Virus record (IMG/VR): IMGVR_UViG_3300044837_000097
Coordinates: 1-64,000 of that record
Strand: one strand, 5' to 3'
DNA length: 64,000 nt
DNA from: a virus
Shown: positions 1-64,000 of the stretch, piece after piece
Position numbering within the stretch: the first letter of the stretch is position 1
How the letters are laid out: each line of letters starts with the position of its first letter
Made by a program: the position numbers and the translations under genes
The notes under the pieces: model-generated
Database searches by the model: none
What the model saw: the letters and a program-made list of their open reading frames with translations, nothing else
What the model was told of the DNA's origin: nothing

Positions 1-97
1 TGGCGGGGGCAGGCCGCCCCATACCCCCTAAAACGCGCCGGATGCGATTTCGTGACAACCCCGCCGCTATTAGGGCGGATGTCACACCCCCCGGCTT

Positions 98-379
98 CTG
101 TGGTACAGTTGACTGTGGGACAGCAAGAAAGGGACCCCCGGCACGTTACTGTGGGACAGTCGTTACTGTGGGACAGTCGTTACTGTGGGACAGTTTTCCG
201 ACAAGTGTTGCTTTTCTGTGGGACAGTCGTTACTGTGGGACAGTCGTTACTGTGGGACAGTCGTTACTGTGGGACAGTCGTTACTGTGGGACAGTCGTTA
301 CTGTGGGACAGTTTTCCGACAAGTGTTGCTTTTCTGTGGGACAGTCGTTACTGTGGGACAGTCGTTACTGTGGGACAGT
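98..379. repeat. 17-bp tandem array (CGTTACTGTGGGACAGT) with palindromic core ACTGT-GGG-ACAGT
   Basis: CTGTGGGACAG at 113,149,166,183,216,233,250,267,284,301,334,351,368; an identical 22-nt linker TTTTCCGACAAGTGTTGCTTTT interrupts the array twice; variant core at 98. Confidence 0.95.
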
Positions 380-389
380 AAGAAGCCTG

Positions 390-418
390 TTGACACCCAC
401 CCGGTGTTGTGGTACAGT
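390..418 (+). promoter_or_regulatory. sigma70-type promoter, probably leaderless transcript of RHH gene
   Basis: TTGACA-17nt-TACAGT, 7 nt before ATG 426. Confidence 0.7.
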
Positions 419-425
419 CGGAACC

Positions 426-635
426 ATGAACAGCCCGATGGCAAAATTTCGTCTCCCGCAAGAGTTGCTCGACCACATCAAGCGCCTGTCCGCTGAGTCC
501 GGCATCCCGGTCTCCGAGGTCATTCGCGCTTGCATCGTCCGCGCGCTCCCGTACGTCGAACAGAAAGCCAAAGAGGTAGTAAGCAGTGACGCCGTATATT
601 CTTCGCCTTCCCAAGGTAAAAACAAAACTGTATGA
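426..635 (+). CDS. ribbon-helix-helix DNA-binding protein
   Basis: MAKFRLPQELLDHIKRLSAESGIPVSEVIRACIVRAL fits the RHH strand-helix-helix pattern; the upstream part of ORF 42..635 is translated repeat. Confidence 0.8.
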   Translation: MNSPMAKFRLPQELLDHIKRLSAESGIPVSEVIRACIVRALPYVEQKAKEVVSSDAVYSSPSQGKNKTV

Positions 636-961
636 ACCGCCGCAGCTTCCTCACTTTTCTGGGGGTGGGCATGGCGGCAGTGGTGGTCGCCCCAGTGGCG
701 GTCAAAGCTGTGGTTCCATCCTCGTTTGACACATCAGATTTTCACGAGTGCACATGTGGCGCGCCGAAGCCCTTAATCGGGACGGCAGAAGAGTGGTGTC
801 CTGTGCACGGGAGTAAAGAATGTCTCGAATCCATTACAGCATCCACCAAGGAGTACGCGGACTACGAGTCCTTCTCGGACTTCCAAATATCGAGTGCGAT
901 ACATGCGAGCGTGAACGAAGCCGCCGCGCAACTCGGGTATCGAGCGGGACTGTCGATTTAG
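632..961 (+). CDS. twin-arginine (Tat) signal protein with C-terminal capsid-like peptide
   Basis: MNRRSFL + hydrophobic stretch; CxC..CxxH motif; C-terminus resembles the spliced capsid protein. Confidence 0.65.
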   Translation: MNRRSFLTFLGVGMAAVVVAPVAVKAVVPSSFDTSDFHECTCGAPKPLIGTAEEWCPVHGSKECLESITASTKEYADYESFSDFQISSAIHASVNEAAAQLGYRAGLSI

Positions 962-1500
962 AACCTGCACGTAGCTACGACGGGAACTCCATCACAGACC
1001 TCAACCGTTACCCAACGTCGATTGAAGGCTGGTCATCGTACAAGACATATTCTGGTCTCGAAGCGCCGCGCGGTTCCAACCGCTCGTTCTTTCAGTATTC
1101 GCCGCTTCCGTCTAGCATAGTTGGATACGACGGGGTCACGAACGAGTTCAACAGATATTGTTCCGAGATGGGCGTCCAGTGTACAATCACGATGAACCCT
1201 TTGAACTACCAACAGTTGATGATGTTCAAAGTCGTGGGCAAGGACGACGTGCTGATTTCCCACCAAGGCAAGTCCCGAATCATGGCACCCGGCGAGACTT
1301 GGACGTTGGAGACCACGCGTATCGACGCGTTGAAAGATTTCAGAAGGGTGGACTGTCTCCCGCGCATTTCAAAGATGGTGAACGGGAATATACATTTCAA
1401 AGATGGTGAACGGGAATATAATGAGACACAACCTTTATGCGTACACAGCGCCGGGAGCAAGCTACCCGCCGTATGTTTCCGTCAATGTGGAAAGCGATGA
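820..1500 (+). CDS. hypothetical protein (start uncertain; 3' end affected by 28-bp duplication)
   Basis: long ORF filling the gap between neighbours; no recognisable motif. Confidence 0.35.
   Translation: MSRIHYSIHQGVRGLRVLLGLPNIECDTCERERSRRATRVSSGTVDLEPARSYDGNSITDLNRYPTSIEGWSSYKTYSGLEAPRGSNRSFFQYSPLPSSIVGYDGVTNEFNRYCSEMGVQCTITMNPLNYQQLMMFKVVGKDDVLISHQGKSRIMAPGETWTLETTRIDALKDFRRVDCLPRISKMVNGNIHFKDGEREYNETQPLCVHSAGSKLPAVCFRQCGKR
1365..1420. repeat. perfect 28-bp tandem duplication
   Basis: CATTTCAAAGATGGTGAACGGGAATATA x2. Confidence 0.95.
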
Positions 1501-1642
1501 CCACACAGTAGAGGTCACTGTGCGTTCCCCGGCGAAGGCTGACGGGTCGTGTGGCGAGACCGCAACTTTGAAGTTGTCGCCCCAAGAGTTCTACGAGTTG
1601 GCGAGTCGCCTTCACGGCTTCGTTTGCACGAGCGGCGCATGA
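1421..1642 (+). CDS. hypothetical protein
   Basis: ORF coupled to next gene by ATGA overlap. Confidence 0.55.
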   Translation: MRHNLYAYTAPGASYPPYVSVNVESDDHTVEVTVRSPAKADGSCGETATLKLSPQEFYELASRLHGFVCTSGA

Positions 1643-1821
1643 GCAAGAAGAACATCATCAGCAAGACCAAGGTTGACAACAACACCGTTCACGTTCGCTT
1701 CGAGAACCCGGACGGTCACAGAGTTTATGAGTACCGGGGTTCCGCGATGCGCGCGATTATGCGCGGCAAGGACCCGGCAGGACTCACGGGCGGAAGGCTC
1801 GTGGAGCATAAAAAGCCGTGA
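1639..1821 (+). CDS. KTSC-like small protein
   Basis: VHVRFENPDGHRVYEYRG resembles the KTSC L-x-V-x-F..G..Y-x-Y pattern. Confidence 0.45.
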   Translation: MSKKNIISKTKVDNNTVHVRFENPDGHRVYEYRGSAMRAIMRGKDPAGLTGGRLVEHKKP

Positions 1822-2108
1822 CATCATTTAGATTTTTAACAGCATCCGAGTTATCGGAAAGAGGTTGGCAGATGGTTAAGTCAAGCGAGTCATACAAGGT
1901 TTACTTGGAGAAGTCCGAGGCTGCACCGGGCGGCGTGCACAGCACACAACCGGAAGGCCGCGCGGGACTTCCGCCAGTTTGTACGGTGACAGAGGCCAAG
2001 GAAGAGAAAGGCGTAGCTATCGAGTGCACTCGCCACCAGACTGGGTTGAATCGTTATCCCATCAACGAGCACGAAGAGAAGCACAAGACCCACGGTCCAA
2101 ACAACTAA
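1818..2108 (+). CDS. hypothetical protein
   Basis: GTGA overlap with the previous gene. Confidence 0.45.
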   Translation: MTSFRFLTASELSERGWQMVKSSESYKVYLEKSEAAPGGVHSTQPEGRAGLPPVCTVTEAKEEKGVAIECTRHQTGLNRYPINEHEEKHKTHGPNN

Positions 2109-2117
2109 GGAGCCGTC

Positions 2118-2279
2118 ATGACCACATTCCATATTGTCGCCAGCCTCGCGCTGGTCGCCTTTGGCTTCGGGCTGGGGCGCATCAAGAACACCAAGGGTTT
2201 CTTCACAAAGGCGAAGGCAGACGCGGCGGCTTTAAAGGCCGCAGCAGCGAAGGCCGAGGCAGAAGCGAAGAAGCTGTAA
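2118..2279 (+). CDS. small membrane-anchored Ala/Lys-rich protein (53 aa, below ORF-track cut-off)
   Basis: AAGGAG RBS; MTTFHIVASLALVAFGFGLGRIK... Confidence 0.7.
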   Translation: MTTFHIVASLALVAFGFGLGRIKNTKGFFTKAKADAAALKAAAAKAEAEAKKL

Positions 2280-2287
2280 AATAGTTC

Positions 2288-2316
2288 TTGACAAAGCACG
2301 GGCGCTGGTGTACCAT
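2288..2316 (+). promoter_or_regulatory. sigma70 promoter at start of tRNA array
   Basis: TTGACA-17nt-TACCAT. Confidence 0.75.
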
Positions 2317-2335
2317 TGTTTCAAGTTTGCACTAC

Positions 2336-2410
2336 GGTGTCGATGGTGTAGCGGCAGCACATGAGATTGTGAATCTCATAGTATGGGTTCGACCCCCATT
2401 CTTCACCCCA
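2336..2410 (+). tRNA. tRNA-His(GTG)
   Basis: G-1, C73, CCA; anticodon arm TGAGA-TTGTGAA-TCTCA; two acceptor-stem mismatches. Confidence 0.85.
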
Positions 2411-2420
2411 AAAATAGTGC

Positions 2421-2449
2421 TTGACAAACGCAGAAAGTTCTGATACACT
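2421..2449 (+). promoter_or_regulatory. sigma70 promoter
   Basis: TTGACA-17nt-TACACT. Confidence 0.8.
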
Positions 2450-2491
2450 GGTTTTAGAGTCAAGAAATTATTGACTAAGAAAGAAGGACAA

Positions 2492-2719
2492 ATGAAGATA
2501 GCCACGCTTCTTGCTGCTTTACTGATTGGTGGATTTGTTTTCGCGCAAACGCCAGCACAAGGCGACCACATAGTTCGTCCGTACGTAAAGAGAAACGGCA
2601 CTATCGTTGCTCCCCACTATCAGACGAACCCAAACAAAACTCAGCGGGATAACTACAGCGCGACGGGCCGATACAACCCCCACACGGGACAATCAGGAAC
2701 TAAACACCCGAAGCGTTAA
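2492..2719 (+). CDS. small exported protein (YxKxNGTxVxPHY..NP..G..GT type)
   Basis: Sec signal peptide, GAAGGA RBS. Confidence 0.75.
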   Translation: MKIATLLAALLIGGFVFAQTPAQGDHIVRPYVKRNGTIVAPHYQTNPNKTQRDNYSATGRYNPHTGQSGTKHPKR

Positions 2720-2729
2720 AAGTTTCAAT

Positions 2730-2803
2730 CAGGAATTCTGATAGTGGTAGTCTACGGGCGTCGGAAGCCTGAGGTGGTCGTTCGATTCGACCATTCCTGA
2801 CCA
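2730..2803 (+). tRNA. tRNA-Pro(CGG)
   Basis: C1-G72, A73, CCA; loop GTCGGAA. Confidence 0.85.
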
Positions 2804-2906
2804 GTTTCATGCATCAAGGCATTGAGACTATTAAAGAAGAAATTTCTAAATGTGGTGTTGTTTGTTCGAACTGTCATAGAATTCGAACATTCAATCGCAC
2901 AGGAAT

Positions 2907-2994
2907 CGGGGCGTAGGCGGGTAAATGGAAGCCCTCCGCTTTTGGAAAGCGGTGCCTACGGGCCTTGGGTGTTCGAGTTACCCCGTCCCGACCA
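2907..2994 (+). tRNA. tRNA-Pro(TGG) with long variable arm
   Basis: C1-G72, A73; CCGCT-TTTGGAA-AGCGG; extra arm GCC-TACG-GGC. Confidence 0.75.
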
Positions 2995-3003
2995 AGTTTC
3001 AGC

Positions 3004-3078
3004 GGAGATAGGGTCAGTTGGTAACGACATGCCCCTGTCACGGGTAAAGTGCGGGTTCGATTCCCGCTATCTCCGCCA
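3004..3078 (+). tRNA. tRNA-Asp(GTC)
   Basis: cloverleaf, loop CTGTCAC, G73, CCA. Confidence 0.9.
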
Positions 3079-3087
3079 AGTTTCAGT

Positions 3088-3162
3088 TCCAATCTGGTCT
3101 AATGGTAGGACACCTCACTGTTAATGAGGAGGGTCCACGTTCGAGTCGTGGGGTTGGAGCCA
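3088..3162 (+). tRNA. tRNA-Asn(GTT)
   Basis: CCTCA-CTGTTAA-TGAGG, G73, CCA. Confidence 0.9.
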
Positions 3163-3166
3163 ATTT

Positions 3167-3522
3167 TTGTGGAGCCGTTAGGTTAATCCACAGACGATAC
3201 CCGCAGGGGTGCTCGTTTCAGTTCAGGCCCCTCGGGGCTGTTCGTACTGACGAGCGCCTTTGAGGGAGCTAACGGTGATAACGAGGCGTCTAAAGCACGC
3301 CTACCACAAAGTAGCACACGCCGAAATAACGCGAAAGCGTCGAACATATCGGGCGGCTACTATAATGTTGTCGCGACAGTAACCGAAACGGGCGTCGTCA
3401 TGAAGCGACCCGGTCTCCTCATGAGTGGTGGCGGGCTTGACCTGCAAAGGGACACAAGGTTACGGCGGGGTGAAACCCGCCCAAAGCGCCTCGGCGGGGC
3501 GCGTTGATAAATGCCGCCCGGA
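3167..3522 (+). ncRNA. large structured ncRNA of unknown family
   Basis: no credible ORF; many stems, GNRA-type loops, potential pseudoknot CCGTTAG/CTAACGG. Confidence 0.55.
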
Positions 3523-3533
3523 TTTGTTTCAAT

Positions 3534-3619
3534 CCGCTGGTGATGTAATAGCAGCCATGAATGCCTTAGAAGCATTTGGTCGAAAGACCGTGAAGGTGCA
3601 ACTCCTTCTCAGCGGACCA
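3534..3619 (+). tRNA. tRNA-Leu(TAG)
   Basis: AATGC-CTTAGAA-GCATT, long variable arm, CCA. Confidence 0.9.
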
Positions 3620-3640
3620 TTTTTGTACGTACATTAAGAA

Positions 3641-3675
3641 GGGGGAGCCGTGAACTCCCCCGACTCTTTCAGACA
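3641..3675 (+). promoter_or_regulatory. degenerate copy of the endonuclease-leader pseudoknot, no downstream ORF
   Basis: GGGGGAG-CCGTGAA-CTCCCCC followed by CTTTCAGAC (pairing partner broken). Confidence 0.6.
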
Positions 3676-3687
3676 TCTAGTTTCAGT

Positions 3688-3766
3688 GGTCGCGTCGGGA
3701 AAACGGGATATCCCAATGGCGTTCTAACCCATACAAAAGTAGGTTCGAATCCTACCGCGACTACCA
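3688..3766 (+). tRNA. tRNA-Arg(TCT)
   Basis: loop GTTCTAA with C:C mismatch closing; canonical T arm; CCA. Confidence 0.75.
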
Positions 3767-3772
3767 TTTTGT

Positions 3773-3847
3773 GGGCTGCTCGTATATCGTATAATGCACA
3801 GCGCTACGAACGCTGGGAGCGGGGTTAGACTCCCCGGTGGCCCTCCA
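3773..3847 (+). tRNA. tRNA-Arg(ACG)
   Basis: CAGCG-CTACGAA-CGCTG, CCA. Confidence 0.88.
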
Positions 3848-3856
3848 AGTTTAATT

Positions 3857-3943
3857 CGCCTGCTGGTGGAATTGGCAGACACGCCGGATTCAAAACCCGG
3901 TGCCCGAGAGGGCGTTAGAGTTCGAATCTCTAGTTGGCGACCA
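3857..3943 (+). tRNA. tRNA-Leu(CAA)
   Basis: loop TTCAAAA, long variable arm, CCA. Confidence 0.9.
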
Positions 3944-3975
3944 TTTTGAAATCCATTGACTACGGTCAGGTGATT

Positions 3976-4395
3976 ATGAACAGCAACCAAAGAAAAGATG
4001 CAACGCTAGGAATGCCTCACGGCACCGCGAGTGGCAGACTTCGGAAGATGATTTTGTTCAATCTTTTGAAAAAGCACGGCGAGAATTCCTGCCATGCTTG
4101 CGGAAAGCCGATTGATTCTGTAGATGCTTTGAGTATTGAGCACAAGAAACCGTGGGAAGGGGTATCGGCTGACTTGTTTTGGGATTTAGAAAACATAGCG
4201 TTTTCGCATCTTCGATGTAATACTCCGAACCGCCCTTACAACAATGGTGGGTGGAACAAGAAACCAGCCCCAGAAGGGATGGCGTGGTGCATCGGACATC
4301 AAGTATTCGAACCAGTCGAAAACTTTTGGAAGAACGCAAGTTTTTGGAATGGTCTTGAGAAGTACTGCAAGACGACCAAGATTCGAAATAGATAA
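3976..4395 (+). CDS. HNH homing endonuclease
   Basis: CHACG..LSIEHKKPW..NIAFSHLRCN. Confidence 0.85.
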   Translation: MNSNQRKDATLGMPHGTASGRLRKMILFNLLKKHGENSCHACGKPIDSVDALSIEHKKPWEGVSADLFWDLENIAFSHLRCNTPNRPYNNGGWNKKPAPEGMAWCIGHQVFEPVENFWKNASFWNGLEKYCKTTKIRNR

Positions 4396-4402
4396 AGATT
4401 TT

Positions 4403-4486
4403 GCGCGTGTGGCGGAAAGGCATACGCAGGGGACTTAAAACCCCCGACCGAAAGGTATGAGGGTCCGACTCCCTCGACGCGCACCA
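4403..4486 (+). tRNA. tRNA-Leu(TAA)
   Basis: loop CTTAAAA, long variable arm, CCA. Confidence 0.9.
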
Positions 4487-4491
4487 AGTTT

Positions 4492-4580
4492 GAGCACTGG
4501 CGGTTCGCCGCGTACTTCAAGACGCGAAGTGCGAATCGTCGGAAAACCTACCTCTCATTGAAGACGAGATTGGATGCTCA
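4492..4580 (+). ncRNA. multi-stem structured RNA, unknown
   Basis: closing stem TGAGCA/TGCTCA enclosing GCGG-TTCG-CCGC and two more stems. Confidence 0.45.
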
Positions 4581-4590
4581 ATTAGTTTAA

Positions 4591-4668
4591 CCCGGATGAT
4601 GCCGAAGTTCACGAGGCGTTCGCCTGCAAAGCGAATTGAAGCAGGTTGGAGTCCTGTCACTGGGTCCA
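4591..4668 (+). tRNA. tRNA-Cys(GCA)
   Basis: TTCGC-CTGCAAA-GCGAA, U73, CCA; bulged acceptor stem. Confidence 0.8.
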
Positions 4669-4759
4669 CTCATGTCGGATACCCGCGCTTGAACAGCGAG
4701 GGAGTAAGGTCCGAATCGTTTAAACGTGCTATGGTAACGAAAACCGGGGCACACATTTT

Positions 4760-5013
4760 TGGTAGCGTAGACTAACGCAGGCCGCAAGGCTTGAGGAAGT
4801 TCCTGCCACATCTCAACATCGAACCGTGGAAGTTGCGGGACGCGTAAGCGTACAAGTAAGCCTTCGTACTGAGCAATCAGTCATTGGAGCGAAGTAACTC
4901 TTTTCGGGTGCAAGTTCAAATAGGACCTGAGTGCTTGTTGAGCATGACGAAGGTCGGGTTGAATGCTTAGACGAATGTTAGTCCACGACAGAAGCAGGGC
5001 TACAGCGCCACCA
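4760..5013 (+). ncRNA. rnpB: RNase P RNA (compact, bacterial type-A-like)
   Basis: P1 TGGTAGCGT/GCGCCACCA; P2 GACTAAC/GTTAGTC; P3 hairpin; CR-I GAGGAAGTTCCTGC; CR-V ACAGAAGCAGGGCTA (P4 pairing); P6 CTCAACA/TGTTGAG; P15/P16 with GGT loop; AGACGAATG before P2 3' strand. Confidence 0.88.
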
Positions 5014-5051
5014 AATAAAAATTTTGATTGCTGGTTTAGCGGCCAGTAATC

Positions 5052-5100
5052 GGGTGGGCGTCCCTAGAAGACGCCCTCCCAACTCTTTCTAGGAGAGCAC
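5052..5100 (+). promoter_or_regulatory. RBS-occluding pseudoknot
   Basis: GGGCGTC-CCTAGAA-GACGCCC; loop complementary to TTCTAGG overlapping SD. Confidence 0.75.
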
Positions 5101-5503
5101 ATGGTTTGTACCAAATGCCGGACGGATAAATCTGTTGATGATTTTTACGATAGACATAAGACTGATAGCAACGTAGGTCGTAAGAAGTCCATTTGTAAAC
5201 TATGTCAACACAAACGAAACAGGGCATCAAACGCTGGCCGTCGTCGTGAACACAGAGATAGATTAGTTGTGATTAAGACAGAGCGCGGTTGTGCGGATTG
5301 TGGTTTTAGAGGATTGTGCCCCGGCGCTGCACTTTCATCACAGAAAACCAGAAGAGAAGAAGTTTGTTATCGCCCATTGTTTGCTGTATTCGTGGGAAAC
5401 GATTTTAGAAGAAGTAGAAAAGTGTGACGTGGTTTGTTCTATTTGTCATACTAAACGACATCAGTGCGCTGCGATTTCGAGCGGCAGAATACCTCCCTCT
5501 TAA
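5101..5503 (+). pseudogene. HNH endonuclease split by +1 frameshift near 5305
   Basis: frame 1 ends its homology at GCADCGF; frame +1 continues EDCAPALHFHH..EVEKCDVVCSICH; paralog of 8505..8855. Confidence 0.8.
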
Positions 5504-5542
5504 GGAGGCTTGGTCTCAGTTCAAGTCTGAGGCGGCGCACCA
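5466..5542 (+). tRNA. tRNA-Lys(CTT)
   Basis: CCTCC-CTCTTAA-GGAGG, CCA. Confidence 0.88.
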
Positions 5543-5549
5543 ATTTTCT

Positions 5550-5626
5550 GAGTCGCGGACGCGAGCGGCAGCGTACTCGCCTTTTAAGCGATGGATGTCC
5601 GAGTTCGAGCCTCGGGCGACTCACCA
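5550..5626 (+). tRNA. tRNA-Lys(TTT)
   Basis: loop CTTTTAA, acceptor GAGTCGC/GCGACTC, CCA. Confidence 0.88.
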
Positions 5627-5741
5627 ATTTTCGAAAGAGACGTGCGCCGCGCACGAGAGCGAAATAATGCGGCGGCGGGCGAATGACGCCCTCAGTCTAC
5701 CAAGACGTTACGAAGAGGTGGAATGCCTCAAAATTTTCTGT

Positions 5742-5817
5742 ACCCGATTATCAAACTGGTCGTATGAACCTCTCCTACAAAGAGGCTGGCAGAGTTCGAT
5801 TCTCTGATTGGGTACCA
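5742..5817 (+). tRNA. tRNA-Val(TAC)
   Basis: CCTCT-CCTACAA-AGAGG, CCA. Confidence 0.85.
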
Positions 5818-5824
5818 ATTTCTG

Positions 5825-5913
5825 TGGGGACGCAGTTCGCGGTAGAGTGAACGCTTGCGATATCCGGTACCGGACTCGTAAGATGGCGAGGGTGAATGAC
5901 CCTTGGGTTCCCA
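5825..5913 (+). ncRNA. cloverleaf tRNA-like RNA without anticodon loop or CCA
   Basis: four fully paired arms; anticodon-position arm capped by palindrome TCCGGTACCGGA. Confidence 0.55.
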
Positions 5914-5919
5914 GATTTT

Positions 5920-6010
5920 TGTCGGTAGCATCAGTATGCAGCGCGGTTTTATAAACCGCGAAGCTCCAGATGAGAGCGCCGAGAGTGGGCAGCACACTCA
6001 CCGACAACCA
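5920..6010 (+). tRNA. atypical tRNA, TAT anticodon (Ile-UAU-like)
   Basis: acceptor TGTCGGT/ACCGACA + ACCA; 4-nt D loop; 6-bp anticodon stem; long variable arm; T loop GGCAGCA. Confidence 0.7.
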
Positions 6011-6012
6011 GT

Positions 6013-6087
6013 GGCCCCGTCATCTAGTGGCGAGGATGCCAGCTTCTCAAGCTGGTCACACGAGTTCGACTCTCGTCGAGGCTACCA
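6013..6087 (+). tRNA. tRNA-Glu(CTC)
   Basis: CCAGC-TTCTCAA-GCTGG, CCA. Confidence 0.9.
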
Positions 6088-6126
6088 AGTTTGAAAATGT
6101 AAGAGGAGCAGTTTTAAGATACTCTC

Positions 6127-6417
6127 ATGGCAAACAACTATAACTCGAATCCGATTTTCATCGACAGCATAATGGCTGCAACCGCGAAGAATAGCGGCGC
6201 GACAACGACCAACCCGTTTCGTATTAAAGAAATTGTGTGGAGTACACCCGGAAGCACCGCAGCAGATTCCGCCGTAATTCAAGACGGCTTGGGTAATGAA
6301 ATTTTCGAACAACAATCAGGTCGAGCAGCACCTGAACTGTTTAATCCGCCAATGGTTATAAATGACTTCAAAGTAACAACTTTGGCAGATGGGCACATTC
6401 TGATTTATTTGGTGTAA
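6127..6417 (+). CDS. hypothetical protein, possibly virion beta-rich protein
   Basis: clean 96-aa ORF between tRNAs. Confidence 0.7.
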   Translation: MANNYNSNPIFIDSIMAATAKNSGATTTNPFRIKEIVWSTPGSTAADSAVIQDGLGNEIFEQQSGRAAPELFNPPMVINDFKVTTLADGHILIYLV

Positions 6418-6451
6418 AGCGCACCGTTATCCGCGCTCTTAGTTTTTCAGT

Positions 6452-6525
6452 GCCGTTATCTGCTATGGGTAGGCAACGAGGCTTTCAACTTCGTAGACAG
6501 GGTTCGAGTCCCTGTAGCGGTACCA
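6452..6525 (+). tRNA. tRNA-Glu(TTC)
   Basis: CGAGG-CTTTCAA-CTTCG, CCA. Confidence 0.88.
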
Positions 6526-6626
6526 ATTTTCGAAACGCGCCCATTCGTAGAGTGGGCTATCCCGGTCACTGCCGGGCGCTACGACGATAGCGTGAGTCGG
6601 TCAATACGACATCGCAAAGTTTCAGT

Positions 6627-6700
6627 GGGGTGCGAGTAGGACGGGAATACGGTTGCCTTGCCCGCATCAAGACGGGGTTCGACTCCCCGGCGCTCCACCA
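6627..6700 (+). tRNA. tRNA-Ala(TGC)
   Basis: G3:U70, A73, CCA; loop CTTGCCC. Confidence 0.8.
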
Positions 6701-6755
6701 AATTATAGGAGAGTGATATGACAGTTATACATTAGGTAACTCGGGAGGGTTATTT

Positions 6756-7118
6756 ATGTCTAAGTCATATCGCAAGCCTTGGGGTACGTATGTTGCTGTA
6801 AAGAGCAGCGCACATGCCGATAAGACGTTCGCCGCTCGCGCAATGCGTAGAGCGCAGAATCAGTCCTTGAGAGAAGCAATTCGTGACGACGACTGGGAAG
6901 GCTGGTTGATTCCCGAACGCTACGAGTGCAGAGACAACGATGTGTGGGGTTGGGGCCGAGACGGCAAGCAGCGTCCGATGTACCCGAGCAATCAGTATAA
7001 CAACCCATACGCATACGTATCCAGTCCGACGTGGATGGATGAAGAACAAATCTTCGCACGCTGGGAAGAACGCAAGAGCCACAACGATGATTTTATGGCC
7101 GATGCTTCTCGTAAATAG
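6756..7118 (+). CDS. hypothetical protein
   Basis: GGAGG RBS; MSKSYRKP..DK..A.R..RR. Confidence 0.75.
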   Translation: MSKSYRKPWGTYVAVKSSAHADKTFAARAMRRAQNQSLREAIRDDDWEGWLIPERYECRDNDVWGWGRDGKQRPMYPSNQYNNPYAYVSSPTWMDEEQIFARWEERKSHNDDFMADASRK

Positions 7119-7126
7119 TTTTCTGT

Positions 7127-7200
7127 TCCTCGCTCGTCCAATGGCAGGACGCATGCTTGATAGGCGTGTTATCGTGGTTCGAGTCCACGGTGAGGAACCA
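7127..7200 (+). tRNA. tRNA-Ile(GAT)
   Basis: loop TTGATAG, CCA. Confidence 0.88.
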
Positions 7201-7284
7201 AGTTCGAACAGACACGGGACCCGCTGTACACGGGTTGTCTGCTTCGGTGAGGAACTCCTGATAGGGCACCGATAAATTTTCTGT

Positions 7285-7361
7285 TGCGGGGTAGAGTTCT
7301 GGTGAACTCCGGTGTCTCATAAGCACACGCAGGCTGGGTTCGATTCCCGCTTCCGCAACCA
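7285..7361 (+). tRNA. tRNA-Met(CAT), initiator-like acceptor stem
   Basis: loop CTCATAA; TGCGGGG..CCGCAACCA; lacks the three G-C anticodon-stem pairs. Confidence 0.8.
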
Positions 7362-7370
7362 ATTTTCTGA

Positions 7371-7444
7371 GCGGGTGTGGTGTAATGGCAGCACCTCATC
7401 CTTCCAAGTTGAGTGTACGGGTCCGAGTCCCGTCGCCCGCTCCA
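7371..7444 (+). tRNA. tRNA-Gly(TCC)
   Basis: loop CTTCCAA, U73, CCA. Confidence 0.88.
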
Positions 7445-7452
7445 AGTTTTGA

Positions 7453-7526
7453 GCCTTGATGGTCTAGTGGTAGAACAGTTCCTTGGTAAGGAACAGGTCG
7501 TGGTTCGATTCCACGTCATGGCTCCA
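7453..7526 (+). tRNA. tRNA-Thr(GGT)
   Basis: GTTCC-TTGGTAA-GGAAC, CCA. Confidence 0.9.
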
Positions 7527-7534
7527 AGTTTTGA

Positions 7535-7608
7535 GCACGGTTAGTTTAGTGGCAGAACTGCCGCCTTGTAAGCGGTTGGCGTGTGTTCGATTCACACCCT
7601 GTGCTCCA
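7535..7608 (+). tRNA. tRNA-Thr(TGT)
   Basis: loop CTTGTAA, CCA. Confidence 0.9.
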
Positions 7609-7616
7609 AGTTCTGA

Positions 7617-7690
7617 GCGATGTTGGTGTAGTGGCAGCACGAGACCTTGCCAAGGTCTAGGTATCGTTTCGATTACGATACGTCGCTCCA
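7617..7690 (+). tRNA. tRNA-Gly(GCC)
   Basis: AGACC-TTGCCAA-GGTCT, U73, CCA. Confidence 0.9.
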
Positions 7691-7705
7691 ATTTTAAGAG
7701 GGACT

Positions 7706-8038
7706 ATGACCGACAACATGAGTGGCTCATCTCAGTTCGCTTTGTTTGCTTTAATCGGCGTCGGAGTTTTGGCCTGCTTAGGCGATGCGTACACAACTTT
7801 AAAGGGCTTCGATGTCGGTTTGGTAGAAGGCAATCCTGTTGCTCGTTGGCTTCAAAAGAAATTGGGATTTTCCTTATCGGCTTTTGTTGCAACTGGATTT
7901 TTTCTTGTATCCACTTCGATAATTTCCGTAGTTAGTCCGACTGCCGCGTTTGCAATAGCAGGTGGAGTCATTGCTCTGGAGACGTTCAATACAGTTCGAA
8001 ACTACTTGTTGTTCAAAAAGTACAGTAAGAAAAAGTAA
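7706..8038 (+). CDS. DUF5658-like membrane protein
   Basis: hydrophobic helices with DxxTT..G..EGNP motif. Confidence 0.7.
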   Translation: MTDNMSGSSQFALFALIGVGVLACLGDAYTTLKGFDVGLVEGNPVARWLQKKLGFSLSAFVATGFFLVSTSIISVVSPTAAFAIAGGVIALETFNTVRNYLLFKKYSKKK

Positions 8039-8062
8039 AGATTGTCAATCCACCAGTTTTGA

Positions 8063-8136
8063 GCACGGTTAGTCCAGTGGCAAGACGCTCCCCTCGTAAG
8101 GCAGAAGCGTTGGTTCGATTCCAGCACTGTGCTCCA
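8063..8136 (+). tRNA. tRNA-Thr(CGT)
   Basis: loop CTCGTAA, CCA. Confidence 0.82.
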
Positions 8137-8144
8137 GTTTCTAC

Positions 8145-8218
8145 TCGCCTTTAGCTCAGTGGTAGAGCGTCCGGCTGTTAACCGGGTGATGTTGGTTCGA
8201 TTCCAGCAGGGTGAGCCA
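8145..8218 (+). tRNA. tRNA-Asn(GTT), second copy
   Basis: canonical D and T arms, loop CTGTTAA, G73. Confidence 0.92.
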
Positions 8219-8223
8219 AGTTT

Positions 8224-8352
8224 CTGTTGTGACGCCGAACGGCAAGGCGCATCTAACATGAGGTAGATTCGAAGGCGGCTTAGTCCGTACGTGCTGACTT
8301 AGACAGCATTCGTCCATCGAGTCTACGTGTGGGTTCGAATCCCATCAACTGA
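8224..8352 (+). ncRNA. tRNA-like RNA with ~60-nt branched insertion, no CCA
   Basis: D arm CGCC-GAACGGCAA-GGCG; T arm GTGGG-TTCGAAT-CCCAT; insert closed by GTAGATTCGA/TCGAGTCTAC. Confidence 0.55.
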
Positions 8353-8362
8353 AAGTTTCAGC

Positions 8363-8438
8363 GAGTCGAAAGTGTTAGTGGCAGCATGTCGGTCTCCAAA
8401 ACCGTACGGTGGGGGTTCAAGTCCCTCTCTTCTCGCCA
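8363..8438 (+). tRNA. tRNA-Trp(CCA)
   Basis: loop CTCCAAA, G73, CCA. Confidence 0.82.
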
Positions 8439-8461
8439 ATTTTTGTACGTACAATTAGAAA

Positions 8462-8504
8462 GAGGGGAGCCGCGAACTCCCCTCAATCCTTTCGCGGGGG
8501 ATTT
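8462..8504 (+). promoter_or_regulatory. RBS-occluding pseudoknot
   Basis: GAGGGGAG-CCGCGAA-CTCCCCTC; loop complementary to TTCGCGG overlapping SD. Confidence 0.75.
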
Positions 8505-8855
8505 ATGAAGTGCGAATATCACGTTTGTAATAAAGAAGCAGGCACAAAAAGATATTGTTCTCGACCATGTAATACAAAACACCGTATTCACAAGGCAAGA
8601 AAAATTCAAAAACAGAAAGCCGTTGAATATCTCGGCGGTAAGTGCTCTCAGTGTGGATACAGCCGATGCATCGAGGCACTTCATTTTCACCACTTGAGAG
8701 ACAAACTTTTTGAAATCGGTAAGATGATTGGCTATCGTCAGGCGTGGTTAAAAATTCAAGCAGAACTAGATAAGTGTGTTTTACTTTGCGCCAACTGCCA
8801 TCATGAGTTTCATTACGGAGGGTTGACAGAACCCGGCATTGTGTCCGCTTGCTAA
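8505..8855 (+). CDS. HNH endonuclease
   Basis: GGKCSQCGY..ALHFHH..ELDKCVLLCANCHHEFH. Confidence 0.88.
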   Translation: MKCEYHVCNKEAGTKRYCSRPCNTKHRIHKARKIQKQKAVEYLGGKCSQCGYSRCIEALHFHHLRDKLFEIGKMIGYRQAWLKIQAELDKCVLLCANCHHEFHYGGLTEPGIVSAC

Positions 8856-8906
8856 GCGGCAGCCACCCGAGAGGGTGTGTAGGTTCAAATCCTACACCTT
8901 CCGCCA
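8817..8906 (+). tRNA. tRNA-Ser(GCT)
   Basis: loop TTGCTAA, long variable arm, G73. Confidence 0.9.
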
Positions 8907-8913
8907 ATTTTAC

Positions 8914-9000
8914 GGATGATTGGGCTTCATGGGGAGCAGCAGTCTTGAAAACTGTCCCGACTGAAAGGTCGAGAGGGTTCGATTCCTTCATCATCCGCCA
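8914..9000 (+). tRNA. tRNA-Ser(TGA)
   Basis: loop CTTGAAA, long variable arm, G73. Confidence 0.88.
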
Positions 9001-9005
9001 TTTAT

Positions 9006-9090
9006 GGAAGACAGTGCGAATGGCTCGCAACGGGTTTCGAACACCCGACCAGCCGCAAGGCTGACAGCTCAATTCTGTTCTCTTCCCCCA
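9006..9090 (+). tRNA. tRNA-Ser(CGA), atypical
   Basis: CGGGT-TTCGAAC-ACCCG, long variable arm; T loop CTCAATT, C73. Confidence 0.65.
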
Positions 9091-9091
9091 T

Positions 9092-9166
9092 CCCGTGCTA
9101 GTGTTAGCGGTAGCACCCCGGCTTGAAACCCCGGTAGGTAAGGTTCGAATCCTTAGAGCGGGACCA
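9092..9166 (+). tRNA. tRNA-Phe(GAA)
   Basis: loop TTGAAAC, CCA; acceptor mismatches. Confidence 0.75.
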
Positions 9167-9175
9167 AGTTTCTGT

Positions 9176-9255
9176 GCCTCGGTAGCTCAGAGCGATAAGA
9201 GCAATCGGTTTTTAACCGATAGGTCGTCCGCGCTGCGTCGGATTCGAGGCTTCCA
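9176..9255 (+). tRNA. tRNA-Lys(TTT)-like with aberrant T arm
   Basis: good D and anticodon arms (ATCGG-TTTTTAA-CCGAT); T loop lacks TTC. Confidence 0.55.
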
Positions 9256-9264
9256 ATTTTCTGT

Positions 9265-9338
9265 TGAGATGTCGTTTAATGGTAGGACAAGCGGCTTTGA
9301 CCCGCTGAATAAAGGTTCGAATCCTTTCGCCTCAACCA
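9265..9338 (+). tRNA. tRNA-Gln(TTG)
   Basis: U1-A72, loop CTTTGAC, CCA. Confidence 0.88.
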
Positions 9339-9436
9339 ATCTCGCGTCGTCGGTCAGGTACTTTGAGAGCGCGGCTAGACGCAATCTCGGAGGAAAAGGA
9401 CCCCATCGCCCTAGTGGGGACGGCGTTTATTTCTGT

Positions 9437-9510
9437 TCGGATGTCTTTCAACGGTAGGAAGCGCGGCTCTGAACCGCGTAATGCACGTTCGAGTCGTGCC
9501 GCCCGAACCA
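9437..9510 (+). tRNA. tRNA-Gln(CTG)
   Basis: U1-A72, CGCGG-CTCTGAA-CCGCG, CCA. Confidence 0.88.
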
Positions 9511-9516
9511 ATCTTA

Positions 9517-9552
9517 AAAGAGCCTCACCTTCCCGGTGGGGCTTTTGTGTTT
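9517..9552 (+). terminator. intrinsic terminator ending tRNA array
   Basis: GAGCCTCACC-TTCCC-GGTGGGGCTT followed by T-rich tail. Confidence 0.7.
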
Positions 9553-9562
9553 CAGGAGACTT

Positions 9563-9925
9563 ATGGCCCCAACAGGCACCGCTGTTTATCAGCAAGCATC
9601 GACGCAGCAAGGCAGCACTCTCGCGACTGCATACACCAACCCCAGTAACCTCGACTTGTTGCAAATCGTTTCGAAGAAGGGTGGCGCGGTTCTACTGAAC
9701 GTGGACCATGCCGGGGCAGTTCACAAGCCAGCCTCGGGAGCGACAGGCGATACTATCATCGGTGATTTTGCCACGAACTTTCAATCAAGTGACAACGCAA
9801 CGGTTGCCCAACTGTTCGCGGACACATTCTCGAATCCCTCCAAGCAGGATATCATCCAAGCCATCAACATTGGTGGAAACGTTCACTACTACCTTGACTT
9901 TCAAGGAGTGGCGCACGGTTCTTAA
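9563..9925 (+). CDS. hypothetical protein with internal duplication (NPSNLDLLQI / NPSKQDIIQA)
   Basis: AGGAG RBS; two similar halves. Confidence 0.75.
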   Translation: MAPTGTAVYQQASTQQGSTLATAYTNPSNLDLLQIVSKKGGAVLLNVDHAGAVHKPASGATGDTIIGDFATNFQSSDNATVAQLFADTFSNPSKQDIIQAINIGGNVHYYLDFQGVAHGS

Positions 9926-10030
9926 TCCCCTGCGCTGAACTTCCATGTGGCAGAGAACCTGTCCACGTTGTGGTAAGCAGATTTTCAAACGCGACCCTTG
10001 GGTCGTAATCGTGTGTTTGTGTGGGTGGAT

Positions 10031-10294
10031 ATGGCACGCATGACAAAGAAACAGTTGGAAGAGAAAATTGCACAGCTTGAGCAGCGCATTATCGAACTGC
10101 AAAGTCAGATGCTTGCTCTTTTTCTTCGTCAGCCAATCGCGCCCCAAGCGCTGCCTACGTTTCAGCCGCCTGTGGTGATTCCGTCGCCGGTGATGCCATA
10201 TCTTCCGCACATCGGAGACTGGCCGGGTCATTCAACAACGATTTGTACTTCATCAAATTTGTCGAGTTGCCTCGAAAGAACGCAGCGCGATTGA
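10031..10294 (+). CDS. hypothetical coiled-coil/Pro-rich protein
   Basis: heptad N-terminus then Pro-rich tail. Confidence 0.55.
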   Translation: MARMTKKQLEEKIAQLEQRIIELQSQMLALFLRQPIAPQALPTFQPPVVIPSPVMPYLPHIGDWPGHSTTICTSSNLSSCLERTQRD

Positions 10295-10419
10295 CGGCAA
10301 TCCGCACCTTCGGGCAGCGGCAAGCTGTAAGCAGGAAAGCGGTTGGCGCTCAACGCCGTCCGCACTTCCTTCTCTGGGCCGGGGTCACAACTCGGTAGAG
10401 AGGGATAAGGAAAACAATC

Positions 10420-11004
10420 ATGTCAGTTATCGCAGACTTTCAAGTAAGTCCGTTGTTCCCGTCAATTGTCGGCGGCACAGGCACCACCGCGAAGTATTTC
10501 CCGCGCGCGCTTGGCGCATCCATCGGCGTACAGAGCGTAGCTCCGTCGTCAACGAACGCCGCAGGCCAGTTGAGCGTTCCGGGCAACTCAATTTTGAACG
10601 GCCAGCTTTTTGAAGTTCTCGTTGGCGCATCGTTCGGAAACGATTCGGGCGACCCATCGGGCACCGTGAAGTTGGAACTGGTTGCCAACACGGGCACGTT
10701 GACGACCCCGTCGTATACCGTGCTTGCATCGACCACCGCACAGGTTCCGTCAACACAGCCTGTTGACGCAGCCTTCAAGGTGACCTTGTTCGGTACCAGC
10801 GCATCAGGCATTGTGCAGGGTTCGTACCTAGCATTGATGAACGGCGCAATCAACAATACCACTCCGAAGGCGTTGGACAACAACCTTTCGGGCATCAAGT
10901 TCTCGAACGGCGTGCCGTTCGGATTGGTGGTTCGCGCAACGTTCGGAACGTCGGACGCGACGAACACCGCTTCGTTGTACCAGTTCCAGATTGCCGCAGC
11001 GTAA
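10420..11004 (+). CDS. putative virion structural/decoration protein
   Basis: strong RBS, Gly/Ser/Thr/Ala-rich beta composition, followed by terminator. Confidence 0.7.
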   Translation: MSVIADFQVSPLFPSIVGGTGTTAKYFPRALGASIGVQSVAPSSTNAAGQLSVPGNSILNGQLFEVLVGASFGNDSGDPSGTVKLELVANTGTLTTPSYTVLASTTAQVPSTQPVDAAFKVTLFGTSASGIVQGSYLALMNGAINNTTPKALDNNLSGIKFSNGVPFGLVVRATFGTSDATNTASLYQFQIAAA

Positions 11005-11009
11005 AACTT

Positions 11010-11040
11010 AGGGGCGGGCTTCGGCTCGCCTCACTTTTCC
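11010..11040 (+). terminator. intrinsic terminator
   Basis: GGGGCGGGC-TTCG-GCTCGCCTC then CTTTT. Confidence 0.65.
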
Positions 11041-11131
11041 TGTCGCAGGTGCGCCCCTAAATACGGCGACCTCGCAGCGTGTGAAATCCACGGCGCGTCG
11101 AGTCATAGCCCCGACACCCTTTAAGGACACT

Positions 11132-11449
11132 ATGTTTGACCCAGCACAACTGACACTGGGACAGGTGTCTTCGGCCCTCAGAGACTTTGCTATCGTAGGA
11201 TTCCTTGTCGGCGGCGCGTGGAAAGCACGCGGCCTGTTTGAGAGCGGCAAGAAATTCTTTGAGCGTTTGACGACATTCATGACTGTGGTTCAAGAAGATA
11301 GCGCATTTATCCGAGAGGGTATGCGAACGCTTTTGACCAATCACCTGACCCATATGGAAGCAGACTTGAGAAATATGTCCCAGCGACAGGTTCGCGCGAC
11401 GGAGTACGAGCGCGCAGCTTATTTGACCGAGGACGAGACGGAGAAGTAA
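11132..11449 (+). CDS. single-TM protein (holin/antiholin-like)
   Basis: AAGGA RBS; one TM then coiled coil. Confidence 0.55.
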   Translation: MFDPAQLTLGQVSSALRDFAIVGFLVGGAWKARGLFESGKKFFERLTTFMTVVQEDSAFIREGMRTLLTNHLTHMEADLRNMSQRQVRATEYERAAYLTEDETEK

Positions 11450-11632
11450 ATGCCGTTCGAGAGCAAAGCCCAACAAGGCTACCTTCACGCGCACCCGGAA
11501 AAACTAGGTGCGGCAAAACTGGCTGAGTTTGACGCGGCTACGAAGGGGATGCACCACCTCCCAGAGCACGTAAAGGACGGGAAGCCGTCTTATAAGCAAG
11601 TGCGCGCGACAAGAAAAGAGGTCAATAAGTAA
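11450..11632 (+). CDS. small phage protein (MPFxSKAQ type)
   Basis: TAAATG coupling; N-terminus typical of small phage head-region genes. Confidence 0.7.
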   Translation: MPFESKAQQGYLHAHPEKLGAAKLAEFDAATKGMHHLPEHVKDGKPSYKQVRATRKEVNK

Positions 11633-11641
11633 GGGGATAAC

Positions 11642-12322
11642 GTGGCAGATAAACTAGTACAAATTGAGCCAGCCTCTGGCGTACAGAGATGGGCGCTTGC
11701 GTTCGTTGGCGGCAAAGACACTGGCGACCAGCCGAAGTCTTGCTTCAATTGCCCGTTCCTTTACATTCACCAAAAACGCTGTCAGATTCACGGACCTGAT
11801 ATTGTCATTGACCGCGTTACAAAAGACGGAAATGTTTATACGCCCGTTTGTATCTACCAACGCGGCGGAACACCGCTCTCGGTTGGGGATAACGAAGTTG
11901 TTTACAACGTGAACACGCTTGGTGATAAAGCGGCGGACCAAACAGGATTAGAGTGGGCTAAAAGCCCCGCCGGGACAAATTGCGGTGGGTTCAAGCAGGG
12001 CGCGTCTTGCAAACACTTCGTAGTTACGGATGATAAAGGCGTTGACGGTAATTGCGCTCTTATGTCCAAAGAACAAGATGAGACCAGCGATTCCATGTCT
12101 GAGCACAAAGGACAAAGCGTTGACTGGGACGATTGCTGCGATGGTCACGAAGGCGAAAACATATCTTGGCGAGAAGCACAGAAGTTAATGCCAACCGAGT
12201 CTAAGAAGTTTAAGTTAGAAGATTCTAGTTTCGGGGCACAGAAGAGTCAACCAAAAACCGAAGATTCTGAGTACGCCCGCGCAAGAGAAATCCGTAAACA
12301 GAAGCAGAATTTGAATTATTAG
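11642..12322 (+). CDS. Cys-rich protein with two HiPIP-like Cys clusters
   Basis: CFNCPF..C..C and CGG..CKHF..C..CC. Confidence 0.6.
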   Translation: MADKLVQIEPASGVQRWALAFVGGKDTGDQPKSCFNCPFLYIHQKRCQIHGPDIVIDRVTKDGNVYTPVCIYQRGGTPLSVGDNEVVYNVNTLGDKAADQTGLEWAKSPAGTNCGGFKQGASCKHFVVTDDKGVDGNCALMSKEQDETSDSMSEHKGQSVDWDDCCDGHEGENISWREAQKLMPTESKKFKLEDSSFGAQKSQPKTEDSEYARAREIRKQKQNLNY

Positions 12323-12372
12323 TTAAAATTCCTCGGGAAAAGACGTTTTTCAACGAATTAGGAGATATTTTT

Positions 12373-12639
12373 ATGGAGCACAAAAATAGGGCGCATCACG
12401 GTTTTTCTCACTCCCATTTTGAACACCACGCTGACGGCAGTATCACAGTCCACCACGCTCATCACGACGGCCCTCATAAGGATGTCAAACATGCGGCTGC
12501 GGACCTCGACGAAGCTCATGATTCTATGCAGGATAATCTCGGCACACCAAATTCCGGCGAAGGTCATGATATGAATAACGTGGCGATGGCACCGGGCGCA
12601 GCAGCACCGGGAACGGCGGCAGCACCCACCGGGGCTTAA
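12373..12639 (+). CDS. His-rich small protein
   Basis: AGGAG RBS; many His in first 55 aa. Confidence 0.7.
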   Translation: MEHKNRAHHGFSHSHFEHHADGSITVHHAHHDGPHKDVKHAAADLDEAHDSMQDNLGTPNSGEGHDMNNVAMAPGAAAPGTAAAPTGA

Positions 12640-12640
12640 T

Positions 12641-12838
12641 ATGGCAAAGCATAACGTCTCTCTTTACAGAGCAATGCATGGATTGCGTCGTGGCGGCCTG
12701 CACCGCGCGCTCCACATCCCGGAAGACCAGCCGATTCCGGCAGACCGTTTGGAAGCGGCAAAGAACTCGAAGAACTCTCACGTCAAGCACATGGCAAATT
12801 TCGCAGCGACGATGAGCGGATTTAAGCACAAGGGATAA
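12641..12838 (+). CDS. small basic phage protein (GxLHRxLxIPxxxxIP type)
   Basis: operon spacing and motif. Confidence 0.7.
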   Translation: MAKHNVSLYRAMHGLRRGGLHRALHIPEDQPIPADRLEAAKNSKNSHVKHMANFAATMSGFKHKG

Positions 12839-12839
12839 C

Positions 12840-13142
12840 ATGAAACTCAAGCTGGACTTCCTCACCCGCGCATTCGAGAAGGTCTCACCGTGGCTGGGCA
12901 AAGCGTTCAGCGACAGTGGGACTCCCAGCAGTTCTCGGCTAATGACTATCCCGCACAGTTTAACAGCTATTTTCTGTGCCGTGTACATGACAGTGAAAAC
13001 TGGCGGTCACCCGGACGGGATGGCGTTGACAGCACTGGGCGGATTCGCGACAGTTCATTATGCAATCAACCGCGCGACCACTGCTTGGAGCAAGGATAAT
13101 ACTCCGAAGCTAGACGCCTCGGCAGAGCCATCAAAAGTTTAG
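12840..13142 (+). CDS. two-TM holin-like protein
   Basis: S-D-x-G-x-P-S-S-x-R then two hydrophobic helices. Confidence 0.55.
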   Translation: MKLKLDFLTRAFEKVSPWLGKAFSDSGTPSSSRLMTIPHSLTAIFCAVYMTVKTGGHPDGMALTALGGFATVHYAINRATTAWSKDNTPKLDASAEPSKV

Positions 13143-13221
13143 TAACCCGGAGCAGGGGGTCCCGCGAGGGAGCCGGGCTGGACGGTAATGCTCTGCAAAG
13201 AGCCGTTCACGAGAAAGCACG

Positions 13222-13956
13222 ATGAAGACTCTTCGCGGCCTGCTACTTGGCGTATGTTTGGTACTTTCCGTTCACCCAACACAGGCGGCAAATAAGAAGC
13301 ACGAGAAAGCACTGAATTCGACGTTCGTTCTTTACGGGCGCTCTGTCGGACAACACGTAGACCACCACGCATTATGCACGGCTTTCGTTTACAAGAAAGC
13401 GTCAGACGGATACTTTCTTCTAACAGCGGGGCATTGCTTTACAGCGGGAGCGCCTGCGGATGCGACCTACCTAGTTGCAGAAGGGCAGGTGAAAGATAAT
13501 CCAACTCTTCAACCTGTTGAAGTTTTGAATCACGTTGACCGGGCGGATATGGATGTGGCTGAACTTCATTTGAAGACCACGAAGAAATACGAAATTCTTG
13601 AATTGGATAAAAACCCGGCCAAGATAGACGACAAAGTTTTTTATGTGGGTTACCCGGAAATCGTAGCACAGGCTGTTTATACTGGTCGCGTCTCCAGCAA
13701 CATCATCGAGAGCGTCGGCCCGGACCCGAACGAACCTTGCGACCTTTGTAAGGGGCGTTTCATGATTCAAACGGGCGGCGGTGGAGGGGCAAGCGGCTCC
13801 CCTATCATCAGCGAACACACCGGTAAAGTTGTAGGAATTTTAGAAGGACACCTTTTTGAGAATGGCGTGGTTGTGGTTCCGGCTCCGGCTATTGAAGTTT
13901 ATTACGAGAAAGAGGGCCACTCAAAAAACGCACAAAGCGGGGAGAAAATCGAATGA
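13222..13956 (+). CDS. exported trypsin-like serine protease
   Basis: signal peptide; LTAGHC, DVAE, GASGSP catalytic motifs. Confidence 0.88.
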   Translation: MKTLRGLLLGVCLVLSVHPTQAANKKHEKALNSTFVLYGRSVGQHVDHHALCTAFVYKKASDGYFLLTAGHCFTAGAPADATYLVAEGQVKDNPTLQPVEVLNHVDRADMDVAELHLKTTKKYEILELDKNPAKIDDKVFYVGYPEIVAQAVYTGRVSSNIIESVGPDPNEPCDLCKGRFMIQTGGGGGASGSPIISEHTGKVVGILEGHLFENGVVVVPAPAIEVYYEKEGHSKNAQSGEKIE

Positions 13957-14066
13957 TTTTGCTTCTAATAAGTCTGCCACTTGTTGCTGTTATCGGCTTC
14001 TTGTTCGGGCTTGGTTTTCAACTCGCAAAGAAAGTTTTGAAGGCATAAGCCAATCGAGGAGTTAGC

Positions 14067-14339
14067 ATGGGCACAACAGCGAGCGTTATCGCCAGCGCGA
14101 AGAAGGCGTTGAACGACGCCGATAACTTCGGCCAGCGCGAGACAGGAAACAGAAAAGCTGGCGGCTTGCCGAGCTACAAGCAGGCAAGAGCGGCACGCCC
14201 CACGGCATCCACAGCATCAACGGCAGCCGCACCGCCGAGCACCGACAACCGCGAGTTCGCGGGAGTCCGTGCGAACCAGTCCAACGAACTTAATGCCGCT
14301 CTCGCAAGTCGAGAGCAGGCTCGGAAGGCACTGGAATAA
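14067..14339 (+). CDS. hypothetical protein
   Basis: GAGGAG RBS. Confidence 0.7.
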   Translation: MGTTASVIASAKKALNDADNFGQRETGNRKAGGLPSYKQARAARPTASTASTAAAPPSTDNREFAGVRANQSNELNAALASREQARKALE

Positions 14340-14360
14340 ATAATATCCGAGAGGCATCCA

Positions 14361-16607
14361 ATGGGTTTGACAGCAGCGCAGAGAAAGGCAAACCAGAGAG
14401 CACGCGAAAAGGGCATACCCGAGCCGTTCGGCGTGGAGTACGTCAGCAAAGTTGTGCAAGCGAAAGAATCTGCCGCTGAAAAGGAAAGCAGCGTGCGTCG
14501 TTTGCTCGACGAGGTTGCGGCACAGGATGCGATAGGAAAGAGATTCAAGAGCGAAGCGCGCAGTCTGACACGTCTTGTACGTATCTTCTACGGGCAACCG
14601 GAGAGTGGAGACGTAGACGGTGCAGAGGCCAGCGAGAGCACGCCAAAGAAGACCAAAGGTCCGAAGCGCGTCAACCCTTCCGAGACCCGGGTTCGTATTC
14701 AGAATACCCAAGCTGACCCTCTTGAACGAGGCAAAGGCCGTCGTCGTTCTCTCGAAGGCACAGAGTACGAGACGGACGACATCGTCGGATTCTGGCGCTG
14801 GCTTGAGTTGCGTGACCGTGCGCGTAAAGACTTGTTCTGGCTGGGCCGCGTGCTCGGCAAGGGCTTGTACCGCTCCGTTCACCAAATTATCTGCGACCAG
14901 TTCGTTCCAAAGAATTTTGGGGGCGCGTGGTTGAACTCGGACGGCGCGGAAGATACGACTCGTCCAACGATTGAGCCGTACTACTTCGAGGGCTACACAC
15001 TCGACGACTTCCACGATGCAATCGACGACCACCACCAGTGGCGCGACCACGAAATGATGTTACTTGACTCTCGTGGATTTTACAAGAGCACCATCGACGG
15101 AGTTGACGCGGTGCAGTGGTTGTTGAACTGCCCGGACATTCGCATCCTCATCTTGACGGGTGAGTACAAGCTGGCCGTCAAGTTCCAAAGCGAAATCAAA
15201 AAGTATTTTCACCTTGCAGAAGGACAGGAACCGGGAGCGATTCACTTGTTGTTTCCCGAGTACGTTCTGTACGGCAAGGAAGGTACCTCGGACAGTCCGT
15301 TAGAATGTCCGGCCCGCATGTTGAACCAAGGCGAACCCTCGCTGTGGGTTAACTCGATTGTCGCGAACCTTTCTGGTTGGCACTGCGACATCAAAAAGGG
15401 CGACGATATTGTTACCGACGAGAACTCAAATAGCGACGACTCTCGCGAGAAGTTGAAAGAGAAGTACGACGGTACCGACGACCTTTTGGACCCGCACGGG
15501 TTCATGGACCACATCGGCACCCGCTACTTCACTGACGACTGGTACGGTATGCGCCTGTCACCGGATAAAGAGACCGGGCAGGTTGCGCCGATTAAGTATT
15601 TCAAGCGCGGATGCTGGGTAATCAAACCAGAATACGCGAACATTAAGTTGAGCCAATTAACCGAGGATATGGTCGAATTGACCTTCCCTCAGCGTTGGAG
15701 CTTCAACAAACTCCGCTCACTTCTGTTGAAGAAGATGGCGGGCACTGGCAGTGACCGCGCCTTCCGCAATCAGCAGATGAACGAACCTACTGACGCGATG
15801 GAAGACAGCGGGTTCCGCATCAGCTTCGATGAAGCTACGATGCGCAAGCACATGTACCCGGGCGAGACCGCGCCGAAGCATGGCGAGACCTTCATTGTTT
15901 GGGACTGGGCGCTGTCGGACAAGAAGACATCGGATTATTCAGTGGGCGTCGTTGGCCGACTGTACAAGAGCGACACAGGACTGTGGTCGTTCTCAATCCT
16001 AGAAATAGTTTACGATAAGTGGAAGTATAGTGAACTCGCCTTTCAAATCGTGCTTCTCGCAAAGAAGTGGGGTCCAAAGGTGACGATGGTTGAGCAGTCG
16101 AACGGGTACGAAATGCTACGCGACGAAATCATCCGCGTCGGCAATAAGTACGGTTACCAGCCATATATTTACGCGAAACCGCCGTCTCGTCAGGAGAACG
16201 CAAAGCGCAACCGCATCAAGTCGCTTGAAATTCTTTTGAATGAAAACCGGCTCCACTTCGTGATGGGTCCGTGGATTGACGAGACCATCAAACAGTTTAC
16301 CCAGTACACCGGGGAGAAGAAGAACAAAGGCCGTAAGGACGACATCCCGGACGCCGCTTCTTACCTCGTGTACTTCATTCCGGCAGATTCAAGACCGAGC
16401 CCAGAAGGTTCGGACCCGGAAGAAGAGAAGAGACTAGAGGAAGAACAAACCAAGCAGGCAGCCAAACAATACCACTATGGTCGCTACTTTGGTCAGCATC
16501 TTCCCACCAATAAGCAGGCCGGACCCGTCATTGAAGAGGTTGCCGCGCCGAAGCCGCAGGACCCGCGCTTACGCTTGTTTGGAAAAAACGGGGCATTTAG
16601 AATGTGA
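14361..16607 (+). CDS. terminase large subunit
   Basis: SRGFYKST Walker A, GWHCDIKKGDD Walker B, IGTRY coupling motif, RNase H-like WDWA..DYS..KDDIPDA. Confidence 0.92.
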   Translation: MGLTAAQRKANQRAREKGIPEPFGVEYVSKVVQAKESAAEKESSVRRLLDEVAAQDAIGKRFKSEARSLTRLVRIFYGQPESGDVDGAEASESTPKKTKGPKRVNPSETRVRIQNTQADPLERGKGRRRSLEGTEYETDDIVGFWRWLELRDRARKDLFWLGRVLGKGLYRSVHQIICDQFVPKNFGGAWLNSDGAEDTTRPTIEPYYFEGYTLDDFHDAIDDHHQWRDHEMMLLDSRGFYKSTIDGVDAVQWLLNCPDIRILILTGEYKLAVKFQSEIKKYFHLAEGQEPGAIHLLFPEYVLYGKEGTSDSPLECPARMLNQGEPSLWVNSIVANLSGWHCDIKKGDDIVTDENSNSDDSREKLKEKYDGTDDLLDPHGFMDHIGTRYFTDDWYGMRLSPDKETGQVAPIKYFKRGCWVIKPEYANIKLSQLTEDMVELTFPQRWSFNKLRSLLLKKMAGTGSDRAFRNQQMNEPTDAMEDSGFRISFDEATMRKHMYPGETAPKHGETFIVWDWALSDKKTSDYSVGVVGRLYKSDTGLWSFSILEIVYDKWKYSELAFQIVLLAKKWGPKVTMVEQSNGYEMLRDEIIRVGNKYGYQPYIYAKPPSRQENAKRNRIKSLEILLNENRLHFVMGPWIDETIKQFTQYTGEKKNKGRKDDIPDAASYLVYFIPADSRPSPEGSDPEEEKRLEEEQTKQAAKQYHYGRYFGQHLPTNKQAGPVIEEVAAPKPQDPRLRLFGKNGAFRM

Positions 16608-16648
16608 AAGTCTTCTTAACACGAGTTGCAACTTGTGTTAAGACTTAA

Positions 16649-16704
16649 GATTAGGGAAGTTGTGCCAGTAACACGGCTTCCTTAATCACTCTTTACTGGA
16701 GAGA
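16649..16704 (+). promoter_or_regulatory. RBS-occluding pseudoknot
   Basis: long stem with loop CCAGTAA complementary to TTACTGG overlapping SD. Confidence 0.75.
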
Positions 16705-17334
16705 ATGATGTCGAAAAACCCTTTATGCAAACACGGCGATTTATATTATTGTAAACAGTGTGGTGGAAAAGGCCGCTGCCCGCATGGGCGAATTCGTTAC
16801 TCTTGCAAAGACTGCAATGTTTTGGGTACGGGCGGCGAGGCTATTTGTGAACATAATAATCGCCGATACCGGTGTGTAGAGTGTAAGGTTTTAGGAGTTG
16901 GTGGAAGTTCTCTGTGTGAACACAATAAAGTTAAACGAAACTGTATTCAATGTGGCGGTGCCGGAATTTGTGAGCACGGCAGGCAGAAAAGTAATTGTAA
17001 GAAATGCAGTGGTTTTGTTCGTTTGGCAAGAACGATGCACCAATCTGCTAAAAAGAGAGCAAAGAAGAAAAGTCTCCCTTTTGAGTTGTCGGTACAAGAT
17101 GTTTTAGATTTAATCGGGAGTGGAATTTGTCCTATTTTTGGTACGCCGTTCGAAACAGGATTTGGTCTTCATAAAACATCGGCATCTCTTGATAGATTTA
17201 AGCCCGAGTTGGGTTACACCAAAGAAAATTGTTCGGTTATTTCCCATTTGGCTAACGCAATGAAGCAGGGCGCAAACGCGGACGAAATTCAGCGTTTGGC
17301 GGATTGGGTGCGCTCAAAAGAAAAGACTCAATAG
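16705..17334 (+). CDS. free-standing HNH-type endonuclease with CxH..CxxC repeats
   Basis: five CxH..CxxC repeats; CPIFG..SLDRF..GYTKENC..AN.MK. Confidence 0.82.
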   Translation: MMSKNPLCKHGDLYYCKQCGGKGRCPHGRIRYSCKDCNVLGTGGEAICEHNNRRYRCVECKVLGVGGSSLCEHNKVKRNCIQCGGAGICEHGRQKSNCKKCSGFVRLARTMHQSAKKRAKKKSLPFELSVQDVLDLIGSGICPIFGTPFETGFGLHKTSASLDRFKPELGYTKENCSVISHLANAMKQGANADEIQRLADWVRSKEKTQ

Positions 17335-17353
17335 GAATATCAGGTGAATCGTA

Positions 17354-19492
17354 ATGGCAGAGTTTGAACCGGAAGTAGTTGGCGCGCGTGACGAAAAAGA
17401 GGCGCAGATTGCTGCGTTGTATCAGGACCCAGCAAACGAAATCACCGCCGAGAACACGTATATCGACAGCGAGACCGGAACCATTCAGCTCAACGACGAA
17501 GCGGCTATTCGCCTCGTATTGACCGACACCGACACGGCTGACAACTTTATCAACGTCAACCAGTGGGCATCAGGCTGGACGATGGCGGACTTGTTGTACC
17601 AGTCCCCGGTATCCGGTGACGGCTCGGGAAACACAACCGACGTTGTGAGTTCTGCCGTTCCGAAGTTCATGGTATCGAATCACATCTCGTCGATTGTGCC
17701 GAAGATTATGGGCGGCATCTTCTACGAGGACCCGTGCTTCATGCTGCGTCCGTCACCGGGCACCACGCCGCAGGTCATCCAAGCGAAGACCGCCGTCTTC
17801 ACTTTTCAATTGAAGGCTATGCGCTACGAAGAAGAAGTAGAGCGCGGACTGGAACAGATGGCGTTGCTTGGCACCGCAATTTGGAAGTGGGGCTATACCG
17901 AGTACGACAAGACGCTCAAGAAATACAAGCGTTACGCCGACCAGCAACAGATTACTGACGGCGGCGAGACGGTGTCGATTGACACGCCGTCGTCGGACGA
18001 CTTCGAGATTGAATTCTACTCGAAGAAGGTCTCTCACCCGTGGATTAAGTTCTGCGACCTCCGCACGGTCCTTGTGGACCCGGGATGCCGCGTGGGCGAC
18101 ATCCGCGCAGCGAAGTGGGTTGTCTACCGCGATTACGCGACGTACGACGACCTGAATAAACTTCGCGGGCTAGAAGGCTACAACATCCCAGAAGAAGATG
18201 TTCTCAAGGCGATGTTCATGCGCCCGGTCAACCCGGGTAAGCCCGACAACATTTCGATGACCCTGCCGGAAGGCATGATGGGCTACTTGCAGCACAGTCG
18301 CCCGAGAAACATCAAGACCTCAGCAGACCCGACTCGCCAACCTCTAGAAATTCTGGAGCGTTGGGATAATGAGAAGGTCATGGTGGTCCTGATTTATAAC
18401 GGTCACAACATTCTTATTCGCAACGAAGCGAATCCTTACGGGAAGATTCCGTTCTTCTCGGCAAACTGGCGCAACATCCCGGACAGCTTCTACGGTCAGG
18501 GTCTTGGCCTGCTAATCGGCAGCGAGCAAATCGTTGAGCAAGGCGTAACAAACCTCGCACTCGACCTGCTTGCCTACTGCTTGCAGCCCGTGGCTCTACG
18601 TAAGAAAGGATTCAACGCACCAACGCAGAACACACGATGGGAACAGGGCGGCATTATCGACGTTGAAGAAGACGTTGAGAAGGCGTTCAAGTTCCTACAA
18701 ATGCCGACGCCTCCGCAAGAAGCGTTTGCCTTCATCCAGCAATCACAGAGCGCGGGCGCTGCCACATCAGGCGCGAACGAGCAGGTTATGCAGGGCGCAG
18801 GGCACGCGGGCATTTCGACGACAGGCATGAGAAGTGGTACTGGCGCGGCGGCTGTTATCAGCGCGAACGCCAGCCGTCTCGACGGCCCAACGGGCCGTTT
18901 CGTCCGCCAAGTGTTCGAGCCGTGGTTGCATCAGATGGACGATTTGAACAACGACCTTCTACCGACTCAAGTCATGAAGGATATTCTTGGCGAAGAGTTG
19001 GGCGGGTCGATTAAGCTGGACCACATCGAGTACAGAAACTCGTCGGTCAAGTATGAAGTTCTGGCGGGAGCCAACCTCGGTGCCAAGAAGGAAATGGCAC
19101 AGGCTCTACCGTTCATCATTCAGTTGATGACCAACCCAGTCTTCGTGAAGAACGCGAACGACGCCGGATACCAGTTCGACGCAATCGCAATCTTCCAAGC
19201 GTTCGTGGACGCAGCAGGCTGGAAGTTCTCTCAGGCTTTTCTACGCAAGATGTCGGACAAAGAAGCCCAGCAGTTTCAGGCGAACAGTCCAGCAGCACTC
19301 GCGCAACAGCAGGCCAAGAACGCACAAGCCGCCGCAGACCAGAAGTTCAAGCAGGAACAGACTCTCGAAAACCAGAAGCAACTCGGCAAAGCCGGAAACG
19401 AGGCGGTACGCGCTTCTATCGAGAAGGCTACACTGCCAGCACTTATGGGTACACCACAAGTCGCTGGTTTTGGCCAAGTCACGGCTTTATAA
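17354..19492 (+). CDS. portal protein
   Basis: 712 aa after terminase; VDP..A.W and PDSFYGQG motifs of podovirus portals. Confidence 0.88.
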   Translation: MAEFEPEVVGARDEKEAQIAALYQDPANEITAENTYIDSETGTIQLNDEAAIRLVLTDTDTADNFINVNQWASGWTMADLLYQSPVSGDGSGNTTDVVSSAVPKFMVSNHISSIVPKIMGGIFYEDPCFMLRPSPGTTPQVIQAKTAVFTFQLKAMRYEEEVERGLEQMALLGTAIWKWGYTEYDKTLKKYKRYADQQQITDGGETVSIDTPSSDDFEIEFYSKKVSHPWIKFCDLRTVLVDPGCRVGDIRAAKWVVYRDYATYDDLNKLRGLEGYNIPEEDVLKAMFMRPVNPGKPDNISMTLPEGMMGYLQHSRPRNIKTSADPTRQPLEILERWDNEKVMVVLIYNGHNILIRNEANPYGKIPFFSANWRNIPDSFYGQGLGLLIGSEQIVEQGVTNLALDLLAYCLQPVALRKKGFNAPTQNTRWEQGGIIDVEEDVEKAFKFLQMPTPPQEAFAFIQQSQSAGAATSGANEQVMQGAGHAGISTTGMRSGTGAAAVISANASRLDGPTGRFVRQVFEPWLHQMDDLNNDLLPTQVMKDILGEELGGSIKLDHIEYRNSSVKYEVLAGANLGAKKEMAQALPFIIQLMTNPVFVKNANDAGYQFDAIAIFQAFVDAAGWKFSQAFLRKMSDKEAQQFQANSPAALAQQQAKNAQAAADQKFKQEQTLENQKQLGKAGNEAVRASIEKATLPALMGTPQVAGFGQVTAL

Positions 19493-19537
19493 ACTAATCA
19501 GGGTGGGGCTTCGGCCCCTCTTATAAGGAAGTACCCA

Positions 19538-19912
19538 ATGGCAGAACGTGAACTACTCGGCGCAACCCTTTCATATGAGGAGCGCATCGCTGTCGCACAG
19601 CTATCGCAGCAACCGGGCTGGCAGATTTTGGTTCGAATGATTGCCGAAGCGTGCCGCAACGCGACAGAAGCAGTCATCAGGTTGGACCCTCAGACAGAGC
19701 GTTATCAGGACAAGGTCGTGGCGCTGCAAACAACCGCACGAGCCATGAACAAGTTTAGTGCGGCGGTCCTTGATTCAGTCAAGGTTCATCAGCGCACCGC
19801 AGTAAGAGAAGCACAGCGTAAGGAAAACCCAGTGGTGGAAGGCGAAGTGCCGAACCGCTTTAAGGGATTCCGTATGCCAACGACACAATCTCCCTCCGAG
19901 GGAGCGAAGTAA
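19538..19912 (+). CDS. small head-module protein following portal
   Basis: position; L..QPGWQIL motif. Confidence 0.65.
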   Translation: MAERELLGATLSYEERIAVAQLSQQPGWQILVRMIAEACRNATEAVIRLDPQTERYQDKVVALQTTARAMNKFSAAVLDSVKVHQRTAVREAQRKENPVVEGEVPNRFKGFRMPTTQSPSEGAK

Positions 19913-19926
19913 GAATCAAATTCTAG

Positions 19927-21228
19927 GTGGACAAAATGAGTTCAATCACTCGCGAGCAGGTCTTGGCTATCAAGACATTTGCCGAAGTTGCAAAGCTGTT
20001 GAAGGAAAGTCCGGACGAGATGCGCCCGATTATGAAGGGTGAAGTTCTAGTCCACATCCAGTCGCTCATCAATGCGCGCAACGTGCAGCTTGCTGGGCAG
20101 GAGACCGAGGTTGACCGCCAACTGGCGTTGAACAACCCTCCTTCGACGGAAGAGTTGGCCGAGCAAGCCGCAGCCGTGGCAGCAGAGTCTGCCGCTGTTG
20201 TGCCGCCTGTCGTCGAGGCGACGCCGCCAGCCACAGTTGACCACACCGAGGAAGACGCGTCGTGGAAGACCGAAGGCGTGACCGTGCAGCGTGATGCGCA
20301 AGGCAAGATTGTTCGCATGGTCCAAGAGTATCAGGTTCGTGATGATGACGACTCTCCGATTGGTCGTCCGACGCACCTTGAGGCCCGTACGCCGTACGAG
20401 TTGCTCTCGAAGCAGCGCGTGGCTCACGAGAACGCGACCCGTGCGTTCCACCGCTTGAAGAAGCAGAAGTTGACCTTTAAGCAGACCGAAGAAAATCGTT
20501 TGCTGACTCCCGCCGAGATTAGTGCGGCAGCAACCAAGGCACTCGAAGGCAAAGACGCCGCCGAGGCCGAGAAGATTGTACGCAGCGTGCTTGAGAACGA
20601 CTTCAAGCAGAAGGAAACCGCGCTGCTAAATGAACGCGAATACGCGGAAGGACAGAAGATTGGAAACACCTTCATCCGCCGCCACTTGCACGACTTCAAT
20701 GCGAACGAAGCAAACTTGAAGGCGCTTGGTGAGTATCTTCGCGAGCATAACATGGAATTTACGTTGGACAACTTGGAGGCCGCATTCATCGACCTCCGAG
20801 ACCAAGGTAATAAACTCGCCGCCGTTAACGCGGCGGTAACAAGACCAGCGGAGTCGGCTAATACCCCGGCAACCGCGACTCCCGCAGCAGCGCCAACGTC
20901 GGAACTCCCGGCGACGGCACCGGCAGCGGCAGTGACACCACCAGTAGTAGCCCAACCAGCGGCTGCCGTAAGCCAGCCAGTAGTTGAAGCAACGGTATCT
21001 ACGCCTGTCGCGCCGAATCCGGCACCAGCGACCCGTAGACCGGGAGTGAACGGGAGCATTACTCCGGGAACGATGAGCGCACATCGTCCGGGAGCAGTGG
21101 ACCCGGCGCTCGCGCGCAAAGAGTTTATGAAGGAACTCAAGGCCATGACATCGGACCAAATTCGCAAGAAGCTAAACGACTCTCAGTTCGTGAAGCAGCT
21201 TGAGACGTACGGCGTCAAGGTTCGCTAA
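19927..21228 (+). CDS. scaffolding protein
   Basis: helical, Ala/Pro-rich linker, short C-terminal helix, directly upstream of capsid. Confidence 0.75.
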   Translation: MDKMSSITREQVLAIKTFAEVAKLLKESPDEMRPIMKGEVLVHIQSLINARNVQLAGQETEVDRQLALNNPPSTEELAEQAAAVAAESAAVVPPVVEATPPATVDHTEEDASWKTEGVTVQRDAQGKIVRMVQEYQVRDDDDSPIGRPTHLEARTPYELLSKQRVAHENATRAFHRLKKQKLTFKQTEENRLLTPAEISAAATKALEGKDAAEAEKIVRSVLENDFKQKETALLNEREYAEGQKIGNTFIRRHLHDFNANEANLKALGEYLREHNMEFTLDNLEAAFIDLRDQGNKLAAVNAAVTRPAESANTPATATPAAAPTSELPATAPAAAVTPPVVAQPAAAVSQPVVEATVSTPVAPNPAPATRRPGVNGSITPGTMSAHRPGAVDPALARKEFMKELKAMTSDQIRKKLNDSQFVKQLETYGVKVR

Positions 21229-21271
21229 AACCCTCTCCCGCAAACGCGGAGATTAGCTTGCAGAGTGAACT

Positions 21272-24200
21272 ATGTCTGGACCAAATCCAGCAGCATCAAA
21301 CGTAGCAAACGTCCTAACGGCGCAAGCCATCATCAAAAAGGTGACACTCTAAAACAACTTGACTGAAAGAGTCAAATGTGCTAGAATAGACAATCTCTTC
21401 TTATTGACTTGAAACCTGAAACGGCAACAAGGCGGAAGCCGAAAGGCACCGTGAGAGACTAAGCGAAGAGACGCCGAAAGGCGATGCGATAGTCCGTTCT
21501 TCCGAGAAAACAATCGGAAGAAGCAAGCAGAAATGACTTGCTCTCTGGAATACACCAGAGTAACAAAACAGCTTCGACAAGGAACTTATCCCTATCGCGT
21601 AAGCGAGCAAGTTCCGAAGGAATGACATGAAGGTACGAAACATCGTTGGACAGACTTTTGGGAGACTGGCCGCCCAGAGTGCCGCAGGCAGTAACAGCAG
21701 GGGGCGAGCACTGTGGTTGTGTCGTTGTTCTTGTGGCAAAGAGAAAATAGTTCTCGGAGACCACTTAACACGAAAGGATGCCAAAGGCGTAAGGTCTTGC
21801 GGATGTTTACAGCAAGAGAATCGTACAAAGCATGGAGCATTTTCTTCAAATTCAGATATAAAATACCACGTTCGTTATTCTCTTCTGGCAGGCTTGAAGG
21901 ACAGAAGCCGCAGAAGGGGCTACGAATCAGACTTAGAAATCTCCGACATACCCGAGATTCCTGAGCTTTGTCCCGTTCTTGGGACTCGTTTGAGTTTGCA
22001 CCGAAACAGCCACGGCAAAGGAAAAGGCAGAGGCAGAAATAGACAAGACGCCTCTCCATCAATAGACAGATTTAATTCAAATCTTCCGTACCTTAAAAAG
22101 TACAAAGATAATCTGTGTATTATTTCGTGGCGAGCAAACAAGCTAAAGTCAGACGCGTCTCTTGTCGAGATGAAGAAAGTGGTGGAATATCTTGAAAATT
22201 GGGGCACTCAGCAGAGTGAAAAATCTTCTCTAATTGACTCGAAACCCAACCAAATCGGGGGCAACGAGGCGGAAGCGAATAGCGCCGTGAGAGACTAATC
22301 GAGAAGACGCCGAGAGGCGATGTAATAGTCCGGTCTAACAAATGAAAATTGTTAGAGGCAGGCGGAAACGACCAGTCCCGTGATGGGCGTCACGGTAACA
22401 TATACGAACCTAAAGGGTAATACAAACGCCTTCGTTGGAGCAGCAGAGCGTCGTGTTCAGGGCCTTCACATGGGCATCAACCGTACGTTCTTCCAGTACA
22501 ACACGCTATCGGGTGACATCACCCAGAAGGCGGACGGTACTGTAGGCTCGCCGGAAACCATCACCCAGTTGAGCGCACCCGCTCAAATCGGTGAGTGGAA
22601 AAACTAAGTTATTCCACTATAAACTCAGCTATATCAAATTAGGTCTTGACAAACCGCAAAGGCTCTTGTTAAGATGAGTTTGAGGAAACTCTAAATGGAA
22701 AAGAAAGCGTGGCCGTATGTGGCCGGATTGCTAGATGCAGAAGGGACAATCCAGATTGGCGTCGATAGAAGGCCAGACGGCGTAATCGGGATGTCGCTTC
22801 AAATTATCATCACTAATACCGACACTCGACTGATGAAGTGGCTTAGTTCAAACTTCGGGGGGAAGTTCTACCGAAGGAAGAACACTCGCGGCTTTTCATC
22901 GAGCGAGTCTCCCGATATTTACTTTTGGTGGCTTTTCGGTAAAGAAAAACAAGAAGCATTTCTTCTCGGTATCCTTCCTTTTCTCAAAACAAAGAAACAA
23001 GAGGCCCTTCTGGGTCTTGAGTTTGTTCGTTTGGTCGGGTGGAATAAAGAAAGAAAACTTCAAATAGCGGAAGAAATGAAAGCCGCTAAGGTTAGTGATG
23101 TAGAGAAAGATAGGCAAGTTAATCTGACAAGGCTTACCCCCGCAGAAGACTCGGCATACGCCGCAGGGCTTTTTGATGGGGATGGTTCAATCGGCTCAAG
23201 CGTAGAGATTACTCAAAAGAGGATTCTTCTGATGAGGTGGCTCTTGATGTGCTTTGGCGGAAGGTTTAACCAACGCAGCATGAACGGCGGTAAAACTTTT
23301 TTCAGGTGGCGTCTCTCAGGAAAGAAAAACAAAGAGTTGTTTCTTCTTGATTTGATTCCTCATCTTGTTATTAAACGGGACAGTGCAAGAGCATTGCTCG
23401 CTTCTCTTAGAGCATCAAAGAGTTCCGCAACGACTGACATGTTGAGTACTTCGCAAGAAGTGAAGACACAGTCTGAACTTACTGGTGACAGTAAGAGCGA
23501 CCCTGTGAAGACACAGGACTCCATAAACAAAAAGTAACTTCGCGAACTTTTCGTCGTTCGCAATTGCAGCAGCAATTGACGAACTCGTTGGCAACAGCGC
23601 CGTGGAACTTGGCTACCAAGCTGGGCAGTCCATCAGCGAGTTGTACAGCGCAGTAGCAGACAGCGCCAACTCGGTTGACTCACAGGTTAACCAGTCATCG
23701 TTGCTTGCATCTCCGTACACGCTTGACCTTGGCACCATCCGTGAGTTGAAGCAGCAGCTTGTTTCAAAGAACGTGTTGCCGTGCAAGCGCGGTATGTTCT
23801 TGGGCGCAATTAGCCCGAACGTGTTGGGCGACATTTACAATGCAACGACTGTGAACAACAGCATCGTTGACTTGTGGAAGTACGAGAACATGGAGAAGTA
23901 CGACCAGATGGCAGGTTCGGACCAGAACAAGGTCATCGTGTTGCCGGGTACCAACATCGGCTTCATGCAGACCCCGTTCGTGACCACGACTGCTAACTAC
24001 CAGTCAACAGGCAAAATTGGCTACCGCACATACGTGTTCGGTAACTACGCCATGATTGGTGTGTGGTTGCAGGTACCGGGCGACACCGACCTTGACGACG
24101 GTGACTGGAAGACGATTGACTGCCGCGTCGTAACCGACGCGCCGATGTCATCGTTTGACCCAGTTTCGACGATTGGCGGATGGTGTTCGTACAAATTTCA

Positions 24201-24282
24201 TCAAACCGTTACGTTGCCACCGGCAACGGGAACAAACACGCAGCGTATCCGCTACGTAGATTCGGTTCCGGCCATTCAGTAA
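21272..24282 (+). CDS. major capsid protein, spliced: exons 21272-21333, 21572-21593, 22407-22600, 23535-24282 (341 aa)
   Basis: joined exons give one open 1026-nt frame MSGPNP..AIIFDKELIPNLKG..QIGEWNNFANFSS..ELGYQAGQS..VPAIQ; position after scaffold. Confidence 0.88.
21334..21571 (+). mobile_element. group I intron 1 (ORF-less, 238 nt)
   Basis: P1 with U:G (TCAT|C / GGTGA), P3 CTCTTC/GAAGAG, P7 GACTA/TAGTC, terminal G. Confidence 0.9.
21359..21387 (+). promoter_or_regulatory. sigma70 promoter inside intron 1
   Basis: TTGACT-17nt-TAGAAT with extended -10 TG. Confidence 0.6.
21594..22406 (+). mobile_element. group I intron 2 with endonuclease ORF in P1 loop
   Basis: exon CCCT|A pairs with TGGGG at ~22200; P2 CACTC/GAGTG; P3 CTTCTC/GAGAAG; P7 GACTA/TAGTC; terminal G. 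Confidence 0.88.
21627..22298 (+). CDS. intron-encoded HNH-type homing endonuclease
   Basis: GQTFGRL..WLCRCSCG..SCGC N-domain; CPVLG..SIDRF..NLCIISWRANKLK. Confidence 0.88.
   Translation: MKVRNIVGQTFGRLAAQSAAGSNSRGRALWLCRCSCGKEKIVLGDHLTRKDAKGVRSCGCLQQENRTKHGAFSSNSDIKYHVRYSLLAGLKDRSRRRGYESDLEISDIPEIPELCPVLGTRLSLHRNSHGKGKGRGRNRQDASPSIDRFNSNLPYLKKYKDNLCIISWRANKLKSDASLVEMKKVVEYLENWGTQQSEKSSLIDSKPNQIGGNEAEANSAVRD
22601..23534 (+). mobile_element. group I intron 3 with LAGLIDADG ORF in P6
   Basis: IGS GTTATTCCAC complementary to ligated exons GTGGAA|TAAC; P3 ACTCAGC/GTTGAGT; P6 GGAAACTCT/AGAGTTCC; P7 GACTG/CAGTC; terminal G. Confidence 0.82.
22646..22675 (+). promoter_or_regulatory. sigma70 promoter inside intron 3
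   Basis: TTGACA-18nt-TAAGAT with TG extension, 20 nt before ORF. Confidence 0.6.
22695..23537 (+). CDS. double-motif LAGLIDADG homing endonuclease
   Basis: YVAGLLDAEG and YAAGLFDGDG. Confidence 0.92.
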   Translation: MEKKAWPYVAGLLDAEGTIQIGVDRRPDGVIGMSLQIIITNTDTRLMKWLSSNFGGKFYRRKNTRGFSSSESPDIYFWWLFGKEKQEAFLLGILPFLKTKKQEALLGLEFVRLVGWNKERKLQIAEEMKAAKVSDVEKDRQVNLTRLTPAEDSAYAAGLFDGDGSIGSSVEITQKRILLMRWLLMCFGGRFNQRSMNGGKTFFRWRLSGKKNKELFLLDLIPHLVIKRDSARALLASLRASKSSATTDMLSTSQEVKTQSELTGDSKSDPVKTQDSINKK

Positions 24283-24333
24283 CTAAATAGTTACTATGAC
24301 GAACTTCCCACGGGCTTATAATCCGTGGCTTAC

Positions 24334-24381
24334 TAATCAGGGGGAGCCTCGAACTCCCCCAGATTATCTTTCGAGGAGATT
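24334..24381 (+). promoter_or_regulatory. RBS-occluding pseudoknot
   Basis: GGGGGAG-CCTCGAA-CTCCCCC; loop complementary to TTCGAGG overlapping SD GAGGAG. Confidence 0.78.
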
Positions 24382-24810
24382 ATGTCAGAAGCAACAAGAG
24401 CAGCAAGTCGTCGTTATTATCAAAAGAATAAGGAAGCAGAAAAGATTCGTTCGAAGAAATGGCGTCAAGACAACCCAGAAAAATATAAAGAATGGGCAGA
24501 GAAGAATAAAGAAAAACGACGTGCTGCCAGTCGTCGATATGAATACAATATCACACCAGAAGAGTATGAACGAAAGAAAGCAGAACAAGGAAACAAATGT
24601 GCTATTTGCCGACAGGAAACTAATTTGCTTGTAGTAGACCATAATCATCTGTGTTGTCCATCGAGAAAAAGCCGAGCAGGATATAAAACTTGTGGCAGAT
24701 GTAATCGTGGCCTCTTATGTCGTTCATGTAATACAGCAATCGGATTGTTCAAAGAATCGGAGCAAGTCCTCAGCAGCGCAATCCAATATCTCAAAGGATA
24801 CCAACAATGA
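24382..24810 (+). CDS. endonuclease VII-family free-standing endonuclease
   Basis: QGNKCAIC..VDHNH..RGLLCRSCNTAIG. Confidence 0.9.
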   Translation: MSEATRAASRRYYQKNKEAEKIRSKKWRQDNPEKYKEWAEKNKEKRRAASRRYEYNITPEEYERKKAEQGNKCAICRQETNLLVVDHNHLCCPSRKSRAGYKTCGRCNRGLLCRSCNTAIGLFKESEQVLSSAIQYLKGYQQ

Positions 24811-25550
24811 GCATCATTTTACCGGGACAAGACGAAACGAGCAAGTACGGCGGCCAGATTCTGAACCCGGAGGGTCCGAAGCAGGACTTCTTCGTGCCGG
24901 GGTCCGACGTTGAGAATCCTTTCAACGAGCGCCACGACATCAACGCTACACACGAAGCCATCGGAGAACTGTTGAAGGATGGCACACCGAATTGGGTAAA
25001 GTGGCCGAACGAATACAAGTCGATGGCGAAGGAATCTTTCGCATCGCACCGAGAGGACTCGGAACGCATGGCGGCGCAGTACAAGTGGGCCGACCAAGCA
25101 GTCTTGACGGACAAAGCGTCTCGTCGAGTCAACGGGATTATGACCCGCGATTTTATGACGCGCAAATTGCGCGCCAACGACATCGTTTCCACTCTTTTGC
25201 AGAGTGACTACATCAACCACGGAGGAGGCCCGACAGCCGCCCTCTGGTGTGTTGTGCCGAACAGTTCTAAACTACGCTTTGTCTGCTATGTGGACATCCC
25301 GATGATGTTCGAATGGAGTGTGTTGAAGCTAGACCAGTACGGCATCCCGGCAGGCGAGGAGTCTCGTGGCTGGCGCACTGTCGCAGTTCAACTGGTTCAG
25401 AAAGACATCATTACCGAGGCGCAGTGCCATAAGATATTCGGCGCGCCCCCGGCAAACAGAATTTCCGACAGATACTATCGCACTCTTTGGGAGAAGAGGC
25501 ACGGGAAACCGTATCTCGACGAAGAAGACCGCGAAGGCTTCGGAAGTTAA
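24807..25550 (+). CDS. hypothetical protein
   Basis: 247-aa ORF, ATGA-coupled. Confidence 0.75.
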   Translation: MSIILPGQDETSKYGGQILNPEGPKQDFFVPGSDVENPFNERHDINATHEAIGELLKDGTPNWVKWPNEYKSMAKESFASHREDSERMAAQYKWADQAVLTDKASRRVNGIMTRDFMTRKLRANDIVSTLLQSDYINHGGGPTAALWCVVPNSSKLRFVCYVDIPMMFEWSVLKLDQYGIPAGEESRGWRTVAVQLVQKDIITEAQCHKIFGAPPANRISDRYYRTLWEKRHGKPYLDEEDREGFGS

Positions 25551-25630
25551 CGGACGTTGTTTGTCCGACTCGCCTGACCCCGGGCGTCTAACAAGTTCAG
25601 GGCAACCGGAAATTCCGGCTCAAGGAAGTT

Positions 25631-26218
25631 ATGACAAATCAGAAGGGCAGCGGTACTCCGGGCGAGACCCCGGCAACAGAAGTAGACGTACAGTCGGTGC
25701 TCGCAGAAGCATCGAAGACAGGCAATCTATCGGAAGCGAAGTTTATGGCTTTGCTCTCGATTATGATGGCGAAGGAAGCCCGCCTCGCTGAGAAAGAAGC
25801 CGCACTTGAAGTTCAAATCAAGGCGCGTGACCAGCAGCGCAAGCACGAGTCGGAGCAGTACACCATAGCGAAGATTGAGACGCAGAAGGCATGTCGCCAC
25901 TTGAAGGGTGGTAAAGGCCGCACGCGCGGTCAACAGCGCGACCCGTCCGTTTACCTTCACACGTACACCAACGGTGACCGCGTAATCAAGTGCACTTTGT
26001 GCAGCGCGAAATGGATGCCGAAAGACACCGCCGACTATCTGGACCGTAACGGAAACAAAATTCCGAACTGGACAGGCATCGGTTGGGTACAGGCGTTTGA
26101 AATGGTGGAAGACAGCAGCAACAAGCCGTCGTCATCAGAACGCTTTGGAAACACCGCACCGACCTCGATGGTTCCGACCAACGAGCGCGGCGCACAAGTT
26201 GCCAACCTACAGATTTAA
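25631..26218 (+). CDS. hypothetical protein with coiled coil and CxH..CxxC site
   Basis: AAGGA RBS. Confidence 0.75.
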   Translation: MTNQKGSGTPGETPATEVDVQSVLAEASKTGNLSEAKFMALLSIMMAKEARLAEKEAALEVQIKARDQQRKHESEQYTIAKIETQKACRHLKGGKGRTRGQQRDPSVYLHTYTNGDRVIKCTLCSAKWMPKDTADYLDRNGNKIPNWTGIGWVQAFEMVEDSSNKPSSSERFGNTAPTSMVPTNERGAQVANLQI

Positions 26219-26228
26219 TCTCTAAACC

Positions 26229-26255
26229 GAGGGGCGGCGGTTCCGCCCCCTTTTT
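26229..26255 (+). terminator. intrinsic terminator
   Basis: AGGGGCGG-CGGTT-CCGCCCCT-TTTT. Confidence 0.8.
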
Positions 26256-26369
26256 CTCAGGGGAAAAATGGCCTCAGTCGCAACCAGCCAAACAACTCAA
26301 GCCTCGCAATACGGATTCTGCACCCCATCACATTTTAACGCGCCCTCATCTGCGCGAGGATTTTAATTT

Positions 26370-28337
26370 ATGACAGCAAAAGGCGTAAACTCTCCCGCAC
26401 CTACGACAGCAGAAGTTGTCGGCGGCGTATATAATGTAGCCCCACCAGTGCTGGTCGATGGACAAGCAACTGCGTTACAAGTTGATGTCAATGGGAAACT
26501 CATCACTTCCGGTGGCAGCGGAGGCGGTGGTAACGTAAACATCACCGGAGTTAACAGCAACCCTCCTGCATTGAACAATCCGCTTCCTGTAGAGTTATCA
26601 GATGGCTCACAAGCGGTAGGAACTGCCAGCAACCCATTGAGCGTCAACGTAATCACGGGCGGCGGCTCAAACGCGTCTGTGGGCGTGACCGGCGCGTCAG
26701 CACCGGCTTCTGCGACAGAGATTGGTATTGTTGATGGCACAGGAAAGCTACAGAACGTTTCTCCGACAAGCCCTCTCCCAATTAGCGCGGCATCTCTTCC
26801 TCTTCCGACGCTAGCTGCGACAAGCACTAAACAGTCGGATGGTAGTCAGAAGAGTCAAGTTGTGGACGGCTCTGGTAACGTAGTTGGTACCACGGGAAAC
26901 GCTCTCGATGTAAACATTAAGACAGGTATTTCAAATCCTCTCCCCGTCTCTGCCGCTTCCTTGCCGCTCCCGGCTCTTGCTGCTACGTCCACTAAGCAGT
27001 CAGATGGTACTCAGAAAACGCAAGTTGTAGACGGTTCTGGTAACGTAATCAGTTCTACCGGAAACGCTCTCGATGTAAACATTAAGACGGGTATTTCAAA
27101 TCCGCTTCCCATCAGTGGCACCGTCGTAACGAACGCCGATACGACAATCGGTGGAACAGTTGCACCAAGCAAAGAAATCTTAGTGGCGGGAAAAACCAAC
27201 GACGGCACGCCACAGTATCAGCCTATCCCAGAGGGCGCGGGTGGCCGCTCTGTTATCGTAGAAGGTGTTGCTGGCGGAACAGCCGTTCCGGTTTCAGGAG
27301 CGGTGACCTCAAACCAAGGGACGGCAAACGCAACGCCTTGGAATGAGAATCTCTCCCAATGGGGCGGAACGGCAGTATCTGCGCCTCCTGCAACAGCCGT
27401 GCAGCCAACCGGAGCCGAAGTCGGACCAGTAATTAAGGCTCTCTTGAGAAAGAATCAAGACCTACTGAGCACTGCGACTATTGGCTCTGGCGCAACTTTC
27501 ACCTCTGCGGTTTTCGATACCCAGCAAACAGGGGGAGGAGTTCAAGGTGTTATCGGTTTCCTGATTCCGAGTTCTGGTTTCGGTAGCAATGCTTTGAAGT
27601 TTGATACTACCGATGACTCCACATTCACGGTATTCACAACGCAGCAATTTACCCCGTCAGCCAACGTGTTTGGACAAGTTTATGTTAACTTGTCGGGGCG
27701 ATATTGGAGACTTCGCTTTATAAACGGAGCTTCGGCGCAAACGAATCCGATTCTCTCTGTTACGACCCTATCTACGAACAAGACTCTGTCTCCGTCAATG
27801 GGCACTAACTTAAACGACGGCCTTCTTCAAACTTTACTAAGCTCGTCTATTAGCGACACCACAACCGCTGCTCTTTGGGCTTCCGCAAACGCGGGCACAG
27901 GAGCGGCTGCTCTTAGTGCTCAATATGTAATCACTAGCGGTCCTGCGGCTGGTTCGAACTGGGCAGCACTTAGAACTCCTACGACTTTTAAAACGGCAAC
28001 TGCAACCGCTTCCGGCAACACGGCGGTGTGGACCCCCACTTCTGGAAAGAAATTCCGTTTGATGCGCTTCATGGTTCAGATTACCGGAAACGCCATAACA
28101 GCAAGTGGTGTAGTTGTAACAGTCAGTTTTCAAGACTCTGCGTCAGCGATGAATATTGCTATGGACGCGTTCGTCCCCTCGGCTTCTTTGGGGACCGGTG
28201 ACGATTTTATCAGCCCTTGGGTTGACCTCGGAAACGGCTTCTTGAGCGCGGCGGCGAACAACGTTTTGAACATAAACCTGTCGTCTGCGTTGACCGGCGG
28301 AAACGTCAGAGTAACAGTCTGCGGGACGGAGGAATAA
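26370..28337 (+). CDS. virion fibre/decoration protein with 55-aa duplication
   Basis: recurring NPLPV motifs, G/S/T-rich. Confidence 0.75.
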   Translation: MTAKGVNSPAPTTAEVVGGVYNVAPPVLVDGQATALQVDVNGKLITSGGSGGGGNVNITGVNSNPPALNNPLPVELSDGSQAVGTASNPLSVNVITGGGSNASVGVTGASAPASATEIGIVDGTGKLQNVSPTSPLPISAASLPLPTLAATSTKQSDGSQKSQVVDGSGNVVGTTGNALDVNIKTGISNPLPVSAASLPLPALAATSTKQSDGTQKTQVVDGSGNVISSTGNALDVNIKTGISNPLPISGTVVTNADTTIGGTVAPSKEILVAGKTNDGTPQYQPIPEGAGGRSVIVEGVAGGTAVPVSGAVTSNQGTANATPWNENLSQWGGTAVSAPPATAVQPTGAEVGPVIKALLRKNQDLLSTATIGSGATFTSAVFDTQQTGGGVQGVIGFLIPSSGFGSNALKFDTTDDSTFTVFTTQQFTPSANVFGQVYVNLSGRYWRLRFINGASAQTNPILSVTTLSTNKTLSPSMGTNLNDGLLQTLLSSSISDTTTAALWASANAGTGAAALSAQYVITSGPAAGSNWAALRTPTTFKTATATASGNTAVWTPTSGKKFRLMRFMVQITGNAITASGVVVTVSFQDSASAMNIAMDAFVPSASLGTGDDFISPWVDLGNGFLSAAANNVLNINLSSALTGGNVRVTVCGTEE

Positions 28338-28829
28338 ATGTACTCATCTCCAACATCAACAAGAGGCGTACAAGCGGCATCTGCGAATCCGACCCAAGAT
28401 TTAAAAGATTCTGGTCGCGTAATAAAAATCTTCTCGGCCTCTTTCTCGGCAGCGACAACAGAAGCGATTGTTACTCTGACTCCCGTCTCGGATGGCACGG
28501 CAGGCTCCACTGGGACTAGCTTCACCGTTACAGCGGGAAAGAGGTTGCGTCTTCAATCCTTCTCAGTTACCACAAAGAACGCAGGGGCTGCTATTCAGGG
28601 CGTTGTTTGTAATCTTAGAATAGCAGCAAGTGGCGCTGTTACTGCCACTTCGTCTCTGGTTGCCACCGTTGGCGCTGGCACTTTATCAGCGACAGCAAAC
28701 AACGCCGCAGGCGCGGCTATGGATTTTCCAGATGGCTTGGAATTGAGTGGCACCATGCAGCTTGGTATCTCTCAAGTCGGTACGGCAACAGCCGGAAATG
28801 TTGTTACTTTAATCGGATACGAGTACTAA
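28338..28829 (+). CDS. virion protein paralogous to C-terminal domain of preceding gene
   Basis: TAGKRLRL vs TSGKKFRL; ends VTLIGYEY vs VTVCGTEE. Confidence 0.7.
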   Translation: MYSSPTSTRGVQAASANPTQDLKDSGRVIKIFSASFSAATTEAIVTLTPVSDGTAGSTGTSFTVTAGKRLRLQSFSVTTKNAGAAIQGVVCNLRIAASGAVTATSSLVATVGAGTLSATANNAAGAAMDFPDGLELSGTMQLGISQVGTATAGNVVTLIGYEY

Positions 28830-29093
28830 ATGGCGCACACATACGTAGTAACTTCAAACAGTTATACTCCCGGTGTTCCCGGCCCTGACCCCCTCGTAAC
28901 AATCATTGGAACAGTAGACGGCATTGCCGTAACCGTCCAAGTTTGGAAGAGTGCTTACGACGCCGCTCGCTTAATAAGTCTTGCTGCGTTAGAGGCATTG
29001 GTAGCACCTATAATGCTGGCGCAAGCGCAAATTAATCAACCCCCGGCTCCTTCGGTTCCGGTCAACCAAATAACCGGGACATTTATTCAGTAA
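28830..29093 (+). CDS. hypothetical protein
   Basis: TAAATG-coupled. Confidence 0.7.
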   Translation: MAHTYVVTSNSYTPGVPGPDPLVTIIGTVDGIAVTVQVWKSAYDAARLISLAALEALVAPIMLAQAQINQPPAPSVPVNQITGTFIQ

Positions 29094-29106
29094 AAGGAAA
29101 CAACAA

Positions 29107-29784
29107 ATGACAACAGCCGACATTCAACAGCAAGTGGATTTGATTTTTCAACAATTAGCAGAATTGCGCGAATCTGTGGGGGCTTTCAAGCACTGGGATA
29201 ACTGTCGCAGAGGGCAACAAGGACTCAAAGGTGAGAAAGGCGACCCCGGTTCCGATGGCGTTAGCAACATTCCGGGCATCAACGGTAAAGATGGCCGCGA
29301 CGGGAAGGACGGAGTATCCTGCGTGTGCAAAGCCGGACTTGATGGTCGCGACGGCATCGACGGTAAGGACGGAGTAAACGGCGCAGATGGTAAGGACGGT
29401 CTCGATGGTGTAAATGGCCGCGATGGTGTGGACGGCATAGACGGTAAGGATGGCTTAAGCGGTGTGGACGGCAAAGACGGTAAGGATGGCCTAAGCGGTG
29501 TGGATGGTAAAAACGGCCTAGATGCAAAGGGTGAGAAAGGCGACAGAGGAGATAAGGGTGAACCGGGCGTATCCGGGCGCAACGGCGCAGACGGAGAAAA
29601 AGGCGCGGATGGTAAAGACGGCACCAACGGCATAGACGGCACCAACGGCATAGACGGCAAGGATGGTCGAGATGGCGTGGATGGAACTCCCGGCCCCCGA
29701 GGACCCGCAGGAGACATCAATGCCGCTGTTACTCAATCACTGGCGGCTGTTACCAACTTTTTGAAAGAGAAGAACCTAATTTAA
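29107..29784 (+). CDS. collagen-like (Gly-X-Y) fibre protein
   Basis: long GxD/GxK triplet run. Confidence 0.9.
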   Translation: MTTADIQQQVDLIFQQLAELRESVGAFKHWDNCRRGQQGLKGEKGDPGSDGVSNIPGINGKDGRDGKDGVSCVCKAGLDGRDGIDGKDGVNGADGKDGLDGVNGRDGVDGIDGKDGLSGVDGKDGKDGLSGVDGKNGLDAKGEKGDRGDKGEPGVSGRNGADGEKGADGKDGTNGIDGTNGIDGKDGRDGVDGTPGPRGPAGDINAAVTQSLAAVTNFLKEKNLI

Positions 29785-29791
29785 GGATTTT

Positions 29792-31132
29792 ATGGCATAC
29801 GGATACCTCTCAAGTGACTCGCTAATCACATTGCAACAGTTGGTTGATGTTGCGCAAACGTTTGGTGATTTGGAACCGATTTTGAACGTGGGCGGACAAG
29901 CGCAGACTACCGCGCTATCCTGTGCCAACACTGTTATGAACGCCATCACGGGCGTGAATTTCCCGTGGAAGTGGAATGAGTTCAATATCCCGCCGTTCTA
30001 CACCAACAGTTTTCAGCAGGATTATGCAGCGACCCTTCCGGCAGGGTTGTACTCAGGCATTACGCTGACTGATGTGGTCTCGGTTTCTCTGTCCCAAGGC
30101 ACCGCAGTTTACGCGGGCACTGTGTTGAACGGTGAGTTCGGGTTTTTCGTCGGCATAGCTTTCGTGGTGACTGGATTCGGTAACTCGGCCAACAACGGTA
30201 CGTTCATGTGCGTGGCGTCTTCTTCGACTTCGATTGTGTTGCAGAACAAAAACGCAGTCGTGCAGTCCGGTCAGACCGCTTCGGCGGTTTCAGCGGCCAG
30301 CGGTATCCGCGACCTCGCGTGGTTGGAGCGCGGCGTAGCTTTCGACATCAACAACTCGGCTCAACCGAAGCCGTATGTGCGCGTCGAAGTAGGACGCCAG
30401 TTGCCTCAAATCACCGCGAGCTATACAGGCGGCGCTGGATTGGGTGACCCGGGCTTCTTCTGTAATTGGTTTCCGAACCGCGCACTCTACTACGGTGTTT
30501 GGGGTCAGCAACAGACGGGTGGCGCAACGCTTGGTAATAACCCGGTTGCGGGCAGCGTGTACACTCAGCCGCTCGGCAACAATTCGCAGCCTGCAAACCC
30601 TTACACTCAAATCATCGACGCTAACGGCAATTTCTTGCTCTTGACCACGTACGGCACCGAGGGCGTGTCCGCGCCGTTGGCAGCGAAGAACGCGTGCCCG
30701 GGCACCACGGTATCCGGTTCCGGCGCAACGACAGTCTGGACCGTTCTGGACCCGAATGGTTGGGGCTTCCGTGTTTCGCCTGTGCCGTCATCAACCGGAA
30801 CCGAGTGGCAGTTCAACTTGACCGCTCAAATGAAGCCTGTGCGCTTCGTTTCTCTTGACCAGACCCTAGCACCGCTGCCGGACGAGTTTGAGCCAATCTT
30901 CCGCGAGGGCTTCATCTGCCAGTTGTATCGTCGCTCCCCGGAGAAGGCCGTGTACGCGAAGTTTGCAGGCGAGTGGCAGCTATGGCTTCGCACATTGAAC
31001 GAACTTCGTTTGCGCGAAGACCGCGAACAAGAAGAGAATAAGTTTATTCCATCCCGCACTATTTTTGGTGCAGCCCGCAGCCGCAACAACTTCCAAGGCG
31101 GCGCGTGGCCCTTCAATTACCCGAGACCATAA
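29792..31132 (+). CDS. head-tail adaptor-like protein
   Basis: FPWKWN motif, C-terminal PLPDEF helix, position. Confidence 0.6.
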   Translation: MAYGYLSSDSLITLQQLVDVAQTFGDLEPILNVGGQAQTTALSCANTVMNAITGVNFPWKWNEFNIPPFYTNSFQQDYAATLPAGLYSGITLTDVVSVSLSQGTAVYAGTVLNGEFGFFVGIAFVVTGFGNSANNGTFMCVASSSTSIVLQNKNAVVQSGQTASAVSAASGIRDLAWLERGVAFDINNSAQPKPYVRVEVGRQLPQITASYTGGAGLGDPGFFCNWFPNRALYYGVWGQQQTGGATLGNNPVAGSVYTQPLGNNSQPANPYTQIIDANGNFLLLTTYGTEGVSAPLAAKNACPGTTVSGSGATTVWTVLDPNGWGFRVSPVPSSTGTEWQFNLTAQMKPVRFVSLDQTLAPLPDEFEPIFREGFICQLYRRSPEKAVYAKFAGEWQLWLRTLNELRLREDREQEENKFIPSRTIFGAARSRNNFQGGAWPFNYPRP

Positions 31133-32089
31133 ATGTTCACATTCACAATACAGAACTCTGCCTACTTCGCACAGCCGTTCGTTCAGTACGCGCCGCTCAC
31201 CGCTGGATTCGGCTTCGAGCCTTCAACCACGATTTGCTCGATGATTCGCAATTCTCTTCTGTCTGCGCCGATGTCTTGGTTCTTCAACCGCAACGAGATA
31301 ACTTTTCCAACGGTTGTAGGCCAGCAGGACTACTTGCAATCAATCAGTGCGAACGGAAATGATTTTGGCTTCATCGAGAAGGCAACGCTGACGGACGACC
31401 AAGGCAACATCATCGAAATTAAGGATGTGTACAACACGGCTCCTTTGGCTGTGTCGGCATTCAAGCAGCAACCGAGCGCGATAGCTGCACAGCAAATCAC
31501 CTACAGCGGCGTAACGCAATCGGTAAAGTTCCGCTTCCTCGGCGTGCCGAATCAGATTTACACCGTGACGGTTACTTATCAGAAGCTGGCTCCTCAGTTC
31601 GGACCTTTTTCGATTAGCGCGTCTTCGGCGGCATCAGGTGGAAACACTACGTACACCGGAACGTTTGACCCTTACTCTTTGCCAACAGGCGCGATAGCTA
31701 CAATCGCCGGATTCGTTTCTCCCAACACGGCCAACAATGGGTCCTTCACGATTGTGAGTTGCAATGCGACAACCTTGGTGGTAGCAAACACCGCAGGCAC
31801 GGCGGTCAGTGGCATCACCGCGTTCGCCTTGAATTTGTCGTGGTCTCCAATCCCCAACCAGTTCAGCGACATCTACAACAATCTTTATCTGTCTGAGGTT
31901 TTATCGGTCCACGACGATGCTCGTGCGCAATTGTATCGCCAGCGCGGCGTGGCTGCGTTCCTAGCGAAGTCGTCTGGTCTCACAGAGACGCAGAAGAACG
32001 CGTTCGTTCAACAGTGGATTGCTCGCGGTTCAGAGCGCGCATCCGCAGCACAAGCAATTCAAAGAGGCGACTTGGGGCGTAGTGTATAA
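31133..32089 (+). CDS. second adaptor/tail tubular A-like protein
   Basis: WFFNR..TVVGQQDY, PNQIYTVTVTY, PIPNQF. Confidence 0.6.
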   Translation: MFTFTIQNSAYFAQPFVQYAPLTAGFGFEPSTTICSMIRNSLLSAPMSWFFNRNEITFPTVVGQQDYLQSISANGNDFGFIEKATLTDDQGNIIEIKDVYNTAPLAVSAFKQQPSAIAAQQITYSGVTQSVKFRFLGVPNQIYTVTVTYQKLAPQFGPFSISASSAASGGNTTYTGTFDPYSLPTGAIATIAGFVSPNTANNGSFTIVSCNATTLVVANTAGTAVSGITAFALNLSWSPIPNQFSDIYNNLYLSEVLSVHDDARAQLYRQRGVAAFLAKSSGLTETQKNAFVQQWIARGSERASAAQAIQRGDLGRSV

Positions 32090-35000
32090 TGACTAGCACA
32101 TTTGAACAGAACGGCGGTCAACCTCAAAAGCAGCCGAAGTATACGGCTATTTTCGTGGACCGCGCATTCACCGGACTTTACACACAGCGCCCCGCCCTGC
32201 ACGACCCGTCCGACGTGGTCACCTCTCACTATTACGGCGGGCGTCCCGACGCTTTACTTACTGGGCGTAACGTCGAGTTGACGAATCGCAATACGTTGCA
32301 GCGTCGTCCGGGTATGGTACCTTTCCGCACCACACCGGGAGAGGGCGCATCGTACGCTACTGCGCCTGACCGCGCATTCTCTTTTCAGCTAGCTAATGGC
32401 ACAATCCGCGTTATTATAGACACGGGAGATAGCGGATTGCTTGCTATTACCGCCGCGGCAAACGCATCAGCGGGAACTACCGTTTATACCGGGACCTTCC
32501 CGGGCGGCGCATCGAACGGCTATGCGGGACTGACCTTCGTTGTTGCTGGATTCTCCACGAACCTGATTAATAATGGAACATTCACCTGCACCGCTTCTTC
32601 GACTACAACTCTCACGCTAAACAACCCCAACGGTATCGCTGAAACGATAGCCGCAACCGCAGATACTGCGGGCGGTGTGTATTGGGATAAGATGGATGGT
32701 ACCGCGACTTTGCTGGTTGCCAAGTCTCCGGGCGCAGGACAGATGTACTTCATTTCAGTCGCTGGCGTGTTGTATATGGGCGACGGCATCGACACGAGAA
32801 AATACACCCCGTTAAATGTCAATGGAATTATTTGGAATTGGGGTATTGTTGCGCCAACCGCCCAGCCAACAATCGGCTTGACTCCATCCGGCGCTGCGGC
32901 CACTCGTTGGCAGATTAACACAAACTTCACGACGATGGGCTTAACGAAGGACACGAACGCTACGCCTCTCATCTGGCAACTTATCAGCGTCAACGCTGAC
33001 GGCTCACAAGCTGCGACTGCTCAGTTTGGAACGGCGGGCAACGGTGAACCAAACTGGCCGACAGCGGAAGGCGCAACGCTTGTTGATAACAGCGTAACGT
33101 GGCTGAATATGGGTCCGGTCAGTGCGATTCTGCCGAACACTTTTTATACCGACCTCGGTATCGGCGGCGGTTACGCGGGGGAAAACTTTTCTCAACCGGG
33201 GGCTGGCACCGCGATTAACTCCATTTACGGGAACTTTAAGAACTCTGGACATCTCGGCAACACGGGTGGAACACTTCCCGCGTTCTCTGGAGCATATCCG
33301 GGTCCGGCTGGCGGGTACTTCAACAACAACACTCACTGGTTCGCAATCGGAAGTTTTAACACGCCGACACAATTATTGGCGCTGCGCTGGAAGCCATCTA
33401 AGGTTTACGCTAACTGGGCACCCACAGGCGCAAACGCATCAATTGCGGGAACACCAGATTTCATTTTGACTGGCAACCTTCCGGCAGCAGCAGGCACCGT
33501 GGTTAATCTGTTCATCCCCAAGGTTGGCGGAACATCAGGTAGCGGATACAATCCTTTCCCCTCAACGTCGGTCTTCGGAAACACGGTCACTGATAATCAG
33601 CTTTCGTGGTTGTGCTTGGGACCCGCCGCGTGGCAGTCAACTTTCGCGTACACTCCTTGGGTCGCTCAAGGTACCGCATTTGGCTGTGTCTTCGATGGCG
33701 CAAACTTTCAAGTCTGCGTAAAGTCAGCCGGTACCGGATTGAGCGGCTCTCATATTCCGGGCACCGCGATTGTAACAGCAGCTAGTGTGGTCGTCACAAA
33801 CTCGGGCACAACAACAATTTTCACTAAGAGCGCAGGCTCTTGGCTGGCGACTCCGTCAGCAGGCGACCAGATTTTGACTTCTGGTTTTGCGAATGCGGCG
33901 AACAATGGTACCTTCTTGGTTGTGTCTGCAACATCGAATACAATCGTTGTTAACGTAAACACCGGGTCACCGGAAACAGCGACAGCAACAATCACGCTGA
34001 GTCCGTGGGGCACCGGTTATGGTGCTGCAACTCAAGACGGTGGTATTACGTGGACCTGCGTCGGGCAGAATGTGCCTTGGGTCGCGGGTTCTGGTACGAC
34101 AGGAATTTGGCACCTGCCAACGGCTGGCTTTCAACCACCGGGACCGAGTGAGCAATTTGGTGGTTCCGAAGTTGCGGAGAGCGGCTTCGTCCAAGCCGTT
34201 GTGAATTCTGGAAAATCTGGACCATCTACGCCGCCTGTTTGGCCGACAACCATCGGCTCTACAGTTACTGATGCCGGTTCTCCCACAATTACGTGGCAGA
34301 CAGCAGCGGCGATTTCCTCTCAGTCGTTGGCTTGGTCATTTGGACTGGCATACGCATACAGCTTCAAGGCTCGCCCAATCGATGATATTTACTCGCCGTT
34401 GCCGCTTGGCGGCGGACTGGTTCCTCCGGGTAGCGTTCCTCTAGGCATCCCGTTTGGTTCCGAGACCAACGCCATATCTTCTGCGTCACCAGTAAACCAA
34501 ATCGTTGGCGCAAATACCGGTTCCGTCAATACTATCTCGGGTAATTATAGCCCCGACCCGCAAGTTGACACCATCGTAATTTGGCGTTCAGCCGATACTG
34601 CGTCTGGCTCAAACACCATGTTTGAGTTGACGGAGATTCCGAACGTGCCCGCGTTGGCGGGTGTGGTAATGTGGAAGTTCCAAGACTTCCTGCCCAGCGT
34701 TGCAGCGGGGTCATTTCCGGGATTGAATGTTCTTCTACCTGCGCCGGTTGACGGCGTGAACAATCCGCCACTACCGACCTTCTTGCCGCAAGTTTTTAAC
34801 TTTCAGCGCATTTGGGGGTCGAATGGTCAGCAAGTAAATTTCTCGGGCGGACCAGACACCAATGTTGGCAACCCGAACGAGGCATTCAACGAATCGGACG
34901 AGTTGCCGTTCCTCGCTCCTGTTACGCGCTTGGTCAAAACTCCTCAAGGCATCGTGACCTTCTTAACAGACAGTATCGAAATTATCGGCGGTGGTCCAGC

Positions 35001-35871
35001 GACAGCGACATTCGCTTCTGTTACGATGGCACCCGGCGTCGGTTTGCTATCTTTCAACGCCTGCGATGTTTTTGCGGGTGAAATTTATTTCTTCTCCAGC
35101 GATAATCAGTTTCGAGTAATTACACCGTCTTTGAACATGTCGTTGTTTGGATTCCCGTTAGGCGACCAGTTCGCGAACAACCCGTCGTTTGGGAGCTTAG
35201 ATACGACGTGGGACCCCTCGAAAGTTTACGTTGCTGTTCACCAGAATGGTACCGATAACTGCGTCTTCGTTGCGGACGGCTCAACTGGCTGGTATCGGTT
35301 GAATCCTCATCAAGTTCCGGGCGCGTCACAAGGGCCGGAACCGATTTGGTCGCCGTACGCAGTAATCACGGGCGGCGTAAAGATGGTGCAGAGCGTTGAG
35401 ACTGCGCCGGGAATCAAGCAACTGCTTGGCGGCGGTGTCTCGCCGGGAGATAACATTCTCTCGCGCAGCTTGACCAACTTCCAAGACGACGGCGCATCAT
35501 ACGACGCGTTCGTCACGATGGGCAGCATCACTCTCGCAAAGCCGGGAACTTTGGCGCTATTGAAGTTCTTAGAGTTCGATTTCTCCGGTGTTGCGTATCA
35601 GCCGGTAATAAGTTATCTGTTGAACGAAATTAGCGGAACTTTTACCCCCTTCGTGAACGGGACATTCGGCGTACCGCAATTCGACCCGCCATCGCTGTAC
35701 GGCGATACGATTGCTCCCACAAGTTATAGCCCGAACCGCTATTACTTTAGTGCGAACGCGTCCTTGGCTCGTTGCCGTCACATGCAGATTAAAATAGATT
35801 TCGGAACCACATCGAACGGTGACGAAATGTATAGTTTGGCGGTTTATGGTCGTTCGATTGTAGAGAACTAA
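32089..35871 (+). CDS. tail nozzle / stabilisation protein with inserted beta modules
   Basis: N-terminal NVE..LQRRPG, propeller-like C-terminus; repeated PxWP..GxTxxDxxxxW modules. Confidence 0.7.
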   Translation: MTSTFEQNGGQPQKQPKYTAIFVDRAFTGLYTQRPALHDPSDVVTSHYYGGRPDALLTGRNVELTNRNTLQRRPGMVPFRTTPGEGASYATAPDRAFSFQLANGTIRVIIDTGDSGLLAITAAANASAGTTVYTGTFPGGASNGYAGLTFVVAGFSTNLINNGTFTCTASSTTTLTLNNPNGIAETIAATADTAGGVYWDKMDGTATLLVAKSPGAGQMYFISVAGVLYMGDGIDTRKYTPLNVNGIIWNWGIVAPTAQPTIGLTPSGAAATRWQINTNFTTMGLTKDTNATPLIWQLISVNADGSQAATAQFGTAGNGEPNWPTAEGATLVDNSVTWLNMGPVSAILPNTFYTDLGIGGGYAGENFSQPGAGTAINSIYGNFKNSGHLGNTGGTLPAFSGAYPGPAGGYFNNNTHWFAIGSFNTPTQLLALRWKPSKVYANWAPTGANASIAGTPDFILTGNLPAAAGTVVNLFIPKVGGTSGSGYNPFPSTSVFGNTVTDNQLSWLCLGPAAWQSTFAYTPWVAQGTAFGCVFDGANFQVCVKSAGTGLSGSHIPGTAIVTAASVVVTNSGTTTIFTKSAGSWLATPSAGDQILTSGFANAANNGTFLVVSATSNTIVVNVNTGSPETATATITLSPWGTGYGAATQDGGITWTCVGQNVPWVAGSGTTGIWHLPTAGFQPPGPSEQFGGSEVAESGFVQAVVNSGKSGPSTPPVWPTTIGSTVTDAGSPTITWQTAAAISSQSLAWSFGLAYAYSFKARPIDDIYSPLPLGGGLVPPGSVPLGIPFGSETNAISSASPVNQIVGANTGSVNTISGNYSPDPQVDTIVIWRSADTASGSNTMFELTEIPNVPALAGVVMWKFQDFLPSVAAGSFPGLNVLLPAPVDGVNNPPLPTFLPQVFNFQRIWGSNGQQVNFSGGPDTNVGNPNEAFNESDELPFLAPVTRLVKTPQGIVTFLTDSIEIIGGGPATATFASVTMAPGVGLLSFNACDVFAGEIYFFSSDNQFRVITPSLNMSLFGFPLGDQFANNPSFGSLDTTWDPSKVYVAVHQNGTDNCVFVADGSTGWYRLNPHQVPGASQGPEPIWSPYAVITGGVKMVQSVETAPGIKQLLGGGVSPGDNILSRSLTNFQDDGASYDAFVTMGSITLAKPGTLALLKFLEFDFSGVAYQPVISYLLNEISGTFTPFVNGTFGVPQFDPPSLYGDTIAPTSYSPNRYYFSANASLARCRHMQIKIDFGTTSNGDEMYSLAVYGRSIVEN

Positions 35872-37640
35872 TGCCTGATAACCCGTACTTGACAAGCGAA
35901 GAAGAAGTTCCGAGTAATTGGTCTCCGGTTGAAACCGAGACGATGGGGCCGGGAAAATCTCCTGCGCCCCCTATTCCGCACGCGATGCCCCAGTATTTCT
36001 CCGGCTCGATGCCGCCTGCGCTGCAACACGATACATCATTTGTGAGCACGGAGGTGGGGAGTCCCCGCATCCCGAAGACATCGCTTATGCCACTGGGCTT
36101 GCAGCTTAGTTCTATCACCAGCGCGGCGATTCAAAGCACTGCTACGAACATTGCACAGATAACGCCGGGTCCGAGCGGCGGTGGCGGTGGTGGAATCTCT
36201 AGCATCACTTTGAATATTCCAAATATTTTTACCCCTACTACTCAAACGAAAACGACAGACCCCGTAGTGTTGGCATTTACTCTGGCAACGGAACTTCCGG
36301 GAACTTATCTCGGCGTTCCAAGCGGCGCGGGATTAGGCGCACTGGAAGCATTTAACGTCGTAAGCAATCTAACGGGCGCTGGCGGGTCGGCCACGGTAAC
36401 GGTAACGAGCACGCCAAGCACGGCGACATCGTGGGCGCTTCTACCCGTCGTTACAAAAAATGGATACGCCGGGGCGGGATTAGGCGCGTGGACCGGGATA
36501 ACTGGAAACGACGGGCTTAAAGGCACGTTCATCAAAAATATAACCGGAACTTCCCCGGTTTCTGTTTCAGAGCCGCTCATCGCCAACGATACAGCGACCT
36601 TGGCTTTAGCTATTTTTTCCGGGCCTCTGCCTACTATAGTTCAGCAGAATACGGCGTCGTCGTGGACCGGGCAAACCATGTCCAAGGCTTACGGAAGTAG
36701 CAACACTGCGGGAAACACATTATTCATTATTTTTCAATACACGCTTTCTTCCACCGCCTTTGGTGTGTCCGCTTCCGACACAGCCGGAAACTCCTACGTA
36801 ACCTTGGCTTCTACCTTTGGAGGAAGCACGGCAATCGGAGCCACAGCCCAATTGATTATGATTGCTCCTGCCTGCTTGGGCGGTGCTAACACCGTCAACG
36901 TAAAAGTAACGGGAGGCAGCGGAGCAACCCCGGCAGGTCTGCTTCAAATTTTTGAAATTGCTCCGATAGCCGCAGGCGCGGGTGTCCCTTTTTTCCACCC
37001 TCTTTTCCCGGGAGATATTCCACCCATCAATTTGAGTTCAGTTGGTAACGGCGGAATACAAAACATCCTTGGTTTAGCAAACGGGGGCACTAAATCCGAT
37101 TTGTCCGGTACCGGAGGGCCAAGCCAATTCATATCTCAACTGAGTGCGGGGGCGGCTCTCAGCCCGACACAGCCGGATTTTGGTGACTTGGCCGGATTAA
37201 ACAAAGCAATTAAGTACAACAACATCGCGCTTGTAGGCGTGGGTTTGCCGTCCCTGATTGCTCTAGTAGACCGTACCGCACAAACGGCGGCTATTACCAC
37301 AACCAATCTGCTAGCTTCGGTACCAACTACAGGGCAATACAGGCTGTCATGGAACGCGAAGGTTACAACGCCGGACGGGGCTAGTTCGACGTTAGGTGCT
37401 TTGACAATCACGTATACAGATGCCGACAACACGGTTCAAACCATCACAGCGGCAGCACAGAGCAAGAACGGAGTAATTGAAACTTCCGACACGGGAAACT
37501 CGACTACGGCGGTTTTACTCGGCGTCCCTATGATGTTAAACGCGCGTTCCGCTACAGCTATCCAATACGCTATGGCGTACGCCTCGGGCACGCCAGCGAC
37601 GATGGCCTACAACCTTCATATAAAATTGGAGTCTTTGTAA
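35871..37640 (+). CDS. tail fibre/spike protein
   Basis: G/S/T-rich; GILGLANGGT-like fibre motif. Confidence 0.65.
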   Translation: MPDNPYLTSEEEVPSNWSPVETETMGPGKSPAPPIPHAMPQYFSGSMPPALQHDTSFVSTEVGSPRIPKTSLMPLGLQLSSITSAAIQSTATNIAQITPGPSGGGGGGISSITLNIPNIFTPTTQTKTTDPVVLAFTLATELPGTYLGVPSGAGLGALEAFNVVSNLTGAGGSATVTVTSTPSTATSWALLPVVTKNGYAGAGLGAWTGITGNDGLKGTFIKNITGTSPVSVSEPLIANDTATLALAIFSGPLPTIVQQNTASSWTGQTMSKAYGSSNTAGNTLFIIFQYTLSSTAFGVSASDTAGNSYVTLASTFGGSTAIGATAQLIMIAPACLGGANTVNVKVTGGSGATPAGLLQIFEIAPIAAGAGVPFFHPLFPGDIPPINLSSVGNGGIQNILGLANGGTKSDLSGTGGPSQFISQLSAGAALSPTQPDFGDLAGLNKAIKYNNIALVGVGLPSLIALVDRTAQTAAITTTNLLASVPTTGQYRLSWNAKVTTPDGASSTLGALTITYTDADNTVQTITAAAQSKNGVIETSDTGNSTTAVLLGVPMMLNARSATAIQYAMAYASGTPATMAYNLHIKLESL

Positions 37641-38059
37641 TGATAAAATTCACAGCATCGACAATTAGCGATATTCCTCAAATCGCGGAGTGGATTGCTG
37701 CCGACCCGTATCACAAGCACCAAGGTCAGCCAGAATGGTGGCTCACTGGAAGTGGGCTACTCACCTTCTGTTTACAAGACGATAAAGGCCCCCTGACCTT
37801 TGTCAGACTGGACGAAGAAGGTGAGCACGTTCGTATCCATACGCAGTTCGCGCCAAAAGAGATTGTTTCACAACGCCGACTTCTCCTTGGTATGATTGAT
37901 TGTTTGACAGAACTAGTTAAAATTTATCGAACTCAATCGAGGGCGGGTCTGATATTTAATTCAGTCAGCCCGACTTTGGTGGCTTTCATGGAAAAGTGTT
38001 TCGATTTTAAGAGTGTCGGTGGCGATGACTACCGATTGGACTTCGAGGTGCAGAAATAA
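37640..38059 (+). CDS. GNAT-like protein preceding ejection genes
   Basis: size, position, IHTQF motif. Confidence 0.5.
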   Translation: MIKFTASTISDIPQIAEWIAADPYHKHQGQPEWWLTGSGLLTFCLQDDKGPLTFVRLDEEGEHVRIHTQFAPKEIVSQRRLLLGMIDCLTELVKIYRTQSRAGLIFNSVSPTLVAFMEKCFDFKSVGGDDYRLDFEVQK

Positions 38060-38679
38060 TGTGTGGACCCAGCAGCGCAGAAACTTCTTTGCAGGCGCAA
38101 ACGCAGGCGTTCTCAAACGTCTTGCAACAAAACTACGGCACGTTGTTCGGTAAGCAGCAAGGCGTGCTTGACAGCATCAACAAGTCCTTGTCCCCGATTG
38201 TGGCGGCAGGACCGAGTCAGCGTGGCTTCTCTGGTGCTGAAACTTCTGCGCTACAAACGCAGGCCATTGAGAACGCAGGCGCGGCCAACACGGCAGCCCA
38301 ACAAGCGGCGCGCACGTATGGCGCAGGACAAGGCGGCGGTGGAACCAGCGGCTTGACCTCTGGCATCACGAAACAGATTCAATCAGCTATCGCTAGCCAG
38401 AGCGCCGGGGCTGAGAGTGCGCAATTGAACAAGATTAACTTGGAAGATTTCAACCAAGGCAACCAGAACTACTGGCGCGCTCAAGGCGGCATGAATGCGC
38501 TGGCGGCTGGCTACAGCCCGAACGCTTCGGCATCAGAAGCCGGGTCGGAAGCCGGACAGTCGTTCCAAGAGGCAGCGAAGATTAATCAAGAGAACAACGC
38601 GCTCGGTCAGGACATCGCAGGCTTCGCAACCGCAGCAATCGGTTCGGCTGGCGACATCTTCAAGGCGTACAAGGGATAA
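38059..38679 (+). CDS. ejection/internal virion protein (small)
   Basis: MCG start, A/G/Q/S-rich. Confidence 0.65.
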   Translation: MCGPSSAETSLQAQTQAFSNVLQQNYGTLFGKQQGVLDSINKSLSPIVAAGPSQRGFSGAETSALQTQAIENAGAANTAAQQAARTYGAGQGGGGTSGLTSGITKQIQSAIASQSAGAESAQLNKINLEDFNQGNQNYWRAQGGMNALAAGYSPNASASEAGSEAGQSFQEAAKINQENNALGQDIAGFATAAIGSAGDIFKAYKG

Positions 38680-38682
38680 GCT

Positions 38683-38937
38683 ATGAGCATCGGAGAGGGA
38701 TTCCAAGAACTCGCCAAAGTAGCGAGCGACTACACCAACAACGGGATGGGCCAAGGCGGCGCATACGCGGCGGTCAGAGCGGCGCGCTCTCGCGAAGCCA
38801 TCCATGACAGGGATAAAGCTGCGCAGTCGAAGGCTAAGACGACGACTGCCCCAGCCAATCTTGAGAGCGACACCAATCCACCAGCGGGCGACGTAGGCGA
38901 TGCAACTCCCAAATCGGGCGACTCGGAAGTAGCTTGA
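38683..38937 (+). CDS. hypothetical protein
   Basis: operon spacing, RBS. Confidence 0.6.
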   Translation: MSIGEGFQELAKVASDYTNNGMGQGGAYAAVRAARSREAIHDRDKAAQSKAKTTTAPANLESDTNPPAGDVGDATPKSGDSEVA

Positions 38938-38962
38938 CATTTTTCGGCAATACTGATACACT
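38934..38962 (+). promoter_or_regulatory. sigma70 promoter
   Basis: TTGACA-17nt-TACACT. Confidence 0.75.
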
Positions 38963-38971
38963 ATTTAAAGG

Positions 38972-41092
38972 ATGAAAATGGGAAATACACCTACATCACA
39001 GATTCTTCAAGGTTTGGTAGGCACGAGCGCAGAGCCAGCAGTGCAGGTTCCGATGCGCCCAACAGAGCCTGTGCAAGTCCCGATGCGTCCCTCGGACCAG
39101 CCAGCCGACACCACGGCTGCGCCGCCCGCCCCAGTAGCTGCGGGTGTTGAGCAGACGCCTTACGAGAAAGAGGGCGGCACCCTACCGATGCACCCTGTGG
39201 ACGCAATGGCAACGATGTTTATGAAGCACGTCACCGACGAGGCCAAAGAAAATTCGCCGGGTTCCTTCGGCGCAAAGTTGGCGGGCGCACTTGACGCTGC
39301 GGGCGCTGGCTTGGGCGATGCTCGCACAGGCGGCGACCCGGGACAAGGTCACGGATGGTTGAGCGCGGTAGGCGCAACGTTGGGCGCACGCACCCAGCGT
39401 TTAGAGCATCTGAAAGAGATTGCCTTCGACCAGAAGGAGCGTTTGAAGAACGACCAGATTAACCTCGCGACTGCGAACGCGAACTTGCGCCAGCACGCGA
39501 TGACAATTCAGCAGCAAGAAAAGACCATCCGTGACGCGAGTGCATCATCCGGCTCGAAGTTCATGGACACGCTGCGCGCCAATTACAAGGTATCGGACAA
39601 CATCTCTCAAGATGAACTGATGTCGAGAGCGCAAGCAGACCCGAAGTTCTTGCAGACTCACACTGCTCGCATCACAGGCTATGAGCCTGTAATGGGTTCA
39701 GACGGTAAGCCGAAGATGGTGGATGGTGTGCCTGTCGAAATGCCGAAGTTCAGTATCGCGGACATCGCACCGGGCGACATGTCGAAGCAGTACACGGTTG
39801 ACGCGACCCACGCGAAGAAGTGGGCCGATTCAGGATTGAAGCCGCTGGAAGCTGGCACAGTTATGCCTGTCAGCGTTGCAAACCAGATGGACGTGCAAGC
39901 GGAACGCTACGGCACCACGCTTGGTTTGTTGAACTTGTCGAAGGTTCAGCCTTTGCCGGATTCGGTGAAGGACCAGATGGTATCTGCGTTGCAAGACCCG
40001 GAAGTTCAGCACGCGGTCTCCATGCAGCCGGGTAGCCCGCTAGCCGGATTGTATGAGGCATCCGAGAACGTTGGACAGCACTTGCAAGTGGCGCAACAGC
40101 AGTTGGCCGCTGCTCAAAAGAGCGGTAATGCCGATGTGGTAACGAAGGCACAACAGAATCTAGCTGATGTGCAGCAAACGCAAAAGAATTTGGACCAAAC
40201 GATTAACTCTGGCTTCACGCCGCAGGAGCGTTCTGCGTACCAGAAGCAGATGGAAACAGACCGCAAGCAGACGGAAGTGGAGAAACAGAACGCGGCACGC
40301 GATGCCGAGACCGCACGCCACAACCGCGCCGAGGAAGCAATCAAGACCTTGGAGGCAAGCGGTGGTTCCCCGGAAGCGTTGCAGGACATGGGCCAGAAGT
40401 TGGCCGATGCGGAAATGGTTCCATCCCAGCTATCGAAGCGTTCAAAGAATTACAACGCCTCGTGGCTATCGGCGGACAAGCAGTCTTGGAGCACATACGG
40501 AAAGCCGTACGATGGCGCGCAAGCGGAGTCGGAATACAAGTACGCTTCCAACTCTACCAACCAGAACGTGCTCAAGCTGGTTAACGGCGTAACGGACAAG
40601 GGCGGGTCTCTTGACATCGCTTTGGATGCTGCGAAAGCACTTCCGGGCATGGACTCGCAGACCTTGAACAAGGTTTTCAACACGACCAAGACCGAGTTCG
40701 GAAACAAGGCACTCAGCGACTTCCAGACCGCTATGCTCGGTCTCTCAGACGAATACGCGAAGATTATGGGCGGCGGCAACGCCACCGTCGCGGGCCAGCA
40801 GCAGGCTCTCGATATTTTGAAGGCCGCGTACGCGAAGAACCAAATGGCAGGTGCTGCGACAATCGTTCGCAAGGACATCGCGGCACGTCAGCGTGGTATC
40901 ATCGGCAAAAACCGCTTTTTGCAGAAGCAATACTACGGAAACAACGGTATGACCGTAACGATGATTTCGCCGGACGGGAAGAACTATCAAGAAGTCCCGA
41001 AAAGCCAAGCGCAGTTTTACACCGGCAAGGGCGCACGCATCGCTAACAAGCAGGACTACGCCAACCTTAACATTACGTCCACGGACCACTAA
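38972..41092 (+). CDS. ejection/internal virion protein (medium)
   Basis: helical A/Q-rich; AETARHNRAEE motif; C-terminal VTMISPDG motif. Confidence 0.7.
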   Translation: MKMGNTPTSQILQGLVGTSAEPAVQVPMRPTEPVQVPMRPSDQPADTTAAPPAPVAAGVEQTPYEKEGGTLPMHPVDAMATMFMKHVTDEAKENSPGSFGAKLAGALDAAGAGLGDARTGGDPGQGHGWLSAVGATLGARTQRLEHLKEIAFDQKERLKNDQINLATANANLRQHAMTIQQQEKTIRDASASSGSKFMDTLRANYKVSDNISQDELMSRAQADPKFLQTHTARITGYEPVMGSDGKPKMVDGVPVEMPKFSIADIAPGDMSKQYTVDATHAKKWADSGLKPLEAGTVMPVSVANQMDVQAERYGTTLGLLNLSKVQPLPDSVKDQMVSALQDPEVQHAVSMQPGSPLAGLYEASENVGQHLQVAQQQLAAAQKSGNADVVTKAQQNLADVQQTQKNLDQTINSGFTPQERSAYQKQMETDRKQTEVEKQNAARDAETARHNRAEEAIKTLEASGGSPEALQDMGQKLADAEMVPSQLSKRSKNYNASWLSADKQSWSTYGKPYDGAQAESEYKYASNSTNQNVLKLVNGVTDKGGSLDIALDAAKALPGMDSQTLNKVFNTTKTEFGNKALSDFQTAMLGLSDEYAKIMGGGNATVAGQQQALDILKAAYAKNQMAGAATIVRKDIAARQRGIIGKNRFLQKQYYGNNGMTVTMISPDGKNYQEVPKSQAQFYTGKGARIANKQDYANLNITSTDH

Positions 41093-41094
41093 AA

Positions 41095-44000
41095 ATGACC
41101 GACCAGAATTCGAATTGGTTTGACCAGAACGCGCCGGGGGCTGCACCGCAACAAGGTCAGCCCGCCCCACAGCAAGCTGCGCCAGCACCAACGCCTGCGC
41201 CACAGCCTGCGGGTAATTGGTTTGACCAGAATCCAGCGCCAGCAGCTACGCCAGCCGCTGCCGAAACGGAAGAGAAAGCTGCACCAGCACAGCCGCAAGG
41301 TTTGTGGGACAAAATCAAGACCGCAGTAGCGGGGCCGACGACAGCACTGGGTACACCACTTGGCGAGGACCAATCACAAGAACTATCAGGCTTGGGCGAC
41401 ATCTTGCAAGGTAACGTGAAGCAAGGCGCGGGAAAAATCTGGAATTCCGAAAAGATTGATGCGAAGAACATCGTGCCGGGTTCACCTGCGGAATGGGCTA
41501 TCCGTCAGTTCGACCCGGACTTCCACGGTGGGGCAACGAAGGAAGCCATCGCTGCGATGAAGGCAAAGAACCCGAATGCGGGCGAGAAGCCGCTTCTCGA
41601 CGTTGCTCAATTCATCGACATGAAGAAGCACCCGATTGGAAAGGCTTTGACGGAAGTCGCACAAGGCTTCACCTCCCCGGAGAATATCGCCATCATGTAC
41701 GGCACCGGAGGTCTCGGTTTGATTGGGCAGACGCCGAAGGCTTTGAAAGCGTTCGGCACGATGAGCCGCCTAATCTCTGCGGGCTTCGCATATCAGGCAC
41801 TACAAGGTGCGTACGAACACTCGAAGGCTTTCAAGGAAGCGTTTGATGCAGGCGACGAGGAACGTGCCGAATACGAGTTGACCCACGCAGTTGCGGGCGG
41901 CGTAATCGGAACACAGGCTGCGACTCACGCGGCGGAAGGTTTGCCACTACCGGGCTACGACAAGGGCGGTAAGGGCAATGCAGTAAAGCCGCTGGTCGAA
42001 TTGTCACCGACAGAGAAGAAAGTTGCGGGCGCAATTAGCACCGCAGTCGGTCACGCAGCGGATGCCACCAAGAACTTTACTGCGGAAAAACTACAAGCCG
42101 CGACAGACCGCGTTGGTGTCGTATTCGGAAGAACTGCGGACTTCGATGAGGCCGTCACCCGCGTTGCGAACATGATGGGCAAGAAGGCGGGTCCAGAATT
42201 TAAGGAGAAGGTCTCAAACGCTAGTGATGATTTGAAGCAGATTATCAACGAAGACACCACCAACAAGATTGTGGACCCGGAGACGGCGGCGCAAGCAGTT
42301 GACCGCCACATTCAGGGCAACATCGAGGCACCGTTGCTGCAAGAAGCACACGCAACGAAGGATTCAACAGAGCCTGTTGTGCCGGATTTCAAGGCCCGCT
42401 TGAATGAGCGTCTTGACAAGTTCTTCGATGAGAACGCGGGCAAGTACGGTTCACCGGAAGAGGAAGACGTTATCAAGCAGCGTATTCTGGACCGCATGGA
42501 CCGCGACCAAGACCTCGGCAATGGTGTGAAGATTGCGCGTGAGCCGAATTTATACGAAGCCGAAAATATCCGCCAAGGCTTGAACAAGGAAGCTGGTAGC
42601 GTATTTGAGCAGGGCACTAGCAGCGGATACCGCGCTGCGGCAGCAGAGACCTCGAACTTTATGCGTGAGGTCATCGACGAATCATACAAGGCGAATGGCG
42701 TTCAAGGCGTGCCGGACGCACGCGCAAAGGAAGCAGACCTAATTGACATTCGTGATGCGTTGAGAGACGCACAAGGCCGCTTCGAAGCACAAAAAGCGAC
42801 TCCTGCTCTGTTGAAACTGTTCTCTCTCGGTAAGTTGGCCGGGATGGTTGGTGCTGTAGGAGCGCACTTCTTCGGCAGCGATATTCTAGGCGGCGCGCTG
42901 GCGGCAGGCTCTGCGTGGAAGGCTATCCACGAGCACAATGTCTCGAATTTGGAAGGCAACTTGGAACGCGCCCGACAGTTGGCCGCGCGTGAACAGGGAG
43001 CCTCGGCCACCGTTCCTGAGTTCAACCAGACCCCGGTTCCGCCGCCAGCGGGTCCTGCGGGAGCACAGATTCCACCGAACATGCCGCCGCGTCCGACCCC
43101 GCCTCAGCCTGCGACCCGCCCTGCGGTTAATCACACGCTGAACGGCGAACTCGCATCGTACTTCTCAGAAGACCGCGCGACTTCGCCAGAAGAGTACAAC
43201 GGCCTGCTTGACCGCTTCAAGGAGAAGTTTGCGACAATGAAGCAGAGCGTTGCCGACTTGAAGGCTAAGGGACAGGAGTTGCCGGAAGCCTACAAGGATG
43301 AGTGGAAGCAGGCGAACGAACTCCACGCCACGATTCAGAAGGAAGGCGCGAAGGAAGATGCTGCGCTGGAAAAAGAAAACAAGAAGCGCCAAGACAAGTA
43401 TGTGAAGGATAGTCAAGACTGGACCAGTCAGTTGCAGACCGAAACACAGAAGCAGGCCGAATTGACGAGACAGCAGAAGGATGCGGAGTCGCAGGCCAAG
43501 ATTCAGGAAGAGAAGGCCCGTGTTGACGCAATCTTGAAGGATGAGCGTGTAGCTCACAGCCCGTTGATGAAGTCCACCGATGAGGCGCAGCCGATTGAGG
43601 GTGTGGAAGGACGTTCCTCGAAGGAACTTCACCGCCATGAGCACGGCCACATTATGGCGAACGTAGCGGAAGGTTTGAATCCGTTCACGTTTGTCGCCGC
43701 AGAGCATCCAGACGCAGTGGAGAGCGGCGCTGCGGCACAAGTCCACACGGACGTATCGGGTGCGGAAGAAGGCCCGAAGGGCATCGCACAACGCGTTGTC
43801 GGCATCTTGGGCGGTCCCGCGTTTGACGAAGTGCACCAAGGCATCACGATTGGCCGTAACACCGGGGCACGCGCCGACATCAGCCGCGCTCGCGAGATTC
43901 TGCGTGAAGAAGGCGGATTGAAGGGCAACCAGTTGGAGAAAGTATTTGACGCTCTATATGACAGAGCGAAGGAACACGTTTCAAACCCGGAAGCACTTGC

Positions 44001-47000
44001 ACTGGTTGACGCTAACGCGGACCTGCGCGAGGCTGGACTTCACAAGAACTTCCACATGTCACCGGGACGTATGGAAGAGTACGTTAAGAAACTAAAGGGA
44101 GCATATCGAAATGGCGAAACACCAAGCACCGAAGGAGTTCGTGAAGGGGATTCCGATGGAGGAGTACCGCAAGGAGAATCCGCTGGAACCGGAAACGGTG
44201 GAAGCGAACAAGATGGGGCTGTTGAAAGAACACGCACCGAAGCTGCACGAAAGAGCGACGAAGGCGCAGAAGCAGCAGCAGCCAGAGAAGAACGCTCAAG
44301 CGTAAAGGCCGCGATGCCGCCAGAGCGTTCAACTGGTGACGCGGAACTTGACAAGAAGATTAAGAGCGGCGGGGCTATCCCTGCCGGACGCTTCGGACCT
44401 CTGGCGATGTTCCACCACCCGGAGACTGGAAGCACACTGGCGTTGAAACCGGAAGAGATTACGCCGGAAGCTGTGAAGGAGCACGTCGCCAAGAGCACGG
44501 AGAAATACACTCAGGGCGACATCCGCAACACTGCGCGTCAATACAACGAGGTACGCGGGCTGCCGGAAGTCAACCCGGCCCCAGTGACCGAGGACCCGCG
44601 CGTTCAAGAAATGGGCCGCGTGTACGATGAGTTGAAGCACAACCCGAATGACCCGAAGGTCGAGGCATCATACAAAGCATTCAAAAACGAACTGGACCAT
44701 CAGTACGACGCGCTGACGAAGGCTGGATTTAAGTTTGACACCTCGAAAGAGGACCCGTATCCGTCGTACGACGCAATGCGCCAAGACATTCTGCGCAACA
44801 AGCACTTGACGGCATGGGAAGGTGCAGCACCGCCAGCAGACCACCCGCTGGCAGAGCGCGACCCGAAGACTGGATTTACGTATAACGAAAAGTTCCGCTT
44901 GGTGCATGACGTTCTAGGGCACGCGGCGCACGACGCCGACTTTAGCGGGAACGGAGAAGAATCTGCGTGGAACTACCACCGTCAGATGTTCTCCCCGGAA
45001 GCCCAGCCTGCGCTCGCTGCCGAAACCCGTGGGCAGGTTGCTTCGTTCACTCGTAACGGAAAATTCCCGGACACACAGAAGGCTGTCTTGATGCCGGACG
45101 CTTACAATATGCGCCCGGAAGACATTATGAAGTCAAGTCTGTCGAAGACGGGTGGCAACGCAATCAAGAAGTTGGAGAACTCGAACGAAGAGTTCGCACG
45201 CCCTATCGGCTACGATTCAAGCAAGCCGTTCACTAATAAGACAGCACCTGCGGTGATTTTGCCGGATGGACGAATCATTCCTGCTCGTTTGTCGCATGCG
45301 GACATCGCCGGGGAAGCTGGATTCAAGGATGATTTTGACGGCGTTCAAGACCTGTTGAAACACACGGATGGAGTACGCGTCATGTACCCAGACCGTGGCC
45401 GTGGAAACATCGGCATCCAGTCCCACGCAAATCCGAACGATGTTCAAACCGGGACTGTCGCCAGCGTATTGAAGCACGCTGCGGAAGCGGGCATCGGAGA
45501 CGGAAAGAACTTCGTGTGGGATTTGGGCGCGCCGGGCAAGGACCATGTTTCAGGCTCTGGCACCATCAACGATTATCGTCGAGCAATCGAATCGAAAGGA
45601 GTAGAGAAGTCGAATCTCAATTGGGCGAAGAAGGTAGAGGACGAGCCGTTCGGTGGCGTTAACCCGAACGACCCGGAGGCACCGAGCAAGAAGTATGCGT
45701 TCGAGTTGTCACCGGAGAATCGCCACACGCCTGAGAAGCTGACTGCGCAAGAGGCACAAGCGTTCGCAGAACGTCCAGATGTGAAGGAATTGCTAGCGAC
45801 TCACCCGGACATAAAGCTGGGTTGGGACACAACGACACAAGGCCGTCCTGAGTTGAATATCGGCGTATCGACGAACGATTTGGACACCGCAAAGAAAGTT
45901 GCGGGCAAGTTGGACCAGCGCGCAATCGTAGACACACAGACCGGGGACGAGATTTCAGCAGGCGGTACGGGAACGAAGACCGAGTTCCCTGACTACCCGC
46001 TGGCGGACAGATTGAAAGACCTCGGCATCGAGAAGTCAGACATCGCGAAGTCACCGAAGGGTTCCAGCGTCCCATTGATGGAGAATCCGCTTCCAGTTAA
46101 AGGTACGATGGAAGGGAATGAAGTCGGCACGCTCGACTTGACCAAGGCACTAAACGCTTACAGCCGCAAGCAGCTTCCGTCGTTGGAGCCGGGTTCGGAG
46201 CCGAAGGAGATGGTTGACCGCGCGAAGAAGATTGCGGAAGACGAAGCGAAGTATCAGTTGGCGCAGTCAAAGACTGGCACCGAATGGTACACCACGGAAA
46301 TGAAGGACCACGATAAGGTCTTGACGGACCTGCGCCCTGAGTTGTTGACGGGACCGGAGACAACTTCGGAAGCGCCGTGGACTCACACCGCGAAGATGAC
46401 TTTGTTCAAGGCGGCGGAAGCTATTTTGTCATCCGGCCAGAAGCCGTATGCGAACGTGAAGTCGGCGCTGCGCGCTTGGGATGCATACAACGAGACAGGA
46501 GAATTTCCTCGCAGTAATCCGGCAACAGGCAAGGAAGGAATGTCGTGGGGTCCGCGTGGCGTTAATGCATACGGCAGCGCCTTTGACTCGTTGAATAAAT
46601 TGATTCAAGAGAAGGGCGAGAAAGGCGCAGCGGATTGGCTGCTATCTGAACACCCAGTGAAGGAACTGCGTAGCTATCAGTCGGAAGGCCAATCTCCTGT
46701 GAAGGGTAAAGCAGACGAAAATGAAACGGGCGCAATGATTCTAGGCGCGAAGCGTGGGCCATTCATGCAGAACCTTCACGGCATCGAGTCGAAGTTCACC
46801 GCCGACATGTGGGTATCGCGTAGCTGGAACCGCTGGATGGGCACACTGGACTTGGACCCTCGCATCGAGAACAAGGGCAAGATGACATCGGAGTCGGACG
46901 CGCCACGCAATAACACGGAGCGCACGCTTATGAATCAATCATTCTCCGAGACTGCAAACAAATTGGGGTTGACGACTTCCAGCTTGCAAGCCGTTTTGTG

Positions 47001-47247
47001 GTACTATGAGCAGGCGTTGTATCGTGCCCACGGGCTTCCTGTAGAGTCATGGTCGTTCTCTGACGCTGCAAAGCGAGTAGGGAAGGAAGCCAGCGCACCA
47101 CCGGAAGCGGAGCAGACCGGATTTGGTTTCGGAGCCAACGAAAACACTAGTCCGAAGGAAGCCGGGTTTAGAGGCTTGACCGCACCGGAGCTTAAGAACG
47201 GCTCGGCGGTCCACGCTCTCGACCTCATTAACGCGTTGAAGAAATAG
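41095..47247 (+). CDS. large polyvalent ejection protein (2050 aa)
   Basis: WFDQN repeats; HEHGH M41-like peptidase; FRLVHDVLGH zincin-like; C-terminal TADMW..LQAVLWY glycosylase-like domain. Confidence 0.8.
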   Translation: MTDQNSNWFDQNAPGAAPQQGQPAPQQAAPAPTPAPQPAGNWFDQNPAPAATPAAAETEEKAAPAQPQGLWDKIKTAVAGPTTALGTPLGEDQSQELSGLGDILQGNVKQGAGKIWNSEKIDAKNIVPGSPAEWAIRQFDPDFHGGATKEAIAAMKAKNPNAGEKPLLDVAQFIDMKKHPIGKALTEVAQGFTSPENIAIMYGTGGLGLIGQTPKALKAFGTMSRLISAGFAYQALQGAYEHSKAFKEAFDAGDEERAEYELTHAVAGGVIGTQAATHAAEGLPLPGYDKGGKGNAVKPLVELSPTEKKVAGAISTAVGHAADATKNFTAEKLQAATDRVGVVFGRTADFDEAVTRVANMMGKKAGPEFKEKVSNASDDLKQIINEDTTNKIVDPETAAQAVDRHIQGNIEAPLLQEAHATKDSTEPVVPDFKARLNERLDKFFDENAGKYGSPEEEDVIKQRILDRMDRDQDLGNGVKIAREPNLYEAENIRQGLNKEAGSVFEQGTSSGYRAAAAETSNFMREVIDESYKANGVQGVPDARAKEADLIDIRDALRDAQGRFEAQKATPALLKLFSLGKLAGMVGAVGAHFFGSDILGGALAAGSAWKAIHEHNVSNLEGNLERARQLAAREQGASATVPEFNQTPVPPPAGPAGAQIPPNMPPRPTPPQPATRPAVNHTLNGELASYFSEDRATSPEEYNGLLDRFKEKFATMKQSVADLKAKGQELPEAYKDEWKQANELHATIQKEGAKEDAALEKENKKRQDKYVKDSQDWTSQLQTETQKQAELTRQQKDAESQAKIQEEKARVDAILKDERVAHSPLMKSTDEAQPIEGVEGRSSKELHRHEHGHIMANVAEGLNPFTFVAAEHPDAVESGAAAQVHTDVSGAEEGPKGIAQRVVGILGGPAFDEVHQGITIGRNTGARADISRAREILREEGGLKGNQLEKVFDALYDRAKEHVSNPEALALVDANADLREAGLHKNFHMSPGRMEEYVKKLKGAYRNGETPSTEGVREGDSDGGVPQGESAGTGNGGSEQDGAVERTRTEAARKSDEGAEAAAAREERSSVKAAMPPERSTGDAELDKKIKSGGAIPAGRFGPLAMFHHPETGSTLALKPEEITPEAVKEHVAKSTEKYTQGDIRNTARQYNEVRGLPEVNPAPVTEDPRVQEMGRVYDELKHNPNDPKVEASYKAFKNELDHQYDALTKAGFKFDTSKEDPYPSYDAMRQDILRNKHLTAWEGAAPPADHPLAERDPKTGFTYNEKFRLVHDVLGHAAHDADFSGNGEESAWNYHRQMFSPEAQPALAAETRGQVASFTRNGKFPDTQKAVLMPDAYNMRPEDIMKSSLSKTGGNAIKKLENSNEEFARPIGYDSSKPFTNKTAPAVILPDGRIIPARLSHADIAGEAGFKDDFDGVQDLLKHTDGVRVMYPDRGRGNIGIQSHANPNDVQTGTVASVLKHAAEAGIGDGKNFVWDLGAPGKDHVSGSGTINDYRRAIESKGVEKSNLNWAKKVEDEPFGGVNPNDPEAPSKKYAFELSPENRHTPEKLTAQEAQAFAERPDVKELLATHPDIKLGWDTTTQGRPELNIGVSTNDLDTAKKVAGKLDQRAIVDTQTGDEISAGGTGTKTEFPDYPLADRLKDLGIEKSDIAKSPKGSSVPLMENPLPVKGTMEGNEVGTLDLTKALNAYSRKQLPSLEPGSEPKEMVDRAKKIAEDEAKYQLAQSKTGTEWYTTEMKDHDKVLTDLRPELLTGPETTSEAPWTHTAKMTLFKAAEAILSSGQKPYANVKSALRAWDAYNETGEFPRSNPATGKEGMSWGPRGVNAYGSAFDSLNKLIQEKGEKGAADWLLSEHPVKELRSYQSEGQSPVKGKADENETGAMILGAKRGPFMQNLHGIESKFTADMWVSRSWNRWMGTLDLDPRIENKGKMTSESDAPRNNTERTLMNQSFSETANKLGLTTSSLQAVLWYYEQALYRAHGLPVESWSFSDAAKRVGKEASAPPEAEQTGFGFGANENTSPKEAGFRGLTAPELKNGSAVHALDLINALKK

Positions 47248-47250
47248 CCC

Positions 47251-47279
47251 TTGACAATCAGTCGGAAGTGGGATACACT
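47251..47279 (+). promoter_or_regulatory. sigma70 promoter
   Basis: TTGACA-17nt-TACACT. Confidence 0.8.
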
Positions 47280-47295
47280 CGTATTTGGAGGAATT

Positions 47296-47466
47296 ATGGA
47301 AGCGAAACTAGGACCCACGGAATTCCAAGCCGAAGTTCAAAAGCTGCAAGCTGCGGGTAAGCTGCCGCCGCTGGAAGACCTTTTGAGCGCGGTGTCCGAG
47401 GCCCGTGAAAAGTACGCTCCACAAATTCTCGAAGCCAGAAAAAAGGGAGACGACGATGGCGCATAG
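47296..47466 (+). CDS. hypothetical protein
   Basis: GGAGG RBS after promoter. Confidence 0.7.
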   Translation: MEAKLGPTEFQAEVQKLQAAGKLPPLEDLLSAVSEAREKYAPQILEARKKGDDDGA

Positions 47467-47644
47467 CGCAGGCAGCGGAGACAAGTTGGCTCGTGGCGCA
47501 GTTCGAGCGGTTTACATGGTGCGTGACGAGAAGAGCGTGACGCAGGATGCTTGGGATGCCATGTTTGCAGATTTTGACCCGAAGAAGTTTCAAGAAGAGA
47601 AGCCGAAGGTGGAAGGAAAGAAAGAAATTTCGCGCAAGAGGTAA
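47456..47644 (+). CDS. hypothetical protein
   Basis: GGGAG RBS, overlap. Confidence 0.6.
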   Translation: MAHSAGSGDKLARGAVRAVYMVRDEKSVTQDAWDAMFADFDPKKFQEEKPKVEGKKEISRKR

Positions 47645-47646
47645 GC

Positions 47647-48393
47647 ATGAGAGTAGTAGCGGTCCCAGCAGCGAATAGACCGGAACTTCTGGCCTTGACG
47701 CTGGAACGCTTGTCTCAGTCAAACAACCTGCCCGAGGTCCACATTTATGCGGACTCGGTTTCAGAATCCCGCCTCCGAGAGTTCGAGGTCGTTCGCGACC
47801 TTTATCTCCCGGAGGCTTTTTTGTTTCACGCCCGCTCTCACGTTCCGGCGATTTCCGGCGCTTGGAATATCTTGAACTGTTTGAAGGACGCCGCTCGGTG
47901 GGCGAATGAGGTTTACTTGGTGGAGGAAGACGTGCTGGTCTTTTCGAACTTCTTCGATTGGCACGCAACTCAGACCTCAGACATTTCTTGCGGACGAATT
48001 ATGCCGAGATACCCAGACTTCAAGCTGTACACGAACCCGGGGAGCCGCTTCTCTCGTTGCGCGCTCGATGCTTTGGTGCCGCACGTTTGTGACGAGTATT
48101 ACCGCGATACAGACGCTTACTGCGATAAAGTGAAGCCGGGGGTCCACATTTCCACGCTAGATGATGGGCTGATTCGCCGAGTGGTCGCTGCGGAGAATTT
48201 AACGGTGACGTTCCCGCCGTCTCCGGTCTGCGCTCACGTTGGATTTCGTTGGCTTGGTCGATTGGACATTTACCAAATCCCGGACGGGACGTTGGAGGAA
48301 AGAATTGAGAGGGTCCGCGAGTTGGTCGCAAACCCCCCGAATAAAGAACGTTACGCGAGAGATTGGGAGCCTTTTACGGTTGGACCCCGATGA
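47647..48393 (+). CDS. GT-A fold glycosyltransferase
   Basis: VVAVPAANRPELL, YLVEEDV (DxD-like), C-terminal HVG. Confidence 0.75.
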   Translation: MRVVAVPAANRPELLALTLERLSQSNNLPEVHIYADSVSESRLREFEVVRDLYLPEAFLFHARSHVPAISGAWNILNCLKDAARWANEVYLVEEDVLVFSNFFDWHATQTSDISCGRIMPRYPDFKLYTNPGSRFSRCALDALVPHVCDEYYRDTDAYCDKVKPGVHISTLDDGLIRRVVAAENLTVTFPPSPVCAHVGFRWLGRLDIYQIPDGTLEERIERVRELVANPPNKERYARDWEPFTVGPR

Positions 48394-48728
48394 TTCCCCA
48401 ATCGTTGACTCTTCCCGCATCCGTTCAAAAAGAACATCCCAAGCAGCGCGAAGAATAGAAATAGTCCGAGCGCCAGTTTACCCTTAGTAGTTTCGCATTT
48501 CATACATAGCTCGCGAGATTCGTTGTACGTGGTAAACGCTCCACATTTCTTGCACTGCGGCCAATCGACTTCGACCCTCCCGTACTCCGGGCACGGCAGC
48601 ACGCTCAACGCTCCCCAATTCAATACCGGACTAGAACGCCCCAATGCTTTGAGTTCCGCCGCTCGGATGCGCGGGTTATGTTCGTGATAGAACGACTGGC
48701 CCGGGTAATCTTCAATGGTAGATTTCAT
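48351..48728 (-). CDS. hypothetical Zn-finger/membrane protein
   Basis: CxxC pairs then TM; coupled to upstream ORFs. Confidence 0.5.
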   Translation of the reverse strand: MKSTIEDYPGQSFYHEHNPRIRAAELKALGRSSPVLNWGALSVLPCPEYGRVEVDWPQCKKCGAFTTYNESRELCMKCETTKGKLALGLFLFFALLGMFFLNGCGKSQRLGNHRGPTVKGSQSLA

Positions 48729-48900
48729 GGACGATTATCACCTTGGTTGGATAATGATTGACGGACGGCCCACACCTGCACTGCAAAGACAGTTCGTGGC
48801 CCTTCATCAGGTAGCCCTCGATTGCCGGAGCGACGTGGACCGCGCTGTTCGCGTCGTGGAATGTTTTCCACTGGATGTGGGGGATGTCTTTACCCGGCAT
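48712..48900 (-). CDS. hypothetical small His/Cys protein
   Basis: HVAP..H..CRCGP..IVH. Confidence 0.6.
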   Translation of the reverse strand: MPGKDIPHIQWKTFHDANSAVHVAPAIEGYLMKGHELSLQCRCGPSVNHYPTKVIIVHEIYH

Positions 48901-49078
48901 TTTTCTTCTCCACGAATCGGCAGAACACCACGCCGTAAAAACGGTCGTTATCTTTGGTCAAGTTCACCGAGACGACCTCTTGGTTCTCGCTATCCTCAAT
49001 CAGTTCCAACTCCCCTTCCATACGTCTGACGATGGAGTGGAATTCTTTATCAACATATTTGAACGAGTGGATTATCAT
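48890..49078 (-). CDS. hypothetical protein
   Basis: ATGA overlap with NAMPT-like stop. Confidence 0.55.
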   Translation of the reverse strand: MIIHSFKYVDKEFHSIVRRMEGELELIEDSENQEVVSVNLTKDNDRFYGVVFCRFVEKKNAG

Positions 49079-50634
49079 GCTTGCCCTCTCACGCGCTGGC
49101 GGATTGCATCGAAGGTATCGTCCAACAGCAGCGCGCCATTGAAGACCTTCTTGAAGACAGTGTCGCACTCGAACCCGTCCAAGAGGCGCGGGTCCAGAGT
49201 TTCGACGACCTCAATCTGGTCGTCGCGCTCCGGGTTGAAGACGGCTACCGGTATGCCACGGTGCGATTTCTTGTGCGCGTTGTCGGTGACCGGGTCTTTG
49301 AAGATTGCCTCCACGCGGGGAACGCATTCGTACCCGGTTCCGTTCTCGTCGGTAATAATCCAACGCTCAATCGCCGTTGCTTTGAAAGCGAAGTTATAAG
49401 TGTCGCGGGTCACGTATTGATATGTGTACGAGCCGATGCCGAAGACGAAGTTGTACGGGTGAAATTCTTTCTTCGCTGCGCGAGTGAGAATTTGGTCGGC
49501 TCTATCCACGGTAATCGAATCGCCGTAAATGAGTCCCGCTTTATTAATCATCTTCAAAAAATTCGTGGTGTAAGCCGCTCTGGTGTAACCAAGGGCAGCA
49601 GACAGTAGATGCGCCGCTCCGTGCCATTCAGGTGAATACGGAACAGCGTTGTCGTCACCCGTAAGAATCTTCACCGGGTCGCCGCTGTCAGGACGGATGA
49701 CAACTTTACCATCGCGGGCAAGGATGCTGTCTTTTAAACTGGGGATGATTTCGGTTAAAACCTTCCAAAGGTCCCAAGTGTCCGAGACGATGGAGACGAT
49801 GCCGTTCGGATACACGTCCTCAATCAGACGGCGGAACGTTTCGCGCTCCGATTCCTTCGACCCGGCGCACATCACGCTGTGCTCCGTGGCCGGAACCGAG
49901 CCGCCACACGAAAGATTGGCATGGTAGTATTTCTTCGCATCCAGAATCGCCGGGAGCGTGTCGGTGCCGTTGAACGAGAGCAAGTGCCCCATACCACTTA
50001 GCACCGCGCTGTCGAATCCGCTGAGTCCACGGTAAGAGAAGTCGTGGCCTTGCCAGTCGATGAAGCTGAGGTCGGTCTCCCCGGCTGCCTTCGCGTGCTT
50101 TTTGAAGAGGCGACGATAACGAAGCGCCGTGGAAGCTGAGGTGCACGCGTGCCAGAGGCTGTTGGAGCACATCGTCTCGATGTAATTCGGGAGCCAGAAG
50201 GCCCAATCTTGGTTGTTCACAATGACCATCGCGGGAACTCCGAGCGGGACATACGTGCCCTCCGGTACCGCATAAATGTCGAGCGGGAGTGAGCCGTGGT
50301 CGAACAACTGCTTGATGTGGTCCACACGGGCATCGACACCGAGCGTGGCCTTCATCACTTTCTTGTACTCGCGCTCCACATCGACCCACTCCCGGTCAAA
50401 GAAATAGTCGTTGAACTGTTGAATCAGCACTCGCTTGATGAAGCGTTGAAGACCGAAAAAGATAACTCCGGTCTCGCCTTCCACACGAGTACTACGAGGC
50501 GTGAAGTTCACCCAGATTTTCTTGATGCCCTTCGGATACTGGTCAACGTGTCCGAACTTGTAAAAGTCGATGAGGAAAATCGGGTTCGTATCGTCCCACC
50601 ATGCTTCGCCTTTGAAGTCTGTGTAGTCGCCCAT
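49075..50634 (-). CDS. nicotinamide phosphoribosyltransferase-family enzyme (Namat-like)
   Basis: DFYKFGH, HDFSYRG, GTDT, SVPATEHSVM, SIVSDTWD, IRPDSGDP. Confidence 0.93.
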   Translation of the reverse strand: MGDYTDFKGEAWWDDTNPIFLIDFYKFGHVDQYPKGIKKIWVNFTPRSTRVEGETGVIFFGLQRFIKRVLIQQFNDYFFDREWVDVEREYKKVMKATLGVDARVDHIKQLFDHGSLPLDIYAVPEGTYVPLGVPAMVIVNNQDWAFWLPNYIETMCSNSLWHACTSASTALRYRRLFKKHAKAAGETDLSFIDWQGHDFSYRGLSGFDSAVLSGMGHLLSFNGTDTLPAILDAKKYYHANLSCGGSVPATEHSVMCAGSKESERETFRRLIEDVYPNGIVSIVSDTWDLWKVLTEIIPSLKDSILARDGKVVIRPDSGDPVKILTGDDNAVPYSPEWHGAAHLLSAALGYTRAAYTTNFLKMINKAGLIYGDSITVDRADQILTRAAKKEFHPYNFVFGIGSYTYQYVTRDTYNFAFKATAIERWIITDENGTGYECVPRVEAIFKDPVTDNAHKKSHRGIPVAVFNPERDDQIEVVETLDPRLLDGFECDTVFKKVFNGALLLDDTFDAIRQRVRGQA

Positions 50635-51493
50635 CTCTCACCTCGTTGAACGTGTCGTATTCCTGTCCCTTGATGCTGTAACCGGAAATGTACAACTCGG
50701 TGATTCCGCCGTCCGCCGCCAGCACTTGAGTGCCTTTGGAGAAGATACCGTGGCTGACGTACAGCGCCAGTTTTATATTCGGATTCTTTTTCTTGATGAG
50801 TTGGCCCAACCCGACGAAGGTTCCGCCGCCATCGCAGATGTCATCAATAATCAGAGCGGACTTGTAATACTTGATGCCGGAACCAATCTTGAATCCGGTC
50901 AGTTTGCCCGTCGCCGCATCTCGAATCTTGCCAGCGACCAGTACAGGCAGTTTATACTTGCTGAGGTCGTAACGCTTCGCCGCGCCAACGTCCGGGAGCA
51001 CCAGCACCAAACTCTTCTTGCCCATATCCTGAATGATTGGAAGAAGTTGGTCGGTGGGTTCATAGGTTGGCAGCACGTTCACGATACCGTACGCCCTCGC
51101 TAGTCCCGCATTGTGAGCATCGAAGGTCCATACGCTAGTGAACTCCAACGCCTCGATAAATTTCATGAAGATTCCGAAACCGTGAGAGTCGCCATCCACG
51201 AAGCGGCGGTCAGCGCGGGCGTACGGCAGATATGGAAGAAAAAGACTACGCTCTCGAAACAGTCGGCCCTTCGTTTTAAACGCGGTGTACTGAATCGCGT
51301 CGTTCAGTTGCGCGAGTTCAATCACATCCGGGATGGGATTGGCGACGATTTCGTACGCGTCCACGCCGTCCTTCAAAACCGCTGCGATGCCGTTCGCAGT
51401 CAAGCGGGTCTGGATTTCCCCAGCCGGATACTTGATGACCTCATACAACTTGCCTCGGTCATCAGGAATGTTGAATTTCATTTTCATTCTCAT
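50543..51493 (-). CDS. ribose-phosphate pyrophosphokinase-family enzyme (Adps-like)
   Basis: YPAGE, PYLPYARADR, DAH, LPDVGA, IIDDICDGGGTF, SHGIFS. Confidence 0.92.
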   Translation of the reverse strand: MRMKMKFNIPDDRGKLYEVIKYPAGEIQTRLTANGIAAVLKDGVDAYEIVANPIPDVIELAQLNDAIQYTAFKTKGRLFRERSLFLPYLPYARADRRFVDGDSHGFGIFMKFIEALEFTSVWTFDAHNAGLARAYGIVNVLPTYEPTDQLLPIIQDMGKKSLVLVLPDVGAAKRYDLSKYKLPVLVAGKIRDAATGKLTGFKIGSGIKYYKSALIIDDICDGGGTFVGLGQLIKKKNPNIKLALYVSHGIFSKGTQVLAADGGITELYISGYSIKGQEYDTFNEVRDGRLHRLQRRSMVGRYEPDFPHRLLQVRTR

Positions 51494-51541
51494 TTTCTTT
51501 TCCTTTGATTTTCAACCACGCGATAAATTCCAGCGCGGCCT

Positions 51542-52003
51542 TTAACCCTCGTGTTTTTCTTCCGGGTCCTTAAAACCCATCCGCTTCGCAGTCTTCCGGC
51601 ACTTCGCCATCGTCTCCTCGTACGCCTTTATCGGGCAGTAATACTTATTGAAGTGAACTTCCCACCAACCCAAATCCGAATCGTGGACCACGAAGTAGCC
51701 AGCGCCGTTGCCCGTCTTGATGACCGCGACGTAAACCGCGTCTCGGCCTGCATAGCTCATATTCTCGATAATCCGCCACGCTTGCATCATCGCCGCGCCA
51801 TCTTCCCAGCGATACAATTCATTCAACTCGCCGTTGGCATAATCGTAGAGGATGCCGCCCCATTCGTACGGCGCGAGATAGTTATACAACCGCGCCCAAA
51901 GCTGGATGAGCCAGCGTTTCACGATACCTTCCTCCTCGCGCGGCCAAGTTCCCAAGCGATTCGACAAAGGCGTCGAATCTCGGGACTCTTGGTCGTGTCC
52001 CAC
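51542..52003 (-). CDS. hypothetical protein (start probably ~51922)
   Basis: operon context. Confidence 0.55.
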   Translation of the reverse strand: MGHDQESRDSTPLSNRLGTWPREEEGIVKRWLIQLWARLYNYLAPYEWGGILYDYANGELNELYRWEDGAAMMQAWRIIENMSYAGRDAVYVAVIKTGNGAGYFVVHDSDLGWWEVHFNKYYCPIKAYEETMAKCRKTAKRMGFKDPEEKHEG

Positions 52004-52365
52004 GAATTGAACCAGTCCTCGAAACGGTCAAATAGCGGCGTTGACTCCGCGCGACGTGCCTCGGATTGTAGGTCGATGATGACCTTGCCGAGCGCGCCGA
52101 TGTCAACCGGATAATACTTGCCCTCTATCCAAACGCCGAAGCCGTGAGGCGCACCGCCGACAATCTCTAAAGGCTGCGGTGCTTGGTTCACCACCTTCAA
52201 CTTGGATGCGAGAAATGCGCCCTTCTGCCTGATGGCCTCCCCGCTCTCCATCGAGACCGACGCGAACGTGTTTTTTCTAAACGTGAACAAATCAACCACT
52301 GTGCCGACCCCGGCCCAGTAGCAGTTTAGCTCTTTTGTGACTAAAACCTTGTCTCCGATGTTCAT
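51919..52365 (-). CDS. hypothetical protein with KOW/SH3-like N-terminus
   Basis: MNIGDKVLV..GVGTVV. Confidence 0.6.
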   Translation of the reverse strand: MNIGDKVLVTKELNCYWAGVGTVVDLFTFRKNTFASVSMESGEAIRQKGAFLASKLKVVNQAPQPLEIVGGAPHGFGVWIEGKYYPVDIGALGKVIIDLQSEARRAESTPLFDRFEDWFNSWDTTKSPEIRRLCRIAWELGRARRKVS

Positions 52366-53240
52366 AGTTGAAACCCCAGTCCGGCTTTTTCAGACCAATC
52401 TTTGCGTGCAGCGATTTCGTTGCCGACCTTCGTATATCGAGCGGTGACATCTTTTCCGGCGTGACCCGCCCAAAACTTAATAAGAGATTCCGGCACGCTG
52501 GCGAGTTCGAGGTGCGTGATACGGAAGCGGCGTAGCGCATGAAAGCCTTCGATGCCGAGCGCCTTGAACTTGCGGCGATACGTGCTCTCTGAATCGGGGA
52601 ACATTGGGCCTTCCAAATTCGCGAATTGCGAACGCAGAAGGGCGTTGACTTCCGGGTGCAGGTCCACGGTGCGTTTCCCGGCCTTGGTCTTGGGTGCGGG
52701 CTGAAATGTGCCCATAACGAGGGTCCCAGAGACCGTAATCGACCCTTGTATGGGGTCCCAGACGTTCCCTTGCCCGATAGCCAGCGTCTCTCCGATTCTA
52801 AGGCCCGTGGAGGCTAGGATGGCTACCAAGGCTTGGATAGAGCCGTTTGTCGTTTCTAGGGCATTCTGGAGCGTTTGGGAAGCCGTTATGGGGGCCTTCT
52901 GGGTGTCCGGGTCCACCTTTGGGGCCTTGATGAAGTCCGAGTTCCAAACCACCGGGTGGAGGCAGTTGCCGCGCGAATCCACCGCGCTCTTGACAATCTG
53001 CTTTACAAGGGTGACCGCCAAGCTTATCGTGGCGGGACTGAGTTCAGCCTCCGCGAGACGGCTGACCAGCGACTTAGCGGTCTTGTTGTCCACCTCCGCA
53101 AGGTCCAACCCACCGATGGCGGGAAGGATGCGGCGGTCCAGAAGAGAACGATAAACGTGGAGGGTATTGGGACGTGCGGCCCCCGCGATGTCGGCAATAT
53201 ACGCCTCGGCTTGTTCTGCAAACGTCAATGCGCTCTCCAT
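52362..53240 (-). CDS. int: tyrosine recombinase/integrase
   Basis: TGLRIGE, PKTKAG, FHALRR, GH..T.RY. Confidence 0.93.
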   Translation of the reverse strand: MESALTFAEQAEAYIADIAGAARPNTLHVYRSLLDRRILPAIGGLDLAEVDNKTAKSLVSRLAEAELSPATISLAVTLVKQIVKSAVDSRGNCLHPVVWNSDFIKAPKVDPDTQKAPITASQTLQNALETTNGSIQALVAILASTGLRIGETLAIGQGNVWDPIQGSITVSGTLVMGTFQPAPKTKAGKRTVDLHPEVNALLRSQFANLEGPMFPDSESTYRRKFKALGIEGFHALRRFRITHLELASVPESLIKFWAGHAGKDVTARYTKVGNEIAARKDWSEKAGLGFQL

Positions 53241-53246
53241 GACGAG

Positions 53247-53275
53247 AGTGTCTCAAAGTTTCCGACTTTTGTCAA
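53247..53275 (-). promoter_or_regulatory. sigma70 promoter, probably leaderless integrase mRNA
   Basis: TTGACA-17nt-GACACT ending 6 nt before ATG. Confidence 0.65.
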
Positions 53276-53685
53276 GAACTATTTTCGGTATTTATTATAG
53301 CTCCCGTATTTTACGGGCAAACCACGGCTTTCTAAAATTTCAATTGTCCTTTATGGGCAGTTTTTGCATCCAACTCAACAAGCTCCGCGCGTAAATTCTC
53401 GTCCATTGGTTCCGGGCATGTAAACTCCCCGGCTGGTGCGCGTTGCCACGTTACGCCGCCCCGACTGCCGCTTTTAAGCGGTAGAATGTCCGAAACATTT
53501 CACTTCTTCTCATCGTCTCGCTCCCGGGCACTCTTTCAATCCGCACGAGTAGTCCGTGGGCGACTTGGCGCATATGTCGCCACAGTCGCACGGCCTCGGG
53601 TCGTGCTGTCGTCGAATCAAAGAGAAGACGACGAGGAACAACACCGCGAAGATGTACATCCCAATCCGGTAGTAGTATCCCGGCT

Positions 53686-53880
53686 TCACTCTTTTTCAGC
53701 CGAGTGAATCAACAGAACGCCCGCGCCCAAAATAAACAGAAGGGCGTAAGCGAGCAACACATCGGGATTGTGGATTTGAGGCTCGTTAGTTCTGCCGATA
53801 GCAAGGCCAAGCGAGACCAGTGTGCCGAAAAACCCGACCAACGCAAACACTGCACCGAAGATTGCTTTTGCTAGTTTCAT
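53686..53880 (-). CDS. two-TM small membrane protein
   Basis: GAGGGG RBS, two hydrophobic helices. Confidence 0.65.
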   Translation of the reverse strand: MKLAKAIFGAVFALVGFFGTLVSLGLAIGRTNEPQIHNPDVLLAYALLFILGAGVLLIHSAEKE

Positions 53881-54052
53881 TTTCCCCTCGCATTCTGATT
53901 CAAAATTTCGATGTCATTCAAATGTTTTGCTTTCTCTTCCTGCTTCTTTTTCTGCTGTCTTTCTTCTGCGTCCTGAATGCTGAGTTCTAGATTGGGGTAA
54001 TAAGCGCCGAACAAAACTCTATTGATGACATCTAATTCACTAATTCTGGGCA

Positions 54053-54538
54053 TCAATGCACCGCCTCAAAATAGTTGTCAATCAGAACTTGCCGGAACGC
54101 GCCTTGCATATCGAGTTGAATCATGCACGAGCGCCAGTAGCGCCCGTGGTCGATGGGTTCCCCGTCCAAGGTGACATCCTCGCCCCACGTCTTGACGTGG
54201 CACATTTCGTGCAGCATGGTGAGTTGTCCGGTTCGAGCGGCGACTACGGAGGTCTCATTGAAATGAATGATGAAGCTGCCGTCCGACATCTTCATCGTGC
54301 TGGCCATCCACTTCGGATTCGTCTCCAACATGTCGATGACCAGAACTTGAGGGAGTTTCTTTCCAAAGTATCCAACGTTATAGACCTCGTACAAACTTTG
54401 CATGTACGCAGCGTCCACTACTCCATTGGCGTTGGCTGTGGCCCGGACAGGAACGAGGTGTTCCTGCCCGCAGCCGAACAACCACGAACAAAGAACCGCC
54501 AGAGCTATCGTGAGCAGAACTTTTGTTCGAGTAGACAT
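54053..54538 (-). CDS. SprT-like zinc metalloprotease with signal/lipoprotein peptide
   Basis: LHEMCH..DHG..W; LFGC lipobox-like. Confidence 0.75.
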   Translation of the reverse strand: MSTRTKVLLTIALAVLCSWLFGCGQEHLVPVRATANANGVVDAAYMQSLYEVYNVGYFGKKLPQVLVIDMLETNPKWMASTMKMSDGSFIIHFNETSVVAARTGQLTMLHEMCHVKTWGEDVTLDGEPIDHGRYWRSCMIQLDMQGAFRQVLIDNYFEAVH

Positions 54539-54539
54539 G

Positions 54540-54872
54540 TTAGTAGCGGCCTCCCGAGTTAGCCCAATACAGAACCTTTGAGCCGACTGGCAGGTGGCGG
54601 TTGGAACTGGTGGACTGGATGAAGATTTCCCAGTCACCGTGGTCCCCCGGAGACAGTTTAATCGTGCCTTGCGTCGGCAAGCCGAGCAAGTCGCGAGCAC
54701 TCTGTCCGGCGTAAACTGCGCCGTCCCTGCGGTTGCGAATCACAATCAGCTTCGAGGCTTGAACGGCCTTCTCGGTCTTCACCAACTCGTAGAATGCGGA
54801 GCCGCGCTGATACGCCGTGCGCGTCTTCTTTTCCACAAACGGCCCGATTTCAACGACACGATACCCGTTACT
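54540..54872 (-). pseudogene. C-terminal fragment of phage vWA-associated protein
   Basis: GSAFYELVKTE..VYAG..ARDLLGLP..PGDH..IFIQSTSSNR; no convincing start or N-terminal domain. Confidence 0.55.
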
Positions 54873-55028
54873 CAAGGTTGTTTCTCCATGTGTTGAATTT
54901 TTCGTCGATACTGGCCCTCTCCGCTCGGATTTGTTCGATGCGCTCAACGATGCGCGCCGGGTCAACTTGTTGCTCCCCCGCCCGGAAGGGTATGGGAAGC
55001 AGAATTTTATTGTCCAAAGTGGACTCCG

Positions 55029-55394
55029 TTAAGGAACCAGAGGGCCAGAATCATCAGCGCCAGCAAGGACATCCCCACCGTCGTCGTTATCAGTCTCGCC
55101 ATCCTCGTCCAATCGAATGATGTCTGCATGTTCATACAGGTTACCCTCGCCCGTTGTAATTGTCAAGTCCAAAACCGTGCCCAGTTGAATCTCTGGGTTC
55201 GACAAGATGTCGGAGTCGGCGGGCAGGACCGTGCCCACTGGCTTGATAAGAATCTCTTCGTACGTATCCGGGTGCTGGCGCAGAACTTCCGCCTCCACCA
55301 CATTGTAGCGGTTCGGGAGCGTCTCGTCCGGCTTCAAAACCACGCGGGCGTTTTTGATGGTGTGCCCGTGACCGGGGATGTATCCGACTATCAC
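55029..55394 (-). CDS. hypothetical acidic protein
   Basis: coupled ORF. Confidence 0.55.
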   Translation of the reverse strand: MIVGYIPGHGHTIKNARVVLKPDETLPNRYNVVEAEVLRQHPDTYEEILIKPVGTVLPADSDILSNPEIQLGTVLDLTITTGEGNLYEHADIIRLDEDGETDNDDGGDVLAGADDSGPLVP

Positions 55395-55579
55395 TCGCTC
55401 ACCGTCACGATGAGCTTGTCCGATAAATTGTAAGGAACCGAAACCTGTTCAAAAATCTCCGCGAGCCATCGAGTCTTCTCGCCCGTTTGCAGGATGGTGA
55501 TGTCGTAGAAGCCACCGCCCTCGGACTTGGTGGCCTCCACGACAATCCCGTTGATAAGATATTTGGCCGGGTTGTTCAT
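55391..55579 (-). CDS. hypothetical protein
   Basis: AAGGA RBS. Confidence 0.6.
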   Translation of the reverse strand: MNNPAKYLINGIVVEATKSEGGGFYDITILQTGEKTRWLAEIFEQVSVPYNLSDKLIVTVSE

Positions 55580-55637
55580 TTATTCGTTGTCCTTCTTCTC
55601 GTCTTGCGCCTGTTTTTCTTTGCGTTCATGGATAGCA

Positions 55638-55910
55638 TTACGGACTTCCACGGCCTTTGCTTCGCGCCGACATCAAGTCGAGATTAGCAAGAAAACCCCC
55701 GCCTGCTCCATCGACCATCATAGTTGGGAGTTCGCCATCCCATTTGTCGTGCATCAACTCGATGGTGCGGAGTTGTAGCAGTTCGGGCGTGATGTTCCCG
55801 ACCTGTAAACGCTGCGCTTCTGCTTTCGCCTTCGCGACGATGAGGTTAGATTCCGCCTCGCCTTTCGCATTTGCAATACGCGCATTGGCTTCGCCTTCCG
55901 CCTTGGCCGC
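55638..55910 (-). pseudogene. SPFH/prohibitin C-terminal remnant without start
   Basis: AAKAEGEANARIANAKGEAES..ITPELLQLRTIE..KWDGELP. Confidence 0.65.
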
Positions 55911-56243
55911 CTACTTCCCTGACTTAGCCCATTGGATAAGCGCACGACGGCTGTCACCGACGAAACGCATACACCCAATCTGAATAAACTTTTTCCTGCG
56001 CTGGGTCGTGCCGTGCGTGATGGCGCATGGAAAATCGGGGTCAGAAGAAATTTTGAGTTTGCGGCTCAAGGGGCCGTTCAACCCAACCATGATGGTTGGA
56101 AGATTAGATTTTAGCGCCGCCTTCAACGCGGAGCGATACAAAAACCAAGACATCAGGGAGTTCTCAATCATCACCTCGTCTAGGAGGGTGAAGGAGTTCG
56201 AATACTGACTAGATGGTCGGATGGTTTTCTTCATGTTAATCAC
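55911..56243 (-). CDS. hypothetical protein
   Basis: AAAGGA RBS downstream of promoter. Confidence 0.55.
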   Translation of the reverse strand: MINMKKTIRPSSQYSNSFTLLDEVMIENSLMSWFLYRSALKAALKSNLPTIMVGLNGPLSRKLKISSDPDFPCAITHGTTQRRKKFIQIGCMRFVGDSRRALIQWAKSGK

Positions 56244-56293
56244 TCAATCCTTTCACGCAGACAAGCTGCTTAATTTTCACTAACAACGAACAA

Positions 56294-56322
56294 AGTGTAC
56301 TAAACCACATTCGAAATGTCAA
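56294..56322 (-). promoter_or_regulatory. sigma70 promoter
   Basis: TTGACA-17nt-TACACT. Confidence 0.78.
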
Positions 56323-56405
56323 GAACAAAATTTGCGGGTCGCCACCCAGCACGACCCAGCCAATAAGGGCCGGGATTCCGTGCTGAGGACAGAATAGTTC
56401 CCACA

Positions 56406-56774
56406 TTAACGCACGTAGCAGGACAGCTTGGCGAAGGGGTTTTCCTTCGTTTTGGTGTCAGCCAGCACGATGCTGAGGACGGTGCCGAACGCGATGGTCA
56501 ATCCCGGCTGAGGCTCATACAAGCCTTTGCCGATTTTGACGTGCTCTTTGCGGACCAGCGTGCGCTCGATTTCCGCCGCCAATTGACGATGCGACATGTG
56601 CGGTACGCGGGCCTCGAAGGTGGCAACGCGCTCCGCTTCTACCTTCTTCTCGGCTTCCGCCTTTGCGATTGCTGCCGCTAAAGCCGCCTTATCTTCTGCC
56701 GACATCGTTTGCACAGGCGCTGGCTTGCGGTGACGCTTCTGATTCGGATTGTGTTTACCCTTTGATTCGGCCAT
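56406..56774 (-). CDS. hypothetical protein
   Basis: GAGGTG RBS. Confidence 0.75.
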   Translation of the reverse strand: MAESKGKHNPNQKRHRKPAPVQTMSAEDKAALAAAIAKAEAEKKVEAERVATFEARVPHMSHRQLAAEIERTLVRKEHVKIGKGLYEPQPGLTIAFGTVLSIVLADTKTKENPFAKLSCYVR

Positions 56775-56856
56775 CGTTAATCACCTCTCTGAATTTTCCA
56801 TCCTTGTCGCTCATGCTAGTACTCCCCCGTCTAAGATAACTTCTTGAAATTTTCTT

Positions 56857-57288
56857 TTACTTCTCTTGCGCAGGCGGATTTTGTACATAATCCCAAAAAG
56901 GCTTACACTGTCTCAAAAGAGTAGGACGTTTCTCTAATGCGCCCAAGGTCACATTACACAGTGTGCACAAAATCCCGCGAACTTTCCTTCCTTTGTGGTC
57001 AACATTCGGTGTAGACCACCGGCCATCAAACTTTTTAATTTTACAAATCGCACATCTGTTTCTCTGTTTTTGAAAAAGTCTTCTATAGCAGGCAAGCGAA
57101 AGTCCGTATTTTGAGAGAAGCCAATTCGCTCTCTTTATTTTCTTTCCCGCCCCCTTATACCATCGACGCTGCGCCGCAAGAACTTTCTTTGCAAACTTTC
57201 GACGATATGCTCGCCCTCGTTTCAATAATCTTTTCCGATTCTTTTGGTAATATTTTCTGTCATAATTCGCTCTTTTTGAGTTTCCCAT
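56857..57288 (-). CDS. endonuclease VII-family endonuclease
   Basis: KYGL..QRNRCAIC..VDH..VRGILCTLCN. Confidence 0.88.
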   Translation of the reverse strand: MGNSKRANYDRKYYQKNRKRLLKRGRAYRRKFAKKVLAAQRRWYKGAGKKIKRANWLLSKYGLSLACYRRLFQKQRNRCAICKIKKFDGRWSTPNVDHKGRKVRGILCTLCNVTLGALEKRPTLLRQCKPFWDYVQNPPAQEK

Positions 57289-57478
57289 CTAAAATAACCT
57301 CGGCGAACTTTCCGCTTTTGCACTTCCACATCCACTTCCCGGCGTCCTCGAAATACACCGCCTTGTGGCGGCACACGTAGCAACCGCCGCAGCGGGAGCA
57401 GATGAAAACCTTGTCTCCCACTGCATTGGTCAGTTGACAATTATGCCTCGACATCGAACTGTGCGTCACTCCTGTCAA
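57260..57478 (-). CDS. small Cys-rich protein
   Basis: CSRCGGCYVCRH. Confidence 0.5.
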   Translation of the reverse strand: MTGVTHSSMSRHNCQLTNAVGDKVFICSRCGGCYVCRHKAVYFEDAGKWMWKCKSGKFAEVILDGKLKKSEL

Positions 57479-57484
57479 TAAGCC

Positions 57485-57808
57485 TCATACGTCCCTTCCC
57501 TCTCTCCACACAGTGAGGTGTGGCTCAACTCGGATTCCGATAGTGCCGAGTTTTTGGATGTGCTCCCCGATTGTCGGGCACGAGGAGTTGAACGCCCTTG
57601 CAATTTTCATATCGTGAGTGAAGATTGGTCGGCCTGACGGCTTGAAACCGTAAAAGTACGGCGGGGTCGCCTTTTGTTTCAACAGCACAAGGTCGGTGAT
57701 TGCCAAAGCCGAGACCTCAATTTTCTCTTCGGCGTAGTGAGGATTTCCTTTCCCCAACTGTGCGAGAAATTTCGCCGCCGCTGTGTGTACATCATCTTGA
57801 TACATCAC
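57485..57808 (-). CDS. hypothetical protein
   Basis: AAAGGA RBS. Confidence 0.65.
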   Translation of the reverse strand: MMYQDDVHTAAAKFLAQLGKGNPHYAEEKIEVSALAITDLVLLKQKATPPYFYGFKPSGRPIFTHDMKIARAFNSSCPTIGEHIQKLGTIGIRVEPHLTVWREGRDV

Positions 57809-57863
57809 GTTCCTTTCGCTTGATAAGATGGGGGTCTTTCGACCCCCTTGAATCGGGACCCGG

Positions 57864-58565
57864 TTACTTGCCGCTAATGCACTCTTCCAAAGTGACGCCC
57901 GACTTTGCCACTTCTGGCAGAGCTAGGATGACCTTGCAAGCTGCGACTTTGGAGCCGATGGCTGCCAGCAAACGCGCATCTTCGCGCGCTTCGCAACCCT
58001 TATCAATCTTGCCGCCGCCGAGCGAGAAGCCGAAACCCGCCGCTTGGCCTGCGCCGCTGTACGACTTGAAACATGGAACCGTGGGGAATGTTTCCGGGGC
58101 AATCGCGCTGGCGGTCTGACGCACGTCTTGGAATGAGGTGCTTTGTGCGTTCGACTGCGGGCCGTTCGATGCCGAGGAATTGGAAGTGCTGGAAGCAGAG
58201 CCACCGTTCGCCGTCTGGGACTGGGACGCGTTCGAATTGCTCTTGACGGTATTCGAGTTCGTATTCTCATTCGCGTTGGCGTTCACGTTCGTGTTGTGGA
58301 CGTTGGTCTTCACGCTGTTGAGAACCGAGGTGAGATTATCGTTGGTCACATTGACCGTGCTGGAGCCGCCGTTCGCAGTTCCACCAGTGCCGCCGCTTCC
58401 ACCGTTACCGCCCGGATTGCCGCCGTTCTTCTGACAGGACGGAGTGCCCTTGCCCTTGTCCTTGCCGTTACCACAGTCATTCGCGAGCGTGAAGCTGGCG
58501 AGACCGAGGGTGAGCAAGGCTACCAAAAATGCCTTTGTCATAATTTCTCCCATTAATCCTGCCAC
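57864..58565 (-). CDS. exported low-complexity (Asn/Gly/Ser) protein with Cys-containing C-domain
   Basis: signal peptide (likely start 58541 with GGAG RBS). Confidence 0.75.
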   Translation of the reverse strand: MAGLMGEIMTKAFLVALLTLGLASFTLANDCGNGKDKGKGTPSCQKNGGNPGGNGGSGGTGGTANGGSSTVNVTNDNLTSVLNSVKTNVHNTNVNANANENTNSNTVKSNSNASQSQTANGGSASSTSNSSASNGPQSNAQSTSFQDVRQTASAIAPETFPTVPCFKSYSGAGQAAGFGFSLGGGKIDKGCEAREDARLLAAIGSKVAACKVILALPEVAKSGVTLEECISGK

Positions 58566-58610
58566 ACGTCGTGCTGTACGGTCAGGTGGTCGTTCTTGTT
58601 ATTGTGGAGA

Positions 58611-59156
58611 TTAACAAACATCGTCGGCATTGTCAAGCACATTTTTCCAGCACCACATACAGACCTTAGGTCCTGTCGGACTATACTCGTACTCAAATAG
58701 ATACTCTTTACAAACAACACAGCGTTCCGTTGGAATAATCTTGACCTTGTCGTAAGAAGAGACTGGGGGCGCAGGTTTAGGCAAGACCCGGCAACAAACG
58801 AAGCCAAGGACCTCGTCCATGTATTCGTCCGGCTTCATCGTGTCCTGCTTGTCGAGTTTCAGTTTCTTCTTGAGTTCTTTCGTGTGGGCGGCGAGTTGCG
58901 CTTTGGTCGCGACGTTTCTGTCTTCGACCTCTTTCAGTCGAGTGTACTCGGCGCGCGCCTCCGGGGAGATAGTAAGGACAGGAGGCTTGTCCTCACGTAA
59001 CTTGGTGAGCGGTGCTGCCTTAATGGAATACCAGACCCACGACGGCGGACCAGTGGTCTTAAATCCAGCGGCCTTCGTCAGCGGTTGTTCGATTCTAAAA
59101 TCGGTCCCAAACTCCGCTTCAAAGCGTCGTAGGTCCGGGTTCCATCGTAGATTCAT
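58611..59156 (-). CDS. hypothetical protein (HARP-like N-terminus, Zn-finger C-terminus)
   Basis: KAAGF...WY; CVVC..CMWC. Confidence 0.6.
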   Translation of the reverse strand: MNLRWNPDLRRFEAEFGTDFRIEQPLTKAAGFKTTGPPSWVWYSIKAAPLTKLREDKPPVLTISPEARAEYTRLKEVEDRNVATKAQLAAHTKELKKKLKLDKQDTMKPDEYMDEVLGFVCCRVLPKPAPPVSSYDKVKIIPTERCVVCKEYLFEYEYSPTGPKVCMWCWKNVLDNADDVC

Positions 59157-59425
59157 TACGTGTCGAGAATGCTTCCAATCTGTTCCAGTTTTTGTTCCAC
59201 GGGCGTGCGAGTCAGCGCCTTGATAACGGCCAGCTTCTCTTCCATTTCAGTGAGTTTCAAACTGTCCTTCACAAGCGAATCAATGTCACCGTTTAGCGCC
59301 GACCACATCTCTTTCCACTGTCCGTACACGACCTGCTCTTGCTCATCCTTCGGTTCCAGTTGTTCAATCTGGTTGGTTATCCAGCCTTGTGCGAACGATA
59401 CGCGTTCCAAATCATCCATCTTCAT
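59156..59425 (-). CDS. hypothetical protein
   Basis: coupled helical ORF. Confidence 0.65.
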   Translation of the reverse strand: MKMDDLERVSFAQGWITNQIEQLEPKDEQEQVVYGQWKEMWSALNGDIDSLVKDSLKLTEMEEKLAVIKALTRTPVEQKLEQIGSILDT

Positions 59426-59787
59426 AATCCCATCCTGTTGCGACGGCCCTTGTCGTCGTCTTTTTCTCTGTCTTTCTCATCCAGATTGCGGAAATAATTC
59501 CGGTCTGCCAGCGAGTAGTTGATGTACAACGAGTGGAACATCACGTAACACACGTCGCAAATCGAGTGCGCTTTGAAGGTCAACGCCAGCGTGCCTTCGC
59601 AGCGGCAGAATCCGTCCTTGCAACCCAAAGCAATCTCTTTGTACTCATTATCGGAGAGCGTGATGTTGCAAATATCGCAGCGATTTTTCAGCTTGCGGCG
59701 CAAAAGGTCCCACTGCCACACATTCTTGAAAACCGTGAGAGGAGTCTCGGGATGTTTCAACCCGTGAATCCAGTTCGCAATGTTCAC
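59422..59787 (-). CDS. hypothetical Cys-rich protein
   Basis: coupled ORF with CxxC pairs. Confidence 0.55.
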   Translation of the reverse strand: MNIANWIHGLKHPETPLTVFKNVWQWDLLRRKLKNRCDICNITLSDNEYKEIALGCKDGFCRCEGTLALTFKAHSICDVCYVMFHSLYINYSLADRNYFRNLDEKDREKDDDKGRRNRMGL

Positions 59788-60290
59788 GATTGAATCCTAC
59801 TTGTCCACCCATGCAGGAACTCCACGTCTTGCGGGTTGCGGTTTACCACATCCATGCAGTGATTGATGAGCACCACGCGATACGCATTGATATTGCCGTG
59901 GTCGTTCATTGCTGCCAGCGTGTTTGGTCCGAAAACTCCGTCCGAGACCACGCTGATACCTTGAGACAGAGAGACCTGCAACAGCTTTACCGCCGTCTTC
60001 ACGCCGAACAGCACGCCCATGTCAAATAGTTTCTCGGCCAGCGCTTGGTCGTTAATCTGTGAGTACAGCGGCTTAACATAATGTTCACGATAGTAGGCGA
60101 TAGCTTGTTCTTCTGTGAGATTTTCGATATCAGTTCCGGGCATATCAAGCGCGGTTATTCCATACTTCGTACCGATTAAATCACCCTCTCCTACCACGCC
60201 CAGAGACCAATTAGCGCGGTCATTCAGGTTCTTTTGAAAACCGCCCTCGTGTTGAAGAGTCAGTTTTATCGCTTTATTCATGTCCGCCAT
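59784..60290 (-). CDS. GH108 endolysin with peptidoglycan-binding domain
   Basis: HEGG..D..GTKYGIT; DGVFGPNT; FLHGWTSR. Confidence 0.9.
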   Translation of the reverse strand: MADMNKAIKLTLQHEGGFQKNLNDRANWSLGVVGEGDLIGTKYGITALDMPGTDIENLTEEQAIAYYREHYVKPLYSQINDQALAEKLFDMGVLFGVKTAVKLLQVSLSQGISVVSDGVFGPNTLAAMNDHGNINAYRVVLINHCMDVVNRNPQDVEFLHGWTSRIQS

Positions 60291-60447
60291 GTGTTTCCTC
60301 TCCTAATTTGAACACCCCTCTACTTTGCAAAGATAGTTACGCTTGTTCTGAGAATCTGAATACCCTCTATACCCTAAAGAAGACTCTGTCTGAATTAAAT
60401 ATTTCAAAGTCTTGAAAATTTTATCGGCGCGCATTTTCAAAAGCCCG

Positions 60448-61557
60448 CTAGCGCCTTTTGAATAGCGATTTTACTATCTGCCATAGTCCTTTCTCCTCGC
60501 AACTGTCATTCTCTACCGCGTGAAAGAATCCTTCCCACACCGACAAACCCCAAGCGTCGTGCGCCTTCAACGCGCTAATTCCTAACTGGCGCGTCTCGTC
60601 TTGACGTAGCAGACTCAACCCGACGTGCGCGACTTCCTTCGCGTTGTCCGGGTCCGCCGTCCACAAAAACGGTGCCCATGAGATTGCAGGCGAGACCACC
60701 GAGGGCACACCGGCGTTGATGCCATCCGCCGTAATCATGTTGAATGACTCAGTGTATGAGACCTGTATGAGCAAATCCATGCTGCCGACGACTTCAATGA
60801 AGTCGTCCCAATAGCGCCACGGATGGCGAATGAGCGTAACGCCGGACTCTTCCAGCATCTGCTCAATGGCAAGAGACGTGAAGTTTCCGCCCTCTTCGCC
60901 CCCAACTGACATGTGAAACTCGACGGGCACTTTCAAGTGGCGTTGAATCGAAACCGCTGCCGCAGCCGCCGTCATGAAATTCTTCTGAGGACGCACGGCA
61001 CCGAACGCCCCAATCTTAATTGTCTGAGTCGGCAGACCGTCCTTCGGCACTGGCGCTGGCTTCATCTTGGTGCGCGCCAACGGATACAGGTTCGGTAACA
61101 GGACCGCATCGCGATGGAAGGTCTCGCGGAGCCACTCCACAAAACGCTCCGAATTGCCACCCACGGAAAGATTCGAGTGTTCTTGGGATAGGTGAATGTA
61201 CTGGCGCAGCAAACGAACGCCTTCAAAATCGGCCTGCAAGAATCCCACATTCGAGTGAGACAAGACGACGAAGTGGATATACGGGAAATGCTCCAAGAGT
61301 GAACGCAAGTCGTGAACGCTCAACCACGGCGCGGAGATAATGACGTGCGTCAATGGCTCCCCGTGTTCTTCTTTGTAGCCGTCGATGGCGTAAACCAAAT
61401 CGATGTTATGTCGAACCGGGAAAACCGTTACGTCGATTCCCGCTTCCTTCAAAACTTCTGCCGTCGCGAACCCGGCCACGTTCAACCCTGTGCAAGAGGA
61501 GCGCAGCCAAGCTGCGAAGTCCTTGAATGCGAGTGCTACTCGTACTTTACGCTTCAT
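60448..61557 (-). CDS. GT-B (GT4-like) glycosyltransferase
   Basis: GAVRPQKN; SYTESFNMITAD..GVPSV. Confidence 0.8.
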   Translation of the reverse strand: MKRKVRVALAFKDFAAWLRSSCTGLNVAGFATAEVLKEAGIDVTVFPVRHNIDLVYAIDGYKEEHGEPLTHVIISAPWLSVHDLRSLLEHFPYIHFVVLSHSNVGFLQADFEGVRLLRQYIHLSQEHSNLSVGGNSERFVEWLRETFHRDAVLLPNLYPLARTKMKPAPVPKDGLPTQTIKIGAFGAVRPQKNFMTAAAAAVSIQRHLKVPVEFHMSVGGEEGGNFTSLAIEQMLEESGVTLIRHPWRYWDDFIEVVGSMDLLIQVSYTESFNMITADGINAGVPSVVSPAISWAPFLWTADPDNAKEVAHVGLSLLRQDETRQLGISALKAHDAWGLSVWEGFFHAVENDSCEEKGLWQIVKSLFKRR

Positions 61558-62179
61558 TGGTTTTCTTCCTTGGGCCTGTGGCCTGATAACGCTCTGGGTG
61601 CGCTAGAAACTTTTGTAGTTCAATCGGACGATAGTCCGTGTACTCCACGGCGAACAGTCGTTGCCACTTGTGCTTCAACTGCTTCGTGAAGTCTACGCCG
61701 TGCAATTCCTTGTCACGTTGTATACGCTCCGGGCTGTGAAAACCATCCCAGATATTATGGAAGTGTCCGTGCACGTTGACCGCAGCGCCGAGGGGCAGGC
61801 CCTCTTCCAGCGCACCGTACGGACGGTGACCATCCGACTTTATGATGGCGTTGGCTGGCTCGTGGGTGAACAGCACGTCGCGGAAGGTGAAGCTGTCCAC
61901 AGAGATGTGGAAACCGTGTTCCATCCACCACGTGTTCGAGTGAGAGCGGTCGTGGTTGCCGCGCACCAGTATCTTACGACCCGGCCACGCTTGCACCATC
62001 CACTCCCAGTCCGCGTACTTGCCGATGCCCACGTCGCCGCAGTGTATCAGCATGTCGCCTTCCTTCACTGTGTTCATCACGTTGCGGTGTATCTGTTCGG
62101 TGAAGTCACTGGGGCGCTGGCAATACGTCTCCATGCTTGCGTGTTTCAGATGGGTATCCGAAATTAAATAAACTTGCAT
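61547..62179 (-). CDS. calcineurin-like metallophosphoesterase
   Basis: SDTH, GD, GNHD, HEP, HGHFH; GGAGG RBS before ATG 62179. Confidence 0.9.
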   Translation of the reverse strand: MQVYLISDTHLKHASMETYCQRPSDFTEQIHRNVMNTVKEGDMLIHCGDVGIGKYADWEWMVQAWPGRKILVRGNHDRSHSNTWWMEHGFHISVDSFTFRDVLFTHEPANAIIKSDGHRPYGALEEGLPLGAAVNVHGHFHNIWDGFHSPERIQRDKELHGVDFTKQLKHKWQRLFAVEYTDYRPIELQKFLAHPERYQATGPRKKTNEA

Positions 62180-62286
62180 GTTTTCGCCCTCCTGTATAAA
62201 GTCGTCGTGCCAGTCTTTCGCCGCAAACGCTTCCACTTCGGTTTTGTTTGGCAGGTAAATTAGGTTACTCGTCTTTCCCGAATTTG

Positions 62287-63036
62287 TCAACGGTAATCTC
62301 CGCTCAAGTACGCAGCCCATTGGTCGCGCATCCAACTCGACTTCGGGTCATGTCCCTTCGAGTGGCCCTCCGGGGTAAGAAAATACTTTACCACGCGTTG
62401 CTCCAAAGGCATCGAGAGAATTTCGCCGCGTGATGCCTCCATTCCCAAAACCTGACCAACCCAATAGTCCTCGTTCGCGCCGTTCAACGTCACGCTGGCC
62501 TTCGGGAAGGTGTCCGCGATAATCGTCGCGGCCTTGCGTGAGAGGAAGTAGCCTGCTCCGCTGGCCCACGAGTACACGCGGTCCACTAACTGCATTTGAC
62601 CATCTTTGTTGCGAATCTCACGTGGCCCACACGCGCCCCACTCGCCATTGAACGTACCTGCATAGTCCGCGATTTCGTAGTTTGACTTCTCAATACGCTT
62701 CGGGTAAACGCAGCAATCGGTGTCTACGAGCAAGACGTGGTCGAGCGCGCGGTCAGTCATCCACTGGCAGATGCCGCGCGTTTTGAAAACCAGACCCTCG
62801 TACGTATCCGGGCATTCGAGGATAACCTCGTCCGACTTCGGGCTGTACGAGTTCTGCGGTGTCGGGTGAACCGACTTAATAACGCCGCCCAGTTCCAGCG
62901 ATGGGCGACCTAGAAAGAATTTAGTCTGGATTCCACGGTCACGAAGATAAGCGCCCCACGTCCCACGAATGTTATCGTGCGCTCCCGCATCCAAATCGCG
63001 GAAGCAACTTTTAACAGCAACGAGAAGTCGCGACAT
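62287..63036 (-). CDS. GT31/Fringe-like glycosyltransferase
   Basis: VAVKS..IRGTWG..DTYEGLVFKT..VDTD..SGAGYFLSR..EDYWVG. Confidence 0.82.
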   Translation of the reverse strand: MSRLLVAVKSCFRDLDAGAHDNIRGTWGAYLRDRGIQTKFFLGRPSLELGGVIKSVHPTPQNSYSPKSDEVILECPDTYEGLVFKTRGICQWMTDRALDHVLLVDTDCCVYPKRIEKSNYEIADYAGTFNGEWGACGPREIRNKDGQMQLVDRVYSWASGAGYFLSRKAATIIADTFPKASVTLNGANEDYWVGQVLGMEASRGEILSMPLEQRVVKYFLTPEGHSKGHDPKSSWMRDQWAAYLSGDYR

Positions 63037-63946
63037 AGCTCCTCCCCAAAACCTTATCGACCAGCGCGCGGCCTTCCTTCAAACTGAGTTGAAAACCACT
63101 CGCATTCTGGTGCCCGCCGCCTCCGTACGCCTTCGCGATGGCGCTCACGTCTATGTTGCTCCCTTCTTTATTGCTGCGGAGGGAGAACTGAATGAGGCCG
63201 TCGCCGCGTTCAAACCACAAGAGGGCGATGTCGTACCCGGCCTTGCATGCTGCGTTGCCCGCTTCGCTCACCCCGGTATACGGGATGTTGAGCACGGCGG
63301 TGCAATAATTGTGGCCCTCGAATACGAAGACGCCTTCTTGCCGGTCGGCTACAACGTTCTTCGTGTAGTATTCGATGTAACGACGAACCCCGATTCCTCC
63401 AAGTTCTGCTGTTTCGGGTGTGTCAATCATATCCCACGACTCTACAGTTCGAGGCACCGTCATAAGATACGCGTTAATCTCTTGCGATTTCGGCAGTGCC
63501 CAATTCCAGAGGTCTTGGTCCTCCGTGTAATCCACCCACCACGGGCGGTAGCTCTTATGCGGGCCCACCAATAAATGACCAGCGTTAAAATCAGGCGAGT
63601 TTTTCCCGAATAGATAATCCCACGCGAGTCCTGCGCCGGAACGCTTCATATCGAAGGTAGCGTACGGCGCACCCTCTAACGCGGCTTGTGCCGTTTTATG
63701 GTGGTCGAGCAGACGAAAAGATTTCGCTGCGGAGTTCAGGCGGTCATTCAACTCGCGGGTGCGCAGCGAGTAGTCCACCATGATTACATCTTTGCCTGTG
63801 CAGTATGTGAAGAGTTCTTCCAGCGCCTCCGGTAGTAGGCCGTGGTTCAATCCCATCAACTCCGCTTCCGGGTATTTCTTCTTGCAAATATAAGCGGCAC
63901 ACCAGCCATCGGAACAATTTGCGTGGAACAATATTAAATCCATCAA
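63011..63946 (-). CDS. DHH/DHHA1 phosphoesterase
   Basis: HANCSDG, VDYS, LDHH, SLRS, GGGGH..ASG. Confidence 0.9.
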   Translation of the reverse strand: MMDLILFHANCSDGWCAAYICKKKYPEAELMGLNHGLLPEALEELFTYCTGKDVIMVDYSLRTRELNDRLNSAAKSFRLLDHHKTAQAALEGAPYATFDMKRSGAGLAWDYLFGKNSPDFNAGHLLVGPHKSYRPWWVDYTEDQDLWNWALPKSQEINAYLMTVPRTVESWDMIDTPETAELGGIGVRRYIEYYTKNVVADRQEGVFVFEGHNYCTAVLNIPYTGVSEAGNAACKAGYDIALLWFERGDGLIQFSLRSNKEGSNIDVSAIAKAYGGGGHQNASGFQLSLKEGRALVDKVLGRSYVATSRCC

Positions 63947-64000
63947 ACACCTCTCTTATTAACAGGCTAAAGACGCCGCTTACCCACCGTAAACGGAGGG

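Follow-up and report, generated by a model that had tools for sequence, protein, structure and literature searches.

The small ORF at positions 632..961 of the virus DNA analyzed here (hereinafter the window: 64,000 nucleotides, positions 1 to 64,000 of the IMG/VR record IMGVR_UViG_3300044837_000097) appears, on balance, to encode a member of a family of mini-proteins in which a Tat signal and a variable linker precede an old copy of part of the major capsid protein (MCP) of the same phage. The proposed family comprises proteins of 75-140 amino acids (aa) in which a linker connects a Tat-type signal with a homologue of MCP residues ~84-137. This family is large and unnamed, and a literature search at the level of abstracts found no printed description of a Tat-signal capsid-fragment protein. 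The locus includes the following elements:

426..635, + strand: ribbon-helix-helix (RHH) gene upstream (Pfam RHH_1), with its TGA overlapping the ATG of the small ORF (ATGA)
632..961, + strand: small ORF, 109 aa, with a Tat signal, a Cys/His block and a capsid-like helix, ending with TAG (from the ORF list and the sequence)
632..706, + strand: predicted Tat-type signal peptide, residues 1-25, with N-R-R-S-F-L, a Gly/Ala/Val-rich h-region and A-P-V-A-V-K-A (TIGR01409 score)
749..823, + strand: Cys/His block C40-x-C42 ... KPLIGTAEEW-C56-x-x-H59 ... C64 (alignment of relatives)
815..958, + strand: capsid-like segment, residues 62-109, corresponding to MCP residues ~84-132 (profile alignments)
959..979, + strand: TAG and six codons, NLHVAT, still aligned with the profile (family-profile match)
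961..1131, + strand: region B, in the -1 frame, a candidate second capsid piece (MCP ~15-67), within ORF 820..1500

Homology of the C-terminal segment to the capsid protein

The sequence-only reading described the small ORF correctly (MNRRSFL at the N-terminus, the CxC and CxxH residues, and LGYRAGLSI followed by TAG), and its claim that the C-terminus is derived from the capsid protein holds up in profile comparisons. The alignments establish true homology between the last ~48 residues and residues ~84-135 of the MCP of this phage, a region encoded by two exons:

22569..22598, + strand: end of capsid exon 3 (LSAPAQIGEW), the matched part upstream of intron 3
23539..23661, + strand: start of capsid exon 4 (NFANFSSFAIAAAIDELVGNSAVELGYQAGQSISELY...), the main matched segment (BLASTP, HMMER, family profile)

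Exon 4 from 23539 reads NFANFSSF...LGYQAGQSI, and the intron between the two exons holds a LAGLIDADG ORF (22695..23537). The capsid-like segment of the small ORF crosses the insertion site of intron 3 and is itself free of the intron, as had been noticed previously.

In a BLASTP comparison, ORF 632..961 shares 15/32 identical residues with the capsid exon (E 9e-7), and the alignment is significant against shuffled controls: the local score is 73, compared with 28.1 +/- 4.6 for shuffles (maximum 55), and none of the 2000 shuffles reached the observed value. In the six-frame translation of the 82.7-kb record, the capsid exon is the top non-self match of the ORF (score of 77 vs 43 for the next one), and HMMER detects the capsid in the same six frames with E 4.9e-4. 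An hhalign comparison of nine family members with 14 intron-less capsids gave a probability of 97.9% and E 3.2e-13 over 47 columns, with ORF columns 58-104 corresponding to capsid residues 86-132. The profile built from 105 family members matches the capsids of 11/11 related records (E 2.2e-17 to 5.8e-20) and the split capsid of the window (E 8.2e-15 at 23533-23661), and a capsid profile run against 486 ORF fragments finds the small ORFs of 6 genomes (E 3.9e-13 to 5.1e-6). TIGR04387, an independent curated model of the N4-gp56 major capsid, matches 4/105 small proteins (best E 4e-6), and the match of one protein, P0047, spans model positions 77-123 of 324. At the DNA level, the small ORF and the capsid segment are identical at 54/96 positions, including 14/32 third codon positions, which points to an old, protein-level resemblance and not to a recent copy.

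The capsid gene lies after the portal gene and the gene in the scaffold position (19927..21228), and its product, 341 aa long in this phage group, matches PHROG 1357 'major head protein' (E 7.9e-4) and has Phage_capsid_3/4 and N4-gp56 capsids as the nearest ESM Atlas clusters (0.97-0.98). In a wider capsid search, all proteins among the 120 listed of 267 were at least 73% identical, and the capsid profile retrieved nothing but kinesin noise from among solved structures (E at least 0.009). The copied piece runs from the last part of the E-loop through the long helix after it; judging by position, this helix is most likely the 'spine helix' of the HK97 fold. The AlphaFold2 (AF2) model of the capsid, made from 14 sequences, has a pLDDT of only 30.6, so the spine helix assignment relies on the position in the protein and on the coordinates of the N4-gp56 model. 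In the relevant passages of two sources, the spine helix is presented as a hallmark of the HK97 fold that is overlapped by the E-loop of the neighboring subunit (PMC5644958, PMC8569155). The whole HK97 fold (N-arm, E-loop, P-domain and A-domain; ~300 aa or more) is absent from the small ORF: only residues 62-109, i.e. the ~50 C-terminal ones, align with N4-gp56, Phage_capsid_3 and Phage_capsid_4 capsids. With about one-seventh of the fold, the small ORF product is not a capsid protein.

The Tat-type signal and the linker

Judged by curated models, the small ORF carries a Tat-type signal. TIGR01409 (NCBIfam) scores it at 20.0 bits, above the cut-off of 16.7; the score with Pfam PF10518 is 18.3, below the cut-off of 22.7, which another family member, P0006, exceeds (24.9). 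TIGR01409 recognizes 61/105 family members at E<=0.01, and R3 and R4 are invariant in 105/105 aligned members. The twin-arginine motif, N2-R-R-S-F-L-T8, fits the S/T-R-R-x-F-L-K form; by inspection, the moderately hydrophobic h-region is FLGVGMAAVVVAP, and then comes the c-region V-A-V-K-A, followed by V. In many members, the window ORF among them (V-K-A), the signal is followed by [A/V]-x-A, which is suggestive of cleavage. The JGI annotation of P0008 is 'TAT pathway-exported protein'. Thus, the N-terminal part resembles bacterial Tat signals (TIGR01409, PF10518) in the R-R-x-F-L motif, the Gly/Ala-rich h-region and the c-region with a basic residue and V-K-A, whereas the passenger differs: bacterial Tat signals usually direct cofactor enzymes and other folded host proteins, and here a fragment of the virus shell is predicted to be exported.

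The Cys/His block (749..823) seems to be an optional insert that might form a metal site: P0002, P0004, P0005 and G012 have it, P0003 has lost it, and the linkers of other family members contain different Cys-rich inserts or no insert. AF2 predicts helices at residues 3-27, 81-89 and 92-108, with a pLDDT of 91-97 across the last 20-30 residues.

Four homologues of the small ORF were identified, at 43-61% identity; there was no match in PHROGs or in the phage collection, the Pfam search returned only the sub-threshold Tat signal, and the matches in the DNA search of 400-4000 were tRNA-sized only. The best ESM Atlas score was 0.83, which is only a lead, and all structure matches had TM <0.5.

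A family of mini-proteins with variable linkers

When 1.84 billion representatives were searched with the family profile, 230 clusters were recovered at E<=1e-3, including 88 at E<=1e-10. Most of these proteins are 75-135 aa long and consist of a Tat signal, a variable, often Cys-rich linker and a capsid-like helix; among the best 150 matches, 104 contain both the signal and the helix motifs and do not exceed 140 aa. The fusion of a Tat signal with a capsid peptide, first noticed in this single ORF, is thus kept in many relatives, with more than 100 diverse members. The window ORF contains all three parts and matches the family profile with E 8.8e-39, being one of the nine sequences used to build it. 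The family consensus coincides with the capsid consensus at 38/53 columns, and the capsid-like Y, F, S, D, A and L are each conserved at 93-98% within the family. The identity of the small proteins to the window ORF ranges from 29% to 76%, whereas the capsids are 72-96% identical, so the small proteins vary widely against a steady capsid, with no sign of co-variation.

A related contig encodes a second type of such fusion, an ORF of 85 aa in which the same kind of signal is attached to residues 253-335 of the MCP (BLASTP E 2e-9 and hhalign E 7e-8 against the capsid); a word-index search with this ORF retrieved only itself. The same signal is also found on unrelated C-terminal parts (P0133, P0144, P0146-P0149 and P0152). 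The capsid-like label may have arisen once or repeatedly: the tree computed from 122 rows of the 53-column segment has 0 well-supported branches and is compatible with one origin. Searches for related loci among viral contigs returned nothing with P0047 and P0028, and only G012 with the window ORF; the back-translated N-terminal pattern hit 0 stretches in genome contigs. Among solved structures, P0138 had 0 matches, and the family profile matched only Tat-signal-like N-termini (E at least 0.18).

Genomic neighborhood

The RHH gene upstream of the small ORF (Pfam RHH_1, E 1.5e-4, 22.0 bits vs the cut-off of 20.5) is preceded by a promoter-like site at 390-418. In four relatives, a coiled-coil gene lies upstream of the small ORF; it has no PHROG match and no match in the present record, which is 81% complete. 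The ORFs at 820-1497, 1403-1639 and 1639-1818 show no convincing Pfam or PHROG match. The architecture of the small ORF is superficially similar to that of i-spanins and antiholin-like lysis proteins; no lipobox ORF was seen among the listed ORFs of 1-2400.

Region B is a lead: it is possibly capsid-derived, given the hhalign comparison of the window and G012 sequences with capsids (62.7% probability, E 7.2e-5), with single-sequence tests being weak (E 0.41 and 0.071). Inspection of the junction in the window and G012 detected no X-XXY-YYZ slippery site for a -1 frameshift from the small ORF. Downstream gene C was considered as another capsid derivative and rejected (hhalign probability 1.6%).

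Distribution, truncation and possible decay

The small gene is accessory and dispensable: among the relatives that are at least 90% complete, it is present in 2/7 and absent from 5/7, and it is absent from 16/16 records of the sister capsid clade.

The family-profile match extends through 632-979 with one TAG inside, in agreement with the observation of the sequence-only reading that the frame continues in a capsid-like manner past the stop; relatives read SIxxLH or SIxxLY at this point. The tail of the window ORF is shorter than in 98/102 members, which run past the TAG by at least 3 residues (at least 5 in 88). Hence, the TAG at 959-961 appears to be a recent truncation that deprives the window copy of the last turn or turns of the helix, and this copy may be weakened or heading for loss. 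Recoding of TAG was rejected: this codon ends 9/55 long ORFs and 24/109 ORFs of at least 60 aa, and none of the 31 tRNAs is a suppressor.

These observations bring up the alternative that the family was perhaps functional once, and the window copy and its closest kin are decaying remnants that are now inactive. We consider this explanation unlikely, albeit worth serious attention. Apart from the cut of the conserved tail and the six profile-aligned codons beyond it, it draws on the state of the nearest relatives, namely the in-frame TAG and TAA in the copy of G012, the closest of these, and the loss of the Cys block along with the early end in P0003, as well as on the absence of the gene from most of the near-complete relatives. 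The dN/dS value for the window and G012, ~0.9 (~0.83 when only the capsid-like part is considered), points in the same direction, but it comes from 81 codons, one partner of the pair is broken, and the pair looks mosaic, with 88.7% identity to about base 906 and no alignable sequence beyond. Moreover, the window ORF has an intact start codon and a complete signal, remains coupled to the RHH gene via ATGA and retains 48 of the ~53 capsid-like positions, and three other family members stop at the same column. For the capsid-like part in 10 pairs from five genomes, dN is 0.37-0.85 and dS ranges from 0.98 to saturation. The earlier suggestion of a recombination relic is therefore compatible with the window copy and its nearest kin, given the TAG, the stops, the loss in P0003 and the dN/dS of ~0.9, but not with the family as a whole.

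Possible roles of an exported capsid fragment

If the small ORF is a functional member of the mini-protein family, the host Tat system would carry the folded mini-protein across the inner membrane, and the signal would be cleaved after [A/V]-x-A, so that the product would be a capsid-helix peptide of 50-85 aa, located outside the cytoplasm or held at the membrane. Tentatively, and with considerable doubt, we suggest that this peptide could be a free-standing mimic of the subunit-contact surface of the capsid that binds whatever normally touches the helix. Candidate partners would be the E-loop or the N-arm of the neighboring subunit, or a host factor that recognizes the helix. A contact made during capsid assembly is hard to picture given the predicted location, because the mini-protein would be exported and assembly is cytoplasmic; likewise, none of the roles proposed in the sequence-only reading (decoy, assembly inhibitor or tether) easily fits a location outside the cytoplasm, as predicted by the Tat signal. 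The predicted complex of the G005 capsid with the mature G005 small protein scored 0.00, which speaks neither for nor against binding.

A short capsid segment with a partner of its own is known in T4, where the Gol peptide of gp23 is sensed by the Lit protease. The similarity is that a short internal MCP segment can act as a stand-alone recognizable unit; the difference is that Gol lies within the capsid gene, is cytoplasmic and triggers defence instead of serving the phage, whereas the small ORF is a separate gene.

The mini-protein could alternatively act in the cytoplasm or on the cytoplasmic side of the membrane, prior to export or in place of it, as a dominant-negative capsid fragment or a decoy that caps the capsid subunits of related competitor phages or occupies a host sensor of the conserved capsid helix, the Tat signal serving as a tether or a disposal route. 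We regard this as improbable, even though the positions conserved in the family are the capsid's own, which fits a shared binding partner, and the gene shares an operon with the repressor-like RHH gene close to the genome end, where exclusion or counter-defence genes are typically located. The N-terminal Arg-Arg and the short h-region predict that the C-terminus is outside, the assembly of the resident phage itself would be hit as well, and we know of no defence system that senses this capsid family. Interference of a capsid homologue with assembly does have a precedent in Ccm of SaPIbov5, a phage satellite protein that is homologous to the capsid protein over its full length and forms capsomers in the cytoplasm (PMC8569155). 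The likeness consists in a second, diverged HK97-fold capsid copy on a mobile element that is employed for a purpose other than the main shell (PMC8569155). The small ORF, in contrast, is phage-encoded, contains only ~50 capsid residues, a fragment and not a full-length, capsomer-forming homologue, and possesses a predicted export signal.

Still less probable, in our opinion, is that the protein is an awkward cargo that blocks or modulates the Tat translocon or the envelope of the host, with capsid fragments being handy, recurrently recruited raw material. Under this scenario, it would make sense that the signal is the constant element, found also on unrelated C-termini and on a different capsid fragment, that the linkers are highly variable, and that the small ORF is the only Tat-like ORF in the whole record; however, the conservation of capsid-like residues across more than 100 diverged members would go unexplained, and AF2 confidently predicts a regular helix, not a misfolding-prone piece. 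The least probable scenario, in our estimate a long shot, is that these phages repeatedly hang pieces of their own capsid on a Tat signal, so that the exported or Tat-engaged mimic binds a host protein that recognizes the capsid helix, for example an immune sensor, and Tat drags the complex out or parks it at the translocon, disarming capsid sensing; if true, this trapping of capsid sensors by a hitchhiker would be a counter-defence principle without precedent.

Implications

If the mini-proteins function the way their architecture suggests, these phages would provide the first example of a fragment of a virus's own shell protein that is exported as a gene product in its own right. The family offers a testable system, a protein of ~60 aa with a defined signal and a defined capsid element, which bears on the recognition of capsid surfaces, on the early action of phages in the cell envelope and on the origin of new genes from fragments of essential ones. 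It also provides a name and a profile for several hundred 'hypothetical' proteins from metagenomes. Should the function prove trivial, or the window copy dead, the family still documents that capsid fragments are reused recurrently.

A capsid segment behind a Tat-type signal

The small gene is conserved and accessory, and its product combines a Tat-type signal with a capsid-derived C-terminus that AF2 predicts to be helical. The source record, of which the window covers bases 1-64000, is that of an uncultivated virus of 82,715 bp, judged 81% complete, with the following features:

390-418: promoter-like site that, with an array of 17-bp repeats, precedes the ribbon-helix-helix (RHH) gene
426..635: RHH gene upstream of the small ORF (Pfam RHH_1, above the cut-off); its TGA overlaps the ATG of the small ORF
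632..961, + strand: small ORF, 109 aa, from the ORF list and the sequence
820-1500, + strand: frame-1 ORF (ATG at 820, GGGAG six bases upstream), overlapping the final 141 bases of the small ORF
973-1401: gene C (..N.YC.E.GVQC.ITMNP..), downstream of the small ORF
17354..19492: portal gene, upstream of the capsid gene
19927..21228: scaffold-position gene, between the portal and capsid genes
ends at 22598: 5' part of the matched capsid segment, LSAPAQIGEW
starts at 23539: 3' part of the matched capsid segment, NFANFSSF...LGYQAGQSISELY

The small ORF starts with MNRRSFLTFLGVGMAAVVVAPVAVKA, contains a middle block with C40-x-C42 and C56-x-x-H59, and ends in ...KEYADYESFSDFQISSAIHASVNEAAAQLGYRAGLSI followed by TAG, exactly as described in the sequence-only reading. 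The capsid gene lies ~21-24 kb downstream, 3' of the portal and scaffold-position genes, and its matched segment is split by an intron with a LAGLIDADG ORF.

The derivation of the C-terminus from the capsid, proposed in that reading, is borne out by the sequence comparisons, and the likeness is real. In a pairwise BLASTP, 15/32 residues are identical (E 9e-7); 2000 shuffles score 28.1 +/- 4.6 (maximum 55), and none reaches the observed local score of 73. Translated in all six frames, the record as a whole has the capsid exon as its best non-self match (77 vs 43 for the runner-up). With nine family members aligned to fourteen intron-less capsids of relatives, hhalign yields 97.9% probability and E 3.2e-13 over 47 columns, corresponding to capsid residues 86-132 of 341. 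The 105-member family profile matches the capsid in 11/11 related records (E 2.2e-17 to 5.8e-20) and the split capsid of the window (E 8.2e-15); conversely, among 486 ORF fragments, a capsid profile picks out small ORFs from six genomes (E 3.9e-13 to 5.1e-6). The curated TIGR04387 model (N4-gp56 major capsid protein), which is independent of these profiles, matches 4/105 small proteins (best E 4e-6), and for one of these, P0047, the match spans model positions 77-123 of 324. The DNA of the small ORF and capsid segments is identical at only 54/96 positions, and at 14/32 third codon positions, so that the likeness is old and kept at the protein level.

Genome position, a match to PHROG 1357 ('major head protein') at E 7.9e-4 and ESM Atlas neighbours at 0.97-0.98 (Phage_capsid_4, Phage_capsid_3 and N4-gp56 clusters) identify the capsid gene product as the major capsid protein, a distant member of the N4-gp56 / Phage_capsid_3-4 group; no match was detected in Pfam or in Protein Data Bank sequences. 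It is highly conserved (identity of 72-96% across 52 relatives, except for one at 52%) and has 151 related viral loci; its AF2 model has a pLDDT of 30.6. According to passages in PMC5644958 and PMC8569155, the HK97 fold proceeds from the N-arm through the E-loop to the P-domain, whose long 'spine helix' is overlain by the E-loop of the neighbouring subunit. Judging by position, residues 84-135 of the 341-aa protein, which lacks a delta domain, would comprise the end of the E-loop and the spine helix.

A family of mini-proteins

A word-index search with the small ORF retrieved only four homologues (43-61% identity), and a profile search of 1.84 billion representatives retrieved 230 clusters at E<=1e-3, 88 of them at E<=1e-10. 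The expectation that the fusion is conserved holds: 104 of the best 150 matches are at most 140 aa long and carry both the N-terminal R-R-x-F/L motif of the Tat-type signal and the capsid-like helix motif. The other 46 include capsids or capsid fragments (P0123, P0132, P0138, P0142, P0145), proteins that share only the signal (such as P0133, P0144, P0146-P0149 and P0152) and an unsorted rest with truncated pieces and two fusions to the upstream gene (P0035, P0039). In the signal-only proteins just named, a nearly identical N-terminal signal (MNRRSFFKFLGIGAATAVVAPK) precedes unrelated C-terminal parts; in these phages it has the look of a movable unit.

The family plan consists of a start, MNRRxFLKxLGxGxAxxAVAP, a linker of a few to nearly 60 residues (7 residues in P0094, a minimal member of 76 aa), in many cases with a four-ligand Cys/His motif, of which there are at least three kinds, and an end, IGEYADYxNFSxFAIAxAIDExVxxAAxELGYRAGxSIxxLY. 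R3 and R4 are invariant, conservation is 90% or more at Y78, F81, S82, D91, A98 and L101, and the family consensus equals that of the capsid at 38/53 columns; single members are only ~30-76% identical to the window ORF. TIGR01409 is matched at E<=0.01 by 61/105 members, and by the window ORF above the curated cut-off (20.0 vs 16.7). In the AF2 prediction from the 105-row alignment, residues 3-27 at the N-terminus form a helix, the linker is unstructured, and two more helices follow at 81-89 and 92-108 (pLDDT 91-97). For the capsid-like part, dN of 0.37-0.85 and dS from 0.98 to saturated (10 pairs, five genomes) indicate purifying selection on a fast-evolving protein, the ratios being rough.

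Scanning genome contigs for an invariant motif of the capsid led to two contigs from a single metagenome-assembled genome, one of which, at 99,937 bp, is as large as these phages, so that its binning says little on the host. This phage-sized contig, number 59 of the assembly (G044), has a second type of fusion:

L216:1501-1755: ORF of 85 aa with a Tat-type signal

This ORF starts with MNRRNFLGLLGGG..., the rest, with internal deletions, being a homologue of residues 253-335 of the capsid (hhalign 94.6%, E 7e-8; BLASTP E 2e-9), and is flanked on both sides by glycosyltransferase-like ORFs. More than one piece of the capsid has thus been fused to a signal of this sort. No other example of the second type turned up in a word-index search. 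Its GYRTYIMGKDSVI bridges the capsid's GYRTYVFGNYAMI and the block YTTYVMGKDAVI, which 16 family members also have ahead of their helix; built into a 13-column profile, 14 such blocks match capsid residues 256-268, with 3/2000 shuffled capsids scoring equally high in a post hoc test, run after the match had been noticed.

Distribution, neighbourhood and local erosion

In a set of 27 related records, full-length copies of the small gene occur in G001, G004, G005 and G009; one uninterrupted frame holds it in G013, where signal and helix give two separate matches with no middle part, and in G024 (intact 93-aa ORF); G012, the closest relative, has in-frame TAG and TAA, and G003 gives a weak, divergent match. 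Two of the seven records that are at least 90% complete have it (G001, G009); it was not found in the other five (G002, G006, G007, G008, G010), also with the broader profile, and the 16 records of the sister capsid clade yield the capsid match only.

In four relatives, the RHH gene is replaced by a 210-290-aa coiled-coil gene directly 5' (L084:668-1498, L085:627-1487 and equivalents in L087 and L088; motif ..LRDQSNVQS..PSDHVWVNKKLSGVY..), whose stop touches the start of the small gene; P0039 and P0035 are products of gene calls that run both genes together. PHROGs gave no match for the coiled-coil protein, nor was it found in the window's incomplete record. Gene C follows the small gene in 6/6 genomes (window, G012, G009, G005, G001, G024), with copies at L113:605-835, L084:2074-2322, L085:1823-2278, L087:1233-1481 and L088:1085-1342, some ending in WFVFYQ or NFFKY; searches of Pfam and PHROGs gave nothing for gene C, and no homology to the capsid could be detected. 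In the window, an exact 28-bp tandem duplication (two copies of CATTTCAAAGATGGTGAACGGGAATATA, 1365-1420) lies where gene C meets ORF 1403..1642 and shifts the frame, so that gene C ends here unlike in relatives.

The window copy could be a dying remnant, as the sequence-only reading also allowed. That reading saw the frame continue past the TAG, an ordinary stop in this genome, and the family profile indeed aligns through it for six codons; 98/102 other aligned members run at least 3 residues further, and 88/102 at least 5. Window and G012 are nearly identical in DNA in the first part of the gene, whereas the capsid-like part has dN 0.33 and dS 0.39, and the pair appears mosaic. The early TAG, the stops in G012 and this dN/dS show erosion of the window copy and its nearest kin; the relic idea fits these, whereas the family at large is intact.

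Region B (961-1131; ..GWSSYKTY..GSNRSFFQYSPL), a stretch of the 820-1500 ORF in the -1 frame relative to the small ORF, is kept in G012 in the same frame relation, where the DNA is no longer alignable. It may be a second capsid-derived piece (N-arm and first strand): with two sequences, window and G012, hhalign gives 62.7% and E 7.2e-5 against capsid residues 15-67, and single-sequence tests are weak. Directly after the decayed small ORF of G012 (L113, ~330-385) are three tandem 18-bp units, reading ELLKNV in frame 1, which hhalign puts on the capsid's KELIPNLKG region.

Known systems and putative function

Gol is a short capsid segment that acts as a recognisable unit and is a near comparison. 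Ccm is a full-length capsid homologue of satellites, whereas the small ORF has only ~50 residues of the fold and for this reason classifies neither as a capsid protein nor as Ccm-type. Ordinary Tat passengers are another of the nearest comparisons, and by sequence-based criteria the ORF does carry a Tat signal. No described family of exported capsid fragments was found in the literature searched, and the mini-proteins are not covered by any Pfam, PHROGs or NCBIfam model; one of them is annotated by one source as 'TAT pathway-exported protein'.

The host Tat system would export the folded mini-protein; the frequent Cys/His inserts would fit folding of the passenger before transport, perhaps with metal, cleavage would occur after [A/V]-x-A in many members, and the product would be a capsid-helix peptide beyond the cytoplasm. 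Rival readings are a cytoplasmic dominant-negative or decoy and a modulator of Tat or the envelope, with the capsid piece as mere cargo. The residues common to family and capsid form, by inspection of their spacing, a hydrophobic stripe along the helix. In the capsid, the striped face would pack on the P-domain and be covered by the neighbour's E-loop, whereas in the small protein it would have no partner in cis, which favours a binding mimic. Possibly, rather than probably, the mini-protein would thus mimic the capsid helix surface towards a putative partner.

What the first reader, a model, noticed from the sequence alone, without database searches (positions are those of the whole stretch)
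3167..3522. ~355-nt unassigned highly structured RNA between tRNA-Asn and tRNA-Leu
Seen: hairpin TGTGGA/TCCACA whose loop CCGTTAG is complementary to CTAACGG ~95 nt downstream. Also seen are the long stem GGGTGCTCGT/ACGAGCGCCT, CGC-GAAA-GCG and GGCGG..CCGCC hairpins, long-range pairs GTAACC/GGTTAC and CGGGCGGC/GCCGCCCG, and two TCATGA elements able to pair. No credible ORF; no tmRNA or group I signatures that I can see. Established: large ornate ncRNAs (GOLLD, ROOL) occur beside phage tRNA clusters. Inference: one large or two adjacent structured RNAs, possibly a new class.
Basis: partly seen in the sequence, partly recalled or inferred. Interest (0 to 1): 0.7.

Follow-up and report, generated by a model that had tools for sequence, protein, structure and literature searches.

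The report
New self-pairing phage tRNA-array RNA
The gap between two tRNA genes of this uncultured phage encodes a folded RNA that matches no catalogued family. One of its loops stays self-complementary while its letters change, so two copies probably clip together; what the RNA does is unknown.

Summary
Window 3167-3525 (+ strand) matches no Rfam family even at E<=10, is not called as tmRNA, has no Pfam-matching ORF, and matches no GenBank phage.

It has two modules.

**3' module (3367-3525).** This is a new RNA family with 11 distinct sequences, all from related ~100-kb phages. It always sits in the same slot of the tRNA array, upstream of a tRNA-Leu.
- The fold is a three-way junction, a hairpin and an H-type pseudoknot.
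- 23 of 34 pairs show compensatory changes and 96.8% of cells are paired, against 29-52% when the partners are slid.
- The first six bases of one loop form a palindrome in all 11 sequences, using six different words. The 5' tail carries an 8-10-nt palindrome in 10 of 11.
- This is the signature used to argue for intermolecular kissing loops in OLE and GOLLD, so I infer a homodimer or larger assembly.

**5' module (3167-3311).** It occurs in only 3 of the 11. The CCGTTAG:CTAACGG pairing covaries. It also carries a 25-nt hairpin (3280-3305) found in more than 120 viral contigs, always co-oriented with nearby tRNAs.

Function and expression are untested. This scan has noted other self-pairing small RNAs in phage tRNA arrays on other DNA; those are different sequences.

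The parts
3163..3167 (+). Spacer after tRNA-Asn (ATTTT of ATTTTTGT). The same kind of U-rich spacer precedes tRNAs of this array.
   Evidence: The spacer is identical in G004 and near-identical in L113.
3168..3192 (+). 5' domain, first element. Model A: hairpin GUGGA/UCCAC with a 13-nt loop holding CCGUUAG (3175-3181). Model B: UGUGG (3169-3173) pairs with CCACA (3304-3308) and closes the domain.
   Evidence: 95% identical over the first 41 nt in G004. RNAalifold on 3 sequences prefers model B. Neither stem varies, so the two models are undecided.
3205..3261 (+). Long variable hairpin of the 5' domain (12-bp stem, tip CAGGCCCC-UCGG-GGGCUG).
   Evidence: G004 and L113 have a long hairpin of different sequence at the same place.
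3269..3275 (+). CUAACGG, the partner of CCGUUAG (3175-3181).
   Evidence: L113 has CCGUUCG with CGAACGG, a change on both sides that keeps the pair (columns 14/114, AU in 2 and CG in 1).
3280..3305 (+). 25-26-nt hairpin module AACG-AGGCGU-loop-ACGCCU-ACC, a module shared with many unrelated phage RNAs.
   Evidence: - 30 of 30 copies with a tRNA within 300 nt lie on the tRNA's strand.
- The A-U pair switches to G-C in L258 and L259.
- No Rfam family overlaps it.
3311..3364 (+). Variable insert (GUAGC...GCUAC enclosing small hairpins, including CGC-GAAA-GCG). It links the two domains.
   Evidence: About 90 nt of different sequence in G004, about 5 nt in L113.
3369..3378 (+). 5' tail palindrome UGUCGCGACA (10 nt) of the 3' core.
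   Evidence: - GUUGCAAC in 8 members, GUCGCGAC in the window and L113, absent in L071.
- The two versions differ at mirror positions.
- Self-duplex energy -16.5 kcal/mol.
3379..3463 (+). Three-way junction.
- P2: 3379-3384 with 3458-3463.
- P2a: 3389-3392 with 3409-3412. Its loop holds UCAUGA at 3398-3403.
- P2b: 3413-3417 with 3449-3453.
   Evidence: all 7 P2 pairs show compensatory change; P2b column 2 shows CG, GC, AU and UA. One search gives the hand-set helices. A U-G pair in P2b is kept in 9 of 9 counted sequences, which marks the + strand as the folded one.
3418..3425 (+). Self-complementary word at the start of the P2b loop (CUCAUGAG, core UCAUGA), followed by UGGU. Proposed symmetric kissing site.
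   Evidence: Same position in all 11 members, with six different palindromes: GUCGAC x4, GCUAGC x3, UCAUGA, GCAUGC, CCCGGG, GUGCAC.
3464..3481 (+). P3 hairpin (GGCGGG / CCCGCC, loop GUGAAA).
   Evidence: The sequence differs in nearly every member. 5 of 6 pairs show compensatory change. P3 is absent in L071.
3486..3525 (+). H-type pseudoknot.
- S1: 3486-3490 with 3498-3502.
- S2: 3493-3497 with 3514-3518.
- A-rich loop 3: GUUGAUAAAUG, 3503-3513.
- Tail: CGGAUUU, 3519-3525.
   Evidence: S1 and S2 are 100% paired; S2 has 3 pairs and S1 has 2 pairs with compensatory change. Loop 3 and the tail are nearly invariant.
3526..3533 (+). Spacer GUUUCAAU before tRNA-Leu(UAG), which starts at 3534. The likely 3' boundary is set by RNase P cleavage of the tRNA (inferred).

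Best explanation
Window 3167-3525 (+ strand) encodes a non-coding, highly structured RNA.

**How it is made (inferred).** It is transcribed as part of the phage's tRNA array. Its ends are probably cut by the enzymes that trim the flanking tRNAs: 3' trimming of the upstream tRNA and RNase P cleavage at tRNA-Leu.

**The core (shown by comparison).** The constant part is the roughly 145-160-nt 3' domain (3367-3525). It is a new RNA family that folds into a three-way junction (P2, P2a, P2b), a hairpin (P3) and an H-type pseudoknot with an invariant A-rich loop.

**How it probably acts (inferred).** Two parts of this core are self-complementary: the first 6-8 bases of the P2b loop and a 10-nt 5' tail. 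I infer that copies of the RNA pair with each other through these sites. The result would be a symmetric homodimer or a larger ring or chain. This would work like the kissing-loop bridges of OLE, GOLLD and ROOL, which are also phage RNAs found beside tRNA islands.

**The 5' domain.** In the window the core carries an optional 5' domain (3167-3311). Its conserved 25-nt hairpin is a module reused by many other phage RNAs next to tRNAs. It is most likely a docking site for a common partner.

**Status of each step.** Fold, family and palindrome covariation are shown. Processing, self-association and trans action are inferred. The cellular job is unknown. My guess is a tRNA- or translation-linked scaffold or decoy.
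For: **Family**
- A covariance model built from 5 relatives, without the window, finds window 3367-3525 at 73.5 bits, E 6e-19. The next best hit in the 64-kb window scores 13.8 bits.
- Further members score as follows:

| Member | Bits |
|---|---|
| L076 | 134.1 |
| L081 | 129.9 |
| L276 | 119.7 |
| L113 | 95.6 |
| L071 | 37.7 |

**Structure**
- On the model-fitted alignment of 10 sequences, 96.8% of 313 cells pair, against 74.5 +/- 1.8 in shuffles.
- 23 of 34 pairs have changes on both sides, and 0 of 500 shuffles reach any measure.
- Slid controls give 29-52% paired and a covariation score of 0.04-0.08, against 0.506.
- Hand-set helices on the same 10 sequences: 300 of 300 cells canonical.

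**Strand**
- A U-G pair is kept in 9 of 9 counted sequences.
- The element has the same orientation as the tRNAs in every case.

**Self-pairing**
- The first six loop bases of P2b are a palindrome in 11 of 11 members, with six different words. A random hexamer is a palindrome 1 time in 64.
- No second copy of the word exists in the same RNA, except in the window.
- The 5' palindrome has two versions that differ at mirror positions.
- Passages of Kretsch et al. 2025 (PMC12286853) use exactly this palindrome-to-palindrome covariation to support intermolecular kissing in OLE L9.3 and GOLLD L21a.

**Context**
- The next downstream tRNA is Leu(UAG) in 10 of 11 members and Leu(CAA) in 1.
- There is no promoter-like or + strand terminator-like site inside 3163-3533.

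**Not a known family:**
Against: - There are no expression data at all. No RNA run holds the stretch, so transcript ends and stability are inferred.
- The family is small: 11 distinct sequences in roughly 6 lineages, all from one phage group.
- The alignment used was fitted to the structure by the model, which leans the counts towards it. The helices were set by hand.
- The number of 6-nt palindromes per sequence (2-4) is not above the shuffled expectation of about 2.3. The argument rests on position only.
- L071 lacks the 5' palindrome and P3, so these are not essential.
- The strict synteny with tRNA-Leu would also fit a cis role.
- Nothing indicates what the assembled RNA would do.
Confidence: 0.6

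Rival explanations
1. It is a cis-acting part of the tRNA-array transcript, not a free RNA. It could be a structured leader or spacer that guides processing, protects the untranslated 7-kb transcript from Rho or nucleases, or controls read-through into tRNA-Leu(UAG).
For: - The slot is fixed upstream of a tRNA-Leu in 11 of 11 members.
- The pseudoknot's 3' strand is followed by a U-rich tail (CGGAUUU...).
- The shared 25-nt hairpin also sits in operon leaders: Vibrio phage 1.106.O upstream of its endolysin gene, and G009 near the left genome end.
Against: - The distance to the tRNA varies from 4 to about 360 nt, with other elements in between.
- The U-run is too short for a terminator, and none was flagged.
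- A cis leader does not explain a loop that is kept self-complementary in six different words.
Confidence: 0.2
2. It is an aptamer or sponge. The pseudoknot and junction would bind a small molecule or a host or phage protein, for example a defence signal or a tRNA-handling enzyme. The palindromes would be incidental.
For: Invariant unpaired stretches look like a binding pocket or contact surface: loop 3 GUUGAYAAAU, UGGU after the palindrome, CAAAG before S1. H-type pseudoknots with A-rich loops are common aptamer folds (general knowledge).
Against: - No match to any Rfam riboswitch at E<=10.
- There is no gene downstream to regulate.
- The palindrome covariation is unexplained by this reading.
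Confidence: 0.1
3. It is decayed or DNA-level sequence: remnants of tRNAs or homing-endonuclease genes, with palindromes that serve as protein-binding or restriction-type DNA sites.
For: HNH endonuclease genes and remnants are scattered through the array. The palindromes read like restriction sites.
Against: - Compensatory changes occur in 23 of 34 pairs.
- Strand-specific U-G pairs are kept.
- The palindromes keep an exact position inside an RNA loop while their sequence changes freely.
- No ORF matches Pfam.
Confidence: 0.05
4. It is a very divergent member of a known RNA family (tmRNA, GOLLD, ROOL, RNase P RNA, group I intron, Y RNA).
For: The context is typical for these RNAs. A YrlA-like stretch (32.7 bits, gathering score 69) lies just downstream of the RNA in relative L113.
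Against: - cmscan of 3100-3700 at E<=10 returns only the two flanking tRNAs.
- ARAGORN finds no tmRNA, standard or permuted.
- There is no T arm, no acceptor stem ending in CCA, and no interrupted host gene.
Confidence: 0.03

Closest known systems
GOLLD, ROOL and OLE RNAs (ornate RNAs that form RNA-only homo-oligomers; Kretsch et al. 2025, PMC12286853, passages read)
   Same: - They are phage-encoded and lie beside tRNA islands (GOLLD, ROOL).
- The fold is pseudoknotted and has several helices.
[quoted passage not shown]
- They have loops that switch between palindromes, read as symmetric intermolecular kissing.
   Different: - No sequence or model match.
- The core is only about 145 nt, against 500-800 nt or more.
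- The helix plan is different.
- Oligomerisation is inferred here, not observed.
Phage T4 rnaC and rnaD (species 1 and 2 small stable RNAs)
   Same: They are small RNAs of unknown function at the end of a phage tRNA cluster, next to tRNA-Arg (annotation). The passage read in PMC9697503 says 'RNAs of yet unknown functions'. That they are cut out with the tRNAs is recalled, not checked.
   Different: The core model finds nothing in the T4 region with filters off; the best hit is 3.8 bits and lies elsewhere. rnaC ends in a tRNA-like T arm, which this RNA lacks.
H-type pseudoknot aptamers (preQ1, SAM-II and similar; recalled)
   Same: Two interleaved 5-bp stems with a long A-rich third loop.
   Different: No Rfam match at E<=10. 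There is no downstream ORF or expression platform. The pseudoknot is only one part of a larger RNA.
Uncatalogued ~120-nt RNA of Pseudomonas phage Psa21 and Vibrio phage 1.106.O ('group A' in this report)
   Same: - It shares the 25-nt hairpin module AACG-RGGCGN-loop-NCGCCY-A followed by a helix strand.
- In Psa21 it lies between tRNA-Pro and tRNA-Asn.
   Different: The rest of the fold differs: a four-way junction with the conserved words CAGAACUAAAACG and GGGUAAUCAG. The window's 3' core is absent from those records.

Membership tests
tmRNA | tRNA-like domain (acceptor stem ending in CCA, T arm) plus a tag reading frame | tested here: not met
   ARAGORN reports 31 tRNAs and no tmRNA in the window. 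No tmRNA model hit at E<=10. No T-loop word in 3163-3533.
GOLLD / ROOL | Match to the Rfam covariance models | tested here: not met
   cmscan of all 4227 Rfam families over 3100-3700 at E<=10 returns only the flanking tRNAs.
GOLLD / ROOL | Encoded in phages beside tRNA islands | tested here: met
   The RNA lies inside a 31-tRNA array, and the slot is the same in all relatives.
GOLLD / ROOL / OLE | Homo-oligomer held by kissing loops | not testable with these tools
   Only the sequence signature is available: six palindromes at one loop position in 11 of 11 members. It needs native gels, SEC-MALS or cryo-EM.
Group I intron | Model match and an interrupted host gene with flanking exons | tested here: not met
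   No hit. Both flanking tRNAs are complete.
Bacterial RNase P RNA | Model match with the conserved core | tested here: not met
   No hit in 3100-3700 at E<=10.
YrlA (bacterial Y RNA) | Model match; a Ro60 (TROVE) gene in the genome | tested here: not met
   - No hit in the window stretch.
- No TROVE match in the 82.7-kb record, which is 81% complete.
- A sub-threshold YrlA-like stretch lies beside the RNA in L113 only, not in it.
T4 rnaC / rnaD | Sequence and structure similarity | tested here: not met
   The core model with filters off finds nothing at rnaC or rnaD.
New family defined here (3' core) | P2/P2a/P2b junction, pseudoknot S1/S2 with loop GUUGAYAAAU, and a palindrome followed by UGGU in the P2b loop | tested here: met
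   The window scores 73.5 bits against a model that did not contain it. All helices and the palindrome are present.

The most novel reading that the evidence does not exclude
The 145-nt core may be a minimal self-assembling RNA. It has two, perhaps three, independent self-complementary sites:
- the 10-nt 5' tail;
- the P2b loop;
- often the P2a loop.

With these, copies could build closed rings or chains rather than a simple dimer. That would be a miniature, RNA-only quaternary assembly of the ROOL/GOLLD kind, encoded in a fraction of their length.

The 25-nt hairpin of the 5' domain may be a universal docking module. Many unrelated phage RNAs near tRNA genes would use it to engage one conserved partner, such as tRNA, the ribosome or a tRNA-processing enzyme.
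Probability: 0.3. Interest if true: 0.85.

Novelty: new variant of a known kind. Interest (0 to 1): 0.66.

Why it matters
RNA-only homo-oligomers were only recently seen in nature, in very large RNAs whose function is still unknown.

A 145-nt RNA with the same evolutionary signature, a loop that stays palindromic in six different words, would be far easier to crystallise, image and mutate. It would also show that self-assembly is common among the small RNAs that phages keep in their tRNA arrays.

The 25-nt hairpin found in more than 120 viral contigs includes cultured phages: Pseudomonas phage Psa21 and Vibrio phage 1.106.O. It therefore gives an experimentally reachable handle on what these tRNA-island RNAs bind.

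Tried and rejected
**Known families.** Rfam at gathering threshold over the whole window gave 20 hits, all tRNA. Rfam at E<=10 over 3100-3700 gave 2 hits, both flanking tRNAs. ARAGORN found no tmRNA.

**Coding.** 6 ORFs of 40-71 aa in or across the stretch gave 0 Pfam hits at E<=1.

**Similar DNA in GenBank phages.** blastn of 3163-3533 found no match.

**Expression.** No RNA holder is listed. Four DNA runs hold small shares (0.05-0.20) of 2300-5100.

**Wider membership of the core**
- The relaxed viral pattern gave 6 extra loci, all chance (at most 12.7 bits).
- The genome-contig scan gave 20 loci, none credible (best 17.9 bits).
- L079 (20 bits, no tRNAs nearby) was dropped as spurious.
- Rows with sequences identical to others were counted once: L066, L078, L087, L092 and L217.

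**Other searches and ideas**
- The 5' domain pattern scan found only G004.
- tRNA-Leu proved too variable to use as a search anchor.
- Reading the 25-nt hairpin as a kink-turn, a sarcin-ricin-like loop, an RfaH ops site or a DnaA box was considered from memory and dropped. The flanks do not fit, and none of these was tested by a tool.
- Reading loop 3 (TTGAYA...) as a -35 box was dropped because no -10 follows in the relatives.
- Pairing of the 5' palindrome with loop 3 was dropped because G005 breaks it.
- The downstream-ORF survey of hairpin loci was too crude in GC-rich DNA and was not used.
- The paper on 8,495 candidate viral RNAs (PMC10690425; passages read) may list this RNA or the hairpin in its supplements, which I could not see.
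- Literature searches found no description of this RNA.

Full report
**Setting**

The window is the first 64 kb of an 82.7-kb IMG/VR virus record estimated at 81% complete. It carries 31 co-oriented tRNA genes at 2337-9510. The finding is the 371-nt gap between tRNA-Asn (3088-3162) and tRNA-Leu(UAG) (3534-3619).

**Observation**

The evidence that this is more than chance, and not a known or coding element, is as follows.
- The + strand folds better than its shuffles: -155.6 kcal/mol, z -3.89, 0 of 100 as good.
- The - strand does not stand out: z -1.86.
- Rfam gives only tRNAs at gathering score.
- At E<=10 over 3100-3700, Rfam gives only the two flanking tRNAs.
- ARAGORN calls no tmRNA.
- Six short ORFs have no Pfam match.
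- No GenBank phage has similar DNA.

**Relatives**

The terminase gave 26 related viral loci. A DNA search of 21 of their records found pieces of the gap in 8 at E<=1.

The gap is syntenic across relatives, but its length differs: 371 nt in the window, 475 in G004, 146 in G006, 198 in G005 and 603 in G017. Only the last ~145 nt is shared by all. The first ~150 nt is shared with G004 alone. So the stretch is modular.

**The 3' core**

I built a covariance model (R1) from five relatives, leaving the window out. It finds window 3367-3525 at 73.5 bits, E 6e-19. The next best hit in the window scores 13.8 bits.

Exact-pattern scans filtered with R1 gave these results.

| Collection | Scan calls | Credible new members |
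|---|---|---|
| Viral contigs | 21, 35, 100 | L043, L276 |
| Metagenome contigs | 37, 38 | L076, L081, L071 |
| 185,579 species genomes | 46, 47 | none |

L113 surfaced through the hairpin scan described below.

In all there are 11 distinct sequences, each occurring once per record. The next downstream tRNA is Leu(UAG) in 10 of them and Leu(CAA) in 1. More distant relatives with complete genomes lack the core: G009, G010, G012 and G015.

**Fold of the core**

| Element | Window coordinates |
|---|---|
| P2 (closes a three-way junction) | 3379-3384 / 3458-3463 |
| P2a | 3389-3392 / 3409-3412 |
| P2b | 3413-3417 / 3449-3453 |
| P3 | 3464-3469 / 3476-3481 |
| Pseudoknot S1 | 3486-3490 / 3498-3502 |
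| Pseudoknot S2 | 3493-3497 / 3514-3518 |
| Loop 3 (GUUGAUAAAUG) | 3503-3513 |

On the model-fitted alignment of 10 sequences:
- 96.8% of 313 cells pair, against a shuffled value of 74.5 +/- 1.8.
- 23 of 34 pairs carry changes on both sides.
- 0 of 500 shuffles reach any of the five measures.
- Sliding the partners by 1-3 columns drops pairing to 29-52%. It drops the covariation score from 0.506 to 0.04-0.08.

With helices set by hand, 300 of 300 cells are canonical.

There are three caveats. The alignment was fitted to the model. The helices were chosen by me. The 11 sequences fall into about six lineages.

A U-G pair in P2b is kept in 9 of 9 counted sequences. This fixes the + strand as the folded one.

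**Self-complementary sites**

The P2b loop reads [palindrome]-UGGU-W-W in every member. The palindrome starts right after the stem.

| Palindrome | Members |
|---|---|
| GUCGAC | 4 |
| GCUAGC | 3 |
| UCAUGA (CUCAUGAG in the window) | 1 |
| GCAUGC | 1 (L113) |
| CCCGGG | 1 (L071) |
| GUGCAC | 1 (L276) |

A random hexamer is a palindrome 1 time in 64, so five independent switches that stay palindromic are far beyond chance. This holds even though the number of palindromes per sequence is ordinary (2-4, against about 2.3 expected).

Adjacent bases of a loop cannot pair with each other. No second copy of the word exists in the same RNA, except in the window, whose P2a loop also carries UCAUGA. The simplest reading is therefore pairing between two molecules. 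Kretsch et al. 2025 use the same argument for OLE L9.3 and GOLLD L21a (passages read).

A second site is the 5' tail. It reads UGUUGCAACA, or UGUCGCGACA in the window and L113. The two versions differ at mirror positions. Their self-duplexes are worth -12.9 and -16.5 kcal/mol. This site is missing in L071.

**The 5' domain**

Window, G004 and L113 share a domain that starts right after the tRNA spacer.
- CCGUUAG (3175-3181) pairs with CUAACGG (3269-3275). L113 has CCGUUCG with CGAACGG, a compensatory change.
- Two topologies fit the data. The other, preferred by RNAalifold, is a nested fold in which UGUGG pairs with CCACA at 3304-3308. The stems do not vary, so this is undecided.
- In L113 the domain abuts the core with about 5 nt between them. 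In the window a 54-nt variable insert separates them, and in G004 a ~90-nt insert does.
- G006, a complete genome, has the core but no 5' domain and no hairpin module. The core therefore works without them.

**The 25-nt hairpin**

The hairpin at 3280-3305 (AACG-AGGCGU-loop-ACGCCU-ACC) turned up in G008 and G009 at another genomic place.
- There are 98 distinct contexts, 76 of them with a closing pair. Some in GC-rich coding DNA are chance matches.
- Of the 93 pattern hits with a closing pair (duplicate contexts included), 30 have a tRNA within 300 nt. All 30 lie on the tRNA's strand, none opposite.
- Rfam has nothing over it in the 20 loci searched at gathering score or the 8 searched at E<=1.
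- It is also part of another uncatalogued ~120-nt RNA, which I call 'group A'. Group A accounts for 22 of 43 distinct contexts fetched by an independent word.
- Group A is present, unannotated, in Pseudomonas phage Psa21 between tRNA-Pro and tRNA-Asn. It is also present in Vibrio phage 1.106.O upstream of the endolysin gene, where a terminator follows it.
- In L258 and L259 the A-U pair at the base of the stem becomes G-C.

I could not identify what binds this module.

**How it most likely works**

- **Shown:** a conserved, strand-specific, pseudoknotted fold; a fixed slot in the tRNA array; loop and tail words kept self-complementary.
- **Inferred:**
  - The RNA is co-transcribed with the tRNAs. 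Promoter-like sites lie at 2288-2316 and 2421-2449, and there is no promoter-like or + strand terminator-like site inside the gap. These counts are not above shuffles.
  - It is released by the enzymes that process the tRNAs.
  - It self-associates into a dimer or larger assembly.
  - It acts in trans.
- **Unknown:** the job itself.

**Comparison and novelty**

The RNA works like GOLLD, ROOL and OLE in context and in the kissing-loop signature, but it fails their model tests. It is not similar to T4 rnaC or rnaD.

I rate it a new family of a known kind. Other notes of this scan describe other self-pairing small RNAs in phage tRNA arrays on other DNA. By sequence look-up they are not this family, and I did not test them.

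Noticed in passing
window 3280-3305; loci L113-L231: A 25-nt hairpin (AACGAGGCG, 8-11 nt, CGCCTACC) occurs in more than 120 viral contigs of very different G+C content. It is often 4-100 nt from a tRNA gene and is always on the tRNA's strand (30 of 30). No Rfam family covers it.
   Followed up: partly
L232 1490-1600 (Psa21, MK552327.1 295248-295342); L233 1490-1590 (Vibrio phage 1.106.O); L146, L123, L138 and others: An uncatalogued ~120-nt four-way-junction RNA ('group A') with the conserved words CAGAACUAAAACG and GGGUAAUCAG. It contains the same hairpin, is unannotated in GenBank phages, and in the Vibrio phage is followed by an intrinsic terminator upstream of the lysis genes.
   Followed up: partly
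L113 995-1095 (-); similar pieces in the G004 and G017 gaps (L030, L033): A tRNA-like stretch with the T arm before the D arm matches Rfam YrlA (Y RNA-like) below threshold (32.7 bits against a gathering score of 69). It lies between the new RNA and tRNA-Leu. The window's own gap lacks it, and no TROVE gene is in the window's record.
   Followed up: partly
window 2809-2910: A short frame reads like the C-terminal end of an HNH endonuclease (a Cys pair followed by SNCHR). It lies between two tRNA-Pro calls and is probably a remnant of a homing-endonuclease gene.
   Followed up: no
window 3622-3632; L043 1485-1495: A 10-nt palindrome, TGTACGTACA, lies downstream of tRNA-Leu(UAG) and is kept in one other relative (G022). 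In the window a GGGGGAG...CTCCCCC hairpin follows it. It is possibly another small self-pairing element.
   Followed up: partly
L035 1300-1650 (G009, near the left end of a genome with terminal repeats): A long gene-free leader after promoter-like sites holds several hairpins, a repeated CCTATTTTGAGGAGTGACACA word, and the 25-nt hairpin.
   Followed up: no
L125 4030-4350: A 463-kb phage contig carries a full-scoring bacterial class A RNase P RNA (208 bits) inside its tRNA array.
   Followed up: no

Follow-up and report, generated by a model that had tools for sequence, protein, structure and literature searches.

Why should several nuclease genes of different kinds in one phage genome begin with the same short, structured leader, and what might such a leader do for them? 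The question is raised by a 64,000-nucleotide (64-kb) stretch of viral DNA that is referred to as the window in this study. The source phage is uncultured and of soil type. An initial annotation of the window had described a covarying pseudoknot covering the ribosome binding site (RBS) of four free-standing nuclease genes, plus a fifth, decayed copy. When checked against the window, the sequences and coordinates that it gave for the four intact copies and the relic were all correct.

Anatomy of the leader and its copies in the window

The leader is a structured mRNA segment of about 45-55 nt, located before the start codon and made up of two hairpins, H1 and H2. H1 is a stable, G+C-rich hairpin of 6-16 bp with a 7-nt loop, CC-NNN-AA. 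H2 is a short hairpin lying 0-11 nt after H1. Its 7-nt loop, UU-N'N'N'-GG, is exactly Watson-Crick complementary to that of H1 and includes the first two G residues of a strong Shine-Dalgarno (SD) sequence, while its CUCU-like 5' arm binds the SD's 3' half (GG/AGAG). The downstream element had been annotated as CT + TT-N'N'N'-GG, which is correct as a sequence, but its CT...AG flanks pair with each other (CTCT/AGAG, ATCT/AGAT, AATCCT/GGGATT), so that it forms a second hairpin. The pairing of the H1 loop with the SD is real, but a pseudoknot is an incomplete description, as a second covarying hairpin also holds the SD. The copies and their downstream genes are as follows.

3641 to 3671, + strand: relic leader between tRNA-Leu and tRNA-Arg; 31.7 bits (model R1), 25.4 bits (model R2)
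5056 to 5100, + strand: leader copy 1; 51.4 bits (model R1), 49.7 bits (model R2); H1 5056-5062/5070-5076, loop CCTAGAA 5063-5069, linker 5077-5082; H2 CTCT 5083-5086 with AGAG 5094-5097, loop TTCTAGG 5087-5093, SD GGAG 5092-5095; reads GGGCGTC-CCTAGAA-GACGCCC ... TTCTAGG, then ATG at 5101
5101 to 5427, + strand: HNH-type nuclease reading frame, 108 aa as read, frameshifted; phrog_2255, E 2.9e-8, residues 2-70 only
8462 to 8504, + strand: leader copy 2; 53.5 bits (model R1), also matched by model R2; H1 8462-8469/8477-8484, loop CCGCGAA 8470-8476; H2 AATCCT 8485-8490 with GGGATT 8498-8503, loop TTCGCGG 8491-8497, zero linker to H1; reads GAGGGGAG-CCGCGAA-CTCCCCTC ... TTCGCGG, then ATG at 8505
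8505 to 8855, + strand: HNH endonuclease gene, 116 aa; phrog_2255, E 2.2e-22
16616 to 16644, + strand: promoter-like TTAACA-17-TAAGAC directly upstream of copy 3, read by eye
16649 to 16704, + strand: leader copy 3; 40.1 bits (model R1), also matched by model R2; H1 up to 16 bp, 16649-16664/16672-16687, core from 16654, loop CCAGTAA 16665-16671; H2 CTCT 16689-16692 with AGAG 16700-16703, loop TTACTGG 16693-16699; reads as a 10-16 bp stem with loop CCAGTAA ... TTACTGG, then ATG at 16705
16705 to 17334, + strand: HNH-type endonuclease gene, 209 aa; phrog_3322, E 4.3e-31
24340 to 24381, + strand: leader copy 4; 46.2 bits (model R1), also matched by model R2; H1 24340-24346/24354-24360, loop CCTCGAA 24347-24353, linker 24361-24365; H2 ATCT 24366-24369 with AGAT 24377-24380, loop TTCGAGG 24370-24376; reads GGGGGAG-CCTCGAA-CTCCCCC ... 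TTCGAGG, then ATG at 24382
24382 to 24810, + strand: Endonuclease VII-type gene, 142 aa; PF02945, E 2.6e-18

All four downstream reading frames give nuclease-type matches, as annotated, but the one at 5101 is frameshifted, its HNH motif (HFHH...CSICH) running on in the +1 frame to about position 5503. The gene at 16705 is an insert that separates the gene of the terminase large subunit from the portal gene. Two further nuclease-type genes in the window, an HNH gene (3977-4395) and a LAGLIDADG gene (22695-23537), lack the leader. In the relic, H1 (3641-3661) is intact with the loop CCGTGAA at 3648-3654, and the downstream partner has been cut to CTCTTTCA, the truncated element being ACTCTTTCA (3663-3671); intact relatives of this GTG loop type read CTCTTTCACGGAG. 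The relic has no SD, and no open reading frame lies downstream of it.

The + strand of the window contains 281 CCNNNAA sites, nine of which close a stem of at least 5 bp. An exact reverse complement occurs within 60 nt of four sites, all four being among these nine. No copy arose in 100 simulated first-order Markov genomes (mean 0.000, maximum 0, versus four observed), and the whole 82,715-bp genome holds no copies beyond those in the window.

Members beyond the window

The census comprises 58 distinct members with 28 different loops. Neither the pattern searches nor the covariance-model searches set any requirement for loop complementarity, for which the chance expectation is 1/64. Complementary loops were nevertheless found in 30/30 viral-contig pattern matches in one search and 7/8 in another, and in 19/48 metagenome matches. 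Covariance-model searches, a kind of check that the initial annotation had proposed, gave complementary loops in 32/32 matches among phages picked only by portal similarity and in 16/17 secondary matches. The loop-to-SD pairing, with its covariation, holds far beyond the window. In cellular genomes, 0/17 matches had complementary loops. Two looser patterns were uninformative: GGGGAGCCNNNAACTCCCC recovered mostly an unrelated CCAAAAA terminator family (complement in 5/118 matches listed), and GAGCCNNNAACTCN{4,28}CTTTNNNGG recovered chance matches (3/118 listed versus 1.8 expected).

All three helices covary. Compensated changes are present at loop positions 2-7; H1 pairing is 100%, with five of its six pairs altered on both sides; and the inner five pairs of H2, among which CG/UA/AU and UA/CG/UG exchanges occur, are formed in 36-46 of 46 sequences. 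None of 500 shuffles reached the observed covariation scores. The stems contain 17 G.T versus 6 A.C pairs, which favors an RNA read from the + strand. Two simple explanations of the sequence were set aside: a codon or anticodon reading of the variable triplets, which include TAG and follow no pattern, and an intrinsic terminator, since H1 has no following U-tract and all terminator-like calls lie on the minus strand.

Reverse complementation leaves the element nearly unchanged, the minus strand reading as a mirror image. It lies at the cassette boundary, and perfect DNA palindromes occur just upstream of it in members. These features would suit a signal acting at the DNA level, in which the interleaved inverted repeats would be used in homing, in recombination or as protein-binding sites, or would be quasi-palindromes whose likeness is maintained by template-switch correction. 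We regard this as very improbable, since the element is always on the coding strand at a fixed place relative to the SD and ATG, its stems tolerate G.T more than A.C, and its arms are just 7 nt long with free covariation at 5-6 positions.

The association with nucleases is not exclusive. The downstream genes encode HNH, EndoVII-type or GIY-YIG nucleases in 35/43 cases, but three members (L239, L251 and L270) precede HTH_36 genes and five precede genes of no known family. The motif had also been proposed to be portable. It is found before HNH, EndoVII-type and GIY-YIG genes across several phage lineages, and it moves with the gene: in one relative (G001), the terminase large subunit stop codon overlaps the portal ATG with no insert, so that leader and nuclease gene behave as one insertion/deletion unit. 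Leader and nuclease gene are gained and lost as a pair. Among cultured phages, there was no near match to the terminase-to-portal DNA of the window; the Tunturiibacter phage Tunturi_3, the best terminase match (24.7% identity), has no leader (best match E 0.16). Nothing relevant was returned when two leaders were compared with 50,697 phage records by BLAST, a weak method for 50-nt queries.

Possible function of the leader

Across the 58 members, GGAG is invariant, the start codon is ATG in 55/58, and a median of 8 nt separates the start codon from the end of the H2 loop element. The loop complementarity is perfect over 6-7 bp in all of them, with the GG of the SD in the loop, and the 3' half of the SD lies inside the H2 stem in 58/58; in members with a long H2, the AUG is within or beside that stem as well. 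We consider it fairly probable, judging from these sequence features, the covariation, the inheritance together with nuclease genes and the precedents of T4-type homing-endonuclease genes and of a riboswitch kissing loop (discussed below), that the leader is a conserved, SD-masking translational brake that is carried inside a mobile nuclease cassette and travels with free-standing homing-endonuclease genes. The SD would be fully pairable, its GG with the H1 loop and its AG(AG) with the 5' arm of H2, while the start codon stands at optimal spacing behind it. Such pairing would reduce 30S binding and keep nuclease synthesis low, whatever transcript carries the cassette. That translation is repressed, and which conformer acts, we infer.

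The three helices pose a folding problem. In 37/58 members, no more than 2 nt separate H1 from H2, and in 21/58 the linker is 0 or less. As H1 and H2 usually abut, all three helices probably cannot form in one molecule, and with so short a linker a full intramolecular kissing complex looks sterically impossible. With the full H1 stem, loop 3 of the pseudoknot would be 5-7 nt long in 37/58 members and 2-4 nt in three. Unless the lower stem frays, such lengths are short where stems measure 8-16 bp. The pseudoknot and H2 look mutually exclusive: the pseudoknot needs H2 to be open, yet H2 covaries. Probably, the loop-loop helix and the H2 stem are alternative rather than simultaneous "off" states, as an H-type pseudoknot or as two stacked hairpins. 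In the window copies, H2 by itself is weak (+0.2 to -4.1 kcal/mol). In some other members its stability equals that of the loop duplex (-8.4 to -9.7 versus -7.3 to -9.0 kcal/mol), and the loops are still perfectly complementary.

Abutting hairpins, three covarying helices and loops that stay complementary even where H2 matches the loop duplex in stability also fit another arrangement. If H1 and H2 stack into a rod, their loops lie at its two ends, cannot meet in one molecule, and would kiss between transcripts, which, when abundant, would form head-to-tail chains with the SD of one transcript buried by another. The leader would then be a self-associating RNA, a protein-free, dose-sensing brake of a selfish gene in which more of its own transcript means less nuclease translation. 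It would further agree with this that copies in the same genome never share a loop (0/71 pairs). However, that result is not significant (0/37 pairs, P = 0.23; larger set, P = 0.11), and orthology confounds it, as common descent gives the orthologous copies of different genomes the same loops; for the same reasons, the idea that the loops are "addresses" avoiding cross-talk within a genome was dropped. As intramolecular pairing is kinetically favored wherever it is sterically possible, we think both this intermolecular arrangement and the dose-sensing role that it implies quite unlikely.

Several findings count against a brake acting within the molecule: the weakness of H2 in the window copies, the two nuclease-type genes in the window without a leader, and the three HTH_36 genes and five genes of no known family that have one. 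In addition, a hairpin-loop pseudoknot near an RBS can also activate translation, as in IncB and IncI-alpha replication genes. The leader might accordingly be an activator, in which the pseudoknot opens H2 and presents the start region as in plasmid repZ/repA, or mainly a 5'-terminal stabilizer or insulator of the cassette mRNA. The mutual exclusion of pseudoknot and H2, and an optimal SD and spacing, would be in keeping with such a role. What precedes the leader, at a distance of 0-20 nt, is a tRNA, an RNase P-like RNA, the end of a gene or a promoter-like box. In several members, promoter-like -10 boxes, read by eye, end about 4-9 nt before H1, which would make H1 the transcript's 5'-terminal hairpin; relatives at the position of the copy 3 box carry TTGACA-17-TAAGAT, TATGAT or TAAGGT (also by eye). 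However, the first two G residues of the SD are themselves paired in the pseudoknot, the 45-55-nt leaders contain no open reading frame for a leader peptide before the nuclease start, and a simple promoter scan found nothing adjoining copies 1 and 2. We judge an activator or stabilizer role to be quite unlikely.

If the SD-masking brake is correct, homing-endonuclease cassettes bring their own standard translational throttle, which would help explain how they settle harmlessly between essential genes and inside tRNA arrays. The leader, common to at least three structurally unrelated nuclease families in several phage lineages, would be a large class of structured RNA that Rfam does not contain, and one whose covariation is unusually clean, with perfect compensation in each of the 28 loop variants. 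Its size of 45-55 nt suits direct reporter and structural work, for which three covarying helices seemingly unable to coexist are an attractive folding puzzle, and it might find use as a compact, addressable translation insulator.

Comparison with known systems

The initial annotation had not recognized the motif as a named family, and a search of Rfam 15 agrees. At the gathering threshold, only tRNAs were found in the window; nothing overlapped the leaders at E ≤10 in window regions 3400-9000 and 16400-24600, or at E ≤5 in 12 related loci.

PeSL cassettes of T4-type phages are short regulatory modules that flank and move with optional genes, and they consist of a terminator-like stem-loop and an early promoter; unlike the leader described here, they are not known to pair a loop with the SD. 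In the IncI-alpha and IncB repZ/repA mRNAs, bases beside the SD that are otherwise held in a second hairpin can pair with a hairpin loop farther upstream; the outcome is activation, which needs translation of a leader peptide and involves an antisense RNA. Here, a leader reading frame is absent, no antisense RNA is known, and the pairing includes the SD itself.

A literature search found no published description of a two-hairpin leader with complementary loops, the unnamed candidates of Fremin et al. 2023 (PMC10690425) being compared by description only. The main text of that paper, so far as compared, reports no HNH or homing-endonuclease motif, and its supplement contains unnamed candidates directly upstream of HNH (DNAVirus_1007), Endonuclease_7 (DNAVirus_7989) and GIY-YIG (DNAVirus_1290) genes. 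Six contig numbers of leader members are absent from the supplement files compared.

In the cobalamin riboswitch, according to the portion of PMC5028336 considered, a hairpin loop (L5) kisses the loop of an RBS hairpin (L13), and perfect pairing leads to ligand-independent repression. Loop-loop pairing onto an RBS-bearing hairpin is likewise found in the 58 members here. In contrast to the portrayal in that portion, the leader is 45-55 nt long without an aptamer (Rfam detects no cobalamin aptamer upstream at the window loci or the 12 related loci), its loops are perfect 7-bp complements without bulged purines, and its linker is mostly 0-2 nt rather than 7 nt plus a junction.

A further likeness is to the homing-endonuclease genes of T-even phages. 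As described in the parts of PMC2988022, PMC3014915 and PMC2330249 considered here, I-TevI, I-TevII, I-TevIII, segB and Aeh1 mobE have RBS-sequestering hairpins and lie in highly transcribed operons, segB being located in a tRNA cluster. In both cases, a cis RNA structure pairs the SD of a mobile nuclease gene, and, as the T-even genes have the SD and/or AUG within a stable hairpin stem, so the 3' half of the SD lies within the H2 stem in 58/58 members, with H2 being weak in the window copies. However, the T-even hairpins, on these accounts, are single and gene-specific and are relieved by a late promoter inside the hairpin, whereas the putative promoter-like boxes read by eye here are located before H1, so that transcripts from them would keep H1 whole, and one shared, covarying two-hairpin fold with complementary loops precedes many nuclease families.

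Twin-hairpin leaders in the window

The initial annotation had described a pseudoknot over the ribosome-binding sites of four nuclease genes, plus a decayed fifth copy, and the sequences of all five sites matched that account exactly when re-read in the window. CCNNNAA occurs 281 times on the + strand; nine of these sites cap a stem of at least 5 bp (script), and an exact reverse complement lies within 60 nt of four of the 281, all among the nine stem-capping ones. The full leader signature required the loop, a stem of at least 5 bp, the loop complement no more than 30 nt away and, after a further 3-16 nt, an ATG. It was observed four times, and not at all in 100 first-order Markov genomes. 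The initial observation is confirmed and stands far above chance.

The window spans the first 64 kb of a viral contig that measures 82,715 bp and has an estimated completeness of 81%; no further copy occurs in the remainder. The window has a G+C content of 53%, and its genes include 31 for tRNAs, one for a terminase and one for an SU10-type portal. The nearest cultured terminase match, from an Acidobacteria phage, is 24.7% identical, so that no cultured relative is close.

Features at the leader-bearing loci (L-numbers are leader loci of other contigs)
5101-5503: nuclease ORF behind leader copy 1, frameshifted; HNH motif in the +1 frame, leader intact
8505: HNH gene behind copy 2, intact
16705: HNH-type gene behind copy 3, intact
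24382: EndoVII-type gene behind copy 4, intact
4759-5018, + strand: RNase P RNA-like gene (RF00010, 84.9 bits)
L257 298-619 and L250 633-971: RNase P RNA-like gene in relatives (RF00010, 87.3 and 62.7 bits)

Within the tRNA array, the RNase P RNA-like gene of the window closely precedes leader copy 1 (E 2.5e-25; its score is below the gathering score of 100).

The pairing of the upstream loop with a downstream element holds as first proposed; what had been overlooked is that this element forms a hairpin of its own (H2, the upstream GC-hairpin being H1). Copies 1 and 3 have the arms CTCT/AGAG; copy 4 has ATCT/AGAT and copy 2 has AATCCT/GGGATT. Between the arms, the 7-nt H2 loop, TT-N'N'N'-GG, is complementary to the H1 loop, and the Shine-Dalgarno sequence (SD) GGAG spans the H2 loop and the H2 3' arm. 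Over 58 distinct intact members, the stem measures 6-16 bp in H1 (median 9) and 2-9 bp in H2 (median 5), the end of the H2 loop element lies 3-13 nt (median 8) from the start codon, which is ATG in 55, and H1 and H2, each taken at its longest possible extent, are separated by a linker of at most 2 nt in 37 and at most 0 in 21.

Complementarity of loops and stems

That the loop triplets vary yet stay complementary was borne out beyond the window by pattern searches, covariance-model matches and a motif-blind census. The pattern searches made no demand for complementarity, and the chance of a fully complementary triplet was 1 in 64 per match.

Matches with a fully complementary loop triplet
GGGAGCCNNNAACTCCCN{3,28}CTTTNNNGG, viral contigs: 7/8
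GGGAGCCNNNAACTCCCN{3,28}CTTTNNNGG, metagenome contigs: 19/48
GGGAGCCNNNAACTCCCN{3,28}CTTTNNNGG, cellular genomes, one per species, 185,579 species: 0/17
GGGAGCCNNNAACTCCCN{3,28}CTTTNNNGG with GTG/CAC stem, viral contigs: 30/30, with 12 different triplets

Nested helices for H1 and H2 are all that the covariance models R1 and R2 encode. R2 gave 51 matches in 31 viral records with the motif, and of the 17 secondary matches picked by no pattern, 16 had a perfect loop complement; the sole exception, L399, with one loop mismatch and with ATA at the place of the ATG start codon, is a decayed relic. In the census, 24 of 25 phage contigs selected by portal similarity alone were searched: 15 had at least one match at E <=1e-4, as did all six that were at least 90% complete, and the loops were perfectly complementary in 32/32 matches (30 scored by script; L513 and L520, where the script chose an incorrect hairpin, by eye). 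Compensated changes were seen at loop positions 2 to 7 (for example CCGTAAT/ATTACGG, CTATGAA/TTCATAG, CCTAAAC/GTTTAGG and CCAGATA/TATCTGG) and likewise in some members with 6-nt loops, the only near-invariant loop base being the C that pairs with the GG of the SD. In the densest array found, a 27,825-bp related phage fragment (G053) carries seven leader copies, no two of which have the same loop.

Stem covariation was counted in an alignment of 46 distinct sequences (A3). Perfect loop pairing was the criterion for its rows, so A3 adds no independent evidence on the loop-loop helix; that evidence comes from the searches and the census above. H2 pairing was no selection criterion. H1 was paired in 100% of cells, with both sides changed at 5/6 pairs, and the five inner H2 pairs were standard in 36, 43, 44, 46 and 46 of the 46 sequences, with exchanges including CG 29/UA 10/AU 3 and UA 25/CG 13/UG 5. 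None of 500 shuffles equalled any observed covariation measure, and pairing fell from 95% to 44-56% when partner columns were slid by 1-3. The excess of G.T (17) over A.C pairs (6) in the stems mildly favors an RNA of the + strand.

Nuclease genes behind the leader and their mobility

Genes of HNH and EndoVII kinds do follow the four window leaders, as first annotated; three are intact, and the ORF at 5101 is frameshifted, which could reflect decay, an assembly error or recoding. Elsewhere, 31/39 downstream proteins matched nuclease families (several HNH PHROG families, Endonuclease_7, GIY-YIG with NUMOD3, and AP2-HNH), three matched HTH_36 (L239, L251 and, weakly, L270) and five had no family match, so that nucleases make up 35/43 downstream genes with the window included.

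Two nuclease-type genes in the window have no such leader. The HNH gene at 3977-4395 stands directly 3' of tRNA-Leu with a plain GGTGA SD. The LAGLIDADG ORF (22695-23537) sits in a ~930-bp insertion (22607-23536) interrupting a reading frame that runs unbroken (330 aa) in G001, a related phage contig, and a weak group I intron match lies at 23394-23495 (E 0.007). The ORF probably encodes a homing endonuclease carried by an intron within a structural gene. Its different leader (22640-22694, by eye) consists of TTGACA-17-TAAGAT followed by the hairpin GAGTTT-GAGG-AAACTC with the SD in the tetraloop, and it resembles T4-type control in that the predicted transcript start falls within the hairpin 5' arm.

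The G001 portal is 80% identical to that of the window. Where the terminase stop of G001 overlaps the ATG of its portal gene, the window has ~750 bp inserted, comprising a promoter-like box, a leader and a nuclease gene. At the copy-1 site G001 lacks both leader and gene, and at its position 6249 a different leader and gene follow a tRNA. The window relic has no ORF, as first stated, and relic leaders of differing types, also without an ORF, occupy the same tRNA-Leu/tRNA-Arg spacer in both phages. By these comparisons, the leader is part of the mobile nuclease unit. It is portable, as had been proposed, heading HNH, Endonuclease_7 and GIY-YIG genes in carriers whose portal identities range from 80% down to 23%, and two nearly complete carrier genomes have no detectable portal homologue. 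The twin-hairpin leader of homing-endonuclease cassettes is widespread.

Two further elements lie upstream of H1. Immediately 5' of H1 (window 3621-3633 and 8441-8454, and many loci), the 3' ends of tRNAs are followed by a perfect palindrome, TTTTGTAC-GTACA(A); in relatives it reads GATG-CATC or GTAG-CTAC, still palindromic including the central four bases, and it is also present at a G001 site without a nuclease gene. It could act as a target for homing or as a signal for processing. Some members (window 24308-24328; L241, L126 and L392) have, 10-20 nt upstream of H1, a hairpin whose conserved loop, CTTATAAYC, contains a TATAAT-like box and whose stems covary (CCACGG/CCGTGG, GTTCCG/CGGAAC, CACAG/CTGTG).

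Proposed conformations and relation to known systems

Energies computed with ViennaRNA for ten members were -12.6 to -22.6 kcal/mol for H1, +0.2 to -9.7 for H2 and -7.2 to -10.3 for the loop duplex; in the nested minimum-energy fold, H2 gains two U.G pairs and its loop shrinks to a triloop. In the inferred geometry of a kissing complex, the loop-loop helix has one stem stacked at each end, and the H1 3' end and H2 5' end would lie ~18 bp (~50 Å) apart; linkers of 0-2 nt would therefore be too short. The loop-loop helix and H1 would make an H-type pseudoknot, with the H2 5' arm as the crossing loop. Because the linker would not span the gap and the H2 5' arm is the crossing loop, the H-type pseudoknot and a rod of H1 and H2 are probably alternative states on this geometry; the other option is that kissing takes place in trans.

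The initial annotation recognised no named family in the leader; no Rfam 15 family matched at E <=10, and no description was found in a full-text literature search. Among the >10,000 viral candidate RNAs of one catalogue are unnamed ones located immediately 5' of HNH, Endonuclease_7 and GIY-YIG genes (PMC10690425). The leader is uncatalogued, with the proviso that these candidates were compared by their listed gene context and may overlap with it.

The strong, optimally spaced SD, with a conserved partner for every base, speaks for a masked ribosome site: paired SD bases would hide it, repressing nuclease translation, and such repression by the leader is likely. The proposed masking agrees with the established RBS-masking control of T4-type homing endonucleases (PMC2988022, PMC3014915, PMC2330249), and with the ligand-free repression exerted when a kissing loop pairs perfectly with an RBS hairpin (PMC5028336).
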